A DNA stretch of 64,000 nucleotides from an uncultured Candidatus Saccharimonadales bacterium (lineage in GTDB: Bacteria > Patescibacteriota > Saccharimonadia > UBA4664). Location of the stretch: the NCBI GenBank assembly GCA_964467655.1, contig CAYXSN010000003.1, forward strand, positions 34,714 through 98,713, in the 5' to 3' direction. The notes below the pieces were generated by a model, which did no database searches, was not told the origin of the DNA, and worked only from the letters and a program-made list of their open reading frames with translations. This document shows positions 1 through 64,000 of this stretch, piece after piece. The position numbers were made by a program, and so were the translations under genes. Positions within the stretch are counted from its first letter, which is position 1. Each line of letters begins with the position of its first letter.

Positions 1-159
1 CGGTGATGGTCGGAGCGGACATTGCAGCCTCCTCAGGCTTGTGTTGCGTTGAACTTGCATGATGTCAGGGTTCGCTCGTTACCGAGCATGCCAGACATAT
101 TAGCATAAGTAGTTACTTTTGTCAATAGTTATGCCACAATAATACCATCAGGCAAATCA

Positions 160-192
160 AAAGAGGCCCACTCCACCGAGGGCCTCTTTTTT
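160..192. terminator. GC-rich hairpin (gaggcc...ggcctc) followed by a T6 run; the reverse complement also ends in a T4 run, so it is probably a bidirectional rho-independent terminator downstream of groEL
   Basis: Stem 164-169 pairs with 181-186 and tttttt follows at 187-192. The groEL stop is at 326 on the minus strand. Confidence 0.55.
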
Positions 193-325
193 CTACCTGC
201 ACTTTTTAGTTTTATGAGAGCGAACAAGTAGCGGTACACGAGTAGATGGGAGTTCTTACGTAGTCTGAGTATGTTTGAACGTCAGTGAGTTACGCAAGAC
301 AAGTAAGATACTTCCATCAACGAGC

Positions 326-1984
326 CTAGTAGTCCATACCGCCCATACCGCCAGGCATACCACCACCAGCCGCACTCTTCTCTTCGGGGATGTCCACGAT
401 GAGGGCGCCCATAGTCATGGCAGTACCGGCGATCGATACCGCATTCTGGACCGCCTCGCGCACGACCTTGGCCGGGTCAACAATGCCCTGAGTCTTTAGG
501 TCGACTAAGGCAGTGCCGCTCATGACGTCAAAGCCTTGGCCGCTCGCCTTGGCCGCGAGTACTGCCGGCAGTTTCTCGTCGGGGTTAAAGCCGGCGTTGC
601 GCATGAGCTCGCGGAACGGCTGTACCAAAGCTCGCTTGAGAACCAAATGACCAGCTTCAGCACTTGAACCAATCTTGGTCGGTTCGACAGTCAGTTTCTT
701 GGACAGATCAACCAAGGTGACACCACCGCCAGGCACGATACCTTCAGCGACAGCCGCTTTCGTAGCAGCTACGGCGTCATCCACTCTGTCTTTCTTCTCG
801 TTGATTTCAGTCTCAGTAGCTCCACCCACCTTAATGACAGCCACTTTGCCAGCCAAAGCACTTAGGCGCTTCTCCAGGTTTTCTTTGTCGTACTCGCTGG
901 AGGCATTGTCAATCTGGGCCCGGATCTCGGCGATTCTAGCATCAATAGCTTTAGCGTCGCCATAGCCTTCAACGATAGTGGTGTCGTCTTTACCGGCAAT
1001 CACTTTGCGAGCCGATCCCAACATCGCCAAAGTAGCGTTCTCGAAGGTGTAGCCCTGCTCCTCAGTGATCACAGTAGCGCCAGTCAGCTCAGCAATGTCT
1101 TGTAAGATGGCTTTGCGTCGATCACCAAAAGCCGGAGCCTTGATGGCCAGAGTGTTAAATACACCTTTGAGCTTATTGAGCACCAAGGTAGCCAAAGCCT
1201 CACCCTCGACGTCTTCGGCCACAATTACCAAGTCTTTCTTGCCGCCTTGAGCCATTTTCTCGAGTAAGGGCAAGATCTCTTGGATGCCACCAATTTTCTT
1301 GTCAGTCACCAGGATCATTGGCTTTTCATAGACAGCTTCCATGCGGGCCGGGTCGGTCACCATGTATTGGCTGACGTACCCGCGGTCGATCTTGAAACCT
1401 TCAACCACCTCTTTCTCCAGCGCCAGGCCTTGCGACTGCTCAACAGTTACCGTACCGTCTTCACCCACAGCCTCAATGACCTCAGCGATCAGGTCACCGA
1501 TCTCGGCGTCACCGGCAGAAATGGTAGCCACCTGGGCCACTTTGGCTTTGTTTCCGGCAATGGTCTCCGTCATACCGGGGACAGCCGCCAACACCACCTC
1601 AGCCGCTTGATCCAGACCTTTCTTGAGATCCATAGGGTTGTGACCAGCAGCAATCAATTTGTTGGCCTCAGCCAAAATGTGATACGTCAACACGGTTGAG
1701 GTTGTAGTACCATCACCGACGTTATCGGCAGTCTTGGAAGCAGCCGACTTGATCAGTTCAGCCCCCACGCCCCGACCCAGAGTTTCGTCGTTGCGAGCCT
1801 CTATCTCCACAGCTTTAGCCACGCTCACACCGTCGTGAGTAACGCTCGGCCCACCGTAACTCTTGCTCACCACCACGTTGCGACCCTTGGGCCCCATGGT
1901 TACGCGCACGGCTTCGTACAGCTCCTTGGCGCCAGCTAGTACTCGGCCACGGGCGTCATCATCATAGAAAATCTTTTTTGCCAT
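326..1984 (-). CDS. groEL: Chaperonin GroEL (Cpn60)
   Basis: 552 aa. N-terminus MAKKIFYDDDARGRVLAGAKELYEAVRVTMGPKGRNVVV and a C-terminal GGM-repeat tail (GGGMPGGMGGMDY). Full-length and collinear with the GroEL family. Confidence 0.97.
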   Translation of the reverse strand: MAKKIFYDDDARGRVLAGAKELYEAVRVTMGPKGRNVVVSKSYGGPSVTHDGVSVAKAVEIEARNDETLGRGVGAELIKSAASKTADNVGDGTTTSTVLTYHILAEANKLIAAGHNPMDLKKGLDQAAEVVLAAVPGMTETIAGNKAKVAQVATISAGDAEIGDLIAEVIEAVGEDGTVTVEQSQGLALEKEVVEGFKIDRGYVSQYMVTDPARMEAVYEKPMILVTDKKIGGIQEILPLLEKMAQGGKKDLVIVAEDVEGEALATLVLNKLKGVFNTLAIKAPAFGDRRKAILQDIAELTGATVITEEQGYTFENATLAMLGSARKVIAGKDDTTIVEGYGDAKAIDARIAEIRAQIDNASSEYDKENLEKRLSALAGKVAVIKVGGATETEINEKKDRVDDAVAATKAAVAEGIVPGGGVTLVDLSKKLTVEPTKIGSSAEAGHLVLKRALVQPFRELMRNAGFNPDEKLPAVLAAKASGQGFDVMSGTALVDLKTQGIVDPAKVVREAVQNAVSIAGTAMTMGALIVDIPEEKSAAGGGMPGGMGGMDY

Positions 1985-2013
1985 ATCTAAAGTATTACTC
2001 CTTATGCCTGTCG

Positions 2014-2283
2014 TTATTTAGTTTTGACTACAGCCAGAACGTCTTCCTCTTTGACGATGAGCAGCTCATTGCTACCATCCTGTTTGAAGCGATGAGGGCC
2101 GTATTCCGTGTGCACGATCACGTCCCCAACTTTCACTTCTTTGACCTCTTTGCCTACAGCCAGCACCTTGGCCTGCTGAGTCTTGGTCTTGGCTTGATCT
2201 GGCAGCAAAATACCGGCTGCCGTCTTGGTTTGGGCTTCTACTGGTTCGGCCACAATTCTGTCGCCGAGCGGTTGTAACGTCAT
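2014..2283 (-). CDS. groES: Co-chaperonin GroES (Cpn10)
   Basis: 89 aa, LQPLGDRIVAEPVEAQTKTAAGILLPD... matches the GroES mobile-loop region. It lies immediately upstream of groEL in the same operon. Confidence 0.95.
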   Translation of the reverse strand: MTLQPLGDRIVAEPVEAQTKTAAGILLPDQAKTKTQQAKVLAVGKEVKEVKVGDVIVHTEYGPHRFKQDGSNELLIVKEEDVLAVVKTK

Positions 2284-2356
2284 ACCACACTCCTTGTTTA
2301 TAAAATTAGATTTTAGTCACTGATTGCGGCGCCACTCGCCGCCTGTGTCTCTTACT

Positions 2357-2383
2357 TTAGCACTCTCTTGGCGCGAGTGCCAG
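2357..2383. promoter_or_regulatory. CIRCE-like inverted repeat (HrcA operator) upstream of groES
   Basis: TTAGCACTC-N9-GAGTGCcag versus consensus TTAGCACTC-N9-GAGTGCTAA. The left arm is perfect; the right arm matches 6 of 9. It sits about 75 nt upstream of the groES start. Confidence 0.6.
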
Positions 2384-2535
2384 CCCTAACGATAGCGTTA
2401 TGGCTCTAGTGCGTCAACCCCTTCCATAAGTCCAAGATATCAAACCACACTACGCAGTTCTGCGCCGACAAAAAGTGTGTTAAAATTGCCGCTATCCTGA
2501 TTACTCTATCCTGGAGCCAGTAATGAGGCGAACCG

Positions 2536-2919
2536 ATGAGAGTCATAGCACCTCGCACAGCCGTATACTCAGGTGCTGATGGGCTGTCCGACTACCGCAC
2601 ACTCATGCCCCACCTCCATACGCTCATCAAGCCCGGAGGTACAGTCTACATCAGGGTTCCGAACGACCAAAGCCAAATTATTGCTGTTGCCGGACTCATT
2701 GTGCAGCACCAAAACCAGTACCTGCACCTGGATCCCAACACTCTCGACACCACCAAATGGCCGGTGCAGGTACTGCGGATTGAATGTCGGTATGTACGCA
2801 CCCTACAAAACGTGCCGCTTGAACCGGTGATCATCAGATACAAATGGTGGCGCCACATGAAACGGATGCCACTCACCCACGGCCGAGTACTGACACTAAC
2901 CTATCCAGCCACCATCTGA
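2536..2919 (+). CDS. Hypothetical protein (127 aa)
   Basis: Open frame followed directly by a hairpin-T terminator. I recognise no motif. Confidence 0.4.
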   Translation: MRVIAPRTAVYSGADGLSDYRTLMPHLHTLIKPGGTVYIRVPNDQSQIIAVAGLIVQHQNQYLHLDPNTLDTTKWPVQVLRIECRYVRTLQNVPLEPVIIRYKWWRHMKRMPLTHGRVLTLTYPATI

Positions 2920-2958
2920 CCCCCGCTAGCACCCACCTAGTGGGGGTCATATTTTGTC
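2920..2958 (+). terminator. Rho-independent terminator (gaccccc...gggggtc followed by atatttt)
   Basis: Hairpin with a 7-bp GC stem and a T-rich tail directly after the stop of the 2536-2919 ORF. Confidence 0.5.
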
Positions 2959-3106
2959 TAGATTAAACCATTCACCCACACGTTCAACCACCAATGTTAT
3001 CCTGGCATGCCATTTCATTCAAACACCAAAATGATATGCTGTAGCGTATATATATCATATGCTACAACATATCAAATTAGTATGTACGCCGAAAGGAGTC
3101 CCCCAG

Positions 3107-3406
3107 ATGTCGTCAATTGTCACCAAACGCTTCATCCAAGCTCGCGCCGAGACTATATCTGATAGCAGCCAAAAGCAAACCAGATATCAGCTCGAAAGAT
3201 TCGGCGCCCTCATCAGGGAACGCCGCCAAACCTGGTCCTTATCACAAAAACACATTGCCCAACTTGCCAGCACCACCCAAGCAGTCATCGCCCAGATTGA
3301 AGCCGGCAAAGGTAACCCAAGCCTCAGCTTGCTCACCCGCATCACCCACGCCCTGCCAGGCGCTCAGCTCGAATTGCGCCTATTCAATGATTCCCGAAAT
3401 CGCTGA
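3107..3406 (+). CDS. XRE-family (Cro/C1-type) helix-turn-helix transcriptional regulator
   Basis: HTH signature LSQKHIAQLASTTQAVIAQIEAGKGNPSLSLLTRITHAL. RBS aaaggag lies upstream of the ATG at 3107. The ORF track begins it at 3059, but the RBS supports 3107. Confidence 0.65.
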   Translation: MSSIVTKRFIQARAETISDSSQKQTRYQLERFGALIRERRQTWSLSQKHIAQLASTTQAVIAQIEAGKGNPSLSLLTRITHALPGAQLELRLFNDSRNR

Positions 3407-4945
3407 CATCTGTCGCTGGATGGTTCGGAATATCCCGTCGGGCTCGGCTAAAGCCAGGCTGGCTATTTCATCAGCCCGCTCTTGGGTACCTGCCACGCTA
3501 TAGATTCGCAGCTGCGGCGCATTACTTGATTGGCGCAAATGAGCAATATCACCATTTGCAAAATACAGCCTGACACCGTCAAGAGTGTTCACTTTCTCGA
3601 TCTCACCAAAACCCTTCTCAGACGTGAAAAATGCTGCCAACTTCGTCTTGGCTTCAGGCGTATCGTGCGCCAACTGCTCAAGAATAACCTTATACGTTTC
3701 GGGAGGAAAATTGTCGATCAGACCCGATGACGTAAATCGGGCCGGCAGTTTGGCAAACAGCTCCGAGATACTGACTTGCGTTTCAATAGCCACCACCATA
3801 GCCACAATGATCGGCAAAATAGCGTCGCGAGTTGCCAAAGGCGACAGCGTCTGGCCATTGATAGTGAGCTCAGAACCAATCAAGAATCCGCCGTTAGCCT
3901 CCCAGCCCACAACATTATGCTTGCCTTGGGCTCTTGCCTCATTCATAGCCGCTATCACAAACGGCGAACCGATCTTGGTATGGGTCACGGGCACGCCCTG
4001 ATTACCCAGCCAGATATCTGAAGCATCGCTATTACTGATGGGATATGCGGCAAAATCGGCGGATAACCAGTGGGCTACCACTGCCCCTAGCACGTCGCCC
4101 CGGTGAAATTCACCGGTTTCATCCACCACAAACGGCCGGTCGCTATCACCATCCGTGGACACAATCGCAAACAAACCGGGGTTTTCCTGGGCCAGCTGCC
4201 GAAAATACGTCTGGTGCTCAGGTTTGACGTTTTCACTGTCGATCGGAATAAACACTTCAGACCGGCCCACCGGTACGACTTCGGCACCCAGTTCACCCAA
4301 CAGCTCCACCAAAAGGTCGCGCCCCACGGCTGAATGCTGGTAAAACACCACCTTACGGCCGGCCAAAGGTTGACCCGCAAATACCTTGGTATACCGTTCC
4401 CGATAAGCCGCCCCTACATCAGTAGTCTCTGGAATCTGCGGCGCCTGCTTGAGCATCCCGTTTTCGTCAAAAGCACTGGTCTCAAAAGCCTCAGCGTACA
4501 AACGTTGCCGCACTTTGGCCACAGCTTCATGGATATGGATCTCGTCCGGCTTGAGTACCTCACCCTCGGGCTTGTTAAACTTAATGCCGTTCCTGTCGGC
4601 GGGAATGTGACTGCCGGTCACCATAATACCCGCTCCGCGGCCAAAAGACCGGTAGGCTAAGGCCGGTGTTGGTACCAGGCCATTGTATTCCACCTGATAG
4701 CCGCCGTCGGTAATAGCCTTCATGACAGCCTTGGTGATGCGGGGCGTACTGTCGCGTAAGTCACCAGCCACATACACCACATCGCCCGAATTTATCAGGT
4801 CATGACTCAGCAAAAAATCTAAAAAGCCCAAGGTGTTGATATAGCACTCAAGGTCGGTCATCACCGTCACCAGGTCGCGCAATCCCGAAGTACCAAACCC
4901 CATCTCCTTAGGTTCGTACGTTAAGCTGTCCCGTAAACTAACCAT
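3380..4945 (-). CDS. pgm: Phosphoglucomutase (alpha-D-phosphohexomutase superfamily)
   Basis: 521 aa. GFGTSGLRD N-terminal motif and active-site serine loop TGSHIPADRNGIKF (variant of TASHNP). Confidence 0.85.
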   Translation of the reverse strand: MVSLRDSLTYEPKEMGFGTSGLRDLVTVMTDLECYINTLGFLDFLLSHDLINSGDVVYVAGDLRDSTPRITKAVMKAITDGGYQVEYNGLVPTPALAYRSFGRGAGIMVTGSHIPADRNGIKFNKPEGEVLKPDEIHIHEAVAKVRQRLYAEAFETSAFDENGMLKQAPQIPETTDVGAAYRERYTKVFAGQPLAGRKVVFYQHSAVGRDLLVELLGELGAEVVPVGRSEVFIPIDSENVKPEHQTYFRQLAQENPGLFAIVSTDGDSDRPFVVDETGEFHRGDVLGAVVAHWLSADFAAYPISNSDASDIWLGNQGVPVTHTKIGSPFVIAAMNEARAQGKHNVVGWEANGGFLIGSELTINGQTLSPLATRDAILPIIVAMVVAIETQVSISELFAKLPARFTSSGLIDNFPPETYKVILEQLAHDTPEAKTKLAAFFTSEKGFGEIEKVNTLDGVRLYFANGDIAHLRQSSNAPQLRIYSVAGTQERADEIASLALAEPDGIFRTIQRQMSAISGIIE

Positions 4946-6311
4946 GGACTTTGCCTCCGATCACAGCTTCAACTGCCGCTTTCTTTTCATCAAGCAGCTC
5001 TTGGCTACTGGCTTCGATGTTGAGCCGCACTACCGGTTCGGTATTACTAGCCCGCAGATTGAACCACCATTCTGGATACGTGACCGTGAGACCATCAAGG
5101 TCGTCTTGGTCGCCGTCAGCAAATGTTTCGGCCAACTTAGCCCGCACGATAACTGCATCCGCAACCTCAAGGTTCGTTTCATGGGCCGTCGCGTACGCTG
5201 ACTCATACTCGGTAACTAACTCGCTTAAACGCTTATCGGATTCAGCTAAAATACTCACCACGCTCATGACAGCGATAATGCCTGAGTCACTATAATAATC
5301 GTCACGGAAGTAATAGTGGCCCGAAGCCTCAATGCCCAAGACCGCGCCGCTTTGGCGCATCATTGATTTGATTGCGTCATTGCCTACCTTGCAACGTAAG
5401 GCTTTGCCGCCATGAGCCTCAATGGTATCGCGCACCACATGGCTCGTCCGCAAATCGTACACGATGGCCGCCCCGGGGTGGTTTTTGAGAAAATAAGCTA
5501 CTAACATGGCGCCCATTACGTGCTCAGGTACCGGCCGGCCATTTTCATCCACGATCCCGCCTCTGTCACCATCACCGTCAAAAGCCAAACCAAAATCGAG
5601 TTTGTCCTGCCGGACTTTTTCGCACAAATCAGTCAGAGTTTCATACAAATGGGGATTGGCCACGTGGTTTGGAAACGTCCCATCGAGCTCAAAATACATT
5701 TCCTCAACCGTAAAAGGCAATTTTGCTCCCAAATGGGGAAAGATTGCCCCGCCCATGCCATTACCAGCATCAACGGCAATGTGGTACGGCTTGAGAGCAT
5801 CAAGGTTCATAAACTTGAGGATTTGATCGACCCACTCATCATGAACAGCCTTCTTTGTCATATGGCCACGCTGCTCAGCCTCGGGGGCAAAATCGTCGTC
5901 AATCAGTTTTTGCTTAATGTCCATCAATCCGTTGGCAGCGCCCATCGGAACCGATCCATGTCCCACCATCTTGATGCCGTTGTATTTGCCCGGATTATGG
6001 CTGGCCGTCACCATAATACCGCCGGCCGTTTCCTCGAACCTGCCAGCTGCAAAATACACCATATCAGTTGTCACGAGCCCGATGTCCCACACATCACGGC
6101 CTTGCATTGTCAAGCCATCTATGACTGCCGCCGCCAAGCGCTCTGAATCAACTCTCATATCCCGGCCGACAATTACCGGCCCCTTGTGGGGTAACTTATC
6201 AGCCGCTGCCCGGCCGTAGGCTCTCGCCACTTCCTCAGTTAACTCTTCCCCGGAAATACCGCGGACATCATAAGCTTTAAAGATAGATTCAACAAATTTC
6301 ATGACTACCAT
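4938..6311 (-). CDS. Phosphomannomutase/phosphoglucomutase (ManB/AlgC-type phosphohexomutase)
   Basis: 457 aa. Canonical TASHNPGKYNGIK phosphoserine loop and the sugar-binding/metal-binding D-x-D-x-D-R motif (DGDGDR). Overlaps the downstream pgm by 8 bp, so the two form an operon. Confidence 0.9.
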   Translation of the reverse strand: MVVMKFVESIFKAYDVRGISGEELTEEVARAYGRAAADKLPHKGPVIVGRDMRVDSERLAAAVIDGLTMQGRDVWDIGLVTTDMVYFAAGRFEETAGGIMVTASHNPGKYNGIKMVGHGSVPMGAANGLMDIKQKLIDDDFAPEAEQRGHMTKKAVHDEWVDQILKFMNLDALKPYHIAVDAGNGMGGAIFPHLGAKLPFTVEEMYFELDGTFPNHVANPHLYETLTDLCEKVRQDKLDFGLAFDGDGDRGGIVDENGRPVPEHVMGAMLVAYFLKNHPGAAIVYDLRTSHVVRDTIEAHGGKALRCKVGNDAIKSMMRQSGAVLGIEASGHYYFRDDYYSDSGIIAVMSVVSILAESDKRLSELVTEYESAYATAHETNLEVADAVIVRAKLAETFADGDQDDLDGLTVTYPEWWFNLRASNTEPVVRLNIEASSQELLDEKKAAVEAVIGGKVHG

Positions 6312-6420
6312 TATACGCCGCCCGCGCTACCATACATAAGCCAATCTATAAAAAAGAACCCGCTCCTCTGGTTATCAAGGAGCGGGCACCAAGGTTTACC
6401 TGGTTGTCAGACGGCTAACG

Positions 6421-6741
6421 TCAGTCGCAGTCGTGGCCTTTTGACCACTCATGCTTGTTGTCGTGCTTGTAGCTCATGGCATACTTCATCTGCGGATCGC
6501 AGTTGTCGTCATGCTTGTATGATACCATCCGGTGCTGCTTAGCATCCCAGCGCCAACCATGCTGCTGGTACCAGTTTGACTTCTCGGCATTCCAATCTCG
6601 CTGCTCAGTCCGGCCATGGTCGCAGTCTTTACCATAGTTCTCGTGGCCGTCTGAAGCTGAAGCTCCCCCTGCCGAAACTAAGGCAAACGCCAGCGCCAAT
6701 GTCCCTCCGCCAGCCAATTGATACATTAATCGTTTTTTCAT
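6421..6741 (-). CDS. Small secreted protein, His/Asp/Cys/Trp-rich with internal SYKHD(D/N) repeats
   Basis: N-terminal signal peptide MKKRLMYQLAGGGTLALAFALVSAGGASA. Repeated MVSYKHDDNCD and MSYKHDNKHEW motifs. No family recognised. Confidence 0.5.
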   Translation of the reverse strand: MKKRLMYQLAGGGTLALAFALVSAGGASASDGHENYGKDCDHGRTEQRDWNAEKSNWYQQHGWRWDAKQHRMVSYKHDDNCDPQMKYAMSYKHDNKHEWSKGHDCD

Positions 6742-6879
6742 ACACCTCTCCCTTTACATTAAGTACTGGCTGCTAATTATCCGTTTATCAGGTAGCGCAT
6801 ACGTCGGGCATTTCTCTAAATATTTGGCGCTTTATCAGCCCAGAATCAGCAATGCCGATAGCCTCTGCTATACCCAAAT

Positions 6880-7497
6880 GTGCTCCCATCTGGTACCGTA
6901 GAAACAATGGCACAAGAGCAATCACACTCAAACTTACCAAAGATCGCAATATCTGGTATTGCCGGAAGTTTCTCAGAAGAAGCCGCCGCCAAATTTATGA
7001 GAGTTGAAAGCCTGCAGGCCGAAACCGTCTATGCCACAACTGCCCGCGACACCATGGAAATGGTCTCTACCGGCAAGGTCGAATACGGAGTGGTTCCGCT
7101 CGAAAACTCAAACGGCGGTATTGTTGTCGAAACCGTCTATGCCTCCGCCGACTTTCTCTACCATATCGAAGGCATCCTCGAAATCGACGTCCATCAGAAC
7201 CTGATCGTCAAGCGTGGCACCAAGCGCGAAGATGTCCAAAAAATTGTCTCCCACCACCAAGCTCTGGCCCAATGTAAGTTCTATCTGCGCCGCAACTGGC
7301 CCAAGATTGAGCACGTAGAGTATGCCGATACCGCTCTGGCTGCCAAAGATCTGGCAGCCGGCAAGTTGGAGCCCAACGTAGCCGTCATTGCCTCGGCCAC
7401 TGCCGCCAAGCTCTACAACTTAGATATTCTCGACCCCAGCATTCAAGACCTCAAGTTCAACTTCACCTCGTTCATGATCATCTCCAAACATGACTGA
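6880..7497 (+). CDS. pheA: Prephenate dehydratase (PDT catalytic domain only, no ACT domain)
   Basis: KIAISGIAGSFSEEAA...YGVVPLENSNGGIV matches the PDT signature (KIAYLGPxGTFS...GVVPIENS). The true start may be the ATG at 6910. Confidence 0.8.
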   Translation: MLPSGTVETMAQEQSHSNLPKIAISGIAGSFSEEAAAKFMRVESLQAETVYATTARDTMEMVSTGKVEYGVVPLENSNGGIVVETVYASADFLYHIEGILEIDVHQNLIVKRGTKREDVQKIVSHHQALAQCKFYLRRNWPKIEHVEYADTALAAKDLAAGKLEPNVAVIASATAAKLYNLDILDPSIQDLKFNFTSFMIISKHD

Positions 7498-8374
7498 AAG
7501 CCCGCTGCTCAACCACTCAGTCTTAATGACAGATCCTCGCCATATCGGCATTGCCGGCATCAACGCCTATGAAGACGTTTCTCATGGTCCAGATTATGAG
7601 GCGGCCCAGATTCAGTTTGAGTCCATCAGGGCAGCCATTGCCCAAACCGGTATCAAGATCCAACAGGTCGACAGTCCCCCGAACTGCCAAGACGGCGTGT
7701 ACACCGCCAACTGGGCAATCACGTACCACGGTAAGGCCTTGCTCTCCAAACTACCCAACGCACGGGCAGCCGAAGAACCGTATGCCCAAATCGAGCTCCA
7801 AAAACGAGGCTTTGATTGCCGCCGACCAGCCGATTACTTCTCAGGTCAGGGTGACGCCCTACTCTTCAATGAACACGAAGCCATCATTGGGCACGGCTAC
7901 CGTACAATGCTAACGCCAGGCTTAAAATCAGACCTGGAATGGCTCGGCATCACACCTGTATTCGTACAGGCCATCCCTCAGCTTGATACCCACGGCCAGC
8001 CCCAAATCAACCGAGTGACAGGCCTAGCTGACAGTTATTATTACGACATCGACCTAGCTGTGGCCGTCATTGCCCCCAATGTACTGGCCGTCTGCCTGGA
8101 CGCTCTTACTCCTGCCAGCCAGGTCACCATCGAGAAATTGCAGACTCGTACCACAAACCCGGTCACCATCATTAATGTCTCCGAAACCGAAGCCCGCCAG
8201 GGCTTTGCCTGCAACCTCCTCAGCACCGGCCGCACCGTAGTAATGTCAGACGCCGCACCCCGGCTCGCCTCAGAGCTGAAAAAACTAGACTACCGAGTGA
8301 TTACCACCAACCTCGACCAGTTCAAACTCACTGGCGGCGGCATCAGATGTGTCAGTCTAACGCTCAACCGCTAA
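7490..8374 (+). CDS. Amidinotransferase-superfamily (pentein fold) enzyme, arginine-deiminase/DDAH-like
   Basis: 294 aa. C-terminal GGGIRCVSLTLNR resembles the catalytic-Cys motif GGG-x-(R/H)C of arginine deiminase/amidinotransferases. Overlaps pheA by 8 bp. Confidence 0.5.
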   Translation: MTESPLLNHSVLMTDPRHIGIAGINAYEDVSHGPDYEAAQIQFESIRAAIAQTGIKIQQVDSPPNCQDGVYTANWAITYHGKALLSKLPNARAAEEPYAQIELQKRGFDCRRPADYFSGQGDALLFNEHEAIIGHGYRTMLTPGLKSDLEWLGITPVFVQAIPQLDTHGQPQINRVTGLADSYYYDIDLAVAVIAPNVLAVCLDALTPASQVTIEKLQTRTTNPVTIINVSETEARQGFACNLLSTGRTVVMSDAAPRLASELKKLDYRVITTNLDQFKLTGGGIRCVSLTLNR

Positions 8375-9103
8375 TTCGTCATTGAGTCGTTGTAGCTCGA
8401 CAACTAGCTGTTGCCGCATGTCCGCCGCATAGGGGTTGTACTTTTGAATCGTCTCAAACAGTTCAGCCGTGTCATTCTCCACGATTCGACGCACATCGAG
8501 CAAATGCTGGTAGGTTTTCGTCTTGAGCGGCGTATTCGGAATATCCAGGTCATGAAACGCCCGCCCCAACAGAAACGTCAACGCATGTACGTAAGCCATC
8601 TCCCGGTCGTGCTCGTCGGGGCTCACCTGCTGAACATCAAGTTTGAGGGTACCCTTCAAAAACACTTCTAGACGCTCAAAACGCTCATTAGATACCCGCA
8701 CTGGCCACAACACCATCGGCAAGCCCTCAACCCCATCAGCACCGCTCTGAGGCCCAAATAAGGGGTGCGTGGCCACAATATCGACGTCTGCCGGCACATG
8801 TCGCTCCATCAGTTGGACCGGCACCGTTTTGACGCTTGAGACATCAATCACCATCGATCCCGGCCGCAGCAACGGCGCCATGTGCTGCAAAACAGCTTCA
8901 AGACTCTGGACCGGCACACTCGGCACCACTATGTCTGCAGCGCAAGCCTCATCAAAACTCACCAGTCGGCCACCAACTGCCGCCACCTCAACCGGCTGCG
9001 CCCGACGGCTGCTAACCACCACCGGCACATGCGGGCTCAGCACCTTGGTCATAAAGGCGCCAAACACTCCAAAGCCAATGATGCCTATCGTCCGCGCCAC
9101 CAC
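8357..9103 (-). CDS. tyrA: Prephenate/arogenate dehydrogenase
   Basis: N-terminal Rossmann fold IGIIGFGVFGAFM and the conserved ATHPLFGP motif (HPMFGP-like). Lies adjacent to pheA. Confidence 0.8.
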   Translation of the reverse strand: MVARTIGIIGFGVFGAFMTKVLSPHVPVVVSSRRAQPVEVAAVGGRLVSFDEACAADIVVPSVPVQSLEAVLQHMAPLLRPGSMVIDVSSVKTVPVQLMERHVPADVDIVATHPLFGPQSGADGVEGLPMVLWPVRVSNERFERLEVFLKGTLKLDVQQVSPDEHDREMAYVHALTFLLGRAFHDLDIPNTPLKTKTYQHLLDVRRIVENDTAELFETIQKYNPYAADMRQQLVVELQRLNDELAVER

Positions 9104-10164
9104 AGACCCAAAACAATGCTACCGGCCACCAATAGAGGCGTAAGCATCAACAAAACTGCGGTATTTGGCGAGATACCCCCGAAAACCGATAGCACGTTCC
9201 ACAACGACAACGCAATTATCCCAGCCGCCAAATACGGAAAAGGGCTGCCCTGCTTCAACCGTCGACCAGAGGGCTCAATGAATTGGGCCACCGGCTCAAC
9301 ATCAGCCGCCGGCTTATACGATTGGTTTTGCTTGCCAAATTCCCGCTGCATCATGTTGGCGATACCAAGCATTTCAGTGATTTTGCTCTTTGTCGGCGTA
9401 AGCGCCCCGGGAATATAGGCATAAGCCACGTTATCTACCAGCTCAAAATCACACGCCACTGCGGTAGTCATCATTGCGTGCATGACGTCTGGTGTTAAAA
9501 AGACCAAGGCATCGCGCTCATAGTCCTTGGGTGCATACACTTTGAAGGCTTGGGGGAAATCGCCCTCTAGTTTCAAGTCCTGTTCACGATCAAAACTCGT
9601 CGGGAATGGCTCAAGGGCGTTTTGCTGGTTGTTATGACGATTGTCGCACACAATGTGGGGCACTGGGTTATCGAATCGTACTGCCACCACAGTAAACCGC
9701 CATTCCTGTCTGGAACGGCCCGTTCCTCGACCAACCTTATGATCCCATAGTGCTACATTCCAATCAGACATTTTATCGCGCAAACCATGTTTGACGGCTG
9801 AATCGCCATCGGCAATCCACAGCAAACTCGACTGAGACAAGCCGCCCAAACCTTCACGCTCATACGACCAGCCATTGCGCGCCGCAAATGCTAGGAGTGC
9901 CCCATCCACGTGCTTATCCCAACGAGCCTGAACCAGCAAAGTAGATGCCGCAAACCAACTAACAGCGGCCATCATGACTACAGGCAACCAAGCAGAAACT
10001 TGTGGGAATATGATTCCTGCCACAATAAAAGCCATGCTCAGACCCATTACCCAAATGCCGCGGGTCGTCATGACTGCTTGGACATCTACCAGACCCCAGG
10101 CAAATTGCGGTGACGATTCCGGCAGGTCGGTTAAATCAAGGTCGCGCGCCGATACGTATTTCAT
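9085..10164 (-). CDS. Hypothetical membrane protein (N- and C-terminal transmembrane helices)
   Basis: 359 aa with hydrophobic segments at both ends. Overlaps murE by 4 bp, which suggests an operon. Confidence 0.45.
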   Translation of the reverse strand: MKYVSARDLDLTDLPESSPQFAWGLVDVQAVMTTRGIWVMGLSMAFIVAGIIFPQVSAWLPVVMMAAVSWFAASTLLVQARWDKHVDGALLAFAARNGWSYEREGLGGLSQSSLLWIADGDSAVKHGLRDKMSDWNVALWDHKVGRGTGRSRQEWRFTVVAVRFDNPVPHIVCDNRHNNQQNALEPFPTSFDREQDLKLEGDFPQAFKVYAPKDYERDALVFLTPDVMHAMMTTAVACDFELVDNVAYAYIPGALTPTKSKITEMLGIANMMQREFGKQNQSYKPAADVEPVAQFIEPSGRRLKQGSPFPYLAAGIIALSLWNVLSVFGGISPNTAVLLMLTPLLVAGSIVLGLWWRGR

Positions 10165-11477
10165 TTGGTGGCTGTCAGCCGCTCCCTCACAGCCATCCGG
10201 GCCGTGCCCAACTCATCCCAAGGATGCTCACCATCAGCTCGCTCGATAGTCTTTTCATGCCCCTTGCCCAGGAGCAAAACGGTATCGCCCTTACCTGGTC
10301 TGGTCTGAGCAATCGCAAAAGCAATTGCCTCGGTCCTGTCATGCACCAAATACAAATCTTGGTCACGTAGCTTGCCAGCATTCTCGGCGCCGCCAGCTAT
10401 CTGATCCATAATCTCTTGTCCGTCCACATCACGATCATCTTCTTCAGTTACCACCACCACGTCAGCCCATTTGCCAGCAATCGCCCCTTGCTTAGCCCGT
10501 TTACTCACGTCGCGACGCCCCGCTGAACCAAACATCACAATGAGCCTGCCCTGTGTGAGTTCCCTCATACTGGCTAAGATTTTATCAAAACTATCTGGTG
10601 TATGAGCAAAGTCAACAATCACGGCAAAGTCTTGCCCTTCATCTATCTGGTTCATGCGACCCTCAACGGTTTTCAGAGCGCCAATACCGTGAACAATCTG
10701 CTCTGCCGACAATCCGAGGTTCTGGCCGACCGCCGCCGCCGCCAGCGAATTCAAAACATTAAATGACCCTGGCAAATGAACATGCACCGTTACCAACCGG
10801 CCGTCCAGCTTCACCCGATAGGTGCTGCCAGCGGCGCCGCTCCTGACATCACGGGCTCGCAGATCGGCACTAGCCGCCGCAATACCGTACGTTACTGGCC
10901 GCACACCTGTCGCCATACAGTACGGTGCGCTCGAATCATCAGCGTTAATAATACCCACTTTGAGCCCGCGTCCAGTGGCCACCTGGCGAAACAGCAACAG
11001 CTTAGCTTCACGGTACCGCTCATAGGTACCATGATAATCAAGATGCTCATGAGTGATATTCGTCACAACCGCCACACTGTAAGGGATTCCCCATACCCGG
11101 TGTTGAGCCAAGGCATGGCTCGTAGTCTCAAGAACCAACCACTCAATGCCCTGACGACGTAGCTCTCGAATGCGCTCAAGCATAGGCTTGGTCTGCATAG
11201 TAGTCATGTGCACGTGGTTGTCGCGCCATGCTCCAGGCACACCGTAGCCGATGGTTGTCATCAAGCCAGTCTTGATGCCGGCGTCATTGAGCATGGTATA
11301 GATCATGGTACTCGTAGTGGTTTTTCCATCGGTACCAGTCACACCAATCACCTTCAAACCACGTGCCGGAAAACCCAGTAGTACATTCCAGAAAACAGCC
11401 TCAAGCAAATGACCGGTCGGCTCAATCGCGCGAAACACGCCCACAGGGATAATAAGCTTTACCAATTTTCGTAGCAT
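10161..11477 (-). CDS. murE: UDP-N-acetylmuramoyl-L-alanyl-D-glutamate--diamino-acid ligase (MurE-type Mur ligase)
   Basis: P-loop GVTGTDGKTTT, HMTT motif, and C-terminal GKGHEKTIE region typical of MurE. At 438 aa it is somewhat short at the N-terminus. Confidence 0.78.
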   Translation of the reverse strand: MLRKLVKLIIPVGVFRAIEPTGHLLEAVFWNVLLGFPARGLKVIGVTGTDGKTTTSTMIYTMLNDAGIKTGLMTTIGYGVPGAWRDNHVHMTTMQTKPMLERIRELRRQGIEWLVLETTSHALAQHRVWGIPYSVAVVTNITHEHLDYHGTYERYREAKLLLFRQVATGRGLKVGIINADDSSAPYCMATGVRPVTYGIAAASADLRARDVRSGAAGSTYRVKLDGRLVTVHVHLPGSFNVLNSLAAAAVGQNLGLSAEQIVHGIGALKTVEGRMNQIDEGQDFAVIVDFAHTPDSFDKILASMRELTQGRLIVMFGSAGRRDVSKRAKQGAIAGKWADVVVVTEEDDRDVDGQEIMDQIAGGAENAGKLRDQDLYLVHDRTEAIAFAIAQTRPGKGDTVLLLGKGHEKTIERADGEHPWDELGTARMAVRERLTATK

Positions 11478-11495
11478 TAGCTGTAGAATAGCATT

Positions 11496-11906
11496 ATGAC
11501 AACACCTCAGGCCAGCGTCATATTACTCAGGCCGGACGGCGCCCTTATCTTGCAACTCGACCCCCACGCTTCCGACTATTCATCAGAGTTTCCGCTCGCA
11601 CATCCGTTTCAGCTCGAACTCTGGCCAACCGAAACCCCGGTGCAAGCTGCCGCCCGTAGTCTCCTCCAGCACACCAACCTTGATCACGACCCTGCCCAAC
11701 TCATTTACTGGCGCACCTACAGCCCGGTGCACTTGTTTATCAGACGCCTCGAACATCCGCGAAGCTTACGGCTACACCGACGGGCCCAAGCCGTTACCGT
11801 CCACGGACCCCGCGACCTCGGCCGTCTCAATGTCGACGGCCTCACCCGCCGAGCAATTAGCGATTATTGGCTCGGGTTGCCGTCAGTACAAAAAGCGCTC
11901 GCGTGA
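11496..11906 (+). CDS. Hypothetical protein (136 aa)
   Basis: Open frame only. No motif recognised. Its 3' end overlaps the femAB stop region. Confidence 0.3.
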   Translation: MTTPQASVILLRPDGALILQLDPHASDYSSEFPLAHPFQLELWPTETPVQAAARSLLQHTNLDHDPAQLIYWRTYSPVHLFIRRLEHPRSLRLHRRAQAVTVHGPRDLGRLNVDGLTRRAISDYWLGLPSVQKALA

Positions 11907-12950
11907 CCGAACGGCTAACCGCGCCGCCACCCGCTCACCTATTTTGCGCCAAGCCTTGTACGCCAACCCGCCAGCCAATGGCAAATCATAGCAACCGGCA
12001 AACTCAGTGATGTCAGGGTTGAACTTACTCTTAAAGGTATACAACCCGTCTTTGGGATCACCGGTACCCACCTTATCACGATTGGGCGAACCCAAAAGAT
12101 CATACTGGACAATCCCCCGCTCCAGACACCAGCGCATCACTTCCCACTGCACGAGATACGGAGCTTGCAGCTCGCGCTTGATATCAAATGACCCGCCGTC
12201 TTTGTACCAGCCGCGCTGACCTAAGTAGGTCAGAAACAGGCCCGCCAACACATCCCCGTCATGCCGTGCCAAAAACAATTGAGCTTGCCCGACCTCGGTT
12301 TGCGCCTTCCAGTAATCAGTAAAATAATCCTGCGGCCGCAAACCATATTTGGCTCTGGCTTCAGTAGCTTTCATGAGTTCGAACATGGCCTGTAGGTTAT
12401 CGGCAGTCGGTTCAACAGCTTCAACCACCACCCCACCGGCCTGAGCCTTTCTGATGTTACGGCGGGCACTCTGGCTAAAGCTGGCCAGCATTGCCTCTTC
12501 ACCGGCACTCAGATCCACGAAGATCGTTGCTTTGCTGGCCGGGTCACGATTTGCCCGCACCAACCCAGCCTTCGTGAGGGCCGCCGGCTTCACATCATCA
12601 GCCAGCACCTCAGGCTCAAATCGGGCAAAAATGCCCGAAAGCAGGCCAGCTTTACGCGTCTGTTTCACAACCTCAAGATAATCAACCGGCGTGACAATCC
12701 CCGGCCCCTTGGGACAGTACCAGATGGTTCCGACAGCCGGAATCGTCCGCTTCAACCACTGGGCCACCACCAACCGGCCGCCTGGCAGCTCATACACAAA
12801 CCGCTCAGGCCACCAACCCCAGCGAGCTTTAAACTCACCCCAGGTTTTGGTCTGCAACGAATTGCCGCCATCGGGGTTAGCCGCCACCAGCTCATCCCAG
12901 CGGGCCAGTTCATCTTCGGTTGCGTGTCGCATTGCCATAACTTTACCCAT
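11883..12950 (-). CDS. FemAB-family peptidoglycan interpeptide-bridge aminoacyltransferase (paralog 1)
   Basis: 355 aa. Collinear FemX/FemA-like features (HATEDELARWDELV, WYCPKGP, GAT-fold C-terminus, YDLLG). Confidence 0.7.
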   Translation of the reverse strand: MGKVMAMRHATEDELARWDELVAANPDGGNSLQTKTWGEFKARWGWWPERFVYELPGGRLVVAQWLKRTIPAVGTIWYCPKGPGIVTPVDYLEVVKQTRKAGLLSGIFARFEPEVLADDVKPAALTKAGLVRANRDPASKATIFVDLSAGEEAMLASFSQSARRNIRKAQAGGVVVEAVEPTADNLQAMFELMKATEARAKYGLRPQDYFTDYWKAQTEVGQAQLFLARHDGDVLAGLFLTYLGQRGWYKDGGSFDIKRELQAPYLVQWEVMRWCLERGIVQYDLLGSPNRDKVGTGDPKDGLYTFKSKFNPDITEFAGCYDLPLAGGLAYKAWRKIGERVAARLAVRSRERFLY

Positions 12951-12956
12951 TGTATC

Positions 12957-13319
12957 CTACCTGACGATCGGATTGTGCAACTTCAATCCCCGAATACCTT
13001 CAAAGTCGGTAGTGTTAGCCGTCCACAGCTCAATCCCCTCCACCAACGCCGTCGCCGCAATAATGGCATCTCCTAAGCCGATGTTCCTTATCTGGCGCAG
13101 TACAACAGCCTGATCAATAACAGCATCGGTCAAAGGGAATAGCCGGGCTTCATTCATGAGCGCCAAAATAATATATTGCTCCTGAACCAAGATTTTGTGG
13201 TAACCCAATGTTTCAATTTTAGTAATGCTTGCAAATCCGATGTCAACACCTGCCACACTCGATCGATCTAAGCTTCGGTTAGCCAGGTATATCAAGATAT
13301 TGGAGTCAAGGATCACCAT
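12957..13319 (-). CDS. vapC: PIN-domain ribonuclease toxin VapC
   Basis: Conserved acidic residues: D5 (ILDSNILIY), DAIIAATAL and NTTDFE, giving the classic VapC quartet. 120 aa. Confidence 0.8.
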   Translation of the reverse strand: MVILDSNILIYLANRSLDRSSVAGVDIGFASITKIETLGYHKILVQEQYIILALMNEARLFPLTDAVIDQAVVLRQIRNIGLGDAIIAATALVEGIELWTANTTDFEGIRGLKLHNPIVR

Positions 13320-13330
13320 TGGCTAAGTCA

Positions 13331-13603
13331 CTAATCCCGCCCTGGTAGTGGTCGGTCTTGGCGCATTTCTCGTTGCCACGCTATTGGATCCTTTATGTTT
13401 TTCAAGCCCCCAGGCCGTTCGATAGTCTGGAGTTCCTCCAAGAGTGACTGAATCTTCACCCGATCTTGCGGCCGGTTTGGTGTCGGTAAAGCAATGGCGG
13501 TTTTTTCACCAAGATTAAGCCGACCATCGACCACATATGCCTTGGGAACCCTTAGCGCATACGAGTTACCTGTCTTAATAACGGTAACAATATACTTACT
13601 CAT
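13331..13603 (-). CDS. vapB: AbrB/MazE/SpoVT-type antitoxin VapB
   Basis: MSKYIVTVIKTGNSYALRVPKAY swapped-hairpin motif. Start trimmed to the internal Met at 13603. Lies 11 bp upstream of vapC. Confidence 0.7.
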   Translation of the reverse strand: MSKYIVTVIKTGNSYALRVPKAYVVDGRLNLGEKTAIALPTPNRPQDRVKIQSLLEELQTIERPGGLKNIKDPIAWQREMRQDRPLPGRD

Positions 13604-13650
13604 TGTAAGTACAATTGTATACACATTACCACTAATGTACAATATCATTC

Positions 13651-14466
13651 ATGAAACTCTACTCCTGGAACGTAAACGGCATTCGGGCCGTCATCCGCAA
13701 AGACCTTTTCCACCCCTTCCTTGAAGCCGAGCAACCGGATATTTTGTGCATCCAGGAAACCAAAGCTCAACCCGACGAAATCGTTACCAACGCCGACGGC
13801 TACCACACATACATCAACTCAGCCGAGCGCAAAGGCTACTCCGGCACAGCCATCCTGTCTAAGACTGCGGCGCTCAAAACCAACCCGGGTCTGCCAGAAG
13901 CCATCAAAGCCAAGTACAACATGACCGACGACGCCTACGGCGACCCCAACACCGAGGGCCGTGTCCTCACCGCCAAGTTCGAGCATTTCTACGTGGTAAC
14001 CGTCTACACGCCTAACGCCAAAGATGACCTCTCTCGCATCCCCTTGCGTGAGAAGCACTGGGACCCAGCCTTCCTGGAGTATTGCCAAGGCCTGGAAACC
14101 GGCGCCTTCGGCAACGAGCCCAAGCCGGTCATTTTCTGCGGCGATCTCAATGTGGCCCACACCCCCGACGACCTCGCCCGTCCCAAACCCAACGTGGGCA
14201 AAAAAGGCTACACCGCCGAGGAGCGAGCCGGGTTCCAGGCCTTCATTGACGCCGGTTTTATCGACACGTTCCGCCTCTTCCACCAAGGCAACGGCTTTTA
14301 CACCTGGTGGTCGCACTTTGGCGGCGCCCGGGCCAACAACGTCGGCTGGCGCATCGACTACTTCCTGATATCGGCCGCCCTCAAAGACAAAGTCAAAGCC
14401 GCCGACATCCACCCGGCCATTATGGGCTCCGACCATTGCCCCATCAGCCTGGAACTAGACCTCTAA
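13651..14466 (+). CDS. xth: Exodeoxyribonuclease III (AP endonuclease)
   Basis: YSWNVNGIRA hallmark, catalytic DILCIQETK, and C-terminal GSDHCP motif. Confidence 0.92.
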   Translation: MKLYSWNVNGIRAVIRKDLFHPFLEAEQPDILCIQETKAQPDEIVTNADGYHTYINSAERKGYSGTAILSKTAALKTNPGLPEAIKAKYNMTDDAYGDPNTEGRVLTAKFEHFYVVTVYTPNAKDDLSRIPLREKHWDPAFLEYCQGLETGAFGNEPKPVIFCGDLNVAHTPDDLARPKPNVGKKGYTAEERAGFQAFIDAGFIDTFRLFHQGNGFYTWWSHFGGARANNVGWRIDYFLISAALKDKVKAADIHPAIMGSDHCPISLELDL

Positions 14467-14940
14467 AACCCAATCTGGTATAACGAAACGGGACTACAAC
14501 CCGGTAATTGAAATACACCCGTGATCGCCCCGCCCGCGCAGTCATTGACAACGCTACCAAGGAGCTGATCATCAAATGACCCCTTCTTCTACTACCACCT
14601 CCGCCGGTCTGGCCGAGATCCTCACTCAGTCATTCCGCATGAAGCGGCTGCAGGATCTAGCAGATGCCGCAATCATGGATGTACTTACTGCCGTCAGGCC
14701 AACTCGTCGAAGGGCGACAGTTCCAGATTGCCCAATACCTGGTAGGCGGTAAATACCCATTGGCCGAGCGCCTCATCGTCGCGAGCGCGATTGTTGCGCT
14801 GCGCTCAGAGGATCATAGCCACAGAATGTCCTGCGGAGTAGCCAAGTTACTCCTCGCATGTCACGGCGTCACCTCGTCCTGACCTCCACAACCACAAGCC
14901 CCGTTCCGCCAGTTTGGAACGGAGCACAATTTATCAGCGC

Positions 14941-15924
14941 TTAGTGTCGGCCTTTGAGCAACCGCCCAGCGCGCTTAATGACTGGCCACGCCCCTTCCCA
15001 AGCAGCATATAGCACAGGCTGCAACGGCCGGTCCCAGGTGCCCACCCAGTCAACTTCCTGAGGTCCAAAACCCTCCTTGAATTGGCTAACGCCTTCGCTC
15101 ACTCGACCATTAAAATCGTACATCTTGAAACCAGCCTCTTGAGCATCGGTAATAGCCTGCCATTTCAGGGCATAATTGGCCTTCATTTTCTGCCCGATCG
15201 CATTCACACCGCCGTACAGCTCAAAGGCCGTCGATCCTGCCGCCGCCAACCACAAGAATGCTACCGGCTGATTCTCAAACCGCGCCTCATACAGCCAGCT
15301 AGCCTCTCCCAGCGAGCGGCTCAGTCTCAGATAATAATCACGTGAATGGATACCAAAACCAGCCCTGGCCGCGGTCTCAGAGTACAACTGGTACATATCA
15401 CCAACCACTCCCGGTTCTAGTCGCCGGATGACCACTCCATCGCGCACAGCTTTGCCCGAATACTGACGATGTTTGCGGCTCATAGCAGCCAACAGCTCAT
15501 CTCTCGGACGCGTCAGATCAATCACATACGTTTGCCGCATTTGTAGTTGATACTGAGCCCGCTTCCAGCCCGGCCAATCCAAAGTCTCTAGCTGCCAAGC
15601 CGGCTCAATGCGCACATACAGAGCACCCTGAGCTTTAGCCCAATCAGCCACAGCCTCCATCAGCTGCCGAGCAAGCGCCGATCCGGGTTCGGTCACAGGA
15701 CCACGAGGCACATACGCCACAGACCATCGCGTCTTGGGAACTGACCACAACAGCACCTGAGCACCGGCTCGCCACAGGTCGCCATCCACAAGTGCCAACC
15801 GCACCGGCCTCCAATTCGGCCGCTTAGCCTCGCCCCAACCCCATAATTGCAAAGGATGGCCGCCAGGATGAGTATTCACATAGTCATTCCAAGCCACCTC
15901 ATCGGTAATCTCAAGCAGGTTCAT
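14941..15924 (-). CDS. FemAB-family peptidoglycan interpeptide-bridge aminoacyltransferase (paralog 2)
   Basis: 327 aa. FemAB-like layout (WNDYVNTHPGGHPLQLWGW...YVPRGP... C-terminal GAT fold) and paralogous to 11883-12950. Confidence 0.7.
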   Translation of the reverse strand: MNLLEITDEVAWNDYVNTHPGGHPLQLWGWGEAKRPNWRPVRLALVDGDLWRAGAQVLLWSVPKTRWSVAYVPRGPVTEPGSALARQLMEAVADWAKAQGALYVRIEPAWQLETLDWPGWKRAQYQLQMRQTYVIDLTRPRDELLAAMSRKHRQYSGKAVRDGVVIRRLEPGVVGDMYQLYSETAARAGFGIHSRDYYLRLSRSLGEASWLYEARFENQPVAFLWLAAAGSTAFELYGGVNAIGQKMKANYALKWQAITDAQEAGFKMYDFNGRVSEGVSQFKEGFGPQEVDWVGTWDRPLQPVLYAAWEGAWPVIKRAGRLLKGRH

Positions 15925-16020
15925 AAAGCAATTGTACCACCTAGACTTTGACAGACGTGCCCAGTAGCCGTACCATAATCCAACGATTTTACGCCCCCTT
16001 CAACCGAGAGGCTGATTGCC

Positions 16021-16470
16021 ATGGCAGACTCGAGCACCCTCACAACCAGATCCACAAGCGTCAAGCAAGTCATGACTGCCCTCAAGCAGCCACAGCCAGA
16101 GTTCGAAAGCATCCAACAGATACTACAAGACCTAGCGCGCATGCTCCAAGACGATCTGCTTCGTCCCAGTGAAGCCATCTGGATCATACGACAGTTAGCC
16201 CGCATATCGCACGAGCAAGCCACCCATCGCCTGGATATAGCCAGGCTGACTTACGAAATGGCCGACCATCTCATTCGTCAGGCCGCCGAGCTTCACCCTA
16301 GCGCCAACCGTGGCCTACGTCGACTCATTCGCGGCAGCGTTGTAGTGTGTGGCCAACACACACCCTTTGCTGCCATCCAGGTCCGCTACTCACTAGTCGG
16401 CCTCGGGCAAGTTCAAATCAGCGCCATCGAATTGAAATTCCGACCACGCCAACTCTTTAGCGTCTCCTAA
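16021..16470 (+). CDS. Hypothetical protein (149 aa)
   Basis: Open frame diverging from femAB. No motif. Forms a tight pair with the next ORF (16-bp gap). Confidence 0.35.
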   Translation: MADSSTLTTRSTSVKQVMTALKQPQPEFESIQQILQDLARMLQDDLLRPSEAIWIIRQLARISHEQATHRLDIARLTYEMADHLIRQAAELHPSANRGLRRLIRGSVVVCGQHTPFAAIQVRYSLVGLGQVQISAIELKFRPRQLFSVS

Positions 16471-16485
16471 ACAGAAAGGCATATC

Positions 16486-16998
16486 GTGACGAGCAAATCT
16501 TACCCAAGCGCCCTGCAACTTGCCACCTCAGACCTACTAGCCACTGCCACACCAGACCAGCTGGCTGGCATCATGAGAGCAGGCCTCAACAATCACAAGC
16601 GCGGCCAAACCAGCACCCTGGAGTATTACGACCACCTGGCTTGCAACATCGTAGCCCGGCACACCGAGGTCAGGCTGGTCACTGCAGTCGGGATAGCACT
16701 CGACTACCTCAGTCTCAGGCTGAGTAGCAGGGGTGAAGCATCATCGAGCGTACCGTACTGCCGAGACATTCAGCGCAGGCTCATGCTAGCAATCGCCATC
16801 CTCAACATCGAGGCCGAAAACATCGGCAACCTACCCGTCTACCAGGATGCCGTCAACTGGGTGATTGGACGCCTCACGACCTCAACAGTGGGGGCGAAAC
16901 GCAAACGGGCGATCGCCCGAGCCGTCCACAAAACGCCATGCACCGACGCTGCTTTACGTAACTGCGTGGGCCTGGTGCTCGATCCTCGCCCCATCTGA
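16486..16998 (+). CDS. Hypothetical protein (170 aa)
   Basis: Open frame only. No motif recognised. Confidence 0.35.
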   Translation: MTSKSYPSALQLATSDLLATATPDQLAGIMRAGLNNHKRGQTSTLEYYDHLACNIVARHTEVRLVTAVGIALDYLSLRLSSRGEASSSVPYCRDIQRRLMLAIAILNIEAENIGNLPVYQDAVNWVIGRLTTSTVGAKRKRAIARAVHKTPCTDAALRNCVGLVLDPRPI

Positions 16999-17092
16999 GA
17001 CCAACCCGCCCCCGGATATGCTATCACAGCAAAGATAGTGTATCCGGGGGCTCTTCGTTTTTCGGCGAGCTTACGCTATACTAGCCCACGTT

Positions 17093-18136
17093 ATGCTCAT
17101 CCTCGGAATCGAAACCTCCTGCGACGAAACCGCTGCCGCTGTTGTCAAAAACGGCCGGGAGGTCTTGTCCAATGTCGTCGCCTCCCAGATTGATATCCAC
17201 CAAGCCTACGGTGGTGTAGTGCCAGAAGTGGCCGCCCGCAGCCATATCGAGATTATCCTGCCCGTTATCCACGAGGCGCTCGAAACCGCCAATGTCAGCT
17301 GGGACGACATCGACGGCATCGCCGTCACCCAAGGCCCAGGACTCCTCGGCAGCCTGCTCATTGGCACCCTCACTGCCCGCACCCTGGCCATCGCCCACAA
17401 TAAGCCGCTCTACGCCGTCAATCACGTAGTAGCCCATACGTTTGCCAACGCACTTATACCCGATACTGACGGCTTTGAGGCCGATGTCTTTCCGATGCTG
17501 GCACTCAGCGTATCTGGAGGTCATTCTCATATGCTCATCTTCAAATCGCCATTGGAGTACCAGTTGATCGGTCGTACCCGCGACGACGCCGCCGGTGAGG
17601 CCTTCGACAAAGTCGCCAAAATCCTCGGCCTCCCCTACCCCGGCGGTCCAGCTATCGACAAGCTCGCCCCCGAAGGCAACGACCAAACCTATGCCCTACC
17701 CATATCTAAGCTCGACGGATCGCTTGATTTTAGCTTTAGCGGGCTCAAAACGGCCGTACTGCGAACCATGCAATCTGAGGTTGGCGGCGATTTCCGCACC
17801 CCCTCAACCGATCTACCCAAGCTACTCACCGAAGATCAGGTAAAAAATATGGCCGCCTCGTTCCAATACACAGCCTACAAAACCCTTACCCGCCAGCTCA
17901 AGCGCGCCTACGACCAGTATCAGCCAAAATCGGTGGTGATCGCCGGTGGCGTGGCTGCCAGCCGCCGCCTGAGGGCCATGGTATCGGAGGTTATCCCGCT
18001 CGAAATGAATTATGCCCCCATGGCCTACTGCACCGACAACGGTGCCATGATCGCCGCCATGGGCTACTACCTCGCCAAAGCCGGCCGTACTACCGATCCA
18101 CTAACCCTCCAAACCGACCCCAATCTGGCTATCTAA
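17093..18136 (+). CDS. tsaD: tRNA N6-adenosine threonylcarbamoyltransferase TsaD (Kae1/Gcp family)
   Basis: MLILGIETSCDETAAAVV and the metal-binding HxxAH motif (NHVVAH). Full-length at 347 aa. Confidence 0.92.
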   Translation: MLILGIETSCDETAAAVVKNGREVLSNVVASQIDIHQAYGGVVPEVAARSHIEIILPVIHEALETANVSWDDIDGIAVTQGPGLLGSLLIGTLTARTLAIAHNKPLYAVNHVVAHTFANALIPDTDGFEADVFPMLALSVSGGHSHMLIFKSPLEYQLIGRTRDDAAGEAFDKVAKILGLPYPGGPAIDKLAPEGNDQTYALPISKLDGSLDFSFSGLKTAVLRTMQSEVGGDFRTPSTDLPKLLTEDQVKNMAASFQYTAYKTLTRQLKRAYDQYQPKSVVIAGGVAASRRLRAMVSEVIPLEMNYAPMAYCTDNGAMIAAMGYYLAKAGRTTDPLTLQTDPNLAI

Positions 18137-18164
18137 GTTATAAACTGTCCCAAAAACGGCTCAG

Positions 18165-18191
18165 CCCCGCTCGTCGATGACGAGCGGGGCG
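18165..18191. terminator. GC hairpin between the convergent tsaD and the 18214-18873 ORF
   Basis: gccccgctcgt-gatg-acgagcggggc forms a perfect 11-bp stem. The tail is only weakly T-rich. Confidence 0.45.
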
Positions 18192-18213
18192 TTGCCTTGT
18201 TGCGAAGCGATCA

Positions 18214-18873
18214 TCAGACGGTCGTTGCAGGAACAGGCCGGCCGAGCAACCGGCTCAGGATCGCCTTGGCGTCGGCAACGCCACCAGCTTCGAGGGCCCG
18301 AAGTGCCTCCTGGGCATCCGCACAGCTAGCGGCAACGAGCTGATGGAGCTCTTCGAGCTGCTCGAGAGCGGCGCTGTACTTGGCCTCCAGCGTCCACTGG
18401 CCGACCCCAGACATGCCAGGCCGCCAGCGCACAATGTGGCCGTGGCTGTGAAAGACCGTGCGGCCCATCTCGCAACCATGCAGGTAGTACCACATCAGCG
18501 GCGGCCAAGCAGACGCATCGGAACCGAAGAGGAACTCGAGGAACTCGAGCTCGGTCTTCTCCCAGTCGCGCGGCAGATCTCCTCGCAGAGCATCGCAGTC
18601 CCACGGGACCATCAACCAATGACCATCGTCGGGTACAAGTTGACCTTCAACGAACGACGCAGCCTGTATCAGGTAGCCGGTCGGGGTCTGATGCAGAATC
18701 TCACCGGCCAACACACTGCCATCGGTGGTCTCGTCGAACCGGCAGTTGTCCGGTCGCGCCGGCATCGTTGCTGAGGCCAGCAGTGTTTCATCCGACCCGT
18801 ACAGACCCGGGTGAACCTTAGCAGACATCACGTCTCCAGCGCTCATGTTACGCACTTCGCAACAGGCTGCCAT
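18214..18873 (-). CDS. Hypothetical protein with a HIT-like His triad (HSHGHIV)
   Basis: 219-aa ORF in a GC-rich stretch. An HxHxHxx motif is present but flanked by small residues. Competing antisense ORFs exist, so this is a weak call. Confidence 0.35.
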   Translation of the reverse strand: MAACCEVRNMSAGDVMSAKVHPGLYGSDETLLASATMPARPDNCRFDETTDGSVLAGEILHQTPTGYLIQAASFVEGQLVPDDGHWLMVPWDCDALRGDLPRDWEKTELEFLEFLFGSDASAWPPLMWYYLHGCEMGRTVFHSHGHIVRWRPGMSGVGQWTLEAKYSAALEQLEELHQLVAASCADAQEALRALEAGGVADAKAILSRLLGRPVPATTV

Positions 18874-18896
18874 ACAATACCAGATTTCGAGAGTTT

Positions 18897-19856
18897 TTAC
18901 AAGCTGTCAGCGTCGCCGATCAGCCGGGCCAGGCCCTTCCCGCTCGAGCCGCGCCCGCTTTCGCGCTTTACCACCCAAAAATGCAGGTGCTTTACGCTCT
19001 GACCGGCCAGCTTGCCTACATTCAGCGACAGATTATAATGCTCGCCCAGATCCGGCACCTGCGGCAGCAATTCACGCATCTCATGCCACCAGTTCACCGG
19101 CAGTTTGGCCGGATCTTCAACGTGCACCTTTGGCACAATCAGATAATTTCCATCGCTCGACGCCGCTGCAATCATAAATCCGCCGTCCGACTGAGCTAAA
19201 ATCTCGCCCTTCAGACGCCCATTCGACAAACAAAACGGACACTCAGCCACCGGTTGATCAATCTTCACCGCACCCTCCCGAATTATCTCAAGGCCATCAT
19301 CAAGTACCCGAATAATAGTCGAGGGCGCTCGGCCTGACAAATCGCCCCCATCAAGGTAAAAATCAACCTCATCTTCAAAATAGTTTTCCGCCTCAGCAAT
19401 CGTCACCGATCCCGGCCGCCCAGGTTGGTTCGCGCTCGATGTCACCAACGGACCCGTTTGCTCAAGCAACGCCCGCACCGCTGCATCGGCCACCACCCGG
19501 AAAGCCTGACGGCCGGTTTCTTGATGCAAATAGCTCAGGTTTTCGTCGAGCGGCGTCTCCACACTCAAAGACGCCGGCCATAAATGAGCCACCCGGCGTA
19601 AATGACCATCCGGCACCCCCAGCTCCACCAGTTGCTCCACGCTCGCCGCAATCACCGTGCCCGGTTTATGCTCACGATGCTTCAGTTCATACAATTTGGC
19701 CACCGCCCCGGGATCGGCCGCCCGCGCCACCAAACCGTAGACCGTATCGGTCGGCAACACACCCACACCGCCCTCAAGCAGAATCTGGATGGCCCGGTCA
19801 GATGTCGTACGCTTTATCATTTTGGGATCATACCACATTCCTATTGACAGAATCAA
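18897..19856 (-). CDS. tsaC: L-threonylcarbamoyladenylate synthase (TsaC/YrdC/Sua5 domain) fused to a C-terminal HIT-like domain
   Basis: YrdC motifs GVGVLPTDTVYGL and SSANQPG in the N-terminal ~200 aa. The C-terminal ~110 aa carries the HIT-like signature VKHLHFWVV. Confidence 0.75.
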   Translation of the reverse strand: MILSIGMWYDPKMIKRTTSDRAIQILLEGGVGVLPTDTVYGLVARAADPGAVAKLYELKHREHKPGTVIAASVEQLVELGVPDGHLRRVAHLWPASLSVETPLDENLSYLHQETGRQAFRVVADAAVRALLEQTGPLVTSSANQPGRPGSVTIAEAENYFEDEVDFYLDGGDLSGRAPSTIIRVLDDGLEIIREGAVKIDQPVAECPFCLSNGRLKGEILAQSDGGFMIAAASSDGNYLIVPKVHVEDPAKLPVNWWHEMRELLPQVPDLGEHYNLSLNVGKLAGQSVKHLHFWVVKRESGRGSSGKGLARLIGDADSL

Positions 19857-19891
19857 TCAAAGTACTTGTTGTAATGCATTCGCCAAAAAGA

Positions 19892-19931
19892 TTGACATAA
19901 TTAATAGTACACTATAAACTATAAACTATAA
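19892..19931 (+). promoter_or_regulatory. Putative promoter (TTGACA at 19892-19897) with three tandem 'ctataaa' heptamers abutting the start codon
   Basis: ttgaca-N15/17-tataaa, then ctataaa repeated three times ending at the ATG at 19932. No Shine-Dalgarno sequence is visible. Confidence 0.4.
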
Positions 19932-20933
19932 ATGAAGACTGATACTGCAGATCGAATAGTCGGATACATCGCCGCCAACCATCAAGCGCGGGCACATGAT
20001 ATCGGCAAAAACTTTGGCATTAGCCAAGTTGCTGTGCATCGGCAGCTAAAGAAACTGCTCAGCCAAAACAAGATCCAGCGAGTCGGCAAGCCACCGCTCG
20101 TGTTTTATGTGCTTTCGAATCAAACACCCGCATCAGCAGCACAAACGGCAGCCCTACCCGCCGACACAACAACATATATCAACAAGCATTATCTTTATAT
20201 TTCACCTCAAGGGGGACTACTTTGCGGCATGGACGGGTTCCAGGCCTGGGTAAGTGCCACCAAACAGGACGCGCATATCGAGGCCCTCGCAGAGGAATAC
20301 TACCAAACGCGCCAAGCCTGGGAGAAAAACCGGGCTCCGGAAGGCTGGATTGATGCGACCTCCAAGGTGAGTACGACGTTTCCTGACAATGTCCTCGCCA
20401 AGCTTCACTACGCCGACTTCTATAGCATACCGAAATTTGGCAAAACCAAGCTGGGTAACCTGGTACTCTATGCCAAACAATCGCAAAACCGGCAGCTCAT
20501 AGCTAGTGCCGTCGACCAGGTGAAGCCAATTATTCAGCGAATTATTTCCACCTATGGCATCGATACGGCCGCGTTTGTGCCGCCAAGTGTTCCGAGAAAA
20601 CTACAGTTCATGCAGGAGCTTGCCAACAAACTTGATCTAGGCCTACCCAAGGCCGAACTCGTCAAATCGTACCAGGGCGAGATAATTGTGCCGCAAAAGT
20701 CGCTCTCAGGGCTCCAGGAGCGTATCACCAACGCCCAAGAGACCATCTATCTCAAGTCTCCTCTATCGGCCAGTTGTAAAAAACTCTTGTTGATCGATGA
20801 CGCGGTCGGTTCCGGCGCCACTCTCAACGAGATCGCCAAAAAACTCCGCTTTGCCAACCCGAGCATCGAGCAAATTATCGGGTTCGCGATCGTGGGGAGC
20901 GTGAATGGGTTTGAGGTGATTCGGGAGATATAA
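19932..20933 (+). CDS. Winged-helix HTH domain fused to a type-I phosphoribosyltransferase (PRTase) domain
   Basis: N-terminal ARAHDIGKNFGISQVAVHRQLKKL (HTH). C-terminal PRPP-binding motif LLLIDDAVGSGATLNEI. Confidence 0.6.
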   Translation: MKTDTADRIVGYIAANHQARAHDIGKNFGISQVAVHRQLKKLLSQNKIQRVGKPPLVFYVLSNQTPASAAQTAALPADTTTYINKHYLYISPQGGLLCGMDGFQAWVSATKQDAHIEALAEEYYQTRQAWEKNRAPEGWIDATSKVSTTFPDNVLAKLHYADFYSIPKFGKTKLGNLVLYAKQSQNRQLIASAVDQVKPIIQRIISTYGIDTAAFVPPSVPRKLQFMQELANKLDLGLPKAELVKSYQGEIIVPQKSLSGLQERITNAQETIYLKSPLSASCKKLLLIDDAVGSGATLNEIAKKLRFANPSIEQIIGFAIVGSVNGFEVIREI

Positions 20934-20970
20934 GTCAGCTCTCGCTATCCAATGCGATGGTTCTGCAAGT

Positions 20971-21279
20971 TCAAGCGGCGTCGCTTTGTTGCATATAATC
21001 CGCGACAATAACAATGATTTTTTGAACAGATTCGTTACAATTCTTAAAATCAATGCGGTCAAGAACGTCAGCAGTATATTTACGCATGACTTCACTGATG
21101 AGGGCATGGACAAATGACTGGGTAGCAGATGTTACACCCTCAAAATCCAAACACACATCCTTTCCACGGCTAATGCCCGGAAGGATTATCTGCTCACGTA
21201 TGTCGCGCGCAACGTCCTTATCTTCCGCGAATGCACCGACCTTTGGATATAAGCAAACAGTAATTACGTTATCCATCAT
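20971..21279 (-). CDS. STAS-like (DUF4325-type) small protein
   Basis: 102 aa; CLDFEGVTSATQSFVHALISE resembles the STAS-like DUF4325 core. Overlaps the upstream GHKL gene by 4 bp. Lies in a low-GC stretch. Confidence 0.45.
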   Translation of the reverse strand: MMDNVITVCLYPKVGAFAEDKDVARDIREQIILPGISRGKDVCLDFEGVTSATQSFVHALISEVMRKYTADVLDRIDFKNCNESVQKIIVIVADYMQQSDAA

Positions 21280-22241
21280 GAAAACCTCGGTCGCTTAAAC
21301 CTTTGCCGCCGTCGCTCCGCAATCGCTGTAGCATATACGTCGCCAATTAAAGTCAGCAGCTTATTAAGTTCTGTTGTTTCATCCAACGATAGATCAATAC
21401 CAACGACAGTTCCTTGCCATAATGGTAGATCATCGCGCTCAGAATGCTTCTCTCGATCTGGATCGCCATATAGGATTGTGCGCTTTGAGTTTTTGTCAGG
21501 CTGCAAAAGTTTATAAAATCCTTTTCCGCTATAAATCACGAAAAAGTCTCGATTGATTTTCGCCATAGATCGCACAAAGAACAACCCCGCACCAGCATTC
21601 GTCTCCGTGCCACCTTCTCGCGAGGTTGTACCAGTGATGCCGGGTGTCAATGCCAGCTTGATTGCGTCTAAATCCGATCGCGCCGAGTGTGATTCACGAA
21701 TTGTTTTCCAGATGCCTACACCCGTATCGGCGACGCCTATCCGAATTTTGTTAGTCTTTTTGAAATATTGAGCCGAAACTATTGCTCCGTGTTCAGACCG
21801 AGAATGTTCGAAAACGTTTCTTACTAACTCACTGACTATGTATCTGAGCGAGTCAGCTTGAAGTGGAGGTAAGTGGAGCATTGGAACCATATCCGTCATA
21901 AAGCGCTGCAAATCTTGAGAATTCTGGATTTCAGCCAGAGGGATAAAGCGGCCCGCAGGTTCGTGCCGCTCAATATCCATAGGCGATTCAACTTGCATCA
22001 GCCTGAAAAGTCCCATTGTATCGAGATAGTGGCCTGACCTAGCTGTAATCTCGTCAAAATGAATGTTCTCCGGTTTAAACGTCAAACCGAGAGCTCCAAT
22101 CATCGATAACACTACTGGATGGACAGCCATCCATCTATCGTTAGTTGTGATCTCTAACTGAGACACATCAGTGGGATCAAAGCCTTTGAGAAATGCGTCC
22201 AAATTACCCAAAAAAGCACTATTGGGAATATGTATCTTCAT
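21276..22241 (-). CDS. GHKL-superfamily (histidine-kinase-like) ATPase-domain protein
   Basis: N-box ELVRNVFEH, G1 box GVADTGVGI and G2 box GAGLFFV. No HisKA or DHp domain. Confidence 0.6.
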   Translation of the reverse strand: MKIHIPNSAFLGNLDAFLKGFDPTDVSQLEITTNDRWMAVHPVVLSMIGALGLTFKPENIHFDEITARSGHYLDTMGLFRLMQVESPMDIERHEPAGRFIPLAEIQNSQDLQRFMTDMVPMLHLPPLQADSLRYIVSELVRNVFEHSRSEHGAIVSAQYFKKTNKIRIGVADTGVGIWKTIRESHSARSDLDAIKLALTPGITGTTSREGGTETNAGAGLFFVRSMAKINRDFFVIYSGKGFYKLLQPDKNSKRTILYGDPDREKHSERDDLPLWQGTVVGIDLSLDETTELNKLLTLIGDVYATAIAERRRQRFKRPRFS

Positions 22242-22250
22242 GCAGAGAAT

Positions 22251-22298
22251 ATACCGGGATTCCCGGTAAATGTCAAATATACCGGGAATCCCGGTAAA
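22251..22298. promoter_or_regulatory. Two tandem palindromic operator-like sites (ataccggga(a)tcccggtaaat) just upstream of the GHKL gene
   Basis: 22251-22270 and 22277-22298 each contain a perfect palindrome accggga|tcccggt. They begin 10 bp upstream of the start codon at 22241. Confidence 0.5.
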
Positions 22299-22614
22299 TA
22301 TTAGTGTTGCCGGAAAAGCCGGAACTAACTCAGCACCGATAAATCATTCCGCTTAACCTGGCATTAAACACCCCCGACCGCTAAAATAACCCTAGATATC
22401 GCTCCCAGGCAGTCTCGCCCATCCTGCCCGGCCGCCCTGGATTGCAATATTTGTACATTGATGCAGTACAAGGAACGACTGAGACTCGCAGCGAGTCGTA
22501 CTCGACGTACGATGAGCGAGAATCCCAGGAAGTGACATAGTAATGCACGATGTACAAATATCGCACAGCGAATCTCTCACCACATAACGCCAACGTTTAG
22601 AGAGGAACCTACAC

Positions 22615-25431
22615 ATGAGCCACCAGCTCGACAAAGCTTACGATCCCCAAAAATACGAATCCAAAATTTACACCCGCTGGGAAGCCTCCGGCGCCTTCAA
22701 ACCAGAGGGCAACGCTCATTTGCGGATGCCATTAGAGGAAAGGTCTGCCGAACAAGCTGGCGCAGGTTCAAAAGCGGCAACCAATTCGCAGTTGGGTGGC
22801 GTTCGTGAGCGTGAGGAGGTAATTGGCGCAGCAGCATCGCTGACACGCAGCAATACGCAAAAAGACCCGTTCACCATCATCATGCCGCCCCCAAATGCCA
22901 ACGGTAACCTCCACATGGGCCACGCCATGTTCGTGATTGAAGACCTCATGATCCGCTACCGCCGCATGCAAGGCCACCCCACCCTCTGGCTTCCCGGCGC
23001 CGACCACGCCGGCATCGAAACCCAGGTGGTGTACGAGCGCCAACTCGAGAAAGAAGGCAAGTCCCGCTTCGACCTCGGCCGCAACGAGTTTTACAAACAA
23101 GTCGACTCCTTCACCAAAGACAACATGGGCAACATGATCGCCCAGGTCAAATCGCTCGGATTCTCGGTAGATTGGTCCCGTCTCACCTACACCCTCGACG
23201 ACAAGATCGTCAGCACCGTTTACGACACCTTCAAAGAACTCCACAACGCCGGCTACATCTACCGCGGCAACCGCATCGTCAACTGGTGCCCGTTCTGTCG
23301 CAGTGCTTTTGCTGACATTGAGGTGAAATACCGCGAGCAAACCGATCCGCTCTACTACATCAAGTACGGCCCGTTTGTGCTCGCCACCGTCCGCCCCGAA
23401 ACCAAGTTTGGCGACACCGCCATTGCCGTCAATCCGCGTGACGAGCGCTACCAGCACCTCATTGGCACCACCATCGAGGCCGAAGACCTCAACGGCCCCA
23501 TCAAACTCACCGTCATCGGCGATGACCACATCGACCCGGCCTTTGGCACCGGCGCCATGAAAGTCACCCCCGCCCACGACCCCAACGACTGGGAAATCGG
23601 CCTACGTCACAACCTGCGCGTCGTGCAAACCATCGGCACCGACGGGCTCCTCACCGCCGTGGCCGGTAAATACGCCGGCATGCCGGTCGCCGAGGCCCGC
23701 CAGCAAGTGGCCCACGATCTCGAAGAGCGCGGCCTCATCGATCACATCGAGTACGATTACAAGCACTCCATCGGCTACCACGACCGCTGCGGCACCCTCA
23801 TTGAGCCCCTCACCGTCGAACAGTGGTGGCTCAAAGTCGACGAACTCAAAAAACCCGTCATCGAAGCTATCAAATCCGGCGAGGTCAAATTCGTCCCTGA
23901 GCGTTTCACCAAGATCGCTCTCGATTGGATGGACAACCTGCGCGACTGGAACATCTCCCGCCAAAACTGGTGGGGCATCAGGGTGCCGGTGTATTACAAC
24001 CGCTCCATCGATCAATCATTGCCCGAGTACATCATTGGCACCGAAGCTAATGCCAAAGCCCTTTATGGTCCAAACGGTTACGAAGCCGAAACTGACAACT
24101 TCGACACCTGGTTTAGCTCCGGCCAGTGGCCCTACACCACGCTTCAAGCCACCGGCGACTTCTGGGCGAAACAGCCAGAAACCGCTCAGGGGAATGCAGT
24201 GCCAGGAAGTGGCGAGGAGCAGACCGAGGCGTACAGCGACGTACGCCAAGGGAGCACCGCAGGCACTGACGCCGCAATGCGTCCCCTGAGCGGTTTCTAC
24301 CCCACATCAGTCATGGAAACCGGCCGCGACATCCTGTTCCTGTGGGTCACCCGCATGATGATGTTTGGCCTCTTCAAAACCGGTAAGGTGCCGTTCAAAA
24401 CTGTCTACCTCCACGGCCTCGTTACCGACGACAAAGGCAAGAAGATGAGCAAATCCAAGGGCAACGTGATCAACCCGCTCGACATGACCGCCAAATACGG
24501 CACCGACGCCTTGCGCCTGGCCCTCACCATCGGCATCACCGCCGGCAATGACGGCCCACTCTCTGAGCGCAAGATCGAGGGCTACCGCAACTTCTGCAAC
24601 AAACTCTGGAACGTTGCGCGCTTCATCCTCGGCCAGCTCCCCGACGACTACTCCCCCGCTAGCCCTCAGCTCCACTCCCCCGCCGATCATTGGATGGCCG
24701 CCCGCACCGACGCCGCCATCGCCAGTGTCACCCAAGCCATCGAAGAATACCGCTTCTCTGAAGCCGGCCAAACTATCTACTCGTTACTCTGGGACGATTT
24801 CGCCGATTGGTATCTCGAAGCCTCCAAGGTATCACCCAACCACGACCTGCTCGTCCAGACCCTTGAGACCATCCTTAAGCTCGCCCACCCCATCGCCCCA
24901 TTTGTCACCGAAGCCGTTTGGTCAGAAATGGCTTGGAACAGCCACGATCAGCTCATTATCACAGCCTGGCCAGTTGTAGACACTACAAGAACACAAAGCG
25001 AACAGTCGCTCATATTTGAGCATATCCGCGATGTCATACAAAAAGCCCGCACCATCATCGCCGAGGAACAATTGTCCAAACCCACGCTCATCACCACCGA
25101 CAAAACCCTGGCCGGCTCCACCGAACTTCTGCAGCGTCTCGGCCGCCTCGGTCAAGTTGAATGCCACGAGCAGGGGAGCGGCCTCTACCTCGGCGCCGCG
25201 GTTCCCGCTTGGATCAAAGCCGACACCACGCTAATCAGCACCCGTCAGCACCGGCTCGCATCCCAGCTCAAGGAAAAACAAGCTTACGCCAAAGGTTTAG
25301 AAACAAAATTAGACAACCCCGGCTACGTGGCCAACGCCCCGGCAGCCGTCGTCACCGAAACTCGCGAACGCTTAGTGGATGCCCAAACCCAGATGAAACG
25401 GTTATCCGAGCAGCTAGCTGCCTTGACATAA
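22615..25431 (+). CDS. valS: Valine--tRNA ligase
   Basis: HIGH-region PPPNANGNLHMGHA, KMSKSKGN motif and a C-terminal coiled-coil tail. 938 aa. Carries two low-complexity insertions relative to typical ValRS. Confidence 0.95.
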   Translation: MSHQLDKAYDPQKYESKIYTRWEASGAFKPEGNAHLRMPLEERSAEQAGAGSKAATNSQLGGVREREEVIGAAASLTRSNTQKDPFTIIMPPPNANGNLHMGHAMFVIEDLMIRYRRMQGHPTLWLPGADHAGIETQVVYERQLEKEGKSRFDLGRNEFYKQVDSFTKDNMGNMIAQVKSLGFSVDWSRLTYTLDDKIVSTVYDTFKELHNAGYIYRGNRIVNWCPFCRSAFADIEVKYREQTDPLYYIKYGPFVLATVRPETKFGDTAIAVNPRDERYQHLIGTTIEAEDLNGPIKLTVIGDDHIDPAFGTGAMKVTPAHDPNDWEIGLRHNLRVVQTIGTDGLLTAVAGKYAGMPVAEARQQVAHDLEERGLIDHIEYDYKHSIGYHDRCGTLIEPLTVEQWWLKVDELKKPVIEAIKSGEVKFVPERFTKIALDWMDNLRDWNISRQNWWGIRVPVYYNRSIDQSLPEYIIGTEANAKALYGPNGYEAETDNFDTWFSSGQWPYTTLQATGDFWAKQPETAQGNAVPGSGEEQTEAYSDVRQGSTAGTDAAMRPLSGFYPTSVMETGRDILFLWVTRMMMFGLFKTGKVPFKTVYLHGLVTDDKGKKMSKSKGNVINPLDMTAKYGTDALRLALTIGITAGNDGPLSERKIEGYRNFCNKLWNVARFILGQLPDDYSPASPQLHSPADHWMAARTDAAIASVTQAIEEYRFSEAGQTIYSLLWDDFADWYLEASKVSPNHDLLVQTLETILKLAHPIAPFVTEAVWSEMAWNSHDQLIITAWPVVDTTRTQSEQSLIFEHIRDVIQKARTIIAEEQLSKPTLITTDKTLAGSTELLQRLGRLGQVECHEQGSGLYLGAAVPAWIKADTTLISTRQHRLASQLKEKQAYAKGLETKLDNPGYVANAPAAVVTETRERLVDAQTQMKRLSEQLAALT

Positions 25432-25457
25432 CAAACTGCCGCTAAATTAGATAACAT

Positions 25458-25994
25458 ATGAGCATGACTCCTGAACAAGCCGAGCAAATAACTCAGCCAA
25501 ATCCTAGGCACGCTGGGGTAGCAGCAGAGCTTACTGAAATCATTGCCAACCGCGAAAAAGTGCAAGCTCTGCCGGGGGAGTCGCAGGCGGCGTATTTGTT
25601 GCGCATCACGGCACCCAAACGGCCAATGAAAGGCACGGTCAATCTTGCGCGCACCAGCATAACAAATCTCACCGAACACCCCGACCTGATTGCGGCTAAT
25701 TATACAACTCTTGTTAAACCATCAGCTGCCGACATCGAAAAAAATAATCGGGATGCCATTGCCAATCTCGCCGCCAACGATCTTACTAGTAAAAACGGTG
25801 CTGTTGGTGCTGAGGGTGGTAACCTGGAAACTTTTCAAAAAACCGAACGGGGCCGGAGTTTTATTGATACACAAAGCGAAAAAAGCCAAGGTTATTACAA
25901 CTTATTATTTGCCGGAACCGGCGACCCAGAAATCCAGGCAGTCGTTCGGGACCAATTAGTAAATAAAAAGATCGTCAACTTCGGGGGGGGGTGA
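25458..25994 (+). CDS. Hypothetical protein (178 aa) ending at a G9 homopolymer
   Basis: Frame terminates at TGA immediately after GGGGGGGGG (25983-25991). Removing one G joins it to the next ORF. Confidence 0.4.
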   Translation: MSMTPEQAEQITQPNPRHAGVAAELTEIIANREKVQALPGESQAAYLLRITAPKRPMKGTVNLARTSITNLTEHPDLIAANYTTLVKPSAADIEKNNRDAIANLAANDLTSKNGAVGAEGGNLETFQKTERGRSFIDTQSEKSQGYYNLLFAGTGDPEIQAVVRDQLVNKKIVNFGGG

Positions 25995-26016
25995 TGCAAC
26001 GCTAGAACACGATTTA

Positions 26017-26460
26017 GTGGAGTTTGGTGCCCAACCGGCCAGCGTAATAAATGTTGATCCCTTTCCATCTCCCGACCAACCAGACGCCCCGAAACCGCGC
26101 GACCGTATCATCCAAGCTGACAGCGCCGATCCAAACTTGTTGCAGCATAGTGAACTTGCTCCAGGTTCTGCCGATGAAGTGTTGGCGCTGTATTCGGTGC
26201 CATTTTATCTTACCAGCGGCGAACAGATATCGCAGATGTTGCATAACGGCGTGGATTTGTTAGCTCCTGGCGGAAACTTTCGCCTCTGGCCAGTTAACTT
26301 TAATGCCAATGGCGCCACGCCTGAAGCACTCCAAGAGCGCAAACAGTATTTACTTCATACGCTCAAAGTATTATCAGCCCAAGGTCTGCAAATATCCATT
26401 GTTTTCAATGGTAATCGCGGTGACACCTTAATTATCCATAAACCAAAGACCACCGGATAG
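26017..26460 (+). CDS. Hypothetical protein (147 aa); possible 3' half of a frameshifted gene
   Basis: GTG start. Its frame is open back to 25966, overlapping the end of the previous ORF. Confidence 0.4.
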   Translation: MEFGAQPASVINVDPFPSPDQPDAPKPRDRIIQADSADPNLLQHSELAPGSADEVLALYSVPFYLTSGEQISQMLHNGVDLLAPGGNFRLWPVNFNANGATPEALQERKQYLLHTLKVLSAQGLQISIVFNGNRGDTLIIHKPKTTG

Positions 26461-26710
26461 CGCCACATCCAAATGTCGGGACTAAACAGGGGATTATCCG
26501 CTCGTATTTTTTCGTATCATCGGCTTCAAAGTTTTTAGTATATATAATCCCAACCCAATAATCACCGGTACACTCAAGCGAAAATCATGACTGCGGCCGC
26601 AATCAGAAGATGTAGTCCTCAAACCTCATTGTCGGCCGGGAAGGGCCGACAATGAGAGGACACATACAAGCATCCTATAAGGAACAGAGCGGTGCTACAC
26701 TAAAATCACT

Positions 26711-27832
26711 ATGAAATCACGTCTCACACCAATCTACACCGTCCAAACCCTCACCAAATTAGCCAGCTCGCTGGTCGGCTTTTTTATTCCCATTTACTTG
26801 CTGACCCTCGGGTACAGCGTCAGTGACGTTATGTGGTACACGCTCGTTCAGGCCGTCGTCGGGCTGCCCTGTGCCTTAGCCACCGGTTGGCTATCAGCCA
26901 AAATCCAGCTCAAATATCTGATGGCCGCCCGGGTACCAGTGATTATTGCCCTGCTGGCCATCCTCATCAACCTACCAACCCACCCTGTACCCCTCGCCCT
27001 CATCGGCGTCCTCAACGCCGCGCATTTCGCCCTCTACTGGATCCCGTTGCACGTGTTCTTTACCGTCGCCACCAGCCGCGACAAAGTTGGCCGACAGTTC
27101 GGTCTGCTCATAGGCATCCCCAAGCTCGTTGGCATCGCCGGACCGTTCGTCGCCGGCCTGGTAGCCGCTACCCTGGGCTTCAACTGGATCTTTACCGCCG
27201 CCGCCACCCTCTACGCCCTCAGTTCACTACCCATGCTAGCCATCCCGCCCTATCAGGAATCACTTGACTTCAACCTGGCCAAGTTCAGGCACCTCTATCG
27301 CCGCTACCGTCGGTACTTCTGGCTGGAAATCGCCGAAAACATTCAGGAAGAACTCGACGCCGTCATCTGGCCGCTCGTCGTCTTCATAACCCTCAAAAGT
27401 ACCATCCAGGCCGGTGCCATCGGCACCACGATGGCGGCCGGCTCAGCTATATTCACCTACTTCGTGGGCCGCTGGACCGACCGCACCGACGCATTCAAGC
27501 TCATCCGCCTCGGCGCCGGCCTCTGCCTTATGCTGTGGCTGGTCCGGCTTGGTACCATCACCCCGGTCCTGGCCTTTACCGTGTCGGCACTCATGGGTTT
27601 TGCCAGTGTCATCCAGACCATTCCCTTCAACGGCATCATTTACAACCTGGCCCGCGACAATAACCCACGCGAATTTATTCTCTTCCGCGAGGTCCCCATC
27701 ACCATTGCCCGGGTGATCGTCTACGGCACGGGCCTCATCTGCGCCACCCATATCCAAAGCCTGTTTTGGCTGGCCATAATTGCCTACGCCGTGTTCGCCG
27801 TCATGCCGCGCTTCAAGGTTCCTCAGGCGTAA
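26711..27832 (+). CDS. Polytopic membrane transporter (MFS-like, ~11-12 transmembrane helices)
   Basis: 373 aa of repeated hydrophobic helices with short charged loops. No specific family motif recognised. Confidence 0.55.
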   Translation: MKSRLTPIYTVQTLTKLASSLVGFFIPIYLLTLGYSVSDVMWYTLVQAVVGLPCALATGWLSAKIQLKYLMAARVPVIIALLAILINLPTHPVPLALIGVLNAAHFALYWIPLHVFFTVATSRDKVGRQFGLLIGIPKLVGIAGPFVAGLVAATLGFNWIFTAAATLYALSSLPMLAIPPYQESLDFNLAKFRHLYRRYRRYFWLEIAENIQEELDAVIWPLVVFITLKSTIQAGAIGTTMAAGSAIFTYFVGRWTDRTDAFKLIRLGAGLCLMLWLVRLGTITPVLAFTVSALMGFASVIQTIPFNGIIYNLARDNNPREFILFREVPITIARVIVYGTGLICATHIQSLFWLAIIAYAVFAVMPRFKVPQA

Positions 27833-27836
27833 AGTC

Positions 27837-29459
27837 CTAATCCCGCCGCCCAGCATCGTCAGTGCGTAACGGCTCGCCAGGTTCAAAAATTTTCAGGGTA
27901 TACAACGCCAGTCCGATGAACACCGGAACATACAAAAACAGATAACGCGACCGCCCTTCAAACAATAAAATAAACAGTATCAAACCGGTTAACATCAACC
28001 GTGGTACCAGGGTGGTAAAACCAAAGTTATTGCGGGCAGCATAGCGCAGCCTTGCCACCGGCAGTGCCACCAACATCAACACCGCCAGCCAACATACCTG
28101 AGCCACATTAGAATAGCCGCCATAACCCCACCCGCCGACGTAGAGTAATTGCCTCACAGCCCAACTCACGGCATCATTATGATAAAACGTCAGGTTCGTA
28201 TTACCCTCACCATAAGCATAAAAAGTGCCGTCAGACAAAATCCACAAAGCTTTTTTCAGCAAAAAATCGGCATAGCCCACTGGACCATATCCTGCCAACT
28301 GACGCTGAATCTCCGATAAGGCAAAAGCCGTCTTGGCCTGTTGGCCGGGTTGAGCTGATATATTGGCGACGGCTTCAGCCGAGTATACCCCGTAAGCCGG
28401 CACGCCATCATGCTCACGAGTCTTCATGCCAATGGCCGCATAATGCCACGCCGGCATCGCCACATCGTTCAGGTTACGGGCAGGATAGGGCAAAATGTCC
28501 AAGGTGTCCACCAGTTTGAGGTAACTAGCATAGGTGAAAAGACAAAACAGGCCAGTCATGAGCGCGCCACTAGCCACCATCCACCACCGGCGACGTTGTT
28601 GGGTGGCTGTCGCCGGACTCACCAGCAACCACACACCCAGTGCCACCACCGGCGCGATCACTGCCATGATCACCGTCGGCTTCATCAGTACGCCAACGAC
28701 AGCCACCACGCCCATAACCATCAACCATCCCAGGCGGGTGTTCGATGAGCGGGCAGCCGATGCCCGCAGAACCACGTACCACAGGCTAATCGGGAACAAC
28801 GCCGCCAAAGTATCAGTATAAACAGTCGCCGTCTGAGGACTGATCGCCAAAAGTAATAAGCTTAAGGGCCAGGTCATTCGGGCAATCCGCGCACCATAAA
28901 GACGCCTAGCCACAAGATACAGCATGATCTGGCTCAGCCAAAGTGCTACGGCATTCAAAACCGAAGCAGCGGTCACCAGATCGCTAACGCCAAGCAAGCG
29001 CACTAGCTTAAAATATCCCCCCAACATCACCAACAAAGCCACGTTGTTGGGGTACGTTTGAAAGTAGTCAACCAATGCCGGGTCAATAGAACCTTGTTGG
29101 GCATACCGAACCGCTTGATCCAAAACAATCTGGCTATCCCAACCCGAACCGGTAGCGGTAAGCGCCCAAGCGACAGTTAATTGAACCACCAGGAAGGCAG
29201 CAAATACCACCACAGTACACCAAGGCCGCCATACTCTCTGACTGCGATTGATCCGTACCGCCAACAAAGCCACCGTCATAGCTGCCCCAATGGCAATCGG
29301 TAGTTTCGGTCCAAACAAATGAAATTTATGCGCTGCCGGCACCAAAGCCACCAGTACAACCAAGATAGCGGCCACAACTAAGAAACTATAGTTATACCCG
29401 CGCAAGCACCGCCAAAGAATTTGCCGTGTAGTTGTAAGCTTGACCAGTGTAAAATTCAT
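27837..29459 (-). CDS. Large polytopic membrane protein, putative GT-C-type glycosyltransferase
   Basis: 540 aa with about 12 transmembrane helices in the N-terminal half and a large loop region. Paired head-to-head with the GT2 synthase. Confidence 0.45.
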   Translation of the reverse strand: MNFTLVKLTTTRQILWRCLRGYNYSFLVVAAILVVLVALVPAAHKFHLFGPKLPIAIGAAMTVALLAVRINRSQRVWRPWCTVVVFAAFLVVQLTVAWALTATGSGWDSQIVLDQAVRYAQQGSIDPALVDYFQTYPNNVALLVMLGGYFKLVRLLGVSDLVTAASVLNAVALWLSQIMLYLVARRLYGARIARMTWPLSLLLLAISPQTATVYTDTLAALFPISLWYVVLRASAARSSNTRLGWLMVMGVVAVVGVLMKPTVIMAVIAPVVALGVWLLVSPATATQQRRRWWMVASGALMTGLFCLFTYASYLKLVDTLDILPYPARNLNDVAMPAWHYAAIGMKTREHDGVPAYGVYSAEAVANISAQPGQQAKTAFALSEIQRQLAGYGPVGYADFLLKKALWILSDGTFYAYGEGNTNLTFYHNDAVSWAVRQLLYVGGWGYGGYSNVAQVCWLAVLMLVALPVARLRYAARNNFGFTTLVPRLMLTGLILFILLFEGRSRYLFLYVPVFIGLALYTLKIFEPGEPLRTDDAGRRD

Positions 29460-29510
29460 ATGAGGGAAGTAAATTGCTTACCTGCTTATTGTACGTGCTC
29501 CCTCCTATCT

Positions 29511-31073
29511 ATGACACCCCGACACCTCGCGCAACACCAGCTCATCACTATCACAGGTTTTTTTGCTGTCTTCATTTTCGGACTGTATTGGTGGGCACCA
29601 GGCAATGTACCGCATAATTTTGAGGGAATCGGACACGCCGTCGATTATCTACTGTTTGGCTTGACCTCATACGTTGTCTGGTTGCCTGTCATCATGAAAA
29701 TGCTCATGTGGCAAGTCTCACGCCATATACCCGAGACTCAGATGCAATCATCCCCCAAGCCGCCACCTGGTCGCCGGGTAGCGTTTGTTACTACCTACGT
29801 CCCCAGCTCGGAGCCCATCGAACTCCTCAAACGAACATTGCCGGCCATACTGGCCACTCATTATCCCCACGATACTTGGCTCCTCGATGAGGGTAACGAC
29901 CCCGCCGCCCGCAAGCTATGCGCCCACCTGGGAGTACGGCACTTCAGCCGAGCCAATATCGATGAGTACAATCAACCAGACGGGCCTTTCGCTCGCAAAA
30001 CCAAGGGCGGCAACCACAACGCCTGGTATGATCAATACGGCAAAAACTATGACTTTGTCGCCCAGATAGATACCGACTTTGTACCCAGCCGTTATTTTCT
30101 CGAAAGAACCTTGGGCTATTTTGAGGATCCTCAGGTCGGTTTCGTGGGTACACCCCAGATTTATGGCAATACCGCCCACTCTCTGGTAGCCCGCGGCGCA
30201 GCCGAGCAAACGTACAATTTCTATGGCCCCCTCATGCGCGGCCTGCACGGGTTTGGCAACACACTACTCATTGGGGCCAATCACGTCATCAGGGTAGAAG
30301 CCCTCAGAAGCGTTGGCTACTACAGCGCCCACATCACCGAAGACCTGCTAACCGGCATTAAGCTACACGCTCATGGTTGGCAAAGCCGCTATGTGCCCGA
30401 GGTACTCGCTATTGGTGAGGGGCCCTCCACCTGGAAAGCCTTTTTCGACCAACAGAAGCGCTGGGCATACGGCTGCATGCACATTTTATTCCACTACACT
30501 CCCAAATACCTGGGCCAGCTCAGTTGGCGGCAACGGTTTTATTACTTGTGGATCCAACAGCACTACTTCTCTGGATTAGCTATGCTCATCAGTCTCGTGG
30601 GGCTCACCTGCTATTTTGGTTTTGGTCTGCAAACAGCCAACCTGACGTTGATACCGTTCCTTTGCGCGTATTTGGGCCTCATGGTGGTGCTCGAGGCAAT
30701 TGACCTCTGGCTCCAAAACTTCAATATCAGGCCTTTTCTCGAGCGGGGCATCCTCTGGAGTGCTATCGTCATCAACATCGCCGTCTGGCCCACCTTCCTC
30801 ATGGCGTTCTTTCAGCTATTTAAGCGTCGCAAGCTCGGCTACAAAGTGACGCCCAAGGGCCAGAAAACCCAAAAAGACCCCTCAATCTGGCAACTGTTCA
30901 CGCCCCACTTCCTCATCGGGGGAGCCACCTTGGGCTTACTGGTTTCCTCGGTATTTACTGAACGTACGTCTCACATCATGGTTTTTTGGGCGACCCTCAC
31001 GGCCTTCAGCTTGTTGCTGGTCCCATTTGCACCCCAGCTTGCCGGTTGGTTGAAGCGCTTCAGCCCCCGTTAA
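29511..31073 (+). CDS. Family-2 processive beta-glycosyltransferase (cellulose/chitin-synthase-like)
   Basis: DXD motif LLDEGND and Q-x-x-RW motif QQKRWAYG, with transmembrane helices at both ends. Start chosen at MTPRHL (29511); the ORF track begins it at 29421. Confidence 0.75.
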   Translation: MTPRHLAQHQLITITGFFAVFIFGLYWWAPGNVPHNFEGIGHAVDYLLFGLTSYVVWLPVIMKMLMWQVSRHIPETQMQSSPKPPPGRRVAFVTTYVPSSEPIELLKRTLPAILATHYPHDTWLLDEGNDPAARKLCAHLGVRHFSRANIDEYNQPDGPFARKTKGGNHNAWYDQYGKNYDFVAQIDTDFVPSRYFLERTLGYFEDPQVGFVGTPQIYGNTAHSLVARGAAEQTYNFYGPLMRGLHGFGNTLLIGANHVIRVEALRSVGYYSAHITEDLLTGIKLHAHGWQSRYVPEVLAIGEGPSTWKAFFDQQKRWAYGCMHILFHYTPKYLGQLSWRQRFYYLWIQQHYFSGLAMLISLVGLTCYFGFGLQTANLTLIPFLCAYLGLMVVLEAIDLWLQNFNIRPFLERGILWSAIVINIAVWPTFLMAFFQLFKRRKLGYKVTPKGQKTQKDPSIWQLFTPHFLIGGATLGLLVSSVFTERTSHIMVFWATLTAFSLLLVPFAPQLAGWLKRFSPR

Positions 31074-32476
31074 TCACGCCGCCACAATTCGGCATCCTGA
31101 GCTTTCACGCTTTGGCGCCAGGCAGGGTCTTGGGCAAGCGCTTCGTGAAGTTTGGTATCAAAATTGCTCAACAAAACACAATTGATGTCATACCGAGCAA
31201 ATTCACTGCGCATAACTTCCTGCCCCTTGAGTACCTCCACATATTTGTCGAGGTAGCTGCCTGCGGGACCTCGCCAACTAGGCATCCGGCCGTCAATGTA
31301 CACCGGCACGTTCGGTAAACTCATGATGATGAAGCCACCGTACGTGTAATCATTAAACAACTGCCCGCGGCAGGGATGGTCACGCAGCTCAATCAGTGCC
31401 TGAGTCGGCCGGTCAAGCGTCTGGGGGCTCGTCGTGAGGGGCCACCGCCACAGCAGTAACGACAAAGGATAAACTATCCCCACCACCACAGCAGCTCCCG
31501 CCATCAACCAACCACCCCACCGGCCAAACCGCGCACTCAGCCATCCGGCCATCCGCCCCATCTCATGATCGAGCAAACCAATGCTACCAACCACGAGCAT
31601 AGGCATGTGGCGATTCGACCACAACGCTGCCACCACCAAAGCGGCTACTCTCACCCTATCAAAACCCCAACTCTTGAGAGTCAGGAGCAGCACCACCATC
31701 AGTACCACATAGGGCGCAGTTGCCGGCGTCGGAGTCAATGGCGCCCACTCCACAATCCGTCCAGCCAGTTGGCCATCACTCATTGTCCGCCAGATCTCTT
31801 CGTATATTCGCCAACCATAAGGGTTCAGGAGAGCCGCTCCCGCCGCCACCATCACCCACAGGAGCAAACTCCATTCCCGCCGCCACACAGCCGCCAAACC
31901 GGCTACAGCCAAACCAATCACAAAGCCACCATGCCAATTGGCCCACAGAACCAGCAACGGCACGAGCAACCAATACCGCCGACGCCGACGCAACAGCCAC
32001 AGTACTGTGGCCAGCCCCAGCGCCGAAAAGGTAACACCCCTGATGCCGACGTATTGAATAATTGCCCCAACCGCTAGCCCCATAGTCACAAAGCTTGGTT
32101 TACGACCACTAGCCACCCACAAAGCCGCCACCCACAAAGCCGCAAAGATCAGGCCCAATGCCTGGTAACTCCAAGTACTAGCTACTAGATACACAAAAGC
32201 ACTATAGGCCCACTCATGGTTGACCCAGGCAAAATCACGAGCGGTATACGTAAAAATATCGTGCATGGGCACACCATGTCCCCAGATATACTGGCCAGTG
32301 GCATAGTGCCATCCAAAATCCGGATCAACCCGGTTGACGCAGATAAACGCCACCAAAAGATAGGCGCCCACCAAAGGACCCCATTGCACCACCCCGGTAC
32401 CAATCCGCTTGTGCCATTGCATGGGGCCATCATACCAACTACCATCAGGGCATGACCAATCGTGAAACGCAGTCAT
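31070..32476 (-). CDS. Hypothetical polytopic membrane protein (EPS-locus associated)
   Basis: 468 aa, multi-transmembrane, with a soluble C-terminal ~120 aa. Overlaps the GT2 gene stop by 4 bp. Confidence 0.45.
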   Translation of the reverse strand: MTAFHDWSCPDGSWYDGPMQWHKRIGTGVVQWGPLVGAYLLVAFICVNRVDPDFGWHYATGQYIWGHGVPMHDIFTYTARDFAWVNHEWAYSAFVYLVASTWSYQALGLIFAALWVAALWVASGRKPSFVTMGLAVGAIIQYVGIRGVTFSALGLATVLWLLRRRRRYWLLVPLLVLWANWHGGFVIGLAVAGLAAVWRREWSLLLWVMVAAGAALLNPYGWRIYEEIWRTMSDGQLAGRIVEWAPLTPTPATAPYVVLMVVLLLTLKSWGFDRVRVAALVVAALWSNRHMPMLVVGSIGLLDHEMGRMAGWLSARFGRWGGWLMAGAAVVVGIVYPLSLLLWRWPLTTSPQTLDRPTQALIELRDHPCRGQLFNDYTYGGFIIMSLPNVPVYIDGRMPSWRGPAGSYLDKYVEVLKGQEVMRSEFARYDINCVLLSNFDTKLHEALAQDPAWRQSVKAQDAELWRRD

Positions 32477-33282
32477 TACCAGCCTTTATCACGCTATGCG
32501 TTGTCACGCTGATCGCCGCCGCCGCCATGCTGGCCGGCAGCTATAAGTGGTGGTCAACCTTACCTCAAACCCAAGCTTCATATTTCAGGCACATCGCTCA
32601 AACGACATCAGCTGATCAAAAGCTCATTTTGAGTCGGTTCGCCACCTGGTTTGACCACGATAACCCCCAAGCTCACATCGATATCGCCGCCGCCAGCCTA
32701 GCCTTACACGAAGGTGCCCGCGGCCTGCGCGAGTTGCAGCTTGTTAATCCAACGCCGGCCAGCCAACTCCTCAAAAGCCAGCTCCTACTTGAGGACGGTC
32801 AGGCAAATGCTGCTGCGGAGCTACTCAACCAACTCATAACCGACCCTCAAACCGACGAAAACACTCTAGTACTGGCCTGCCTCGCCAATGCCAGCGCCGG
32901 CCAAGCACCAGCCTGTCAGTCTGTGGCGGCCCGTGTGAGCTCACCGGAAGCTACCACAAGCGTTTTAAGGGCACAAGGCGATACAACAACACTGGCAGCC
33001 GCTCTCTACGCCAAAGGGCTTCTTTTGAGCTCACAACGGGCTCTAGCCAACGAGCCCATTACACCCACCCGCAACCTGCTATTGGCGCGCATCAATTACG
33101 ACCTCCATACCGAAGCCAGCCTCCAACAGGCCCGTGATCTCCTGACAATCGTCCTCAAGCTCAATCCTATAGACCTTGAGGCTCGCCAGCTCCTCGTAGC
33201 GACCTACCAAGACTTAGGCGACACACCAAACGCCGTAGTCCAAACCGATTTGGTAAACAAACTGTTAGCTGGCCGGCCGTAA
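32452..33282 (+). CDS. Membrane-anchored helical-repeat (TPR-like) protein
   Basis: N-terminal transmembrane segment FITLCVVTLIAAAAMLAG, then Ala/Leu-rich helical repeats. Confidence 0.4.
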   Translation: MTNRETQSLPAFITLCVVTLIAAAAMLAGSYKWWSTLPQTQASYFRHIAQTTSADQKLILSRFATWFDHDNPQAHIDIAAASLALHEGARGLRELQLVNPTPASQLLKSQLLLEDGQANAAAELLNQLITDPQTDENTLVLACLANASAGQAPACQSVAARVSSPEATTSVLRAQGDTTTLAAALYAKGLLLSSQRALANEPITPTRNLLLARINYDLHTEASLQQARDLLTIVLKLNPIDLEARQLLVATYQDLGDTPNAVVQTDLVNKLLAGRP

Positions 33283-34152
33283 AGCTGCCAGCAATTGGGC
33301 ATGAAGTTCCGGCGTCCGAGCCGCCACAGGATAAAATCGGTGATGCTTGTCGGCCTCAAACTGACGAAACATGTTATTAGGATCAAAAGGCTTGCCTTCG
33401 AGGTCTGTTACCACACATCCCGCATGTTTTGCCACCATACAAGCAAACATCTCATATAGTTCCTCACCACCAAACGGATCGGCATACGCGTCGATAGCGC
33501 CCTCAGCCAGCCGCAACCAGTACAAATGGCCGCTGCTCGAAAGCACCCGTTTTGCCGTATCAAGCACCCTGTCGGCCTCATGGCGGCGAGATCTCTCTGC
33601 CACCGACTCAAGCGTCAGAACGACCCAGGCTTGGCCAAGATCAGACGGAGCTGCCCAGTCAAACTCGAGAGAGTTAAATGCAGGGACTTGCCAAAACTTT
33701 GATCCGTCCCTTTGGGCCACTCCCAAGATCCCGGTTTGATAATCAAGAATTATCGAAGCAATCCAGTTTTTAGTTGCGTCAAAAAACGTCATACCCATAG
33801 CCGCATCTAAGAATGTTCGAGACGCCAGAGAGCTATTGCACAATGGATCATATACCACGTAATAGTCTGCCGACTCAGGACCAGACCACGAACTTTCCTC
33901 AGAAAAAATTCTCACTCGAGCCGGCAAAGCAGCCAATCCATGTAAGTAGAGCTCATCAAGCGCTACATCAAACTGGAATTGCTCGTTTGCACCGGATTTT
34001 ATTTTGACTAACTTGTTCATTTTTTGCACAAACTTTTCGTAATTTGTGAGATAGGGATTTATAAATTCATAGGCTTGGACCATCGTTTCACGTACAAATT
34101 TGTCGAGTATAGGGTCATGTAGCATATGCCGATCATACATCAAGTTGTGCAA
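33265..34152 (-). CDS. Inositol-monophosphatase-family (FIG-superfamily) phosphatase-like protein
   Basis: IFSEESS (metal-binding EE), YVVYDPLCNSS (DPxD-like), and the C-terminal WLRLAEGAIDAYADP region resemble IMPase motifs loosely. Confidence 0.45.
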   Translation of the reverse strand: MHNLMYDRHMLHDPILDKFVRETMVQAYEFINPYLTNYEKFVQKMNKLVKIKSGANEQFQFDVALDELYLHGLAALPARVRIFSEESSWSGPESADYYVVYDPLCNSSLASRTFLDAAMGMTFFDATKNWIASIILDYQTGILGVAQRDGSKFWQVPAFNSLEFDWAAPSDLGQAWVVLTLESVAERSRRHEADRVLDTAKRVLSSSGHLYWLRLAEGAIDAYADPFGGEELYEMFACMVAKHAGCVVTDLEGKPFDPNNMFRQFEADKHHRFYPVAARTPELHAQLLAALRPAS

Positions 34153-34323
34153 AATTTCCCACAGCTAGTCGGGTAGTGAGGGCAAGATCCAGGCCGAACG
34201 AATTTCAACAAAACTTACCGTCAAAAGCATTTTGTAGTACTTTTTATAAAACCGGTTCACAAGCCCTATTTGGGCATTTTATCCTCAAGCCAAAAAATAA
34301 GCTCCCTCACAGCGGGAGCTTAT

Positions 34324-34415
<92 letters not shown>

Positions 34416-34608
34416 TTAAATGCCCACCCAGATTAGCACACAAATCGCCTGCAGCTCAAGCGCCAACCCTCTAAAGTTACACAACCAAATCACTTGTAAG
34501 CGATAGAGAAAACGGAATTTATGCCAAACACTATCCATTTCGTAAAAATGCCAACTTGATCATTCCACAAACAAAAACCGGCCATTGAGCCGGATTGTTG
34601 ATAATTCC

Positions 34609-34685
34609 TGGTGCGCCTGGCAGGACTCGAACCTGCGACCCTCAGCACCGCAAGCTGATGCTCTAATCCACTGAGCTACAGGCGC
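34609..34685 (-). tRNA. tRNA-Arg (anticodon reads GCG), 77 nt with an encoded CCA
   Basis: Reverse complement GCGCCTG-TA-GCTC-AGTGGATTA-GAGC-A-TCAGC-TTGCGGT-GCTGA-GGGTC-GCAGG-TTCGAGT-CCTGC-CAGGCGC-A-CCA. The acceptor stem pairs perfectly. Confidence 0.8.
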
Positions 34686-34731
34686 CTATAAACCTAAATA
34701 CTCTACCACAATCTGTGGCTATCGCCAAGAG

Positions 34732-35370
34732 CTAAAAACGCACAACTCTCGTAATGCGCTCGATGACATCTGGCTGACGGTCCACACGCGGGAGATGAAG
34801 CTCAAGATGGCCAATAATCTGATCGAAATCGGTCTCGTCAAACAAAATGGCCATTCTTGGCATCAATCTTTGAGCCGGCTCCAAATCAATAGTGTGCCAA
34901 GACAAATCAGGCAGCACCCCAAATGACCGAAACATTTCATAAGGGTGCAGTTTGCCGTCGACAGTGATGCCTTGAGGTGAAACCTCATATGTCAGGATGC
35001 GTGGGGCTTTACGGGCATATACAACTACCGCTACCGCGGCTACAGCAAACAAGCCAATCTCCAACCAGTAATGCAGCCAGATTGCTACACCTACAAGTCC
35101 GGCGGCCAAAACTACAAGCCCTGCATACCATAAAGCACTCTTGTGATGTTGAACGTATTCTGATGCCCGCCAGGTAAAGGCCGCCTCCTGAGACCGCAAC
35201 CGTTCAAGTTGTTCGGTCGACATTTCGTCTTCGGGCACGGGCAAAGGTGCCGGCTCAGATACTGCTTGTACCGGTTCTTGAATGTCTTTGATGGCTTGTC
35301 TCAGATATTCAGGCATACATGTACCTCTTGTGCTTGCCATTATGCGCCTCTCTACTCTTGGCGGCAACAC
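34732..35370 (-). CDS. Hypothetical membrane protein (two transmembrane helices)
   Basis: Central hydrophobic pair ALWYAGLVVLAAGLVGVAIWL and IGLFAVAAVAVVVYA. Located between tRNA genes. Confidence 0.4.
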   Translation of the reverse strand: MLPPRVERRIMASTRGTCMPEYLRQAIKDIQEPVQAVSEPAPLPVPEDEMSTEQLERLRSQEAAFTWRASEYVQHHKSALWYAGLVVLAAGLVGVAIWLHYWLEIGLFAVAAVAVVVYARKAPRILTYEVSPQGITVDGKLHPYEMFRSFGVLPDLSWHTIDLEPAQRLMPRMAILFDETDFDQIIGHLELHLPRVDRQPDVIERITRVVRF

Positions 35371-35410
35371 CTATGGAGTGTACACTGATGGCGTGCCCAT
35401 ATGTCAACCT

Positions 35411-35500
35411 GGAGGGGTCGCATAGTGGCCGAGTGCACCTGTCTTGAAAACAGGAGAGCCCGCAAGGGTTCCGTGGGTTCGAATCCCACCCCCTCCGCCA
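35411..35500 (+). tRNA. tRNA-Ser (anticodon TGA), 90 nt with an encoded CCA
   Basis: GGAGGGGTCGCATAGTGGCCGAGTGCACCTGT-CTTGAAA-ACAGG...GGTTCGAATCCCACCCCCTCCGCCA. Confidence 0.85.
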
Positions 35501-35515
35501 AGATATATTATCTAT

Positions 35516-36238
35516 ATGAATGATTTGAGATTAACACAAATATCCGCAGTCCTATTTGACCTGTATGGAACCCTGGTTGACATCAAGGTAGATGAGTTAT
35601 CGCTCAATTTTTGGACCTCAATAAGGAATACACTTGATGTCGCAATTGCTCCCGAAGATTTGCGCGACCAATATGAAAAAAAATGCACAGTAGCCATTGC
35701 AGCCAGCCAATCCGGCCAAGTAATTGAAGAGGTATTTGCTGATTGGTCTGCTGAACTCAGTCAGACATATCGCAAACCAATTGATACATTGACATTTATA
35801 CGCAAATTCCGCCAAGCCTCCCGAACCTCACTCCAATTACGAACGTATGCCAAACCCCTAATCCATATACTCCAGGCGTCAGGTACCAAAACGGCAATTG
35901 TATCGAATACAGAAGCAGCTTTCACTAAAGTCGATTTACTTGACATAAACATGCCTCCAGTCGATGCAATGGTCCTTTCGTCTGATGTTGGTTGCCGCAA
36001 GCCTCATCTCAAAATATTTTCGGCCGCACTCAACCAGCTCAACCTATCGCCAGATAAATGCGTATTTATTGGCGACAATTGGGAGGAGGATATTATGGGT
36101 GCCAGGCATGCAGGTACACATGCTATTTTTCTCTCAGACACCCCGAAGGTAATGAGCGATGTCATAACAATCTCTGCAAAGCCAAGTCTTAAATCCATGA
36201 TGGCAGCGTTAACAACACTAGACAATAACCTAAGCTAG
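35516..36238 (+). CDS. HAD-superfamily hydrolase
   Basis: Motif I FDLYGTLVD and motif IV VFIGDNWEEDIMGA. Start trimmed to 35516 because the longer ORF (35444) runs through the tRNA. Confidence 0.7.
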   Translation: MNDLRLTQISAVLFDLYGTLVDIKVDELSLNFWTSIRNTLDVAIAPEDLRDQYEKKCTVAIAASQSGQVIEEVFADWSAELSQTYRKPIDTLTFIRKFRQASRTSLQLRTYAKPLIHILQASGTKTAIVSNTEAAFTKVDLLDINMPPVDAMVLSSDVGCRKPHLKIFSAALNQLNLSPDKCVFIGDNWEEDIMGARHAGTHAIFLSDTPKVMSDVITISAKPSLKSMMAALTTLDNNLS

Positions 36239-36250
36239 GTCAGATTTCAG

Positions 36251-37798
36251 ATGTCATCAGATCAATCAATACCCCAATCCCAAGCCATAAGCAGATCGCA
36301 ATTTACAGTCTGGCAAGCACTTGCCCGGCACCAGGAAGCCCTAAAATCGGTTCACCTCAGGGATTTGTTTGACGGGCAGCCCGACCGATCAACAGCTTTT
36401 CAGGCTCAAGCCGCAGACATAACCCTTGACTACTCTAAGAACCGCCTCACCAGCGAAACTCTGAGGCAATTGTTCGACCTCGCCCGCGCCTGCGATATCG
36501 AAGCACTACGTGACGCCATGTTTGCCGGTCAAACCATCAATACTACCGAACGACAGCCCGCGTTGCATACTGCCTTGCGCCGACCCTTCGACCAACCGCT
36601 GGCAGTGGATGGCCAAGACATCATGCCCCAGATAGAACAGGTCCATGATCAAATGGTAGCGCTATCTGCTACCATCAGAGAAAATGCCTATCTCGGCGCT
36701 ACAGGCAAGCCAATTGCATCAATCGTCAATATTGGCATCGGCGGCTCAGATCTTGGTCCGCTCATGGCGTATGAAGCGCTCAAAGGCTATGGCCGGCAGA
36801 ACCTCAGGTTCCACTTTGTGTCAAACATCGACAGCTCTCATCTCCATGAAGCGCTAGAACACTGCGATCCCGAAACCACCTTGTGTATCGTGGCCTCCAA
36901 GACATTTGCTACCGACGAAACCATCACCAATGCTACCAGCGCCAAACAATGGCTCCTTGAAAGCCTGCACGATAAAGCCGCCGTCTCCAAGCATTTTGCC
37001 GCCGTCACGGCCAACCCTAAGGCGGCCCAGGAATTTGGCATCTCCCCGAAACAAACATTTGAGATCTGGGACTGGATCGGCGGCCGATACTCACTACCGA
37101 GCGCCATGGGCTTGAGCCTCATGATAGCCATTGGCCCCGACAATTTCGACCAGTTACTCGCCGGCATGCACGCCATCGATGAGCATTTCATAATGGCTCC
37201 GCTCGAACGGAACCTACCAGTCATCTTGGGCTTAATTGATATCTGGAATATCAATTTCTGGAACACTCAGAATCTCGCCATTTTGCCGTACTGCCAAAGC
37301 CTGCAGTATCTGCCCTCATATCTCCAGCAACTCATCATGGAATCAAATGGCAAATCAGTCACCCGCACAGGCCAAGCCATTACTTATAGCACTGCGCCGG
37401 TAGTGTTTGGCGTACCTGGTACAAACAGCCAACATTCAATAAACCAACTACTGCAGCAGGGTACTCAGGTGGTACCGGCTGATTTTATAGGCTTCAAGGA
37501 GCCGCTCGTGGAGCTCGGGAACCACCACACCAAACTGCAAGCCAATCTGACAGCCCAGGCACAAGCCCTGGCCTTTGGCGAAACATCAGCCCAGGAGCCA
37601 TACCGGCAATTTGCTGGCAACCGGCCCAGTAACACACTCATGCTACCCAGGCTCACACCACACACCCTTGGCCAGCTCATCGCCCTCTACGAGCACAGGG
37701 TATTTATTCAAGGCGCCATCTGGGATATCGATTCTTTCGACCAATGGGGCGTAGAGCTCGGCAAGCAGCTCGCTCGGCAACTATTAAGAATGAGCTGA
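36251..37798 (+). CDS. pgi: Glucose-6-phosphate isomerase
   Basis: IGIGGSDLGPLM, SKTFATDET and IMESNGKSV signatures. 515 aa. Confidence 0.92.
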   Translation: MSSDQSIPQSQAISRSQFTVWQALARHQEALKSVHLRDLFDGQPDRSTAFQAQAADITLDYSKNRLTSETLRQLFDLARACDIEALRDAMFAGQTINTTERQPALHTALRRPFDQPLAVDGQDIMPQIEQVHDQMVALSATIRENAYLGATGKPIASIVNIGIGGSDLGPLMAYEALKGYGRQNLRFHFVSNIDSSHLHEALEHCDPETTLCIVASKTFATDETITNATSAKQWLLESLHDKAAVSKHFAAVTANPKAAQEFGISPKQTFEIWDWIGGRYSLPSAMGLSLMIAIGPDNFDQLLAGMHAIDEHFIMAPLERNLPVILGLIDIWNINFWNTQNLAILPYCQSLQYLPSYLQQLIMESNGKSVTRTGQAITYSTAPVVFGVPGTNSQHSINQLLQQGTQVVPADFIGFKEPLVELGNHHTKLQANLTAQAQALAFGETSAQEPYRQFAGNRPSNTLMLPRLTPHTLGQLIALYEHRVFIQGAIWDIDSFDQWGVELGKQLARQLLRMS

Positions 37799-37811
37799 GG
37801 CAAAAACGATC

Positions 37812-39416
37812 GTGTCAAACAATCCCGAGCAAACTCACCAGAGCGCTGAGCGGCAGATACCGCAGCCCCAGGTCGAATACCAGGCCTTGGCCGAGCAGCT
37901 CGAACAAGCCGTCGAGCAAAATATCGTCCTCACCAACGCCGAAGATGAACTTGATGAAACAGATGTTCAAGCAGCCATCGATGCTATTCCGGGACTGCAA
38001 CTGCTCAAACAGTTAGGCGCCAGACACACCAAGGAGGCTGGTCGGGTCCGTGAAGGAGGCCTCTATCGGCCAAATCCCAATATATTAAACACCGAAAAAC
38101 CATTTATCGAGATTATGTCTGCCCAGGCTAATTTGGAGCAAGGACGCAGCACATACCTAAAGTCTGGCGCCGATAGTTATCTGCGAACACTGCAGTACAG
38201 TAGCCAGCCCCTGACCGCTGAAGATATTTGGCTGACCCAAATATCACTTTCTAGCTACAATCCGGCGGCACTCAATGCCTACGGACTACCCGAAAGCACC
38301 AGCCGCCCGCAATTTGAGCATTTCAAAAATCAAGTTAAAGCCTGTTTGGCAGATTACCTGGAATTCTTAAAGCCTCAAGGGTCTTCGGACTTCCTCGACA
38401 AACAAACTATTCCTTTCGAAGATCTCAATGCCGTCCATCAACCCGCAGACGTATCGCCCGAACTCCATGATCTCCTCACTGAAAGAGCCAGGATTCAGCA
38501 AGCGATGTACGAATTATTGACGGAGCACCACCAAGCCACCGCCGCTCAAAGCACCACAGACCGGTCATTGGCCGACCAAACTAAACGTACCCGAACCGCC
38601 CGCCAGCAGCTCGAAGGCACACAGCCAGAGCGAAGCCAGGAAACCCTCTCCGACCCAGAGCAACAGCTCATAGATCAAGCCCTGGCTGCAGCTCGCGGCC
38701 AGACGTATGTAAACACTGATATGGTCGGCAGCGTCGAGTTAACTTCGAGTTCAGGCTCATCAGACAAACGCCTGACAGATGTTGGCTATCAATATTTCAG
38801 CGATATTCCACACGCAGCCGCATACACGGCTGTAATCAGAAACGAAATTCTGGATACCCATAGGCAAACTACGCGAGAACTACCCCAGACACTCGCTGAA
38901 TCTGTTATCTTAACCCCGGCAAACGAGGACATTACCGAAACTACTGAGCACGAAGTTAAGGTACCTGGACTGAGAGGGTTCTTCGGACAAACCAGAACTG
39001 TCTCGGAAACCACAGTGACAGGACAAAGGCCAAGAGCAATCACAAACCTCGCTACCGGCGAAACGGAGCCAGGTATATACCTAGACTATCAGTTCAAGCC
39101 AACAAGAGAGATTGGCGACAGTATCGACTATAAGTGTAGCGACGGACGATCAGGTAACTACCTGCTTTGCCGGGTTCTCATTCCGGAATCCGTTGCCAAC
39201 GAGCTACAGGCGGCTATCATAAACAAGCCAACCATTGTTCGCGAATTAGTACACCAACTACTTGTCCAAAACGGGGGATTACCGGAAGACTTCTGGGAAG
39301 GAACCGACCAAAGGCGAGCTTATCCGGTCAGGCCCGCATACGAAAAGCTACCCACAAGCTGGACAGTGGCCCTACGTACGGCGGACCAAGCCTGGCATGA
39401 GCTGCCAACCAGTTAG
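37812..39416 (+). CDS. Hypothetical protein (534 aa, acidic and Gln-rich, no transmembrane helix)
   Basis: Long clean ORF 14 bp downstream of pgi. No family motif recognised. Confidence 0.45.
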   Translation: MSNNPEQTHQSAERQIPQPQVEYQALAEQLEQAVEQNIVLTNAEDELDETDVQAAIDAIPGLQLLKQLGARHTKEAGRVREGGLYRPNPNILNTEKPFIEIMSAQANLEQGRSTYLKSGADSYLRTLQYSSQPLTAEDIWLTQISLSSYNPAALNAYGLPESTSRPQFEHFKNQVKACLADYLEFLKPQGSSDFLDKQTIPFEDLNAVHQPADVSPELHDLLTERARIQQAMYELLTEHHQATAAQSTTDRSLADQTKRTRTARQQLEGTQPERSQETLSDPEQQLIDQALAAARGQTYVNTDMVGSVELTSSSGSSDKRLTDVGYQYFSDIPHAAAYTAVIRNEILDTHRQTTRELPQTLAESVILTPANEDITETTEHEVKVPGLRGFFGQTRTVSETTVTGQRPRAITNLATGETEPGIYLDYQFKPTREIGDSIDYKCSDGRSGNYLLCRVLIPESVANELQAAIINKPTIVRELVHQLLVQNGGLPEDFWEGTDQRRAYPVRPAYEKLPTSWTVALRTADQAWHELPTS

Positions 39417-40189
39417 GTTTTTTGCAAGATCTGTTGCCTCGCCCGAATCTGGCGCAGCGCTGTCAGAGCCCGCCAGCTATCCTGCCAGGTATCAACCTTA
39501 CTCTCCCGCTGAGGAAACCGCTTTTCCACCCAATGAATCGGCACTTCAGCCACTTCCAGATGTTTGGTACGCGCCAAGACGACGAGTTCAGTATCAAGGA
39601 ACCAGCCGGATTGCCGGCAATCGTCCACCAGCACCTCAACCGCCGCCGGACTCAAAGCCTTAACGGCGCACTGGGAATCGCTCACCCGCACCCCAAACAT
39701 GAGAAAATTCATCGCCCTGAGCCCCAGCGTCATCAAGCGCCGGTGCCAGGGCCGATACCCAGTCCGATGACTCATTACCAAATCGGCGCCATAATGCAGC
39801 GGCGCCAATACCAGAGCCAGATCTTTCATATCACAGGGCAGATCTACATCAATGTACAGGTACGTCTTGGCCTCAAGAGTAGCCATCACTTCGCGCAAAG
39901 CCAATCCACGGCCTTTCGCTCGACAAACAACCAATCTGACCAGCTCCCCGTACTTCGCTTCCAACTGCCTGCCAGTTGCCTCTGTGGCATCGGTCGAGCC
40001 ATTGCTCGCTATCACAATCTGCCACCGGCTGGTCCCCGGGAGAGCCGTTAGGCCTTGCACTAACATCGCAATCGCCTCGGTCAAGACTATGGCTTCGTTA
40101 TACACCGGCACCACGCACACGAGATCAAAGATAGCTGGTTCTTTGTGAGTCACCGAGACGCCGCCTGCCTCAGATCGTACACCCACCAA
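39413..40189 (-). CDS. Family-2 glycosyltransferase (polyprenol-phosphate sugar transferase-like)
   Basis: VVPVYNEA N-terminal motif, then an acidic DxD region (YIDVDLPCD). Confidence 0.7.
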   Translation of the reverse strand: MVGVRSEAGGVSVTHKEPAIFDLVCVVPVYNEAIVLTEAIAMLVQGLTALPGTSRWQIVIASNGSTDATEATGRQLEAKYGELVRLVVCRAKGRGLALREVMATLEAKTYLYIDVDLPCDMKDLALVLAPLHYGADLVMSHRTGYRPWHRRLMTLGLRAMNFLMFGVRVSDSQCAVKALSPAAVEVLVDDCRQSGWFLDTELVVLARTKHLEVAEVPIHWVEKRFPQRESKVDTWQDSWRALTALRQIRARQQILQKT

Positions 40190-42063
40190 CCACCCTCATT
40201 CGCAAACAACGTGTAGTGATCAGTGAAAAATTGTTGGTTGACTTGGTTCGACCAGATTTCGGCATCACTAAACGCCGCAAAACCTAAACCATAGTGAGCG
40301 ATCAGCTCTTGCGCACCACTCTCTCCACGCAGCATAATGCCTCGATCGGTATAAGTCTGAATCCAATTACCATCATACAAGTTATACCAGCCAGCAAATG
40401 TCATGAGCACTTTACGGTCCGCTAGCATCGTAATTGGATGGTTATGTCGATCACCGACCAAGACATAGGCGTCAGTCGGCAGGCTTGCCTGCATATGCTG
40501 TCCGAAGCGTACTTCGTCGGCGCTCAAGAGTTCATACGTTTGCCGGGGTGCCGCCAGCACCAGCAGGCAGAATCCCATAGCGGTTAAGCTCAACATGAGG
40601 CCCCCAACCGCCAAGCGCCCCCACCAGGTTCTTAGCCAGGGCGCCATAATGCCAGCCGCCACAATCATAACCAGCCAAAAAGCGTACTCAAAGAACTTCA
40701 TATTGTCCCACATACTCGGCTGGAAGACGTACACGTTGCAAACAGCGAATATGCCGGTCGCCGCCAGGTACACTACCCAAAGCTCAGCTTTCGCCCGAAT
40801 CCGTCGCAACCAAAACCATCCACCCACAAGTACCACAAACAACCAGCCAGTATTAACTAGCCAAAAAGCCCACCAGTTAGCTGTGGGATCAGGATAAAAA
40901 TCAGCCATCTTCCAGCCCCAAATCCAGTGGCTGAAACCACTATGGTAGGTCGTGCTAAACTGCCAGATAATTTGCGGCAACGCCACAGCCAAGCCCGTGC
41001 CAATCATCAACCACCAACCAGCAGGCACCCGGTAGCGCGACCACCACATGATGCCCGTCGCCAATGCCAGCCCACCGACACTCACCATGAAGCTGTGGGT
41101 GTGTACCAGCGGCATCAATCCCAACACAACTCCCGCCACCACGGCTCCGACCTGTCGGGTCCGCACCGCCCGCTGTTTGCGCTGTCGCCACAGCTCCAAT
41201 GCCACAGTCATAACCACAATGAACAAAGGCATACCAAACAAATAAGCCCGCTGGGGTAGGGGATGAGAATACATAAAATTCAGGTAGTTGTCACCGATGT
41301 GTCTGATCTCAGTCAGAAACGCCTCATAGCCTTGAGTAACCAGTACTTTGCCAACCCGCCAGCCGCTAGTCGTCGAGCCGGAGAATACGATCATCAGCCA
41401 GCTCAAAAAAGCTGCCCGGGCCGAGCCCAGCAGCCGGTAGGCAAAACTAAACATCAGCTGAAGCAACGCCAGTAACATGATTGCCGATGGCACCATCAGA
41501 CTGACGGTCCAATTACCGCCCAGCCGGCGACTCACTGCCGACCACAAGTCGCTCATAATCGGATAGGTGAGAGCTACTTGCTTATAAACCGGCGATATCA
41601 GATCAAGCTTGTCACCGAGCGAAAACTGATTCGTCAAACTCACGTGCAGGGGAGCATCGCCCCACACATTGCCATTGGCATACCACACGCCGTCTGCCCC
41701 CGGAAATTGGTAGCTCACAACCGTCAACCACATGAGCCAGCCGGCTACCGGTACCGCTACCAGCCAACCCAGGACCATACCCAGCCGGCTATGAGTGTAG
41801 GGTAAGCTCGTCACATGGCAACGACGGGGCAAGCGCCACCAGCTCAAAGCCATAGCCAAAAGCAAGAGAGAGGGCATCACGGTCATGGTCAGGTTCCAGC
41901 CGACAGTTACCGCCCCAGCAAAAAACACCCAAGCGCACAAAGCAAACCCAATCGCCACACTGGCTGCCAAGGCCTCCAATCGTCGCCACGTCACCGGCAG
42001 CTGGCGCACCACCTGCCAGCCCACAGCTACCGCCAATATTTGCAGTACCACAGCCCACAACAT
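40150..42063 (-). CDS. Large polytopic membrane protein (putative GT-C-like glycosyltransferase/polymerase)
   Basis: 637 aa with at least 14 transmembrane helices. Overlaps the downstream GT2 gene by 40 bp. Confidence 0.5.
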   Translation of the reverse strand: MLWAVVLQILAVAVGWQVVRQLPVTWRRLEALAASVAIGFALCAWVFFAGAVTVGWNLTMTVMPSLLLLAMALSWWRLPRRCHVTSLPYTHSRLGMVLGWLVAVPVAGWLMWLTVVSYQFPGADGVWYANGNVWGDAPLHVSLTNQFSLGDKLDLISPVYKQVALTYPIMSDLWSAVSRRLGGNWTVSLMVPSAIMLLALLQLMFSFAYRLLGSARAAFLSWLMIVFSGSTTSGWRVGKVLVTQGYEAFLTEIRHIGDNYLNFMYSHPLPQRAYLFGMPLFIVVMTVALELWRQRKQRAVRTRQVGAVVAGVVLGLMPLVHTHSFMVSVGGLALATGIMWWSRYRVPAGWWLMIGTGLAVALPQIIWQFSTTYHSGFSHWIWGWKMADFYPDPTANWWAFWLVNTGWLFVVLVGGWFWLRRIRAKAELWVVYLAATGIFAVCNVYVFQPSMWDNMKFFEYAFWLVMIVAAGIMAPWLRTWWGRLAVGGLMLSLTAMGFCLLVLAAPRQTYELLSADEVRFGQHMQASLPTDAYVLVGDRHNHPITMLADRKVLMTFAGWYNLYDGNWIQTYTDRGIMLRGESGAQELIAHYGLGFAAFSDAEIWSNQVNQQFFTDHYTLFANEGGWWVYDLRQAASR

Positions 42064-42521
42064 CTTGAATCAATGGTAGCACACGCTGCTGTAGAACAGT
42101 TTATGAAAGCCGAGCAATCACTTGTTTATAAAAAATTTGGGCATATCTTAAGACGCTATATCGGCCAGATGAAGCGCTTCAAATAGTACCTGTTCATCTC
42201 AGCCACACGACACGCTTCTCACACAACACGCTTCTCACACAAATAGGGCAGTTTCCGCCTAATTTTTGTTCCTAATGTGGTGCGGCTTATCTTGTATTTT
42301 CGCACTTTTGTAAATTTAGGCGGTTTTTGCCCCATTTTGCCAGCGTAAGCAACCATACCATTCAGACAAGCTTAGCCTAATCGAGCTATGCCAAATGATA
42401 CAATATCTCCAATAGTAGGTAATCAGAGCCCAATCGCAAATGCCAGAACATTTGAAAGAACCACCATCGGAAGTTGCCCATTCAGGGCAAACCGAGAACC
42501 CCGACCGGGCTATGACAGTTA

Positions 42522-43224
42522 AGCTCATGGAGCGTATGCGAGCATCCGAGGCATCGACCACCCCACGAGAGCGTACGTAACCAGTTGCTCCAAGAAGCAT
42601 TTGATCAAGCTAAAAAGCTCAATGAACCAGATATGGCGGGGCTAACTCTTGGTCTATCGATCAACGCTATTCACTACTTTGCTGATGGCAACGGGCGCAC
42701 TGCTCGCATGGTCTACGCACTCCTCCAAAACGGCTACGACGGGTCTGCCGAAGCCAATGTACCAACATGTCGCGCAAGAGAAAGGGTACGGGCAAGCTTT
42801 TGCAAATCGGCCGCCAACCTATATCTTTGGAGCCTATGATGACGATACGTTGGGAGGCGAAGAATCGCGAGAGCACCTCCTGGTAGCCGAGAATATCGAT
42901 GATACGGGCCGAGAAATGCTACACGAGGCTCTGCAGAGTGGCGGCATGGAAATAATCTCGCTCATGGCTGCCTTCCCTCCTGAAAGAGTCGGGCAATATA
43001 TCAAAACTTCGTCTGACGGCAGGCGTACCTATCTCGAGGGGGGAAGGCTCCTGCCAACCCTCACACCGGCCGAAATCAAGCAGTGGTGGACTGCCTCACA
43101 CCAGCAGACAGTAAATTACGTCCACAAGATCATTCATTTTGCCGACCGACCTGATGCTGCCAACATTGCCGGGTGGTATCGAAAACGCAATCAGCAGATT
43201 CCAAAACCTGCGAGCGAACAATAA
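42522..43224 (+). pseudogene. Fic/Doc-family remnant (Fic motif HYFADGNGRTAR) with N-terminal truncation and a probable frameshift
   Basis: The motif frame is open only from 42522 to 42839, with no N-terminal Fic core. A second frame (42649-43224) continues with a plausible protein sequence. Confidence 0.35.
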
Positions 43225-43240
43225 CAAACAAATAATTCCT

Positions 43241-43333
43241 TGGCGGAGAGGGAGAGATTCGAACTCTCGCGGGGGATTACTCCCCCCTACAGGTTTAGCA
43301 AACCCGCCCCTTCAGCCTCTTGGGTACCTCTCC
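43241..43333 (-). tRNA. tRNA-Ser (anticodon GCT), 93 nt with an encoded CCA
   Basis: Reverse complement GGAGAGG-TA-CCC...GGG-CGGGT-TTGCTAA-ACCTG-long variable arm-GAGAG-TTCGAAT-CTCTC-CCTCTCC-G-CCA. Confidence 0.8.
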
Positions 43334-43370
43334 GCGAAACTTGGCTGAACCTGCCTAATATACGATATTT

Positions 43371-44039
43371 CTAGTGCCTTGCCAAGGCCAAGCCCCACAC
43401 CGTGCTCGCCCCAGCCGTCTTTAACACCCGAGCGCATTCATTCAAAGTGGCGCCCGTAGTCACCACGTCGTCTACCACCAGCACCCGCTCGCCGGAAAGA
43501 CCATGCAAACCATAAAACACACCGCCCACTCGCCTTAATCTTTCGGCACGACCCAGACCCAATTGGTGGTCGCTCGACTGCCGCGCCAAGAGCGGCAGAT
43601 AGGGAATACCCGACCGCCGAGCTACCGCTCGGGCCAATAGTTCGCTCTGGTTATAACCTCGCTCACGATAGCGCCCCGGACTGACTGGCACACTAGTAAC
43701 CGCGTCAAAACGCTCCTGCTCCCACAAAGGTTCAAAAAAGCGTGCCAAATCGGGCGCTGCCCACCGCAGAGCCTGAAACTTCAGATCAAGCACCGCCTGC
43801 TTCACAGGTCCGTCGTAGTGCAAAGCCACGCTCACACCAGCCAATTGGTCGACACCACTCAATGCCCGGCTGCAGCACCTCTCACACGTCCGGCCTTGCC
43901 ACGACGCCACGCCGCAGCCGGCACATTGCTGAACCCGCAACCGCCAAGTCTCACCACACGTACGACACAAAGCTGAACCTTCACGACCACATGAGGTACA
44001 TGCCAAGGGCACCAATAGCTGCATCAACCGGCCAATCAT
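43371..44039 (-). CDS. comFC: Competence protein ComF (ComFC): zinc-finger plus PRTase domain
   Basis: N-terminal CxxC...CxxC pairs (CTSCG...CRTCG; CAGCG...CERCC) and C-terminal VLVVDDVVTTGATLNE. Start chosen at the Met 17 equivalent (44039). Confidence 0.75.
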   Translation of the reverse strand: MIGRLMQLLVPLACTSCGREGSALCRTCGETWRLRVQQCAGCGVASWQGRTCERCCSRALSGVDQLAGVSVALHYDGPVKQAVLDLKFQALRWAAPDLARFFEPLWEQERFDAVTSVPVSPGRYRERGYNQSELLARAVARRSGIPYLPLLARQSSDHQLGLGRAERLRRVGGVFYGLHGLSGERVLVVDDVVTTGATLNECARVLKTAGASTVWGLALARH

Positions 44040-44145
44040 ACCTGAAAACCTTGCTTTTCTCCTAAAATTTCTACTATAATAATGCAAAGACGTTCCTTAC
44101 GCCTACTAGTTTGTAGCCTAAATAATTTTTTGGAGAACCCCCGCC

Positions 44146-44580
44146 GTGATGCCAGGCAAGAAATCAGCCCCCGAACCACAAGACAATGTCCTGCAGGACG
44201 ACTTTCTCGACACCCCCATGGAGGGTGACGACGACTGGATGGCTGAAGCCGAGGGTCAACTAGCGGTAGATGTCTACCAGACCAAAGAAAACGTTGTCAT
44301 CAAGGCACCCATCGCCGGCGTCACGCCCGACAAAATCGACATCGAAGTCGCCGAAGATGTCGTCACCATCCGTGGTGAGCGGGTTGAAAACCGCGAAGTC
44401 GACCGCGAGCACTACTACGTCCAAGAGTGCTACTGGGGTGCTTTTAGTCGCTCAGTCATCCTGCCTACCTCCACGATCGCCGAAAAAGCAGCCGCAAGCC
44501 TCAAAGACGGCGTCCTTACCGTCACCATCCCTAAGGTTGCTCAAGACAAGGTCAAAAAGATCAAGGTTAAGCCAGTTTAA
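44146..44580 (+). CDS. Hsp20/alpha-crystallin-family small heat-shock protein
   Basis: Alpha-crystallin domain AVDVYQTKENVVIKAPIAGVTPDKIDIEV...VVTIRGER...GAFSRSVILP. Confidence 0.9.
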   Translation: MMPGKKSAPEPQDNVLQDDFLDTPMEGDDDWMAEAEGQLAVDVYQTKENVVIKAPIAGVTPDKIDIEVAEDVVTIRGERVENREVDREHYYVQECYWGAFSRSVILPTSTIAEKAAASLKDGVLTVTIPKVAQDKVKKIKVKPV

Positions 44581-44603
44581 GCCGGCGGCCGTTACCAGGC
44601 CAC

Positions 44604-44633
44604 TAAAAAACCCCGGTTTCCCGGGGTTTTTTA
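44604..44633. terminator. Bidirectional rho-independent terminator (aaaaaaccccgg-tttc-ccggggtttttt)
   Basis: Perfect GC stem flanked by an A-run and a T-run. Serves both the hsp20 gene (+) and the convergent pilin-like gene (-). Confidence 0.75.
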
Positions 44634-44652
44634 GTACGGACCGGCAAACTTG

Positions 44653-45096
44653 TCAGCCGGTACTCTTAGCCAAGGCGCTAATCACGAACTGGACCAGGGC
44701 AAACGAGATAACAGCTACCACGATACCAATGACGGCGTAAAGGATAGTGTTTTTAGCCTGCTCAACATTGCTCTTCTCACCCTGAGAGATAACGTAGCGC
44801 AAACCGCCGATGATCAGGAAGATGACTGATACGGCACCTACCAGGAACACTAAAGTGTTGGCCACCGTCTGGAAGACGCCGCCTTCGGCGAACAGGTTGT
44901 TGCTCGTACCGTTAGCCTTGGCACAACTGGCACCCGAGTTCAATGGGTCTGCCGAATCGAAGCCGTCAGAACAAGCGGCATACGCCGGGGCGCTCACAGC
45001 CACTGCTGCCGCTACCGTGCCAAACCCGAAGCCAAAGACTAGGGCCAGAGCCTGCAGCGACAACGCTGTTTTCTGGGTTAATGACATGATACTCAT
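44653..45096 (-). CDS. VirB2/TrbC-like pilin-family protein, paralog 1 (signal peptide plus two transmembrane helices)
   Basis: Signal peptide, two Cys residues, then the conserved core LIIGGLRYVISQGE...AKNTILYAVIGIVVA shared with the three downstream paralogs. Confidence 0.6.
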   Translation of the reverse strand: MSIMSLTQKTALSLQALALVFGFGFGTVAAAVAVSAPAYAACSDGFDSADPLNSGASCAKANGTSNNLFAEGGVFQTVANTLVFLVGAVSVIFLIIGGLRYVISQGEKSNVEQAKNTILYAVIGIVVAVISFALVQFVISALAKSTG

Positions 45097-45174
45097 CGAC
45101 AGGTTGTCTCCTTACTATCGTTATGATATTCCAAGTTGGTCTTAGCGTAGCATATGCACAAGCGTAAGCGCAAA

Positions 45175-45498
45175 CTAACCGGCAATGGCTTGGGTCACAA
45201 ACTGAATAATGGCGTAGGCCACGATCGACACCACCACACCAACCACTGCATACAGGATCGTATTCTTAGCTTTGCCGACAGCCCCGGTATCACCTTGAGA
45301 TAACACGTACCGCAAGCCGCCGATAATAATCATAATCACCGACACACTACCCACCACAAACACCAAAATGTTGGCAATGTTAGCGATAATGTTTGATACC
45401 GACAGGTTCGTATTGCAAGCCGTGCCACAGGCGTTTTGAGCACTCTGCCCGATGATGTCTGATGCGTTCGCTAGCATAAAGCTTAAATTGTGTTCCAT
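45175..45498 (-). CDS. VirB2/TrbC-like pilin-family protein, paralog 2
   Basis: IIIGGLRYVLSQGDTGAVGKAKNTILYAVVGVVVS core. 107 aa. Confidence 0.6.
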   Translation of the reverse strand: MEHNLSFMLANASDIIGQSAQNACGTACNTNLSVSNIIANIANILVFVVGSVSVIMIIIGGLRYVLSQGDTGAVGKAKNTILYAVVGVVVSIVAYAIIQFVTQAIAG

Positions 45499-45522
45499 GA
45501 TAATCCTCGTTTCCTTGATACA

Positions 45523-45837
45523 TTAACCAGAATAAAAATCAAACCCGTCGCCAACGTTATGGGTTATAAACCACACAATCATATAAGCCGATGCCGCCAA
45601 TACAATGCCAACTACGGCGTACAAAATGGTGTTCTTGGCCGCCTTAGCTTTGCTGGGGTCGCCTTCAGAAAGAGTAAACTGCACACCCCCATACAATAGA
45701 GCTATCAACGCCAAGCCTCCGATAAGCCCCATGAGCATAAGAGTAAGATTGCTCAGACCACCGCCGATAGTATTTACATCTGTCGGCAAACCAACTTCAT
45801 CAGAGGAAATAGTGGCAGCCAGTTTCAACAAGTTCAT
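45523..45837 (-). CDS. VirB2/TrbC-like pilin-family protein, paralog 3
   Basis: LLYGGVQFTLSEGDPSKAKAAKNTILYAVVGIVLA core. 104 aa. Confidence 0.55.
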   Translation of the reverse strand: MNLLKLAATISSDEVGLPTDVNTIGGGLSNLTLMLMGLIGGLALIALLYGGVQFTLSEGDPSKAKAAKNTILYAVVGIVLAASAYMIVWFITHNVGDGFDFYSG

Positions 45838-46211
45838 CCGGCAATGCCTTTCGTCACAAAATCAACCACTGCATAGGCACCGATCAAGAGCACCAAACCG
45901 ATCACCAGATTGGTCAGAATGTCTTTGGCCCGCTTCACTCGACCGGGATCGCCCATAGAAGTTACATAATATATTGCCGCCACGATGATCATAATGACTG
46001 CCAGCGCCCCTGAAAGGGCAATCAGAATCCTCAAGAGATTGCCCACCAAAACAAAAGCATCCGACACCGCCTTCAGATGGACATTACCTGAGGCATCACA
46101 GTTCAAACCGTCCCATAAACTGGGCAGGCCACCGGTTGTAGTGCCGCACGCTCCGACGGCTTCATCTGCTGGCAGTGCCATAGGCCTCATTATAGGAAGG
46201 GGCGATAGCAA
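45834..46211 (-). CDS. VirB2/TrbC-like pilin-family protein, paralog 4
   Basis: AAIYYVTSMGDPGRVKRAKDILTNLVIGLVLL core, two Cys in the N-terminal region. Overlaps paralog 3 by 4 bp. Confidence 0.55.
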   Translation of the reverse strand: MLSPLPIMRPMALPADEAVGACGTTTGGLPSLWDGLNCDASGNVHLKAVSDAFVLVGNLLRILIALSGALAVIMIIVAAIYYVTSMGDPGRVKRAKDILTNLVIGLVLLIGAYAVVDFVTKGIAG

Positions 46212-46241
46212 AAGTCAAAAAGCTCATGCTACAATAAGCTC

Positions 46242-49200
46242 ATGAAGTCGAGGTGGACTCTCATTGCGCTTATGGCGTGGGCCATTGTGGCACCAGCGCT
46301 CGTTGTTGTTATGCGTCCAGAAACCGCTCAAGCGGGAACACCAGCCTCCATCTTGCCGACCACATGTAACTGGACCAATACCACAACAATTACATGTAGT
46401 GGGTATCCTCAAGATGCCAGTCTAACTGTCACCTTTACACCCGACACGAGAAATCCATCAAACCCTCAACGCAGCTACAATGGCGGTACTGTCGGTACGC
46501 CAGGCGATGGAGGCACATACCAGTCTATTGAAAACGTCAGCGCCAACGGTACCAGTGGCCAATACACCGTCGATGGAACATCGCTCGGAGCCATCACGAT
46601 TGGTAATCAGGCAGCCTCAGGCCGGCCGGTCAACGCCGTCACGCCTGCCGATGCCAATGATGGTGCCGCCGATCCCGACACGGCCGTCAAATGTGACGCC
46701 GGCAAAGGCTTCACGTGGCTCATTTGCGGCACCATCGAGTGGGCCCTCAATGTGATCGATTGGATCAGAAACACCGTGCTCATCCCCATGCTCCAGCAAA
46801 AACCGTTCGACGAAGCTTCACCAGATATCGAAGCCCTCAAAAGCGTCTGGGCGGGCATGCGCAACATCGCCAGCATCGTTCTCATCCTGCTCTTCTTGCT
46901 TATTATCTTTGGGACGGCCATTGGCTACGACAACTACACCATCAAGAAAACCCTGCCCCGCCTAGTAGCCGGCGCCATCCTCATGCCATTGTCCTGGTAC
47001 ATCTGCGTCTTGCTGGTTGACCTCGGCAACATCCTAGGTGTCGGGCTCAAGGATTTAACGGCCCCCTTCATCCCTACACCGATCATTGATTTTAATTCAC
47101 CGATTTCCGAAGCTGTCTACAGCGTCGGTGGTGGTATTTTGCTCGGTGTCACTGGCTTTACCGCCTACACTGGCATGCTCTGGCCGGTATTGCTAGGCAT
47201 GGTCGTTGGCTTGGCCGGCGCCTTTCTCACCCTGGTACTGCGCAACATCTTGATTCTCGTCTTAACGGCCATTAGCCCTTTGGCAATGCTCGCCTACATA
47301 TTGCCCAATACCAAGAAATTCTATGACATGTGGCTGAGCAATTTCCTGCGCTTGATCCTCATGTTCCCTTTTATTATCTTGTTATTCCAAGCTGGCCGCC
47401 TATTTGCCGCCATCGCCGGAGCTGGCACCAATCCTATAAACACAATCTTTGCTCTTGTCGGACTGATGCTACCACTATTCTTAGTACCTTGGAGCTTTAA
47501 GACAGCTGGTCAAGCGTTGTCATTCGGTAGAGGCTACATCGATAAAGCTACTGGCATGGGCAAGCGGTACGGTTCAGACAAAATTGGCAACGCGATTAAG
47601 CGTCAGAGAGACAAAACCCGTGAAGCCAACAAAGCTCTTCGCCAGCATAACGCTATCCAGCGAGCAAAAGACATCGACAAAGAGGCCCCCACCAACCTCG
47701 GAGGTAAACTATCCAATAACGTCCGTCAACGAGTCGCCATGAAAAAAGCCGGGCATGGAGGCTTCCTTGGTGGCAAGGGTAATGTACTGCAGCAGCAAAA
47801 GTTTGAATCAGCGTACAGTGAAGCCGCCGCCACACAAGGCAAGATCGAGGCCGCCAAACTGGCTGGCGCTACCGGCACTAGCGAAACACACAAACAGCGC
47901 ATCGAAGCCGAAACCGCCATGGCACTCAAAGGCATTACCGACGGCCGGGCCAATCGTGCAGGATTCATGCAAGCTGTCGGCGAAGCCAATGGAGCCGAAC
48001 TTCCAGACAAAATGATCAGCTTCGCCCAGGCTAGTTACGCCGCCGGCACCGAATCCAGCCGTAAGAGCAATGCCAAGCTCCTCGGCACAGGAACCGGCGT
48101 TCAAGCCGCTGCCGCTGCGGGCGGTTTAGCTTCAACGGGGGCAATCGTCGCAGACGCCAGAGAAACCCAGATTGATAGCCTCAGTGACGAAAAAGGCCAG
48201 GTGGAAGGCCGCCTGATTGGTCAAAGGCACCTTGAGGACGTTGAACTCCAACGAACTGGCGTTAATCCGGCCACGGCAACGACGGCCCAAAGAGAAGCAG
48301 TCCAAAATAGGTTGCAACGCTATCGCCAAACCGATGCCCGCGTCAAAGCACGAGATACTGTACTTGAAGAAGGCGGGACCAAACGTCAGAGCCAAGCCGA
48401 TTTTACAACTCATGGATACCAAGATGTTGAGGAAGTTGAGGGTTCCGCTGCCCTCGAGCAACGTAGTAAGCTATCTACCACTCGCCAAGTCCGCCGCCAA
48501 CGCGTGGCCATCCAGGGTACAGCCGAGGGTGGCATGAGCGACGCAGATATTGAAATGGCGGCCAGTCGTGAAGCTCGCGAGAGCATTGGCGCCCAGGTCA
48601 TGAAGCAAAGGGTAGGCAACGAGACTGAGAGAGCCGACTTGGCTTCAGGTGACGCTACCCGTCGACCAACCCTCACCAACTCACTGATTGCCGCCCGAGG
48701 CCGGGCCGAAGAAAGCGCTTCCGCTGAGAGCGCCCAACGCACGGCCTACGTCAGATCTGCTCTTGGATACGAAAGCGAAAAACCATCTCGGCCATCGCTC
48801 GAAGAACGTATCCAAGATGCCTCTTTCAAAGCCACAACAGACCAGCGCACCAAAGACCTATCAGTCGGTGAGCGTCTCAGCGAAATCAGCAAGGCCGAAG
48901 ACCGGGTCCTTTTGAGCCAAAAAATCGATCCGGCTACCGCCTCAGCTGGTCAACGAGCCGATGCCAGGGCGAGCATTAGTGGCAAAATTGCCATCCAGGG
49001 CTCAGGGGAAGCCGGTTACAAAATGCGCATGGACATCGCCAAAGCCCGCGGCGAAGTCGAGGGCTTCGAAAAAGGCGTTAAGCAGCTCCAAATCGAAGAA
49101 ACTGCCAAGAACCTGCGCGAGAAAGCCATCGACGCCCATCTGGCTGCCAACACCGGCGCCACCAGAGCCGAAGCCGAAGAGGCTGTCGACAGCAATCCGG

Positions 49201-50633
49201 CCAACGATTTCAAGCGCGAGGCCGAACACAACGTTGAAGCTCTAGCCGCCGGCGCTCCGGCCCATCCCGATACTGTCACCTCGGACCAGGCCAGCCGCAT
49301 GTACCACGACGCTGGCGCCGAAAGCGCCTACACCTCAGCTGCCCAAGCCCAAGCCAATTCCATCGGCCAAGCCGTCGGTAAGGGACAGTCGGTCACAGCT
49401 GCGGTTGCTAACCGTGCGTCGACTAACCTCCTAGAGCTCGCCCGCGCCCACGGAGCAGCTCGTGGCATCACGAATGATGACCAAGCCATGGAGTCGTTCC
49501 TTGATGAACAAGTTCGCCTGACAGGCAGTGGCACGCCTGGTGTAGCCGCCGACCGCGAACAAGCCCGCCAGGCTTTACTCACGCAAATGGCCGCACAGGC
49601 TCAATCGGAAGTCATTTCTGCCGCTACGTTGGCAGGCATCGATAGCGGTGTCCGCAGTGAGGCAGCGGCCCAAGGACAACTTATCTCACAGGAAGAATCC
49701 TACAATTCGCCGACTAAATCCACAGCAGCTGATCAGCTAGAAATGGCTCGAAGAGACGCCAGTACAAACCTGGCCAGCAAAGAAGGAACCGACCAAGCCC
49801 GTTCACGCCAGCCCAAACTGGATTACTCGACAACAGTTGAGTCAACCAGGAAAGAAGCTCTTGACAAGTTCTTTGCTCAGAGAGTCCAAGAATCGGGCCG
49901 CAAATTCGTGATAGATGCCAACACCGGCAAACCAACTCCCGACCGAATCGATACTGCAGCGCCAACCAAAGATAACCAAGCCTCACTTCGTAAAATGGCA
50001 GAAGAAGCCTTCGACACGGGCGACTACGAGACCTTCGCAGCCTGCACCAATGCTTTGGGTCAAAACGGCAGTGGACGTGATATCGTCAGGGAGATTATTG
50101 AATCGAAGTTCGGATACGATGATAAGAACCGTATCAATCCTACCATCGCTGATCAGATCCGCAAAACAGCCAAAGCTAACGGCAACCCTGAATTCGACCC
50201 CGAATCATTCTTTAGTGCTGCAGTTTCGCGAATCAACAAAGATAAAGCACCATACTTATTTAAACCACGGGACGCCGCTTTTGGTAAACTACCTTCAAAT
50301 GAATTTGCGGCTCTCGATGACCGCGGCAAAATGCAGTACTTCCAGTGGGCAAGTGGCAAAGTTGGTACGACCGATGAAGCAAAGATCAGAGGTGAAGCCG
50401 TTTCCAATATGCACGAATCGGTCACCAACAAATCTCTCAAGCCCAATCCGGGCAACGCTGATTTTGATGCCATGTACCGCTACCTCTATGAGATTGATCC
50501 CACTACTAAGGCGGTTATAGGGCCAAATGCAGATAATATGAAGGCTTTTGAGGCACAATTTGGAGGGAATACTGTCAAATTCGGCCAAGCTATCGCCGAT
50601 ATTGAACGCGGCTTTAAATCACATAATGCCTAA
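46242..50633 (+). CDS. VirB6/TrbL/TraG-like polytopic membrane protein with a ~1000-aa Ala/Glu/Arg/Gln-rich C-terminal extension
   Basis: 1463 aa. N-terminal signal peptide, a Cys-containing ectodomain (~170 aa), 6-7 transmembrane helices (~aa 200-460), then a long charged low-complexity tail. Transcribed divergently from the pilin genes. Confidence 0.55.
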   Translation: MKSRWTLIALMAWAIVAPALVVVMRPETAQAGTPASILPTTCNWTNTTTITCSGYPQDASLTVTFTPDTRNPSNPQRSYNGGTVGTPGDGGTYQSIENVSANGTSGQYTVDGTSLGAITIGNQAASGRPVNAVTPADANDGAADPDTAVKCDAGKGFTWLICGTIEWALNVIDWIRNTVLIPMLQQKPFDEASPDIEALKSVWAGMRNIASIVLILLFLLIIFGTAIGYDNYTIKKTLPRLVAGAILMPLSWYICVLLVDLGNILGVGLKDLTAPFIPTPIIDFNSPISEAVYSVGGGILLGVTGFTAYTGMLWPVLLGMVVGLAGAFLTLVLRNILILVLTAISPLAMLAYILPNTKKFYDMWLSNFLRLILMFPFIILLFQAGRLFAAIAGAGTNPINTIFALVGLMLPLFLVPWSFKTAGQALSFGRGYIDKATGMGKRYGSDKIGNAIKRQRDKTREANKALRQHNAIQRAKDIDKEAPTNLGGKLSNNVRQRVAMKKAGHGGFLGGKGNVLQQQKFESAYSEAAATQGKIEAAKLAGATGTSETHKQRIEAETAMALKGITDGRANRAGFMQAVGEANGAELPDKMISFAQASYAAGTESSRKSNAKLLGTGTGVQAAAAAGGLASTGAIVADARETQIDSLSDEKGQVEGRLIGQRHLEDVELQRTGVNPATATTAQREAVQNRLQRYRQTDARVKARDTVLEEGGTKRQSQADFTTHGYQDVEEVEGSAALEQRSKLSTTRQVRRQRVAIQGTAEGGMSDADIEMAASREARESIGAQVMKQRVGNETERADLASGDATRRPTLTNSLIAARGRAEESASAESAQRTAYVRSALGYESEKPSRPSLEERIQDASFKATTDQRTKDLSVGERLSEISKAEDRVLLSQKIDPATASAGQRADARASISGKIAIQGSGEAGYKMRMDIAKARGEVEGFEKGVKQLQIEETAKNLREKAIDAHLAANTGATRAEAEEAVDSNPANDFKREAEHNVEALAAGAPAHPDTVTSDQASRMYHDAGAESAYTSAAQAQANSIGQAVGKGQSVTAAVANRASTNLLELARAHGAARGITNDDQAMESFLDEQVRLTGSGTPGVAADREQARQALLTQMAAQAQSEVISAATLAGIDSGVRSEAAAQGQLISQEESYNSPTKSTAADQLEMARRDASTNLASKEGTDQARSRQPKLDYSTTVESTRKEALDKFFAQRVQESGRKFVIDANTGKPTPDRIDTAAPTKDNQASLRKMAEEAFDTGDYETFAACTNALGQNGSGRDIVREIIESKFGYDDKNRINPTIADQIRKTAKANGNPEFDPESFFSAAVSRINKDKAPYLFKPRDAAFGKLPSNEFAALDDRGKMQYFQWASGKVGTTDEAKIRGEAVSNMHESVTNKSLKPNPGNADFDAMYRYLYEIDPTTKAVIGPNADNMKAFEAQFGGNTVKFGQAIADIERGFKSHNA

Positions 50634-50735
50634 TCAAAGGCTAGTCTAACCTTCCCTCAAGCCCCAATTTAGCGTAAGCTTTATATATCAACTGTGAGGG
50701 ATGATAGGGGATAGGCACGCCCCAGCACACGTGAT

Positions 50736-51560
50736 ATGGGACAATACACCGTACCGCAAAACGTTGAAGCCGAAGACCATATCTTAGGCCCGCTAACGTT
50801 CAGGCAGTTCATCTACATGATGATCGGCCTGGGCTGGGTGATTATTACCTTCGCCTTGTTCCGCAAACTGATTGCGGCCTTCATTGTCATTGGTGTGCCA
50901 CCGACCATTTTGTTCATGCTGCTAGCTTTCTTCAGACGCGACGGCCAGGACTTCGAGCATTTACTGGTAGCTGTGGTCGGCTTTTTTGCCGCTCCCCGCC
51001 AGCGCTTGTGGATCAAAGAAGAAACCATCGAAACCTTCCACATCACGCCCACAGCCAAACAGGCCGAAATCACCCAACGTAACCCACAGCTAGTCATCAG
51101 TGAACTCGAGAAGTTGGCCGTGCTCATTGACTCCCGGGGCTGGAACCTGCCGACTGCCCCCGAGGTCACGCCTCAGCTCATCATGCCCAGCACACCGGCC
51201 TCGGCCCGCATCGTCCAGCCAGACAATACTCCCTCAAACATCACCGCTCCCCACACCGACATGCTCGACCTCCAAAACAGCCCGCTGGCCCAAAACCTCT
51301 CGGTGCTGCTCCAACAGTCAGCCGACCATGTCAAGCAGTCGGCGGTCAGCGGCATGACACCGGGTAGTGAACTACCCGCACCGACTCATTTTGCCACGCC
51401 CGTCAAAAGCATAAGCGGCGTGACAGGCCTCGCCCAAGACGATATACTACGGTTAGCTACCCAGAGTGAGGGAATGAGCATTGCCTCTGTTGCGGCCCAA
51501 GCCACGCGCTTGAGCCCAGACAGTGGCGCAAATGTGGAGCCAGTTGCCAATGCCAGCTAA
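50736..51560 (+). CDS. Small membrane protein (two N-terminal transmembrane helices; VirB3/PrgI-like position) with a Pro/Ser-rich tail
   Basis: FIYMMIGLGWVIITFALF and FIVIGVPPTILFMLLAFF helices lie directly upstream of the VirB4 ORFs. The VirB3 assignment rests on position only. Confidence 0.4.
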   Translation: MGQYTVPQNVEAEDHILGPLTFRQFIYMMIGLGWVIITFALFRKLIAAFIVIGVPPTILFMLLAFFRRDGQDFEHLLVAVVGFFAAPRQRLWIKEETIETFHITPTAKQAEITQRNPQLVISELEKLAVLIDSRGWNLPTAPEVTPQLIMPSTPASARIVQPDNTPSNITAPHTDMLDLQNSPLAQNLSVLLQQSADHVKQSAVSGMTPGSELPAPTHFATPVKSISGVTGLAQDDILRLATQSEGMSIASVAAQATRLSPDSGANVEPVANAS

Positions 51561-52284
51561 TTCAGCCAGCAAAACCGGGAAAAGCACCCAACAAACGCTT
51601 TTGATTTCCGAAATCAAAGATGGCGTGGTAGTTTTGCGTGACGGCTCCATTAGAGGCGTCATCCTCGGGAGTGCCATCAACTTTGAGCTCATGAGCAGTC
51701 AGGAGCAACAAGGCATCGAGATGGCCTACCAGAGCTTCCTCAACTCACTTCATTTCCCAATCCAAATTGTCATTCGTTCAGAACGCATCGACCTGTCAGC
51801 CTACATCGACAGGATGCAAGCCAAGCGCACCGAGCAATCAAACGAGTTGTTGGGTGCCCTCATGGACGATTACATCGCCAATGTTAAATCGCTGGTCGAT
51901 GAGGTCAACATTATGGACAAGCAGATCTACATTGTGGTGCCATATTTCCCCGATGTAGCCACAGGCAAATCACCGGCGCTCGTCAAAAACATCAAAAATG
52001 CATATAGCACCCCACCAGACATTACGATCACCGAAGAAGAATTCAAGGCCTACAAACAAGAATTGTCAGAACGGATGGCCTTGGTCTCGAGCGGCCTCGG
52101 CCAGATCGGCATCAGGGCGCTGGCACTTGGCACCCAAGAACTAGTCGATCTCTACTATACCTGGTACAACCCCGACATCGCCCACAACCAGAAGCTGATT
52201 GAAGCCGAGCAGCTCACGGCTCCCGTGGTCCTCAAAGGCGACGGCCGAGCACCCCACACCACCATTGAGGGAGGTCCTTTCTGA
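51523..52284 (+). CDS. VirB4/TrbE-family N-terminal domain, encoded as a separate ORF
   Basis: LLISEIKDGVVVLRDGSIRGVILGSAINFELMS...GIEMAYQSFLNSLHFPIQIVIRS matches the VirB4 N-terminal region. Its stop overlaps the next start (TGATG). Confidence 0.55.
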   Translation: MAQMWSQLPMPANSASKTGKSTQQTLLISEIKDGVVVLRDGSIRGVILGSAINFELMSSQEQQGIEMAYQSFLNSLHFPIQIVIRSERIDLSAYIDRMQAKRTEQSNELLGALMDDYIANVKSLVDEVNIMDKQIYIVVPYFPDVATGKSPALVKNIKNAYSTPPDITITEEEFKAYKQELSERMALVSSGLGQIGIRALALGTQELVDLYYTWYNPDIAHNQKLIEAEQLTAPVVLKGDGRAPHTTIEGGPF

Positions 52285-54173
52285 TGGGACTTTTTGGCCC
52301 ACCCAAACCCAAAGTTGATCCTGGGGCTCTGGCTGCCTACCAGCAAGCTATGGAGCAACGCGAGGCCGAGCTCATTTACCGCCAAGGCATCATCACCATG
52401 CGCGACCTCATTGCGCCTTCGTCATTGGAGATCGACGCCAATTACCTGAGGATTGGCAAACGCTATTGCAAGACGCTCTACGTGTATGGCTACCCCCGCC
52501 AGGTGTTCACCGGTTGGCTGTCGCCAATTATCAACCTCGATGAAATCATCGACATCTCACTTTACATCTACCCCGTGGAATCGCGCGTCGTTCTCGACAA
52601 CTTACGCAAAAAAGTCACCCAGATGGAAGCTTCGTATGCCATCAACGAAGAGAAAGGCAAAGTGCGCGACCCAGGCCTTGAAGCCGCGCTCCAGGACGCC
52701 GAAGAGCTCAGGGACAAGCTCCAAGTTGGCGAAGAGCGGTTCTTCAGGTTTGGTATGTATCTCACGATGTACGCCGATTCCATTGACGCCATGACCGATC
52801 TCAACCGCAAAATCGAGGGCATTTTCGGCCAGTCGCTGGTGTACACCAAAGCCGCCACCATGCAGATGGAGCAAGGCTTCAACTCCACGAGTCCCTTGGC
52901 CAACGACCAGCTCCAGATCTCGCGCAACATGGACACCGGAGCCCTGTCCACCAGCTTCCCGTTCACTTCAGCTGAACTATCTCGCAACGAAGGCATCCTT
53001 TACGGCCTCAACCGCCACAACAACGGCCTGGTGCTTTTCGACAGGTTCTCGCTCGAAAACGCCAACATGGTGGTATTCGCTAAATCCGGTGCCGGTAAAT
53101 CGTTTTCCATCAAACTTGAAGCCTTGCGCTCTCTCATGATGGGCATCGAAATTATCGTAATTGACCCCGAAAACGAGTACAAAACCCTCTGCGAAGCCGT
53201 TGGCGGCACCTATCTGCGCCTCAGTTTGGCCAGTCAAACTCGCATCAACCCCTTCGACCTGCCGCGAGTATTCGACCAAGATGAAGCCGACAACGCCCTC
53301 CAAGCCAACATTATTACACTGCACGGCCTGTTGCGCCTCATGATCGGTGGCGCCACAGTCTCAAACTCCACCGGCGCCACCAGCGTAACCTCCCTTACTC
53401 CCAGCGAAGACGCCGACCTCGATCTGGCAATCATCAATACCTACGCCCGCGCCGGTATCACCCGCGACCCCCTCACCCACAATGCCACCCCGCCCACCAT
53501 GAACGATCTCTACAATACTCTGGCCTCCATGACGGGCAACGGCCCCGACCTGGCCATGAGGCTACGCAAATTCACCACCGGCACGTTCTCGGGTATTTTT
53601 TCAGAGCAATCAAACGTCGAAATCAACAACCCCTTCCTGGTATTCAACATTCGCGACCTCGAAGACGAACTACGGCCCATCGGCATGTACATCGTGCTCA
53701 ACTACATCTGGAACAAGGTCAAATCAGATCGTCGCAAACGCATCCTAGTAGTCGACGAAGCCTGGCAACTTATGAAGTACGACGACTCAGCCGCCTTCAT
53801 GTTTAGCCTGGCCAAACGGGCCCGCAAATACTTCCTCGGCCTCACCACCATCTCCCAAGACGTCGAGGACTTCTTAAGCAACAAAATGGGCCGGGCCGTG
53901 GTCGCCAACTCATCACTCCAGCTCTTACTCAAGCAAGCCCCTTCAGCCGTCGACATTATTGGCGAAACCTTCAAGCTCACGAACGAAGAAAAAGCCAGGC
54001 TCACCGAATTCCCGGTGGGAGAAGGCTTATTCTTCGCTGGACTCAATCACGTCATCATCAGAGTCCTGGCGTCCGAAACCGAAGCCAGCCTCATTAGCAC
54101 CAATCCAGCCGACAAAGGTCAGGCGCCATCAGCCCCCACTGAAACATCAGCGCCAGCGGAACAAGGAGCATAA
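52284..54173 (+). CDS. virB4: Type IV secretion/conjugation ATPase VirB4 (TrbE/TraE/PrgJ-like), central and C-terminal ATPase region
   Basis: Walker A FAKSGAGKSFSIK and Walker B ILVVDEAWQLM. The VirB4 middle region (LIAPSSLEIDANYLRIGKRYCKTLYVYGYPRQVFTGWL) is also present. 629 aa. Confidence 0.88.
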   Translation: MGLFGPPKPKVDPGALAAYQQAMEQREAELIYRQGIITMRDLIAPSSLEIDANYLRIGKRYCKTLYVYGYPRQVFTGWLSPIINLDEIIDISLYIYPVESRVVLDNLRKKVTQMEASYAINEEKGKVRDPGLEAALQDAEELRDKLQVGEERFFRFGMYLTMYADSIDAMTDLNRKIEGIFGQSLVYTKAATMQMEQGFNSTSPLANDQLQISRNMDTGALSTSFPFTSAELSRNEGILYGLNRHNNGLVLFDRFSLENANMVVFAKSGAGKSFSIKLEALRSLMMGIEIIVIDPENEYKTLCEAVGGTYLRLSLASQTRINPFDLPRVFDQDEADNALQANIITLHGLLRLMIGGATVSNSTGATSVTSLTPSEDADLDLAIINTYARAGITRDPLTHNATPPTMNDLYNTLASMTGNGPDLAMRLRKFTTGTFSGIFSEQSNVEINNPFLVFNIRDLEDELRPIGMYIVLNYIWNKVKSDRRKRILVVDEAWQLMKYDDSAAFMFSLAKRARKYFLGLTTISQDVEDFLSNKMGRAVVANSSLQLLLKQAPSAVDIIGETFKLTNEEKARLTEFPVGEGLFFAGLNHVIIRVLASETEASLISTNPADKGQAPSAPTETSAPAEQGA

Positions 54174-54179
54174 GAGGAA

Positions 54180-57100
54180 ATGGCACTGCGTTCTGCCGCC
54201 GGTCTCAAATCTAGCTCCGGCATGGAGCCACCCCGCCAGACGTTCAAAGATGCTCTGGTAGCCCAGAAAGCTTCAAGTAGCCAGAAAACAACTACCGCCC
54301 AAAAGCCGGTTATGACGCAAATGTCACCGATGGGCGGCAGTCAAACCTCCAAGCCCGACACCATCACTAGACCCCGTAATGAATCAATCAACGAACCCAA
54401 TACGGCGTCCAATACCAGCATCGCACCTTCGTCTCAGGCCGCCGACCTCAAAACCGGAGATAGCAAATTCGATGCCGTCCACGGCGACAACCGCGGTCAG
54501 CAAATGGTCGCCAACGCCGGCACCGCCCGGCCCGAAGCCAATGACGACGCCTGGGCCTCACCCGACGCCACGGCATCCTCCAATGCTGGTGGCCCACCAG
54601 ACTCGGGTGGAAAAGCGGGCGTCATGTCTCCGGGCGCCGATCCAAACCGTGCCAGTCAATCTAGAATACCTGGCAATGATGCCGAGGCCCGAGCCAACTA
54701 CGCCAACAACGTCAGTAACGGCCCGGTCGGCCGCCGGATTGCCGGCAAGACGTTCGATTTTGCCAACCGTCACCGTAAATCGCTGATCTTTGGCGGCGGC
54801 GGCATGGGTATTGTCCTAGCGTTAATCTTTGCCACGCTTGCCTTCTTGCCCCTCAAACTTGAATCATTCATGAATAACGTTATCAGCAACGAAGGCAAGC
54901 GGATGGAGCATTACGCCACGCGGCGCGCCGAGATCATGACCTACCGCTACCTCATGAACGCCGCCAACGGCACTATTGAATCAGACCCTTTGTATACCAG
55001 CTCCAATATCGTCAGGATGATGTGGGGTAACTTCCAGAAAGACAGGTTTATCGAGAAACTCCAGACTTCCAAAGGCATCACAGTGGAAAGGGGTGGCAGC
55101 GCCGGCAGTATCAGATTCACGACCGCCAGTGGCCAAGTAGTGGAAGCGAGTAATCTGAGTCAGCTCATGGACGTCCTCAAAAGCAATCCAGCCGGTACTG
55201 GCATTGAGGCAGAAATTGGCAAGTTCATGGAAAACGAGTACAAATGGTTCCGTATCTTTCAGCGCCGCTCTATCAGATACTACTTAGCCAAAGCTTACGG
55301 TATCAAACGCTGGAGCATCGACAAAAAAGAAGACAAGGTTGACCCGAAGTCCAAGGTACACAGCACCGAAATCCAGGCGCGCGAACTGGCCCTCGATGGA
55401 CCAAATGAAAAAACCATCAATGCCATCGGTTGTGTCGCCGCACCCGAAAACTGCAACGGCGAAGACTCCAATCGCCGCAGTACCGACCCCAATGGCGAAT
55501 CAACAATCGACCCGCCAAATACCACTGGGGGCAATGAAGAAGAGTCCAAAGCTCAGGCCGAAGCCAAAAAAGGTTTGCTTGAGCGCTACCGCAACCTCAA
55601 AACTACTGCCGGCAACAAAATTCTAGCGACCCTCACCGAACTGATTGGTAGTGAAGTGATAGCGAAAGGTATTCTGAAAGCCGTACCCTTCATCGGCTGG
55701 ATCTCGTTTGCGGCCGACATCGACCATTTCATCTGGGGTGGTAGCTGGTCGCAAGTCGGCATCAATCTGCGCGCCTTGCAATACGTAAGCGTCGCCCAAA
55801 CCTGGGCTACCCTCAAAGACCAGATGAAGGCCGATGAGCTGACTGCCAGCCAAATCAATGTGCTTATGCTTATGCTCGACGGCATTGAAAAATCAAACGC
55901 TTTCCAGCGCACCAATTCAGCCAATACCAATGGCGGTGTCACCATCCCGGAAGAAAAACGGGTAGGCAGCGATGGTGCCTTTATCGATCCCGAACCGGCC
56001 GGTCAGGGTATTTGCGGCATTACCTATCCACTGTCAAACGAATACCGGGGCATCCCGGTAAACGGCTTGTCTATTACCAACTACGAACCCTGGACGCTCC
56101 TGTACCGTCGTGTAGTCACAACACCACTGCTGATTGGCGCCGGCAACGTTCACTTTGACCTCTGTACTTTCAGGGCCGTATTCCAGCGTTTTATGGGCGT
56201 CATCATGCTTGGGGTCAAGAACATTCCGGGTGTCGGGCAGTTTATCTCTACATTCCAGACCCTCACTCAGTTTGTTATGCAAACCGAAATCATTCAGCGC
56301 CTCGTCGAGCAGGGCAGCCACTACGTCACGGCCTTCCTCGAACGTGTCTTCGGACTGGTATACAACGGCGAATGGGGGGCGCCACTCGCCAACACCATTG
56401 ACGGTGGCTGGGAAGTAATCACAAATGCCGTCACCCGTGACCACATGGGTGGTAAGGCCATTAGCTATAGCCTCAGCTATGAACAAACCACCCAGTACGC
56501 TCTTGAGGACCAACAGAAACTCAATGCCGAGGGACCCTTTGCTAGTCTGCTCGCTTGGAATACGCCAGGCTCAACCGGCTCTAAACTACTGGCAGCCTTA
56601 CCATCAACCCCATCAGCTCTCGCCAACCGTTTTACCGATCTCGCCAGCAGCCTCTTTTTACACCCCGCCAGTTATTTCAGTAAATTAGCGTACAACTTTA
56701 GTACCGGTAGTCTGGCCGTCGATCCAGCCAGCTTGCGCTCTCCCGCAGGCGTCATGCACATTGGCTTTGATGCTGCCGAGGTCAACGACAGCAACATCTA
56801 CATTGCCGTCAAAGACATCAACGGACCACCAGTCAATGGCGCCTACCCCGGCCAGCCCGACGGCCGCATCGATGAGTACGACTGCATCGAAGGGAGCGGT
56901 AGTGGCGAGAGCTTGCACATAGTCGGTACTACTGACAGGGCCGATGACATCACCAAAACCAACCGCTGCCTCTACGATACCTCAGTGGCCCTACCGCTCT
57001 GCTCCGGCGGCTCCTCCAATGACGACGGGGGACTGGGCCAAGGCGGCGATCCCGGTCCATGTGGCCGTGTCGCTGGCACCTCAGCTACAGGCCAAGCCGG

Positions 57101-57977
57101 CAGCCCGCTCACCGCCAACTGGATGTCCGGCGCCAGCTTCATGCAGGGCGATTACAACGGTACACCCAAGACAACTGGTTTCGGCACGTGGCGTAACAGT
57201 TCACCGGTCACCATTGTGGGCACCTGGTGCGACAAGCCAGGCTGTACCGATGGATCCGCCGCCAATGATTACGACTCATTCAACGGCGCCATGGACATCG
57301 CCATCGGCGGCATCTTCAAACAAAACGGCGAATCCTGGTCGGCCGCCGCCGGCGGAGCCTACAATTCTCGTTGGCAAGGTGCCATCAGCAACATCGCCTC
57401 CCACCGCCAGGGTAAAGGCCTCACATTCATCAGGTTTGCTCACGAAGCCAATATGAACTTCTCAGACTGGAGCGTCATGCCGGGTGAAGAAGCCAACTAC
57501 ATTACTACTTTCTGCAACGTAGCCAACATGGCGCACGCCGCCGGTCTCAAGGTGACCTGGTCGCTCAATGACGGCACACTGGGCGGCGCTGCCGGCCCTG
57601 CCACCATGTATCCCGGTGACGCCTGCGTCGACGTCGTGGGACCCGACACCTACGACTGGGACACGCCTCAGGTATCGGTCGTAAATGGTCAGGTTACCGG
57701 TATCGAATCATGGCGCCAGTTTGCCCTAAGCCACAACAAGCCCCTAGCCTTCCCCGAATGGGGCGCCAACAACACCCAAGGCCAGACCAAAGATAACCCC
57801 GCCTACATCACCGCCATGAACACGTTCATGGCTACCAACGGCGGATCAGGCCCAGGCCAGTTCATCTATGACATCTATTTCAATGAAGACGAGAGTGGCT
57901 ACCGCATCGGATTATGGCCAACCGCCGATGTCCCGCAGATGGCTAACACCTATAAAGCTCTCAAGTGGGGGAATTAA
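54180..57977 (+). CDS. Large single-pass surface protein with a C-terminal glycoside-hydrolase-like (clan GH-A, GH26/GH5-like) TIM-barrel domain
   Basis: 1265 aa. Disordered N-terminal ~210 aa, transmembrane helix GGGGMGIVLALIFATLAFLPL, and a ~1000-aa exodomain. C-terminal FIRFAHEANM (candidate acid/base Glu) and LAFPEWG (candidate nucleophile Glu). Confidence 0.5.
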   Translation: MALRSAAGLKSSSGMEPPRQTFKDALVAQKASSSQKTTTAQKPVMTQMSPMGGSQTSKPDTITRPRNESINEPNTASNTSIAPSSQAADLKTGDSKFDAVHGDNRGQQMVANAGTARPEANDDAWASPDATASSNAGGPPDSGGKAGVMSPGADPNRASQSRIPGNDAEARANYANNVSNGPVGRRIAGKTFDFANRHRKSLIFGGGGMGIVLALIFATLAFLPLKLESFMNNVISNEGKRMEHYATRRAEIMTYRYLMNAANGTIESDPLYTSSNIVRMMWGNFQKDRFIEKLQTSKGITVERGGSAGSIRFTTASGQVVEASNLSQLMDVLKSNPAGTGIEAEIGKFMENEYKWFRIFQRRSIRYYLAKAYGIKRWSIDKKEDKVDPKSKVHSTEIQARELALDGPNEKTINAIGCVAAPENCNGEDSNRRSTDPNGESTIDPPNTTGGNEEESKAQAEAKKGLLERYRNLKTTAGNKILATLTELIGSEVIAKGILKAVPFIGWISFAADIDHFIWGGSWSQVGINLRALQYVSVAQTWATLKDQMKADELTASQINVLMLMLDGIEKSNAFQRTNSANTNGGVTIPEEKRVGSDGAFIDPEPAGQGICGITYPLSNEYRGIPVNGLSITNYEPWTLLYRRVVTTPLLIGAGNVHFDLCTFRAVFQRFMGVIMLGVKNIPGVGQFISTFQTLTQFVMQTEIIQRLVEQGSHYVTAFLERVFGLVYNGEWGAPLANTIDGGWEVITNAVTRDHMGGKAISYSLSYEQTTQYALEDQQKLNAEGPFASLLAWNTPGSTGSKLLAALPSTPSALANRFTDLASSLFLHPASYFSKLAYNFSTGSLAVDPASLRSPAGVMHIGFDAAEVNDSNIYIAVKDINGPPVNGAYPGQPDGRIDEYDCIEGSGSGESLHIVGTTDRADDITKTNRCLYDTSVALPLCSGGSSNDDGGLGQGGDPGPCGRVAGTSATGQAGSPLTANWMSGASFMQGDYNGTPKTTGFGTWRNSSPVTIVGTWCDKPGCTDGSAANDYDSFNGAMDIAIGGIFKQNGESWSAAAGGAYNSRWQGAISNIASHRQGKGLTFIRFAHEANMNFSDWSVMPGEEANYITTFCNVANMAHAAGLKVTWSLNDGTLGGAAGPATMYPGDACVDVVGPDTYDWDTPQVSVVNGQVTGIESWRQFALSHNKPLAFPEWGANNTQGQTKDNPAYITAMNTFMATNGGSGPGQFIYDIYFNEDESGYRIGLWPTADVPQMANTYKALKWGN

Positions 57978-59260
57978 TAACAGCCATGCTCAAGCGTTTT
58001 ACCACCATTCTCGTCCTCGCACTTACAGCACAGCTGGCGTTTGCCCCGACTGCTAAAGCCATTTTCAACTACGACAATAAAGCAGTTACCAAAGAATACA
58101 TCTATTGGGACAACCGGGTGACTGCCGATTGCCCCAGCGCCACCGACCTGTCAGGAAACAGTCCTACCGGCACCGATTCGGCGGCAGCCGCTGCCCGCAA
58201 GAAAGTTATTTGGGATTTTCTTACAGCTCCCGGCCGTCTGACAGCCCCTCAAGCTGCTGGGGTACTGGCCAATATGACAGTTGAAAGTGCCCATACTTTT
58301 GATCCAACGATTGTGCAGGGCGGTACCTATAAAGCCACGCCTGAAGGCGTGAATAACGGTTACGGCATCGTGCAATGGACTCCCGGCACCAAACTACTGA
58401 AATATGCCGACATTGCCGCAAACCCCACGCTCGGAGGCAACCTCACCCGCCAGCTGAACGTCCTATGGGACCAGCTAACCAATGCGAGCTCGCCGTTACC
58501 GGAAAAGGCTGCCGGCGACGCCCTCAAAGCCACCACTACAGCCGAGCAAGCTGCCGTAGCCTTTATGATCGGGTATGAGCGGCCGGCCGACAAGTCACTG
58601 GATGCCCGAGACGGCCGCGCAGCCTTAGCCAACCCCATCCTCGTCGAAATGACCGGCGGCACCAGTGGCACGATTACGCCTCTAACGACCACAAATGGCA
58701 CTCCCGTCACCACATCATCAAGCTGCCCGTCGGCTACATCCCAAGCCAGCGCTAGCATTGATACAGCCCATATGTTTGAGTCATCAGTGAGTATCCAATG
58801 TGCTCCCGGCACAACTGATGCCGGCGTTCAAGACGGCTACCACAATGGTATCATGGTCAAGATCAGGGTCTGCGCCATACCAAACTTTCCATGCACCAAT
58901 GAAGAATGCCAGGAACTCGGCAATGGTCATGCCCTAGTGAACTCCCGAGCCTCTGGCGCAATCCTCAAGATGATTACCGACGCCATAGCTGCCCGTGATC
59001 AAGCAGGTAAGAGTTATCAGATCAACGCGTCATCAACCTTCCGTACTATGGCCCACCAGACAGCCCTCTATAATGCGCCTCACTCCGATCCAGTTGCCAA
59101 ACCCGGCTTCTCCAATCACCAGATGGGCCTAGCGATCGATTTCGGCTTCTGGAAAAATACCAATACCGGACTCTATGATTGGCTCAAAGCCAACGCCTCG
59201 CGATATGGCTACCAGCAACTGCCAAGTGAAGTTTGGCACTGGTCCACCAATGGTGGTTAA
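57965..59260 (+). CDS. Secreted bifunctional cell-wall hydrolase: phage-tail-lysozyme-like domain plus peptidase-M15 (VanY/D-Ala-D-Ala carboxypeptidase-like) domain
   Basis: Signal peptide MLKRFTTILVLALTAQLAFAPTAKA. N-terminal domain ANMTVESAHTFDP...GYGIVQWTPG. C-terminal domain SNHQMGLAIDF (SxHxxGxAxD) plus EVWHW (ExxH). Confidence 0.7.
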   Translation: MGELITAMLKRFTTILVLALTAQLAFAPTAKAIFNYDNKAVTKEYIYWDNRVTADCPSATDLSGNSPTGTDSAAAAARKKVIWDFLTAPGRLTAPQAAGVLANMTVESAHTFDPTIVQGGTYKATPEGVNNGYGIVQWTPGTKLLKYADIAANPTLGGNLTRQLNVLWDQLTNASSPLPEKAAGDALKATTTAEQAAVAFMIGYERPADKSLDARDGRAALANPILVEMTGGTSGTITPLTTTNGTPVTTSSSCPSATSQASASIDTAHMFESSVSIQCAPGTTDAGVQDGYHNGIMVKIRVCAIPNFPCTNEECQELGNGHALVNSRASGAILKMITDAIAARDQAGKSYQINASSTFRTMAHQTALYNAPHSDPVAKPGFSNHQMGLAIDFGFWKNTNTGLYDWLKANASRYGYQQLPSEVWHWSTNGG

Positions 59261-59287
59261 AATAATAACTCAATAGGAAGTACCCCA

Positions 59288-60775
59288 ATGCGCCTAAAAC
59301 TTATCCTCCTAGCCCTCGGCATTACGATACTAGCTGCCAGTGCCAGCCTCTGGAACTATTCAAGGATTCAAATGAGCGTGCCCAACATCTCTGGTGAGTA
59401 CACCATCACCCTAGAGAACCAAGCCGATGGCAAAGCCACCGTCACCAAGACTAGCTCCAAGTCTTTCAGCAAAATCGTCAGCAAAGGCTCCTACCGGGTC
59501 ATTGTGACCCAGGGCCAAAACTCCCGCTTCTTTCTCATTGATACAGCTCCGTTTTTGGCGACCACCAGCGTCACCGCCGAGCTTCAGACCCAGATCGCCC
59601 GCAGTTACATCGGCAACAGCCCCGGGGACTGCTTTTACCTAATCGCCAATGTTGCCCTTTCCAGCACTTGTACCGGTAGTCAGAGCCACATGACGTTACA
59701 CACACCAGCCACGGCCACCCAAGCCAGCTACAACCAGGATTACATCACCATCAGAGGCCGGTTCATGGACAGTCTCGAAACCGCCGGCGGCACAATAGTG
59801 TTGAGCCAGTCCATTGGTGATAGCGGTCCGCTGCTGCATCTGTTTACCGGTAAACTCGAACCCGCCAAATCAACTGAACTTTCAGGTCTGAAAGCCGGTG
59901 TTGAGTATCGCTTAAGCAATTATAAAGCTGGCTTTTTAGTCCATAACTTTGATTTTTCGGACGTCCAGTACTATTCGGCCTTCGGTGCCGCTGCTCAAAG
60001 CGTCACGTTTGAGGCTGCTCAAACCAAAGCATCCAAGCCCTCGGCAGTAGCCACCAACAACCAAGCGACAGCTGTAGCCTATTTCTCTGAGCGTTCCGAA
60101 GAAGACCAAGGCAAAAATATCACTGAAATCGTCTTGTCGACTCCCGGCAAAGCCACCCAGCATTTTACCACCCAAGGCCATATCACCAAACTCATGTTCT
60201 GCTCAACCCAAACTCTGTGCGCCCTCAACAGCTTGGGCAGTAGCCTGCAAGTTTACAAGCTTGAGGACAAGGGGATAGACAACGATTTTGACATCAAAGA
60301 TGTTTCAGATTTCTTACTCTATCAGAACCAGATTGTGGCCGCCCAAGGCAAAAGTGTTTACCGCATTAATCCTGATGACCAATCAGGCTTCCAAGAATAC
60401 AGCTTTGGTGCCTATAACTTCTGCGGCTTCAGCCCCGCACCCAACGGCTACGTACTCTGCATCGCTGGCGCCAAAAACGGCCGGGCGCTCCTGAGACTTG
60501 ATGAAACAGCCGCCATCATCAACTCGGGTGCCATCGACCAGCAGTTAGCAAGCCTAAGTACCAAAACCGACATCATTAACCAGATCAGCGCCTACGGCCG
60601 GTTTATCACGGTAGTCCCCAAAGGTGACCTCATCATGAACTGGACCGCCCGCCGCCTTGAGCCAGACCCCGTAAAACAAGCCACCATCAACGGTCAAATC
60701 AATGCCACCATCAACGAACTTGGTATTGATAGAAGCAAGTACCAGATTTCAATTACCGCACCTCTCGGTGATTAA
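59288..60775 (+). CDS. Secreted hypothetical protein (495 aa) at the distal end of the T4SS-like cluster
   Basis: Signal peptide MRLKLILLALGITILAASASL. Composition looks beta-strand-rich. No known motif. Confidence 0.5.
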   Translation: MRLKLILLALGITILAASASLWNYSRIQMSVPNISGEYTITLENQADGKATVTKTSSKSFSKIVSKGSYRVIVTQGQNSRFFLIDTAPFLATTSVTAELQTQIARSYIGNSPGDCFYLIANVALSSTCTGSQSHMTLHTPATATQASYNQDYITIRGRFMDSLETAGGTIVLSQSIGDSGPLLHLFTGKLEPAKSTELSGLKAGVEYRLSNYKAGFLVHNFDFSDVQYYSAFGAAAQSVTFEAAQTKASKPSAVATNNQATAVAYFSERSEEDQGKNITEIVLSTPGKATQHFTTQGHITKLMFCSTQTLCALNSLGSSLQVYKLEDKGIDNDFDIKDVSDFLLYQNQIVAAQGKSVYRINPDDQSGFQEYSFGAYNFCGFSPAPNGYVLCIAGAKNGRALLRLDETAAIINSGAIDQQLASLSTKTDIINQISAYGRFITVVPKGDLIMNWTARRLEPDPVKQATINGQINATINELGIDRSKYQISITAPLGD

Positions 60776-60786
60776 AACTGACGCCC

Positions 60787-61083
60787 CTAAATCGAGCTGA
60801 TCGTAATCATTACCCTCACGCGCCCCGGCTGGCCAGGTACAGGGGTAGGGGAGCCACTCGTCTTCAAACCAGCCAGAGCCACCAGCTCCAGCTGACGCAT
60901 CCGCAACGCTCCAGCTACAGCCGCACTTGACGTCACGAGTCTTAAAGTTCCCTGGTGCCACTGACGGGCCCTCACTTTACCCGGATACCATTCATCCACC
61001 ACCTTTTGAACCACTTCCAACACATCCTGGCGGTCAAGCCCTAATTGCTGACGCTTGTGTTCAAAATAAGCCGGATCTATCAT
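60787..61083 (-). CDS. DUF721/DciA-like small protein downstream of recF
   Basis: 98 aa in the conserved dnaA-dnaN-recF-DUF721 position. Overlaps the recF stop by 4 bp. The sequence match is weak (KRQQLGL...LVTSSAAVAGALRMRQLEL). Confidence 0.45.
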   Translation of the reverse strand: MIDPAYFEHKRQQLGLDRQDVLEVVQKVVDEWYPGKVRARQWHQGTLRLVTSSAAVAGALRMRQLELVALAGLKTSGSPTPVPGQPGRVRVMITISSI

Positions 61084-62141
61084 ACTTCACCAGTCCAGAT
61101 CGTAGCGTGATCAGTCCTAAATTCCCTGGTCACGGCATCAGCATCGGTAGTCGTAATCACGGTCTGGTATCCTCCTAATCTATCAAGCAAATAAGCTCGT
61201 CGCTGTTTATCGAGCTCGCTAAAAACATCATCAAGCAAGAGGAGGGGACGCACCCCGGTCTGAGCCTGGGCATAGGCCAATTCAGCCAGCTTCAAAGCCA
61301 ACACCACAGTCCGAACTTCACCACGTGATGCCACATTGACGACTTCGCCGGTTTTAAATTTGGCACCAAAGTCTTCACGGTGGGGTCCGATAGTGGTAAA
61401 GCCGGCTGCAAAATCTCTATCCAATTGCCGCTCCAGTACCGTCAAAAAATCAGCTTCGTAATCACCCGATATGCTCGGTTGATACTCCAAAGCCACAGCC
61501 ACAGCCTCGCCAGCAATCTCCCGGTATAACTCGGGCAATTTACTGTTCACAATTTCTAGGTAACGCTGGCGCTTTTTGCAGATATCAACTGCCAACTCCG
61601 CTAGTTTAACGTTCCAAGCAAACAGTTGGTCGCGGGGTGGCAACGACCACTTCTTGGCATCAAGTAGAGCATTGCGCTGCTTGAGTACTCGCCGGTACTG
61701 CATGAGGGCCACCAAATAGAGTCGATCGGTCTGACAGAGCACAAAATCAAGGTACCGCCGCCGGCCTTCTGGAGGACCCTGAAGCATACCCAATTCAGTT
61801 GGTTCAAACAACGTCACCTGCAACCGGCCGATATGAGCGGCCAGCGTCCGCTTCAGACCGTCATGGGTCACTTTTTTGGTCACACCACCACTAAAACTGG
61901 CAGCCAAAGCCATCTCCATTTCACCCCCCGCCACCAACCGGTAAAAATCAGCCCCATGATGAACCACATCCCGATCGCGAGCCCGAAAGCTTTTGGTGGA
62001 AGCCAACACGTAAAGTGCCTCCAATAGGTTCGTTTTACCAGTAGCATTCGGCCCCACCACCAGAGTTACTTCGGGATGCAATTCAAATTTGGCGGCCGCA
62101 TACGACCTGAAGTTCGCCAGCTCCAGTTGGGAGATGATCAC
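61080..62141 (-). CDS. recF: DNA replication and repair protein RecF
   Basis: Walker A VVGPNATGKTNLLEAL and C-terminal signature/Walker B LLLLDDVFSELD. 353 aa. Confidence 0.92.
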   Translation of the reverse strand: MIISQLELANFRSYAAAKFELHPEVTLVVGPNATGKTNLLEALYVLASTKSFRARDRDVVHHGADFYRLVAGGEMEMALAASFSGGVTKKVTHDGLKRTLAAHIGRLQVTLFEPTELGMLQGPPEGRRRYLDFVLCQTDRLYLVALMQYRRVLKQRNALLDAKKWSLPPRDQLFAWNVKLAELAVDICKKRQRYLEIVNSKLPELYREIAGEAVAVALEYQPSISGDYEADFLTVLERQLDRDFAAGFTTIGPHREDFGAKFKTGEVVNVASRGEVRTVVLALKLAELAYAQAQTGVRPLLLLDDVFSELDKQRRAYLLDRLGGYQTVITTTDADAVTREFRTDHATIWTGEV

Positions 62142-63247
62142 GTGCGCAGCGGCATAATGATGTGCAGGTAATCATCGGCCGCCTCCTCGCCAGCTGGAGA
62201 CAGTACGCAGGCCTTGTCCTTACCGCTCGTCGCAAACATGACGGTCGAGGTCTTCATGACGGCTAGGGCGTCGGTAAGATACCGGGCATTGAGCGACACC
62301 ACGGCATCATCACCACTTACTTCGCAATCGGCCGCCGAAGTATTGCCACCCACCTCTGAATCACCGCTCATCACCCGCACCTGACCCTCTGCTTGAATCT
62401 CGAGCTTCACACTACCGGCACTTTCCCGCGCAAACAAGCTGGCCACTTTAGTGATTCTCGTAAACTCACTCACTTCAATCTCAAACGAAGTCTCAGCCTG
62501 CTCAGGTAAAATACCACGATAAGGAGGAAACTGCCCCTCAATCAACCGTGACACCAACTCGATATCACCCAGCCGCCACATGACCTGGTTTTCATCCATG
62601 TATAATTCAACAGGCTCAGTAACATCAGCCAATAATCTCATTAGCTCCTGCATAGTCCGAGCCGGCACAATTACTTTGAGCTCTTCTTGAGGCGACTTCT
62701 CCAACGGCATCCGTTTTTCGGCCAGGCGGTACGAATCGGTCGCCACCAGATATAAATTGTCGTCCTCGGTATACAAATACACACCAGCCAACACCGGCCT
62801 GGCTTCATCCGCTGAAGCCGCTACCACTACCTGCACCAAGGCTTCCCGCAGCGCTGCCGCTTCTACAGTAAGTACCGGATCAGCTGTGATAGTGGGGATT
62901 TCAGGAAATTCCTCAGCCGCAATTCCGTTAATCTTCGATTCATAATTAGGTGCCTTCACCACTAAGACAGCGTCTTCAGCCATGAGCTCGATAGTGCCAT
63001 GAGGCAGACTCGAGACAAACTCACTCACAAGCCTAGCTGGCACCGTGACGGCTCCTTGCTCTTCTACCTTGGAGCCTACCCAATAGTTAATACCGATCTC
63101 AAGATTGGTCGCCGACAACCTCAAACGATTACCATCAGTTGCCAGTAAAACGTGTGACAGTACCGGCAGACTGGCTCTCGTTGATACTACCCGGCCGACG
63201 CTTGACAGAGCTTTGGACAAGTTCTCTTGTGTGAGGCTAAGTCTCAT
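62138..63247 (-). CDS. dnaN: DNA polymerase III beta sliding clamp
   Basis: 369 aa with three-domain clamp layout. N-terminus MRLSLTQENLSKALSSVGRVVSTRASLPVLSHVLL. Overlaps recF by 4 bp. Confidence 0.9.
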   Translation of the reverse strand: MRLSLTQENLSKALSSVGRVVSTRASLPVLSHVLLATDGNRLRLSATNLEIGINYWVGSKVEEQGAVTVPARLVSEFVSSLPHGTIELMAEDAVLVVKAPNYESKINGIAAEEFPEIPTITADPVLTVEAAALREALVQVVVAASADEARPVLAGVYLYTEDDNLYLVATDSYRLAEKRMPLEKSPQEELKVIVPARTMQELMRLLADVTEPVELYMDENQVMWRLGDIELVSRLIEGQFPPYRGILPEQAETSFEIEVSEFTRITKVASLFARESAGSVKLEIQAEGQVRVMSGDSEVGGNTSAADCEVSGDDAVVSLNARYLTDALAVMKTSTVMFATSGKDKACVLSPAGEEAADDYLHIIMPLRT

Positions 63248-63384
63248 ATATTCTTTCCCCAGGTAATTGCCTTATTATTTTTCTTTCTCATAATCATCAT
63301 AGTAATCATAGGTCCTGTGGAAAGTGGGTAAAAACCGGAACAGAGCTTACTACAAGCCTAATATGGCTAAATGGCTTGGGTAAG

Positions 63385-63470
63385 AACGGCGGACAACCTG
63401 CGGACAACCTGCGGATAGACCTGTGTAAAGCTGGTCGCCGCCGGTCCCGGGCCTGTGTACGGGACCATTG
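63385..63470. promoter_or_regulatory. Candidate oriC element: three tandem DnaA-box-like 11-mers plus a palindrome in the dnaN-dnaA spacer
   Basis: cggacaacctg twice plus cggatagacctg at 63390-63422; TGCGGACAA versus TGTGGATAA is two mismatches. Palindrome ggtcccg...cgggacc at 63444-63467. Confidence 0.4.
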
Positions 63471-63539
63471 TTGCTCACAGAGCTTCCCCCAAGTTTCCCC
63501 AGTCTTTTCCACGTAGTTGTCCCCCTGTTTATTCACGGC

Positions 63540-64000
63540 TCATCCAGTCAGTCCCAGCTGCTCGCGTACTGCCATTATGTCGCTACGCAAGACATCATCC
63601 GAGTCGATCAACTTTTCCAGCTTTTGTACCGAGTGCATGGCGGTTGTATGATCGCGGCCACCCACAGCTGCAGCAATCTTCGGAAAACTCAGGTCGAGGT
63701 CGGCTCTCATGAGATACATAGCAATTTGCCGAGGCACCACGATTTCTTTGTCCCGTTTAGGGCCTTCAAGATCGGCGACCGTCAGATCAAAATATCTGGC
63801 TACCCGCTCCAGTACGGTTTTGGCGTTGGTGACTCTCAGCCGTGGCCGAGCCGCCGCATCGCTAGCCAGCAAGCTGCGCACCCGTTCGAGTGACATCGAG
63901 CCTTGTTTATGCTCAAGATCAGCCAGTACTTTTGTGAGCGTACCTTCTAGCTCCCTGATGTTGTGCTGGGCATGGCGGGCAATAAAATCAACAACCTCCA
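63540..64000 (-). CDS. dnaA: Chromosomal replication initiator DnaA (C-terminal part; the gene runs past the window edge)
   Basis: Domain IV HTH PRQIAMYLMR...GGRDHTTAMHSVQKL. The frame is open to position 64000 (…VVDFIARHAQHNIRELEGTLTKVLADL). Confidence 0.9.
   Translation of the reverse strand, partial: EVVDFIARHAQHNIRELEGTLTKVLADLEHKQGSMSLERVRSLLASDAAARPRLRVTNAKTVLERVARYFDLTVADLEGPKRDKEIVVPRQIAMYLMRADLDLSFPKIAAAVGGRDHTTAMHSVQKLEKLIDSDDVLRSDIMAVREQLGLTG

Follow-up and report, generated by a model that had tools for sequence, protein, structure and literature searches.

A horizontally spread two-gene cassette of a predicted GHKL kinase and a STAS-like partner, with its own palindromic operator in bacteria and archaea

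We found that a low-GC islet within the 64-kb stretch of DNA analysed here (the window) is a 1.35-kb, horizontally spread cassette of two genes, encoding a 321-aa GHKL protein (K), which is a predicted protein kinase, and a 102-aa DUF4325/STAS-like protein (S), its predicted substrate. The pair is related to the recently described CapK/CapS and VapK/VapS immune switches (Chambers et al., EMBO J 2026, PMC13373217), but it differs from both in that S has no wHTH, there is no VapC and no neighbouring gene is conserved. The cassette carries its own palindromic operator, which is kept almost unchanged in bacteria and archaea but is fitted to the promoter type of each domain, and covariation suggests that K itself reads this DNA. 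We are quite confident that the pair belongs to the CapK/VapK-type kinase-substrate superfamily and consider it likely that it regulates itself through operator binding by a cassette protein, whereas the proposal that K is the reader is held with only moderate confidence.

The two-gene cassette and its spread

The initial annotation described an AT-rich islet carrying an overlapping pair of GHKL-ATPase and STAS-like genes behind tandem palindromes, and all of these elements were confirmed. The coding features of the cassette are as follows.

21276..22241 (-), K, a 321-aa VapK/CapK-like GHKL Ser/Thr-kinase-type protein
21921..22241 (-), N-terminal alpha/beta domain of K (residues 1-107), homologous to the N-terminal domain of VapK that its authors call STAS
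22191..22226 (-), K residues 6-17 (PNSAFLGNLDAF), the candidate operator-specificity segment
21387..21920 (-), GHKL/Bergerat ATP-binding (kinase) domain of K, residues 108-285, with N-box E138/N142, G1 D172-G176, G2 G217-G219 and a disordered ATP lid at 205-217
21279..21380 (-), C-terminal extension of K (residues 288-321), a long helix plus a basic tail ending in ERRRQRFKRPRFS
21276..21279 (-), ATGA stop/start overlap of 4 bp (translational coupling of K and S)
20971..21279 (-), S, a 102-aa single-domain STAS-like protein (Pfam DUF4325)
21115..21123 (-), S residues T53-Q54-S55 at the N-terminus of helix 2, with S55 or T53 the candidate phospho-acceptor

Pfam places HATPase_c/HATPase_c_2 at residues 109-230 of K (E 4e-6) and finds no HisKA or other dimerisation domain. 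The N-box (E138, N142), G1 (D172xGxG176) and G2 (G217xG219) motifs are invariant in homologues, with N142, D172, G174, G176, G217 and G219 invariant across 46 diverse sequences. Since all NCBIfam histidine-kinase hits are far below their cut-offs and no response regulator is nearby, K does not fit a two-component sensor kinase. The AF2 model of K has a pLDDT of 84.5, its nearest PDB folds being the SpoIIAB and UsfX anti-sigma kinases and Topo VI-B, and it shows a helix at 288-315 in the C-terminal extension. The [KR]-rich RF[TI]-COOH motif of this extension is conserved down to about 30% identity and is unexplained. S matches DUF4325 (E 3.5e-13), and T53, Q54 and S55 are invariant in 27 homologues, while the Alicyclobacillus homologue has SS at this position.

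The two genes are always adjacent. S lies directly downstream of K in 81 of the 81 loci where the contig continues, 69 of these have the same 4-bp overlap, and natural K-S fusion proteins of 409-451 aa exist.

The suggestion in the initial annotation that the islet was acquired horizontally is supported. GC drops to 0.43-0.48 against 0.57-0.62 in the flanks and a window mean of 0.54. K has a GC of 0.453 and a GC3 of 0.435 (z -2.5/-2.1 against 50 window ORFs), and S has 0.434 and 0.417 (GC3 z -2.4). The neighbouring PRTase gene is native-like (0.517/0.596), so the islet is the two-gene cassette only. Three related genomes keep the TsaD-Sua5...ValS flanks but lack the cassette. One relative at 83% identity has it at the same place, so the acquisition is not very recent. 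More than 2,700 homologues are about 60% identical to K over the full length, and at least 492 species-representative genomes carry a relative of K, most of them from Patescibacteria, DPANN and other archaea, Elusimicrobia and Omnitrophota. The 80 loci examined are 55-61% identical to K, and 28 of the 82 genome-derived loci analysed are archaeal.

No neighbouring gene is conserved. All-against-all clustering of 1,619 flanking ORFs found no family in more than 4 loci (the best recurrent family occurs in 4 of 82). The wHTH-PRTase neighbour (19932-20933) is present only in the closest relative and in none of the other 82 loci searched, which, together with its native GC3, led us to reject it as a third component or as the operator-binding regulator. 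The likeness to a defence-island module proposed initially is not supported by genomic context, as Pfam and PADLOC scans of the 109 nearest neighbours gave mostly housekeeping genes and only 3 of these ORFs hit PADLOC models. The link to defence rests instead on homology to CapKS/VapKSC and to a DrmA model. No relative was found among 2.9 million viral contigs of IMG/VR, and only distant hits (20-34% identity) appeared in the phage and plasmid collections. There is no conserved motif in the 3' flank and there are no terminal repeats of a mobile element. No Rfam family was found in 20800-22800, including the valS leader, and only four tRNAs were found in the whole window.

A promoter with paired palindromes

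The cassette is transcribed from a near-consensus sigma-70 promoter (TTGACA-17-TATATT) as a leaderless mRNA, and two copies of the 17-nt palindrome TACCGGGAWTCCCGGTA, inside a 28-nt direct repeat, bracket its -35 box.

22248..22253 (-), -10 hexamer TATATT, ending 6 nt before the ATG
22271..22276 (-), -35 hexamer TTGACA
22252..22268, proximal operator O1, TACCGGGATTCCCGGTA, which fills the -35/-10 spacer and whose last TA forms the first two bases of the -10
22280..22296, distal operator O2, TACCGGGAATCCCGGTA, immediately upstream of the -35 and 28 nt from O1
22308..22324, degenerate third copy, TTCCGGCTTTTCCGGCA, in 28-nt phase with O2

A better-preserved third copy (TTCCGGGATTTCCGGAA) sits at the same place in the 83%-identical relative. 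Chance predicts 0.03 matches to the palindrome in the window even with 3 mismatches allowed, and there are no other hits in the 64 kb.

The initial annotation read the palindromes as the sites of a dimeric repressor, and repression through palindromic operators is strongly supported by conservation. The operator is present in 78 of 83 loci, at about -53/-25 in bacteria and about -56 in archaea, where it flanks a TATA box in place of the -35/-10. TTGACN is found in 46 of 54 bacterial loci, and in bacterial homologues the -10 ends 5-8 nt before the start codon in 32 of 48 loci. In 802 kb we counted 119 copies at own promoters against 3 elsewhere. An independent metagenome set confirmed the pattern, including wide arrangements of the same half-sites.

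An alternative is that the palindromes are chance repeats, a terminator hairpin for valS-side transcription, or the ends or recombination sites of a mobile element. A consensus scan does flag O1 as a terminator-like hairpin, and the cassette is mobile by an unknown mechanism. However, the palindromes hold fixed positions relative to the -35/-10 or the TATA box in about 150 loci, they occur only at the 5' end, and they lie upstream of the transcription start, so they are not in the mRNA. Given this and the low chance expectation, we consider this alternative very unlikely.

Which protein may read the operator

The regulator is probably encoded in the cassette, and comparison of operator variants points to K rather than S. 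Positions 12, 13 and 16 of K are the only columns in either protein that separate the 5 loci with the shortened operator (TACCGGRNTTCCGGTA) from the 128 loci with the canonical one, and G12 and N13 are invariant in 128 of 128 canonical loci. The 5 loci are not a single clade but fall into two clusters, one of which is 81% identical to K proteins that have canonical operators. Loci with the same half-site in a wide spacing keep G12/N13, and other operator classes also change residues 10 and 12 (or 12/13). We therefore infer that K most likely reads the operator through residues of about 6-17, with G12/N13 as specificity residues and one half-site per protomer, and that K would then repress its own promoter. 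This should be held with some caution, because the covariation rests on 5 loci (about 3 independent sequences) and one operator variant, and no experiment or complex model shows that K binds double-stranded DNA. The basic C-terminal tail of K is disfavoured as the specificity-determining reader, as its motif is conserved across subfamilies that have different operators or none and does not covary with the operator.

It is also possible, though we think it unlikely, that S or only the K-S complex is the repressor and that K is purely the kinase that inactivates it, in which case the covariation in K would reflect contacts within a K-S-DNA complex, or chance. In CapKS, the one characterised relative with operators, it is the STAS protein that binds narrow and wide palindromes with identical half-sites, and phosphorylation releases it (PMC13373217). 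The clade described here also shows narrow and wide arrangements of one half-site, and type II toxin-antitoxin logic usually places DNA binding on the small partner or on the complex. Against this, S is a bare STAS-like domain of 96-102 aa with no wHTH and a net negative charge counted from its sequence, and no S column covaries with the operator variant.

Relation to described systems and possible role

One of the closest known systems is VapK-VapS-VapC (PMC13373217; VapS-VapC structure PDB 9Z7O), with which the cassette shares the gene order of K then S. Aligning a 46-sequence profile of K to VapK with hhalign gave a probability of 98.9% and an E-value of 2e-17, covering K 19-289 and VapK 35-293, and the GHKL part alone gave E 2e-9 at 31% identity. 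The two kinases are of similar size (321 against 302 aa) and neither has an N-terminal HTH. VapS is also DUF4325 (E 2.7e-17), S against VapS gave E 2.6e-5, and VapS S48 aligns to Q54, which T53 and S55 flank. Some caution is needed for the N-terminal domain of K, in which HP(41-42), YLxRMGLF and GRFIPL are conserved, since it gave no significant structural match to STAS domains when folded alone and its homology to VapK rests on one profile alignment. In that alignment the aromatic residue that stacks on ssDNA in CapK (W68) and VapK (F54) does not align exactly with the clade-invariant W37 but is offset by 2, and only P42 is conserved family-wide. There are also clear differences. We found no VapC/PIN gene and no conserved third gene. 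S ends a few residues after the STAS-like core and lacks the C-terminal helix (residues 94-116) that VapS, at 116 aa, uses to block VapC. VapK ends about 10 residues after the last GHKL strand and has no equivalent of the C-terminal extension of K. No operator at a leaderless promoter is described for vapKSC, and the cassette is found mainly in CPR bacteria, DPANN and other archaea, Elusimicrobia and Omnitrophota rather than in the bacterial groups surveyed in the paper.

CapK-CapS, the DNA-damage-activated kinase and STAS-wHTH repressor that controls CBASS, Bub, Thoeris and other immune operons, is likewise a SpoIIAB/SpoIIAA-type pair that, as is inferred for the cassette, autoregulates through palindromic sites overlapping the promoter, uses narrow and wide arrangements of one half-site and encodes no phosphatase. 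However, S is DUF4325 only, most of 120 homologues being 91-105 aa (range 91-117) with no further Pfam domain, and K has no N-terminal HTH. There is no regulated downstream operon, the downstream gene in the window being convergent and no gene family recurring downstream, and the operator sequence is unrelated (TACCGGGA against TTAA). In a sequence search of the PDB, which gave a weak hit to VapS, a profile of S did not detect CapS at E<=10.

The initial annotation compared the pair to partner-switching modules outside a sigma-factor operon, and this is supported and sharpened by the homology to VapK/VapS. As in SpoIIAB/SpoIIAA and RsbW/RsbV, the kinase has a GHKL fold (SpoIIAB gives a TM of 0.64 normalised to the target), the partner has a STAS fold with a phospho-acceptor (here only a candidate) at the start of helix 2, and the proposed logic is competition between two partners for the kinase. 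An ordinary anti-sigma / anti-anti-sigma pair is nevertheless very unlikely and, in our view, already effectively refuted, although JGI annotates K as 'anti-sigma regulatory factor (Ser/Thr protein kinase)' and NCBIfam spIIAB gives a weak hit (E 0.0045), its score of 16.9 being far below the cut-off of 135. No sigma factor or PP2C phosphatase was found in the window neighbourhood or in the 80+ loci, K has two extra regions compared with the about 140 aa of SpoIIAB, and the presence of the cassette in archaea, which have no sigma factors, excludes dependence on one.

Both proteins also hit consecutive stretches of one PADLOC DrmA model (PDLC02567), K at model positions 72-258 (E 5e-13) and S at 328-388 (E 1e-3), so some DrmA-type helicases appear to carry an N-terminal fused K-S module. 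Only 72-388 of the 1750 model positions are matched, and no helicase, DUF1998 partner or DISARM gene is nearby. This is a shared sensor module and not membership of DISARM.

By analogy with these relatives, we infer that K phosphorylates S on S55 or T53, although kinase activity as opposed to ATPase activity alone is itself inferred in this way. More tentatively, S binding, phosphorylation and/or a stress ligand, which could be single-stranded DNA as in CapK/VapK, may shift K between a DNA-bound and an S-bound state, in a form of partner switching where promoter DNA replaces the sigma factor. Such a design needs no host-specific factor, which would explain the spread across domains. A circuit that regulates only itself has no evident output, and the most likely roles are a stress- or DNA-damage-triggered growth or toxin switch, or an addiction-type module.

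A toxin-antitoxin, addiction or abortive-infection module is possible on the present evidence, and would be compatible with the scheme above since it concerns the output. Here K would be a toxic kinase or ATPase, or a DNA- or ssDNA-binding protein, S its labile pseudo-substrate antitoxin, and the operators would provide the usual autoregulation. The cassette is a tiny, solitary, horizontally mobile unit of two overlapping genes under an operator-controlled promoter, inserted among housekeeping genes and sometimes next to tRNA genes, with presence/absence polymorphism. In one locus it sits among MNT/AbiEii-type genes, and its relative VapKSC is a proven TA and anti-phage system. On the other hand, no toxin domain is recognisable, the toxin of VapKSC is a separate PIN protein that is absent here, no PADLOC system model matches the pair, and its absence from the viral contigs and the scarcity of defence genes around it do not favour this reading.

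A more speculative possibility is that K is a sequence-specific DNA-binding protein kinase whose N-terminal VapK-like domain has been re-tooled from sensing single-stranded DNA to reading a 9-bp half-site of its own operator. The cassette would then be a sigma-independent partner-switching circuit that spread between Bacteria and Archaea with only a swap of -35/-10 for a TATA box around an unchanged operator. It would be the minimal, ancestral-like form of the CapKS/VapKSC immune switches, and may act as a selfish stress-triggered growth switch in CPR and DPANN symbionts.

CapK/CapS and VapK/VapS were described only in 2026, as DNA-damage-activated switches that turn on bacterial immune operons or a PIN toxin, and the cassette found here adds a third, stand-alone architecture with no recognisable effector, in lineages where regulatory and defence biology is almost unexplored. 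A distant K-S pair lies on a plasmid of a cultivable organism, Alicyclobacillus acidocaldarius DSM 446. Protein, operator and inferred autoregulatory logic are all conserved across the two domains while only the core promoter has been exchanged, with leaderless mRNA in both, which makes this a clean natural experiment in how regulatory circuits are made portable between domains. If the kinase itself reads the operator, that would be a new mode of partner switching, and a compact host-independent ligand-responsive repressor module.

Structure of the cassette and the spread of its two proteins

The initial annotation had described a low-GC two-gene module, a GHKL ATPase followed by a small STAS-like protein, behind tandem palindromes, and the region contains exactly this. 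The elements are as follows.

21276-22241, minus strand: 321-aa ORF, called K here
20971-21279, minus strand: 102-aa ORF, called S here, which shares an ATGA stop/start overlap with K
22252-22268: proximal 17-nt palindrome, TACCGGGATTCCCGGTA
22280-22296: distal 17-nt palindrome, TACCGGGAATCCCGGTA
22308-22324: degenerate third copy of the palindrome

Pfam assigns HATPase_c/HATPase_c_2 to K residues 109-230 and finds no HisKA domain, while S matches DUF4325, a "STAS-like domain" (E 3.5e-13). The GC content falls to 0.43-0.48 from 0.57-0.62 in the flanks. When measured against 50 non-overlapping ORFs of the window, K has GC 0.453 and GC3 0.435 (z -2.5 and -2.1) and S has 0.434 and 0.417 (GC3 z -2.4). 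The adjacent wHTH-PRTase gene is native-like (0.517/0.596), and the compositional islet is therefore just the K-S cassette. Two small ORFs (178 and 147 aa) just downstream of valS (25458-26460, plus strand) have low GC3 (0.47-0.48, z about -1.6) and no Pfam or NCBIfam match, and metagenome copies of the same genome have ORFs of 176-181 and 147 aa at the same positions. The lowest-GC ORF in the window (35444-36238, plus strand; GC 0.443, GC3 0.411) overlaps a tRNA at 35411-35497 and lies near two other tRNAs (34329-34685), and may be a spurious ORF or a small foreign insert at a tRNA cluster.

The two full palindromes lie inside a 28-nt direct repeat. Even with three mismatches allowed, chance predicts 0.03 matches in the window, and there are no further copies in 64 kb. 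They are integrated into an 11-of-12 match to the sigma-70 consensus, TTGACA-17-TATATT. The proximal palindrome occupies the spacer and its last two bases form the start of the -10, while the distal palindrome abuts the -35 on its upstream side. The -10 ends 6 nt before the ATG and there is no Shine-Dalgarno sequence, so the transcript should be leaderless. The degenerate third copy sits in the same 28-nt phase and is better preserved in the closest relative. Further toward valS, the 370-nt region upstream of that gene (22300-22614) contains long inverted repeats, 22396-22423/22511-22538 and 22443-22458/22550-22565 (94% complementary), to which no Rfam family matches, T-box included, even at E<=1.

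K has more than 2,700 detectable homologues. The best 120 are full length (317-355 aa, mostly 317-324) and 58-83% identical to K, and their source names span Patescibacteria/CPR groups, Woesearchaeota, Nanoarchaeota, Diapherotrites, Elusimicrobia, Omnitrophota and Deltaproteobacteria. A scan of one genome per species found relatives in 492 genomes, and an all-against-all HMMER search of 1.84 billion cluster representatives found 2,437 at E<=1e-3, with 85 below 1e-30. Conservation is unusually high, with a mean column identity of 73% among 24 sequences from different phyla and both prokaryotic domains. It starts at residue 1 (MKIHLPNSAFLGN), which supports the annotated start. In all 81 loci where the contig continues a DUF4325 ORF follows directly, and in 69 of them it has the same 4-bp overlap. 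More distant relatives include 409-451-aa proteins in which K and S are fused, and K and S match consecutive stretches (72-258 and 328-388) of one PADLOC DrmA model (PDLC02567). The two proteins therefore form an obligate functional unit. The two domains apparently also occur as an N-terminal module on some DISARM DrmA-type helicases, which together with the fusions suggests that the K-S pair is a reusable sensor and switch module.

A conserved operator and its possible reader

In 78 of 83 loci the motif CCGGGAWTCCCGG (two or fewer mismatches) lies within 250 nt upstream of K. Anchored alignments show two stereotyped layouts. On bacterial contigs a palindrome is followed by TTGACA and then by a second palindrome, fused through ...CCGGTA to TAnnnT, with 5 to 8 nt to the start codon. 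On archaeal contigs a palindrome is followed by AAA, N8, TTTATAAAT, N8 and a right half-site, ATTCCCGGTA, with 2 to 4 nt to the ATG. The counts support this, since of 54 bacterial loci 48 have a -35/-10 pair and 6 have a TATA-like box, while all 28 archaeal loci have a TATA box, which ends 21-25 nt before the ATG in 25 of them, and only one has TTGACN. Across 802 kb of fetched loci the operator (one or fewer mismatches) occurs 119 times at K promoters and 3 times elsewhere. One of these three is a perfect extra copy of the operator core (CCGGGAATCCCGG) that lies 2.6 kb downstream of the K start on an archaeal contig (locus L015, position 6950). An independent set of 80 metagenome loci repeats the pattern. 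It adds "wide" versions, in which the same two half-sites are split by roughly 13-24 bp around the -35, as well as versions that keep only the distal palindrome plus the -10-proximal half-site. We infer that a cis element that stays constant while the core promoter is exchanged between domains cannot depend on a host factor, that its reader must be K, S or their complex, and that the circuit is autoregulatory.

Looking at which of the two proteins reads the DNA, S is a bare, acidic STAS-like domain. In an AF2 model (pLDDT 84.5, pTM 0.88) K has a predicted N-terminal alpha/beta domain (1-105), the GHKL domain and a C-terminal helix (288-315) with a basic tail. The tail motif ([KR]-rich, ending RF[TI]) is conserved even in 30%-identical subfamilies, including subfamilies whose promoters lack the canonical operator, and it is therefore unlikely to set specificity. 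Five loci (L027, L041, L052, L100 and L102) carry a shortened operator, TACCGGRNTTCCGGTA (the "short" operator TACCGGATTTCCGGTA), with one G:C pair fewer per half-site. Over all alignment columns of K and S, only K positions 12 (G to N), 13 (N to S) and 16 (P/A/S to T) separate these five loci from the 128 with the canonical operator, in all of which G12 and N13 are invariant. No S column does. The five loci are not one cluster, as L100/L102 group at 81% identity with K proteins that have canonical operators but are only 72-75% identical to the other three. Control clades of similar size have a median of one discriminating column, and these are scattered along the protein.

Other operator classes also change residues 10 and 12 (or 12/13), as in LSFGDYLRNF and LPNSA[RH]LQN, whereas loci with the same half-site in wide spacing keep G12/N13. 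One subclade (metagenome loci L160 and L164) has the N-terminal motif LSFGDYLRNF in place of LPNSAFLGNI. Its promoter carries different inverted repeats (AGCGTGT...ACACGCT and GAACGTGAA...TTCACGTTC) that flank -35-like boxes, and it may be a second operator specificity. This is the pattern expected if the segment PNSAFLGNxDxF of K contacts the half-site. The evidence, however, is correlative and rests on few independent lineages.

Relation to kinase-STAS switches

A structure search of K against the PDB gives only weak matches, to Topo VI-B and to the anti-sigma kinases SpoIIAB (TM 0.64 on the target) and UsfX. A weak sequence hit of the S profile to "Escherichia VapS" (PDB 9Z7O) led us to the systems described by Chambers et al., EMBO J 2026 (PMC13373217). 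In that work CapK is an HTH-STAS-GHKL kinase activated by single-stranded DNA, which phosphorylates Ser54 of CapS, a STAS-wHTH repressor. This breaks the CapS dimer and de-represses CBASS, Bub, Thoeris and other operons. In vapKSC, VapK (STAS-GHKL) is proposed to phosphorylate VapS (STAS plus a C-terminal helix), releasing the PIN toxin VapC. The evidence there is a phosphomimetic VapS S48E mutant, mutant phenotypes and an AF3 model; VapK was insoluble, so its kinase activity was not assayed.

Using the VapS and VapK sequences from the supplementary AF3 model of that paper, we found that VapS is itself a DUF4325 member (E 2.7e-17) and that the S profile aligns to VapS (E 2.6e-5), placing VapS Ser48 between the invariant T53 and S55 of S. 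A diverse 46-sequence K profile aligns to VapK with probability 98.9% and E 2e-17, across both the N-terminal and GHKL domains. K-S is therefore a member of the CapK/VapK-CapS/VapS superfamily, but it fails the defining features of both published systems. S has no wHTH and there is no regulated downstream operon, so it is not CapKS. There is no VapC and S lacks the inhibitory C-terminal helix, so it is not VapKSC. The paper does not mention archaea, CPR bacteria or stand-alone pairs. A classical RsbW/RsbV or SpoIIAB/SpoIIAA role is excluded. No sigma factor is present and the cassette occurs in archaea.

A distant two-gene K-S pair (26% identity) lies on plasmid pAACI02 of a cultivable organism, Alicyclobacillus acidocaldarius DSM 446 (locus L093, 540-1748), next to IS66 and IS1634 elements. 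Its K lacks the basic tail, a sigma-factor-like HTH gene lies just upstream, and a different palindrome of 12 bp (AACCGATCGGTT) overlaps a TTGACA box.

Genomic context and a possible mechanism

An 83%-identical K is found in a relative at the same place, next to valS and the same 333-aa PRTase gene. In the window this gene (19932-20933, plus strand) is convergent with S and has native GC3, and it lies next to K-S only in the closest relative. Its product has an N-terminal wHTH (MarR/HTH_10-like) and a C-terminal PRTase domain, and aligns over its whole length to the C-terminal half (365-681 of 689) of the PADLOC PsyrT toxin model (E 2e-14), and weakly to retron PRTase and ShosT models. Three other relatives (TsaD 76-79% identical) keep the FemAB...TsaD-Sua5-[x]-ValS order but lack K-S. 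Each carries different genes in the Sua5-valS interval, namely DnaJ with an HTH_31 protein; RidA, threonine dehydratase and ROK; or a single 149-aa ORF. This interval (18897-22614 in the window) is therefore a variable slot in this probably Saccharibacteria-like lineage, and K-S is one alternative cargo. The Sua5/YrdC (t6A synthesis) gene at its border (18897-19856, minus strand) is fused to a C-terminal HIT domain, giving a 319-aa protein, while in relatives Sua5 is 186-188 aa and has no HIT part.

Across 80 genomes no neighbouring gene family recurs in more than 4 loci. The 109 nearest flanking ORFs are mostly housekeeping genes (RuvA, RNase HII, SmpB, HisRS, purine and queuosine enzymes). 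Only three are RhuM/Fic proteins and two are integrases, and only those three hit PADLOC candidate models. In three unrelated hosts tRNA genes (Glu, Tyr and Lys; 7266-7340 in locus L016, 4788-4872 in L035 and 7329-7403 in L057) lie 17-76 nt downstream of the S stop codon, which hints at insertion next to tRNA genes. There is no conserved 3' boundary motif, and no copy in 2.9 million viral contigs. The cassette thus behaves like a solitary, TA-like selfish unit rather than a component of defence islands. The interpretation in the initial annotation, that of a horizontally acquired, operator-controlled module reminiscent of partner switching, is essentially right apart from the defence-island context it had also suggested.

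Taken together, an intact ATP-binding kinase-type protein and its STAS-like partner are co-transcribed from an operator-occupied promoter whose transcript should be leaderless, and the operator is cassette-specific and conserved across domains. We infer that K protomers each read one half-site through the N-terminal segment, bridge half-sites in narrow or wide spacing, and occlude the -35/-10 region, or the TATA/initiator region in archaea. We further infer that K phosphorylates S at S55 or T53 and, by analogy with SpoIIAB, CapK and VapK, that binding of S, nucleotide state and possibly single-stranded DNA could shift K off the promoter. The output could be toxicity of free K, a host target of S or phospho-S, or simple addiction. 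The kinase-STAS switch family to which the element belongs was first described in 2026. What is new here is a form with no recognisable effector that is distributed across domains, and its cis-regulatory design and the covariation of K with the operator are the unexpected parts.

Follow-up and report, generated by a model that had tools for sequence, protein, structure and literature searches.

The two adjacent open reading frames (ORFs) at positions 25458 to 26460 of the window, by which we mean the whole 64,000-nucleotide stretch of Candidatus Saccharimonadales DNA analyzed here, are the halves of a single gene that is interrupted by a run of nine guanines at the point where they meet. The frameshift is real and inherited, and an artefact is excluded for practical purposes. 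The restored protein is predicted to be a divergent member of the class I SAM-dependent methyltransferase fold, and the G9 tract codes for the three nearly invariant glycines of SAM-binding motif I, right after the first strand (beta1). We are modestly inclined to regard the interrupted gene as carrying slippage-made, stably inherited null alleles, and hence as a pseudogene of recent origin in which reversion is still possible. In annotation, the two "hypothetical proteins" should become one frameshifted gene.

One gene in two reading frames

The features of the locus, all of them on the forward strand, are the following.

25458..26460, + strand: interrupted methyltransferase-like gene; one gene, of 333 aa if the tract has 8 G
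25458..25994, + strand: ORF1, 178 aa; carries the predicted helical N-terminal domain, beta1 (KIVNF) and the motif I GGG; ends ...VNFGGG* at a premature TGA
25983..25991, + strand: G9 homopolymer coding for Gly176-Gly177-Gly178; in frame with 8 G, out of frame with 9 G or 7 G
25992..25994, + strand: TGA stop that the frameshift of the 9 G allele brings into frame
25963..26460, + strand: +1 frame with the remainder of the predicted methyltransferase domain (beta2 to beta7), from an open-frame scan
26017..26460, + strand: ORF2, 147 aa; its GTG is the first possible start of its frame

In the window, AAC TTC is followed by the nine guanines and then directly by TGA, just as a previous reading of the sequence alone had placed them (25983-25991, at the junction of the ORFs). 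The same sequence-only reading held that a tract of 8 G would fuse the two frames, and this is borne out to the letter: in-silico removal of one G, or addition of two, joins ORF1 and ORF2 into a 333-aa protein (not one of about 335 aa, as had been estimated) that reads ...NFGGGDATLEHDLVEFGAQPAS... across the junction, or ...KKIVNFGGGDATLEHDLVEFGAQPAS... in another extent, and that also contains ...NFGGGDATL...; the junction-spanning peptide expected from the fused protein is IVNFGGGDATLEHDLVEFGAQPASVINVDPFPSPDQPDAPKPR. Two further details of that reading have to be amended. Because (26017-25458) mod 3 = 1, ORF2 lies in the +1 frame with respect to ORF1, rather than in the -1 frame, and a one-base deletion therefore fuses both; moreover, the frame of ORF2 is bounded upstream by a TAA at 25960-25962 and is thus open back to 25963 instead of 25966. 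Other gene callers place the start of ORF1 at a different ATG, that of position 25464. In the 7 G allele found in other assemblies, the frame of ORF1 continues to ...GGVMQR*. Both the 9 G and the 7 G alleles truncate the protein at or just after Gly178, and an 8 G allele would yield 333 residues, colinear with the orthologs.

When the fused protein was used as query, a word-indexed search gave a single homolog, here termed P0001 (344 aa, 48% identity, 93% coverage, E 1e-92), to which the fusion aligns by BLASTP without gaps over the junction (KKIVNFGGGDATLEHDL vs KRIVNLGGGQANLAEEL or, taking an alternative extent of the same segment, KKIVNFGGGDATLEHDLVEFGAQPASVINVD vs KRIVNLGGGQANLAEELTDFGAPPQSVLNVE). 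On the contig of P0001 the three glycines are coded by GGT GGC GGA, free of any homopolymer, and at two further family loci the motif is coded by GGT GGC GGT and GGC GGC GGT. Searched exhaustively with HMMER, a set of 1.84 billion representatives yielded 151 relatives at E values up to 0.001. Nearly all of the roughly 150 representatives of this unnamed family, predicted to be of the methyltransferase fold, match the profile over the junction as one chain, and the only split entries in the HMMER set are P0002 and P0003, the two halves from this very species, of which the set contains no fused version. The sequence-only reading had proposed to look among orthologs for a single fused ORF, and the closest ortholog as well as nearly all family members indeed present one; two-protein orthologs, which it had named as part of the evidence that would speak against its reading, did not appear in the family search.

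A word-indexed search with the family profile retrieved four proteins, two of which were only the split halves of the window gene. Genome contigs searched for related loci contained no relative, and a DNA pattern search with the tract flanks and 6 to 12 variable bases between them found no match in genome and metagenome contigs. Two candidates for split family members were rejected: P0052, put forward as a split ortholog, comes from a low-coverage contig that reads through the motif as ...VVLGGGLGRL... (GGA GGA GGT), and P0106 is a 506-bp fragment.

The predicted methyltransferase fold and its cofactor-binding loop

With an alignment of 74 family sequences, AlphaFold2 (AF2) models the fused protein as a single globule with a pLDDT of 89.8 and a pTM of 0.88, superseding a run on a 2-sequence alignment that had reached a pLDDT of 47. 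In this model residues 1-165 are helical and residues 171-327 make up an alpha/beta domain of seven strands, the first of which (beta1) spans residues 171-175. The best 50 matches of the model in a Foldseek search of the PDB are all class I SAM-dependent methyltransferases (probability 0.99-1.00, E 2.5e-6 to 5.5e-5), and include METTL6, UbiG, CouO, Bud23, MnmM, NNMT and Coq5. At the level of primary sequence, the window protein retrieves nothing above the Pfam and NCBIfam thresholds and matches no PADLOC model; a profile search of the PDB by sequence only gave nothing significant, and scans for defence systems and NCBIfam families gave nothing meaningful. Of the 74 relatives, however, between 5 and 10 weakly match each of the Pfam models Methyltransf_12, _23, _11 and _25, and one distant relative, P0126, passes Methyltransf_11 with 49.3 bits vs a cut-off of 21.2, the model starting at its residue 45. 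The earlier statement that the gene has no recognizable function can thus be refined, as AF2, Foldseek and hhalign all point to a methyltransferase fold.

The position of the tract within this fold is given by the comparison with P0126. An hhalign alignment of the family profile and P0126 (97.5% probability, E 7.8e-12) sets VNFGGGDA opposite LDLGSGNA, which contains the G-x-G of SAM-binding motif I and corresponds to positions 1-8 of Methyltransf_11 in P0126. Among the 74 family members Gly177 is invariant, and Gly176 and Gly178 are conserved in at least 90%. The tract thus codes for the cofactor-binding loop, and neither half could be a working enzyme: ORF1 alone is without the predicted methyltransferase core, and ORF2 alone is without beta1 and motif I. 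The window gene nevertheless keeps all of the invariant or near-invariant residues of the family (18/18), and the motifs NxDP, ADEvlAlYSVPfYL and LLApGGnfRlwP are intact in its ORF2 part.

The modeled protein resembles known class I SAM methyltransferases in its seven-strand Rossmann-like fold, in the G-x-G loop after beta1, in an acidic residue after beta2 and in an "LLxpGGxxri" stretch at beta5. It differs from those recognized by Methyltransf_11, _12, _23 and _25 in falling below the Pfam and NCBIfam thresholds, and from the class in general in carrying a helical N-terminal domain of 165 residues with conserved motifs of its own.

Tract length, its alleles and the origin of the frameshift

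The G9 tract exceeds chance expectation and is not a chance feature. It is the sole G/C run of at least 7 within the 64-kb window, where the next longest has a length of 6, and G/C runs are depleted in the window with respect to both i.i.d. and first-order expectations: C6 is observed 3 times vs 21-27 expected, and C runs of at least 7 are observed 0 times vs about 9-12 expected. Furthermore, GGG accounts for 10.6% of the Gly codons in the window genes, and none of the six other Gly-Gly-Gly motifs in the window makes use of it (0/6). The other long homopolymer of the window, an A8 at 35676, is in frame and lies inside an intact gene, and the remaining genes of the window are unbroken.

Exact-protein look-ups in public assemblies recovered 26 loci. 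They represent 24 separate assemblies or samples, which comprise Logan assemblies of SRA runs, ENA assemblies of the MEGAHIT and SPAdes styles, and assemblies from JGI. The tract lengths are distributed as follows.

9 G, 17 assemblies: SRR6747782, SRR30654310, SRR8208348/9, five SRR142340xx runs, SRR14932692, SRR20074301, SRR21798915, ERZ27248694/701/705/706 and ERZ724526
7 G, 7 assemblies: JGI 3300045330/32/33, SRR23702517/19/22 and DRR685535
8 G, 0 assemblies: none

These loci fall into five haplotypes, of which A, A2, C1 and C2 always carry 9 G and B always carries 7 G. Over 8.5 kb, haplotype B and the window share 98.9% identity, with five substitutions in the gene, and haplotype C2 diverges from the window by about 1% over 4 kb. 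In terms of assembly consensus, therefore, tract length is constant within haplotypes (17/17 and 7/7), and 7 G and 9 G separate haplotypes that lie about 1% apart. Given this perfect linkage between length and haplotype, the consensus length would have changed only once or twice during the roughly 1% divergence of the flanks. The 90%-identity protein cluster of ORF1 likewise contains only the endings ...GGG* and ...GGVMQR*. Twelve fused sequences looked up in a collection of 15 billion proteins (8 G for haplotypes A, A2, C2 and B, and 5 G or 11 G for A, with both start codons) were all missing from it. The in-frame allele is found in 0 of the 24 assemblies, a count that refers to consensus assemblies, which cannot show minority 8 G subpopulations. 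Apart from the tract, none of the five haplotypes presents a second stop or an indel in the gene.

Within the species the gene has accumulated 2 synonymous and 6 nonsynonymous changes (over 233 and 766 sites, respectively), which amounts to a dN/dS of about 0.9 from only 8 changes. In the neighboring genes the ratio of synonymous to nonsynonymous changes is 61:22, and the difference from this gene reaches p = 0.0096 in a Fisher test; over longer times, however, the gene also evolves fast (its ortholog shares 48% identity with it, vs 73-79% for the neighbors), so that the contrast in dN/dS overstates any relaxation.

The explanation that we moderately favor, null alleles produced by slippage, would run as follows. 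The glycines of motif I would have come to be coded GGG GGG GGT in this species, creating a G8 run that replication slippage would then have extended to G9 in most lineages and shortened to G7 in one, shifting the frame in both cases. The G9 and G7 alleles are stably inherited, and no others have been seen in nature so far. Each truncates the protein inside the cofactor-binding loop, and the enzyme would therefore be off; a single-base slip could restore the frame, and there is no sign of reversion at a useful rate. In this sequence of events 8 G is probably the ancestral length, slippage its probable modifier and the function presumably lost. The slipped-strand origin suggested by the sequence-only reading gains support here, as the lengths found in different strains lie on both sides of the in-frame 8 G. 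Several observations are in line with null alleles: the frame is disrupted in comparison with intact orthologs, the disruption is fixed in the sampled population and stably inherited, no on allele occurs in the data, dN/dS is about 0.9, and the tract is a slippage hot spot, the only G/C run above 6 in the window, in a group reported to be without MutS and MutL, at a motif that orthologs code without a homopolymer. Others are not: the gene is undamaged apart from the tract and keeps all its conserved residues, the step from 7 G to 9 G or back leads by way of 8 G, the on length, unless two bases slip at once, which is rarer, and a G8 made of rare codons in a run-purging genome is what classically marks a contingency tract under selection. 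Slippage-generated pseudogenes at homopolymers are a general phenomenon in reduced genomes, and the present locus shares with them a single, fixed frameshift at the longest homopolymer of an otherwise intact gene with dN/dS near 1, but departs from them in that two off lengths flank the in-frame length and in that a tract of rare codons at the most conserved motif is not predicted by a neutral history.

Four alternatives have to be set against this explanation. That the frameshift might be an error of sequencing or assembly in a genome that truly has 8 G was one of the two options advanced by the sequence-only reading, and it had in its favor that homopolymers are a classic source of indel errors and that restoration of 8 G gives a perfect ORF. 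It is now highly improbable, because the same frameshift recurs in 24 independent assemblies of differing assemblers and sources, with two lengths that are strictly linked to haplotype, and a systematic error would not yield +1 in one strain and -1 in another; in addition, the A8 at 35676 is in frame and the window genes are otherwise intact. Even harder to credit is a naturally split gene encoding two genuine, separately translated proteins that work independently or as a complex. Gene callers do annotate two ORFs, both open in all haplotypes, but the break would fall inside the SAM-binding loop, directly after beta1; the only start available to ORF2 is a GTG with no Shine-Dalgarno (SD) sequence and no promoter-like box; the C-terminus of ORF1 differs by allele (GGG* vs GGVMQR*); and the family holds no split ortholog, the apparent case of P0052 reading through the motif. 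Somewhat less remote, but still improbable, is that the full-length enzyme continues to be made through recoding, either by RNA-polymerase slippage on the G run or by ribosomal frameshifting, for which the 9 G allele would need a +1 shift at GGG_UGA and the 7 G allele a -1 shift on its G run. The 9 G allele does have a slippery GGG directly before UGA, preceded by a G-rich, SD-like run (GGGGGG), an arrangement that resembles in outline the +1 site of prfB; either correction would give exactly ...NFGGGDATL..., and the gene is otherwise intact. However, the shifts required by the two alleles run in opposite directions, and the orthologs, which are unshifted and tract-free, do not conserve the shift site. 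Nor is there a stimulatory RNA structure downstream (z = -0.04); efficient transcriptional slippage is known chiefly from long A/T runs, and a dN/dS of about 0.9 gives no hint of selection on the protein. The likeness to prfB (RF2), in which a slippery codon before an in-frame UGA and a G-rich, SD-like stretch upstream lead through a +1 shift to the full-length product, is further weakened by a spacing of zero here vs 3 nt in prfB, by the sister 7 G allele needing -1 at a site that is not conserved, and by the lack of any apparent autoregulatory logic.

The remaining alternative, which we consider possible but rather doubtful, is that the locus is a genuine contingency gene, with a slipped-strand switch that is both selected and reversible, on with 8 G and off with 7 G or 9 G, the sampled populations all happening to be off-dominated. 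Such a switch would be consistent with a tract inside an ORF where a 1-bp change toggles the frame, with tract lengths that differ from strain to strain and lie above and below the on length, and with both halves and all conserved residues being intact in five haplotypes. It would also agree with the use of rare GGG codons, unlike the six other Gly-Gly-Gly motifs of the window and four orthologous loci, with the purging of G/C runs from the rest of the window and with the report of a phylum without MutS and MutL (PMC8406219). Against it, none of the 24 assemblies is in frame and the fused protein is missing from the 15-billion-protein collection, tract length is constant within haplotypes across 17 + 7 samples of several projects, no assembled contig breaks at the tract and dN/dS is about 0.9. 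Since the on state has never been observed, the locus falls short of phase variation in one defining respect. Of the phase-variable switch contemplated by the sequence-only reading, the difference in length between strains therefore stands, but no in-frame allele has been found and no length varying within a haplotype.

The comparison with established contingency genes is instructive in both directions. Poly-G contingency genes occur in Neisseria and Haemophilus as well as in Campylobacter, and homopolymer switches in Mycobacterium tuberculosis. Campylobacter and Mycobacterium are likewise reported to be without MutS and MutL, G/C runs of 7-10 phase-vary there, and methyltransferases are often phase-variable genes. 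Among the nearest known cases are the poly-G genes of Campylobacter jejuni, which include capsule and flagellar-glycan methyltransferases, and the 7C tract in glpK of M. tuberculosis (10.1101/717272, PMC10334774, PMC8355987). The window gene resembles those of Campylobacter and M. tuberculosis in having a G/C run of 7-9 inside the coding region, where one base toggles the frame, in a tract length that varies between strains and in belonging to a lineage reported to be without MutS and MutL, and resembles those of Campylobacter in that the target is predicted to be an enzyme of the methyltransferase fold. It differs from contingency genes in that no on allele has been seen and length is constant within haplotypes over 24 assemblies, and in that its host is an episymbiont of the Candidate Phyla Radiation (CPR), a group for which our literature search turned up no switching of this sort.

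The two leading readings carry different implications. If the gene were a switch, phase variation by a simple repeat would be described here for the first time in the CPR, a molecule of the surface or of host interaction would be a plausible target of its enzyme, and ultra-small epibionts would seem to share the bet-hedging strategy of host-adapted pathogens; should minority in-frame cells exist, the locus would offer an entry point to stochastic gene switching in CPR bacteria. If there are no such cells, it would be a clear-cut case, and a dated one, of a gene lost through slippage from a streamlined genome. Under the null-allele explanation, a G8-type run would have been so unstable as to give rise to two different null alleles within about 1% divergence in an uncultivated TM7 lineage that is reportedly without mismatch repair.

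Host and gene neighborhood

A comparative study found no evidence of MutS or MutL in Saccharibacteria, a report that applies at the level of the group (PMC8406219). In the literature that we searched, no paper connects Saccharibacteria with phase variation, and none cites the run or sample accessions. For a frameshift by homopolymer slippage, in itself a well-known class of mechanism, this host group is new.

The family shows no conserved gene neighborhood, and two of its more distant members have unrelated neighbors. Glycosyltransferases adjoin the window gene and are missing from the P0001 locus. The gene order ValS, this gene, MFS is common to the window and the P0001 contig only, with 73% identity for ValS, 79% for MFS and 48% for the gene itself. 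Finally, GroEL, encoded at 326-1984 of the window, marks the genome as one of TM7/Saccharibacteria (Patescibacteria), since it shares 81-85% identity with proteins that bear the name "Candidatus Saccharimonadia bacterium".

Haplotype divergence along the locus

Divergence between haplotype A, represented by the window, and haplotype B, which carries seven G in the tract of the methyltransferase-like gene, forms a mosaic along the locus when ValS is set against its flanks. It reaches 2.3% in ValS (22615-25431) and 1.2% in the MFS gene; the HATPase, PMT_2 and GT2 genes, by contrast, differ by just 0.1-0.3%. Such a mosaic points to recombination among strains.

Within the methyltransferase-like gene, haplotype B differs from the window by five substitutions (25508, 25728, 25750, 25800 and 26305). 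Read on the coding strand, every one of them is a G>A change, a pattern that looks like a mutational bias. Position 26305 has been hit twice, independently, by G>A in haplotype B (Ala283Thr) and by G>T in haplotype C2, one of the nine-G haplotypes (Ala283Ser); residue 283 occupies a loop position of the methyltransferase domain.

Simple repeats other than the G tract

The spacer between the methyltransferase-like gene and the MFS gene contains a (TA)4 run at 26531-26540, in agtatatataatc, where haplotype B has (TA)5. This is, besides the G tract, a second simple-repeat length difference between the window haplotype and haplotype B. The sole other homopolymer of at least eight nucleotides in the window is an A8 at 35676-35683, which is read in frame (GAA AAA AAA) within an intact 264-aa ORF; it provides a check, from within the window itself, on assembly errors at homopolymers.

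Gene content around the locus

Genes for PMT_2-type and GT2 (cellulose-synthase-like) glycosyltransferases (27837-31073) adjoin the MFS gene. Both are absent from L001, a contig of the closest relative that is syntenic in other respects; the two species differ here by an insertion or a deletion. Upstream of ValS, the gene for a 321-aa HATPase-type protein is kept in all haplotypes; neither a sensor nor a DHp domain is recognisable in its product. A type IV secretion-like block spans 46242-60775, and its 1463-aa and 1265-aa proteins returned no match in a Pfam search. The features concerned are:

21276-22241, minus strand: histidine-kinase-like ATPase domain protein, 321 aa (weak domain match)
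52284-54173: VirB4/TraG-like P-loop ATPase, within the type IV secretion-like block
57965-59260: phage-tail-lysozyme and VanY peptidase fusion, within the same block

Translation and upstream signals

Inspection of upstream regions revealed that many genes of the window (17093, 19932, 26711, 46242, 40150 on the minus strand, and others) lack a Shine-Dalgarno-type (SD) sequence before the start codon. In its place, a GCTAnAnT or TAnnnT-like box lies 7-12 nt 5' of the ATG, as in gctacactaaaatcactATG. The lack of an SD sequence, together with a box so near the ATG, suggests that these genes are transcribed as very short-leader or leaderless mRNAs. A perfect TTGACA is present upstream of the methyltransferase-like gene, at 25423-25428, within the 3' end of ValS.

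Follow-up and report, generated by a model that had tools for sequence, protein, structure and literature searches.

A type IV secretion cluster beside the replication origin of a Saccharimonadia bacterium and its possible role in host contact

The 64-kb stretch of DNA analyzed here (the window) belongs to an uncultured Saccharimonadia bacterium (Patescibacteria/CPR) represented by a MAG and carries a type IV secretion system (T4SS) cluster at 44653-60775. We read this cluster, with a probability of roughly 0.85, as the vertically inherited, origin-proximal T4SS of the Saccharimonadia, which is non-conjugative and supports epibiotic growth through host contact. The Saccharimonadia T4SS is of the 'Patescibacteria clade' type, derived from monoderm MPF-FATA conjugation machinery, and the cluster has its orthologue in Ca. 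Southlakia epibionticum in SEML1_0006-0019. A chromosomal T4SS beside the replication origin is carried by all Saccharibacteria, which are tiny bacteria living on other bacteria. This T4SS has already been described and is essential in a cultured relative, and the published surveys give a matching description. In S. epibionticum, the T4SS genes were classed by Tn-seq as essential for epibiotic growth, all of them except the NTF2-like SEML1_0012 (Wang 2023, PMC10633639).

Components of the cluster

The cluster contains the following features:
44653-45096, minus strand: VirB2-type pilin paralogue 1, 147 aa (PF18895, 36.3 bits; cutoff 26.6)
45175-45498, minus strand: VirB2-type pilin paralogue 2, 107 aa, two TM helices (PF18895, 36.9 bits)
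45523-45837, minus strand: VirB2-type pilin paralogue 3, 104 aa (PF18895, 47.2 bits; PF04956 TrbC, E 6e-4)
45834-46211, minus strand: VirB2-type pilin paralogue 4, 125 aa as longest ORF (PF18895, 34.4 bits)
46242-50633, plus strand: extended VirB6-like protein, 1463 aa (precomputed PF19590 TrbL_3 match; PF04610, E 0.017)
50736-51560, plus strand: PrgI/VirB3-like two-TM protein, 274 aa (PF12666, 49.7 bits against 27)
51523-52284, plus strand: TrsD-like protein (detached VirB4 N-terminal domain), 253 aa (NF041427 TrsD, E 9e-9)
52284-54173, plus strand: VirB4 ATPase, 629 aa (NF045971, 358 bits against a cutoff of 325; PF19044, 91 bits)
54180-57977, plus strand: large T4SS-associated surface protein, 1265 aa
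57072-57974, plus strand: GH26-like catalytic domain of the 1265-aa protein (match to CtLic26A, 2bv9, E 1.6e-4)
57965-59260, plus strand: secreted bifunctional cell-wall hydrolase, 431 aa (PF18013, 86.2 bits; PF02557, 34.8 bits)
59288-60775, plus strand: exported or anchored protein, 495 aa (N-terminal hydrophobic segment, aa 3-21)

An earlier note on this DNA had described twelve consecutive genes; the coherent T4SS-like module and the coordinates of its genes stand, all ORFs are intact, and the count is 11. Profile searches and TM prediction bear out each of its assignments, namely four VirB2/TrbC-like pilin paralogues, a VirB6/TraG-like giant membrane protein, a two-TM protein in the VirB3 position, a VirB4 with intact Walker A and B in two ORFs, a single-pass surface protein of 1265 aa, a secreted lysozyme-like/M15 hydrolase and a secreted protein of 495 aa. 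The pilins on the minus strand are followed by VirB6, PrgI, TrsD, VirB4, the large protein, the hydrolase and the last, smaller protein on the plus strand and by recF-dnaN on the minus strand. The main T4SS operon is oriented head-on to replication, which may be a novel detail.

All four pilins score above the Pfam gathering score of the T4SS_pilin family, and the two-helix VirB2 hairpin is present in each. In an alignment of the paralogues they share 29-47% identity, with 47% between paralogues 1 and 2. Paralogue 1 consists of an N-terminal signal-like helix, a Cys pair and the pilin hairpin, with TM segments predicted at aa 16-34, 81-99 and 121-139. Paralogue 3 also matches the NCBIfam Mbov_0395 pilin-like family (E 1.7e-9, under the family cutoff). 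Paralogue 4, which is called as 115 aa on near-identical contigs, is the first gene of the array, and near it lies a promoter-like TTGACT-18-TATAAT (46218-46189, minus strand), a near-consensus match only.

The VirB6-like protein has a signal peptide, a variable ectodomain (aa ~32-143), a polytopic TrbL/VirB6-like core (aa ~144-440) and a hydrophilic C-terminal extension of ~1000 aa. The PF04610 match of the window sequence alone is weak and sub-threshold, and 9 of 33 orthologues match this family; a profile of the 33 has TrwI/VirB6 of R388 as its sole PDB match (E 0.0046). The putative VirB6 identity is supported at the level of the family. Its ends are swapped between strains, making it a strain-level mosaic gene, and this mosaicism may be novel.

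PrgI has two predicted TM helices (aa 24-42 and 45-63) and a long, low-complexity C-terminal tail. The TrsD-like protein (244 aa in gene calls, the 253 aa being the longest ORF) has a precomputed match to PF26593 TraC-like, aligns with positions 99-232 of a Mycoplasma VirB4 profile, and is 28% identical to the product of the gene upstream of VirB4 in Pontibacillus (E 5e-29). On the profile of the VirB4-like CD1110 family, whose NCBIfam cutoff VirB4 passes, the coverage of the two proteins is complementary, with TrsD on 8-118 and the ATPase on 185-730. VirB4 has a Walker A motif AKSGAGKS (nt 53088-53102) and a Walker B motif VVDEAW (nt 53748-53765). The two genes are joined by a TGATG stop/start overlap preceded by GAGGGAGG, through which they are predicted to be translationally coupled. 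What the earlier note had called a split is native and not a frameshift, because of this junction and because 118 of 120 VirB4 homologues among the matches listed are 612-660 aa long; TrsD and VirB4 in two genes is the normal arrangement for this T4SS lineage. VirB4 is 78-98% (mostly 80-86%) identical to these 120 homologues among the matches listed, whose named organisms are all Saccharimonadia/Patescibacteria. It is also more conserved than its neighbours, for example with 84-86% identity in loci L008-L011 against 61-66% for RecF and 68-72% for DnaN.

The 1265-aa protein starts with a low-complexity, S/T/P/N-rich tail of ~200 aa that is probably cytoplasmic, followed by one predicted TM helix (aa 209-227), a conserved helical ectodomain scaffold without a known fold up to about aa 980, and the GH26-like C-terminus. 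The scaffold is likely extracellular, given the positively charged stretch RHRKS ahead of the TM helix and four almost invariant Cys residues in the ectodomain. In a phmmer search against the PDB, the putative acid/base Glu1089 (AHEAN) and the putative nucleophile Glu1193 (FPEWG) align to E109 and E222 of the CtLic26A chain, which we take to be its catalytic pair. Both glutamates are invariant in 14 family members, and the putative GH26 catalytic pair is intact. The domain itself is under the Pfam cutoff (14.1 bits), and its relatives P0141 and P0137 match PF02156 at 44 bits against 20.2. Elsewhere the C-terminal enzyme domain of the orthologues varies by lineage (M15, M23, CHAP, amidase, GH43 or EEP) and is mostly a wall hydrolase; this combination of a conserved scaffold with a lineage-swapped enzyme may be novel.

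The 431-aa hydrolase is the VirB1 equivalent of the cluster. It contains a lysozyme-like domain (aa 79-219; phi29 gp13 lysozyme, 3csr, E 1.5e-8) and an M15/VanY metallopeptidase domain (aa 347-417, motif HQMGLAID; VanY-type carboxypeptidases in the PDB, E ~1e-3). The 495-aa protein, the last gene of the operon, is predicted to be all-beta and matched no family in the Pfam scan. It is lineage-restricted, with three homologues in 5.8 billion proteins, and among the fetched loci it was found only in L012; its AlphaFold2 model is unusable (pLDDT 37).

Site and conservation of the locus

The cluster is flanked by tRNA-Ser, comF and hsp20 on the left and by a DciA-like gene, recF, dnaN and dnaA on the right. 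The ComF-type phosphoribosyltransferase gene is at 43371-44087, and the tRNA-Ser gene lies 1.3 kb from the cluster with its 3' end directed away from it. In a synteny sample of 80 related genome loci, the core VirB6-PrgI-TrsD-VirB4 with recF/dnaN after it is found again in the Saccharimonadia loci whose contigs are long enough, and about a dozen loci also showed the comF/hsp20 flank. The entire order with its flanks matches SEML1_0001-0022 of S. epibionticum, the kind of synteny with Saccharibacteria that the earlier note had proposed to look for.

The GC content of the cluster is like that of the remaining window, and a search for direct repeats bounding the cluster found none. Pfam scans of the other ORFs in the 64 kb gave no relaxase, integrase or T4CP family, RecF is the only Walker-A protein outside the cluster among the window ORFs of at least 90 aa, and no VirB8-like protein was recognised in the window. 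The earlier note had likewise seen no coupling protein, relaxase or integrase, had placed the cluster among housekeeping genes and had preferred a chromosomally fixed apparatus to a mobile element. All three points agree with our data, and the fixed reading is supported because coupling protein, relaxase, integrase and bounding repeats were not found; the conserved site and order and the even GC content also fit it. This reading is not new, the same conclusions having been published before (Quinonero-Coronel 2025; FEMS review 2025). The lack of a relaxase, the origin-proximal position and the co-option for a non-conjugative role are also published (PMC12102498; PMC10633639). A T4CP may lie elsewhere in this genome, as in S. 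epibionticum, whose T4CP is far from virB4 and is non-essential.

Possible functions of the apparatus

In the mechanism that we propose, TrsD and VirB4 would form a membrane engine, docked by PrgI/VirB3 on the extended VirB6 channel, which may pull the four pilins from the membrane and polymerise them into a pilus or tube. The lysozyme/M15 hydrolase and the anchored scaffold with its GH26-like C-terminus would breach the wall of the epibiont itself and probably the host envelope too, yet these hydrolases may act on the epibiont's own wall alone. The resulting conduit to the host bacterium would support epibiotic growth and not conjugation, and any transport through it is conjectural. A pilus has not been demonstrated for Saccharibacterial T4SSs in the literature, and the only hint is a 2026 preprint on another Patescibacterium that reports 'tubular structures that may be T4SS pili'.

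One tentative option is that the apparatus exports effectors, such as toxins or variable enzymatic domains, into or onto the host bacterium, as do the antibacterial T4SS of Xanthomonas and the 89K system of Streptococcus suis. Wang et al. suggest protein export because the coupling and relaxase proteins are absent, and the swappable enzyme domain of the scaffold, which resembles polymorphic toxins in this respect, and the exchange of VirB6 ends among strains fit such a role. However, effector-translocating T4SSs normally require a T4CP for substrate recruitment and none is nearby, candidate effector/immunity pairs were not seen in the cluster, and, since most of the variable domains are plain wall hydrolases carried by a membrane-anchored protein, they need not be translocated.

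A somewhat weaker possibility is that the apparatus only forms an adhesive pilus, or an anchor by which the cell attaches to its host, with nothing passing through it. In the R388 structure, pilus biogenesis is linked to the set of VirB2, VirB3, VirB4 and VirB6 without VirD4/VirB11; the cluster has this subset with hydrolases and misses the substrate-recruiting ATPases, and several divergent pilins would fit surface variation. Yet a preprint reports that Saccharibacteria already have two type IV pili for adhesion and motility (10.1101/2024.11.25.624915), the set is essential as a whole and its VirB4 strongly conserved, which suggests a role beyond redundant adhesion, and the ~1000-aa VirB6 domain is left unexplained.

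It is unlikely that the cluster is a competence machine for DNA uptake like the ComB T4SS of H. pylori, working with the adjacent ComF-like protein. Others in the field have proposed nucleic-acid uptake by the T4SS, and the comF gene adjoins the cluster here, in the dozen or so fetched loci and in S. epibionticum. However, S. epibionticum can grow without comEC and its comF neighbour SEML1_0021 is likewise non-essential, in contrast to its essential T4SS, and therefore the essential role is not ComEC-dependent transformation; ComB machines are moreover diderm and built with VirB7-10, parts that the cluster does not have.

A conjugative element (ICE or integrated plasmid) or its decaying remnant, moving DNA between cells, is very improbable: the homology of VirB4, TrsD, PrgI, VirB6 and the wall hydrolase to Gram-positive conjugation parts, the tRNA-Ser gene nearby and the nearest plasmid VirB4 (39.7% identity, Embleya NZ_CP108778.1), which adjoins a T4CP and a replication-relaxation protein, are outweighed by the missing mobility genes and repeats, the direction of the tRNA, the uniform GC content, the site and core order common to the relatives, the conservation of VirB4 above RecF and DnaN, and the intact ORFs, which together largely refute it.

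Comparison with known systems

The host-contact T4SS that we favour is closest to that of Ca. Southlakia epibionticum ML1 (PMC10633639) and the Patescibacteria clade T4SS (PMC12102498), from the same class of organism. The shared order is tRNA-Ser, comF, hsp20, pilin array, VirB6, PrgI, TrsD, VirB4, large membrane protein, lysozyme-type hydrolase, exported protein(s), recF, dnaN and dnaA, at an origin-proximal locus with no nearby T4CP or relaxase. The window has four pilins against six in S. epibionticum, one VirB6 against two paralogues, and no NTF2-like (VirB8-like) gene, which S. epibionticum has. At the C-terminus of its large protein is a GH26-like domain where S. epibionticum has an M15 DD-peptidase, its hydrolase combines lysozyme and M15 in place of two lysozyme-like domains and a Cys peptidase, and one 495-aa gene stands in place of SEML1_0004 and SEML1_0005 (249 and 211 aa).

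The MPF-FATA systems compared were pCF10 Prg/Pcf (PrgF pilin-like, PrgH, PrgI, PrgJ, PrgK), pGO1/pSK41 Trs (TrsC, TrsD, TrsE, TrsG) and the Clostridioides CTn (CD1110-type VirB4). They share with the window a homologous VirB4 (the CD1110 family being the best NCBIfam model), a PrgI-type VirB3, a VirB6-like channel, a TrsD encoded separately (as in pGO1), a downstream wall hydrolase of several domains, and small VirB2-like proteins, which are reported to be essential in pCF10 (preprint 10.64898/2025.12.18.695078). Unlike them, the window locus is chromosomal and vertically inherited, has no T4CP, relaxase, oriT or adhesin, and has a multi-paralogue pilin array, a giant VirB6 extension and a large scaffold protein without a homologue in these systems.

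Pontibacillus sp. ALD_SL1 (Bacillota) carries a locus of the same order on an 898-kb replicon (NZ_CP062975.1): two PF18895 pilins, a TrbL-like protein of 779 aa, a TraL/PrgI-like protein of 116 aa, the TrsD homologue, a 621-aa VirB4 (38.8% identity) and a 1050-aa wall hydrolase, with no T4CP or relaxase annotated within 12 kb. In contrast to the window, this genus is flagellated and not epibiotic, the locus is away from the origin, and the hydrolase (NlpC/P60+M23) is not homologous to the window scaffold (hhalign probability 0.3%).

The Rvh T4SS of the Rickettsiales is similarly chromosomal and non-conjugative, belongs to bacteria that depend obligately on a host, and likewise has extended VirB6 proteins as well as duplicated components that have diverged. 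However, this system is of the diderm P type, includes VirB7-11 and VirD4 and is spread over several loci, and its architecture is not homologous. Extended VirB6 proteins are discussed in the FEMS review (2025).

The lysozyme-like domain of phi29 gp13 (lysozyme+M23) is of the same family as that of the window hydrolase and is likewise followed by a peptidase, so that both proteins unite a glycan cutter and a peptide cutter. CwlT of ICEBs1 (muramidase+NlpC/P60) is a comparable bifunctional wall hydrolase of a DNA-translocating machine; the peptidase of the window hydrolase is of the M15/VanY type, unlike the M23 of gp13 and the NlpC/P60 of CwlT.

Gene content of the cluster

The T4SS locus at 44653-60775 is a Patescibacteria-clade chromosomal T4SS of the Saccharimonadia type; the observation of the earlier note and its interpretation both proved correct. 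The locus holds 11 open reading frames (ORFs) in two divergent blocks, rather than the twelve genes counted in that note, whose own list also sums to 11.

Blocks and genes of the T4SS locus (window positions)
44653-46211, minus strand: block of four small genes, the pilins
46242-60775, plus strand: block of seven genes with tiny gaps or overlaps
46242-50633, plus strand: VirB6-like membrane protein
50736-51560, plus strand: PrgI
51523-52284, plus strand: TrsD
52284-54173, plus strand: VirB4 ATPase
54180-57977, plus strand: large protein of 1265 amino acids
57965-59260, plus strand: cell-wall hydrolase of 431 amino acids
59288-60775, plus strand: protein of 495 amino acids

All four small proteins, which had been read as VirB2/TrbC-like pilins, score above the Pfam gathering threshold of the T4SS_pilin family (PF18895). 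The paralogues are 29-47% identical to paralogue 1 and a hydropathy scan gives two transmembrane helices per pilin core. A tblastn search of pilin 3 against the PLSDB plasmids gave no match, so that homology to pilins of Gram-positive plasmids such as PrgF is not directly shown. In the divergent gap of 30-60 bp between the pilin array and VirB6 there is a match to the sigma-70 promoter consensus (TTGACT-18-TATAAT, 46189-46218, minus strand; 11 of 12 consensus positions). The -10 element stops ~8 nt before the 115-amino acid start of pilin 4, a spacing which suggests a leaderless or very short-leadered transcript.

The protein in the VirB3 position (50736-51560) was identified as PrgI (PF12666, 49.7 bits), with the two transmembrane helices described for it also found by hydropathy. 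The VirB6-like assignment is marginal when the protein's own sequence is used (PF04610, E 0.017), and a precomputed match to TrbL_3 (PF19590) adds support to it. Among 33 VirB6 orthologues nine match PF04610, and a profile built from the cores of all 33 matches a single entry in the PDB, TrwI/VirB6 of plasmid R388 (E 0.0046). Hydropathy shows a signal peptide and at least five transmembrane helices in this protein, and its extension is of low complexity and non-repetitive; no tandem repeats were found in the cluster. The large protein is single-pass, as claimed, with one transmembrane helix in the hydropathy scan. The proposed lysozyme-like/M15 wall hydrolase (57965-59260) indeed carries PF18013 and VanY/M15 domains, and its N-terminal domain matches the phi29 gp13 lysozyme in the PDB. 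The 495-amino acid protein has a hydrophobic segment at its N-terminus. Three homologues are available for it, its predicted structure is unusable (pLDDT 37), and a jackhmmer search against all ORFs of the fetched Saccharimonadia loci found it only in the closest genome.

The VirB4 ATPase (52284-54173) matches the CD1110 family of NCBIfam (NF045971, 358 bits against a cutoff of 325) as well as PF19044, and its Walker A and Walker B motifs are intact. Outside the cluster, RecF is the sole Walker A protein among ORFs of at least 90 amino acids in the 64-kb window. The earlier note's description of VirB4 as split into two ORFs holds, the two being a trsD and an ATPase gene. The 253-amino acid ORF before VirB4 matches TrsD (NF041427, E 9e-9) and the N-terminal part of the VirB4 profiles, and the remainder of these profiles is covered, in a complementary manner, by the 629-amino acid protein. 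The junction reads GAGGGAGG-N6-TGATG, with a Shine-Dalgarno-like motif ahead of stop and start codons that overlap by one base. The VirB4 ATPase homologues are 612-660 amino acids long in all but two of the 120 listed, and TrsD is found beside VirB4 in the fetched loci except for two short or truncated ones. Based on the homologue lengths and the TGATG junction, a frameshift or pseudogene origin is ruled out and the split is judged to be native. According to a Patescibacteria-wide survey, TrsD is the commonest T4SS component in this phylum (Quinonero-Coronel et al. 2025, PMC12102498).

Chromosomal setting and replication orientation

The 120 listed VirB4 homologues are 78-98% identical to the VirB4 described here, and all those with an organism name come from metagenome-assembled genomes (MAGs) of Saccharimonadia, Saccharibacteria or Patescibacteria. 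By profile score and these identities, VirB4 can be assigned to the Patescibacteria lineage that is related to MPF-FATA. The nearest complete genome among the VirB4 matches is CP064960.1, a 1.32-Mb MAG (isolate Aved_18).

Genes flanking the cluster
Left flank: tRNA-Ser(gct), ComF-type phosphoribosyltransferase, Hsp20
Right flank: DciA-like gene of 98 amino acids (60787-61083, minus strand), recF, dnaN

The dnaA gene lies just past the window end, as seen on a near-identical contig (99.6% over that stretch). The 98-amino acid ORF, located between the T4SS and recF, has a weak, sub-cutoff likeness to DciA (PF05258, E 6e-4), and its position is kept in the closest relatives (L008-L013); it is probably part of the replication gene group rather than of the T4SS. 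The housekeeping character of the neighbourhood was borne out, since the other 44 kb encode GroEL, phosphoglucomutases, ValRS, a Mur ligase, FemAB, PGI, TsaD and glycosyltransferases. An envelope-glycan gene run (27837-32476 and 37812-42063) encodes a PMT_2-like protein, two GT2 glycosyltransferases and a cellulose-synthase-like protein, interspersed with large ORFs without Pfam matches of 468 (five transmembrane helices), 534 (soluble) and 637 (~10 transmembrane helices) amino acids.

With one genome taken per species, 80 related loci were obtained, and these were compared by tblastn and ORF maps. The plan common to the fetched loci is a minus-strand pilin array, VirB6 (two copies in some), PrgI, TrsD and VirB4, followed by a protein of 750-1500 amino acids, one of 400-680 amino acids and at least one smaller protein. 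The recF-dnaN pair closes the locus on the opposite strand, and about twelve to twenty of the loci have Hsp20 and ComF on the left. The comparison with Saccharibacteria that had been proposed was made gene by gene with Candidatus Southlakia epibionticum, and the window order is that of SEML1_0001-0022 reversed. According to Tables S1/S2 of Wang et al. (2023, PMC10633639), that locus starts with dnaA, dnaN and recF, followed by two small exported proteins (SEML1_0004 and SEML1_0005), a protein with two lysozyme domains and a Cys peptidase (SEML1_0006), a 1113-amino acid protein with a C-terminal DD-peptidase fold (SEML1_0007), VirB4 (SEML1_0008), SEML1_0009, PrgI (SEML1_0010), a VirB6-like protein (SEML1_0011), an NTF2-like protein (SEML1_0012), TrbL/VirB6 (SEML1_0013) and the pilins (SEML1_0014-0019), beyond which lie Hsp20, ComFC and tRNA-Ser. 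In the Tn-seq data of the same source, all the S. epibionticum T4SS genes are classed as essential save SEML1_0012, and it is for this species alone that a requirement in epibiotic growth is known.

GC skew is negative over the whole window (1-64000), on genes of either strand. Together with the position of dnaA past the right end, this indicates that the replication fork runs from right to left, so that the 14.5-kb plus-strand T4SS operon (46242-60775) is head-on to replication. The pilins, recF and dnaN run in the same direction as the fork. VirB4 and recF/dnaN are likewise opposed in the fetched loci that have both, and in S. epibionticum.

Conserved core and exchanged, probably outward-facing parts

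An exhaustive HMMER search divides the large protein into a core (residues ~200-980) and a C-terminal module (residues ~965-1265). Homologues of the core, ~750-1130 amino acids long, correspond in size and architecture to the ORF after virB4 in other Saccharimonadia loci, and the C-terminal module is found in many other architectures. A word-indexed search with the full 1265-amino acid query returned only three proteins, perhaps because the low-complexity N-terminus dominated the candidate selection. The core model (pLDDT 77.8, pTM 0.84) shows a long transmembrane helix followed by a largely helical ectodomain; it contains four nearly invariant Cys residues and has no match in the PDB or BFVD.

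The C-terminal module (57072-57974) scores 14.1 bits against the GH26 family (PF02156) in the window sequence, below the cutoff of 20.2, and its relatives (37-44% identical) reach 44 bits. In a phmmer search against the PDB it matches C. thermocellum Lic26A (CtLic26A, 2bv9) and C. fimi Man26A (CfMan26A) with E ~2e-4. Glu1089 (AHEAN, an H-E-x-N motif) aligns to E109 of the 2bv9 chain and Glu1193 (FPEWG) to E222, which we take to be the acid/base and the nucleophile of Lic26A, and both residues are invariant in 14 relatives. On these alignments the module is GH26-like, with a putative catalytic Glu pair present.

We scanned the last 400 residues of the ORF after virB4 in 67 loci.

Enzyme families at the C-terminus of the ORF after virB4
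VanY/M15: 27 loci, and 6 matching M15_4
M23: 10 loci
Exo_endo_phos (EEP nuclease/phosphatase-like): 4 loci
CHAP: 2 loci
GH43: 1 locus (L047, E 7e-48)
Amidase_2, M74, NlpC/P60, C39-like, C70: 1 locus each

From this spread it can be seen that exchange affects the enzymatic end, the scaffold itself being conserved. Examples of variant ends are L047:14217-15416, L043:6607-7806, L050:14598-15797 and L058:13884-15083. The S. epibionticum large protein ends in M15, whereas that of the window ends in the GH26-like module and M15 is carried by the next gene.

Divergence is also uneven along the cluster.

Amino acid identity to the closest complete genome, CP064960.1
VirB4: 97%
TrsD: 92%
PrgI: 84%
RecF: 86%
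VirB6 core: 64%
VirB6 extension: 42%
Large protein, by segment: 36-68%
Hydrolase: 37%
495-amino acid protein: 70%

Compared with a contig of the same species (L001), the 13.3 kb between PrgI and the window end show 99.6% nucleotide identity. The middle of VirB6 is 88% identical (compared stretch L001:2939-7720), and no nucleotide similarity to L001 was detected in the N-terminal ectodomain of VirB6 (46340-46646) or in its last ~300 codons (49751-50645); the protein has 1463 amino acids in the window and 1593 in L001. The pattern suggests cassette-like recombination at either end of VirB6.

A very strongly conserved core (VirB4, TrsD and PrgI) can thus be set against the fast parts, namely the VirB6 ends, the enzymatic C-terminus of the scaffold, the hydrolase and the last gene. 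The fast parts, which change by domain or cassette exchange, probably face outside, and as fast-evolving, outward-facing parts they are a possible seat of host specificity. The large protein may be made of a ~750-amino acid helical, membrane-anchored scaffold of novel fold with an M15, M23, CHAP, amidase, EEP, GH43 or GH26 warhead. A tentative suggestion, with the odds against it, is that it represents an unrecognised T4SS component whose swappable warhead is matched to host envelope chemistry, and which sets the host range together with the VirB6 ends and the pilins by opening a way through the host wall for the T4SS tube. The GH26 and GH43 variants are testable enzyme targets.

Possible function and relation to known systems

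VirB2, VirB3, VirB4 with TrsD, VirB6 and wall hydrolases are the parts that build a conjugative pilus at the cytoplasmic membrane, and the R388 structure is reportedly the source of this role for the VirB2/VirB3/VirB4/VirB6 set. The T4SS set of the window, in which component identity and conservation are directly observed, lacks the ATPase that recruits substrates and the proteins that process DNA. Since the pilus-building parts are retained without that ATPase, a VirB4-driven pilus or tube is favoured. Such a tube would cross the epibiont wall and touch or penetrate the host, and the passage would be opened by the muramidase/M15 enzyme together with the membrane-anchored scaffold and the lineage-specific enzyme it carries. 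We infer in this way pilus formation, an attack on the host wall and transport.

Effector export, import of nutrients or nucleic acids, and pure adhesion all stay in contention as the role of the saccharibacterial T4SS; a FEMS review of 2025 and a PNAS perspective of 2024 call the function unknown and speculate that effectors are delivered or that molecules of the host are taken up. The genetics of S. epibionticum make DNA uptake linked to ComEC an unlikely essential role, T4SS essentiality being independent of ComEC according to that review; HMM searches also found no VirB7/8/9/10 families in the cluster, against a ComB type. A conjugative T4SS or integrative conjugative element is essentially excluded, because the 64-kb window has no coupling protein (VirD4/TcpA), relaxase or integrase families by Pfam, as the earlier note had reported, GC content is uniform between cluster and flanks, no att-type or other bounding repeats were found around the cluster beyond short chance ones, and the site is constant across related loci. 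The lack of mobility genes in these 64 kb is thus plainly observed, and the reading of the cluster as chromosomally fixed stands; the bounded integrative element that would have spoken against it was not found in the 64-kb window. The tRNA-Ser was considered as an integration site and rejected.

The system itself is already described. Wang et al. (2023, PMC10633639) report a T4SS of an unusual, Gram-positive-like kind, in which the pilins are essential and neither a coupling protein nor a relaxase is recognisable. The survey of Quinonero-Coronel et al. (2025, PMC12102498) likewise places this VirB4 in a clade of its own that is related to MPF-FATA, and describes TrsD, PrgI, VirB6 and arrays of VirB2, with relaxases rare and the genes close to dnaA/dnaN. 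The 2025 FEMS review names the saccharibacterial T4SS as the first shown to be essential for its own carrier. The window adds one more orthologous T4SS and leaves this picture unchanged; it comes from an uncultured lineage, the nearest sequenced relative of which is a MAG from wastewater. Modest leads are the scaffold of novel fold with its swappable C-terminal enzyme, the mosaic structure of VirB6 and the conserved head-on, origin-side orientation; the available portions of the T4SS literature make no mention of them that we found, and the comparative pattern is possibly useful to specialists.

The closest VirB4 relatives in the plasmid database are 39-40% identical. In Pontibacillus sp. ALD_SL1 (Bacillota; NZ_CP062975.1 351362-361354) the cluster order is as in the window, with two PF18895 pilins, TrbL-like and TraL/PrgI-like proteins, a TrsD homologue (E 5e-29), VirB4 and a 1050-amino acid NlpC/P60+M23 hydrolase. 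Homology of the window scaffold to this hydrolase was considered and rejected. The Pontibacillus cluster adjoins flagellar genes on an 898-kb replicon typed as non-mobilizable, and no T4CP or relaxase annotations were found within 12 kb of it; it may be another non-conjugative relative. In contrast, a plasmid cluster of the actinomycete Embleya keeps a T4CP and a replication-relaxation protein. VirB2-like proteins (PrgF) are described as essential and widespread in Gram-positive conjugative T4SSs in a December 2025 preprint (10.64898/2025.12.18.695078), which makes the pilins found here less anomalous than once thought.
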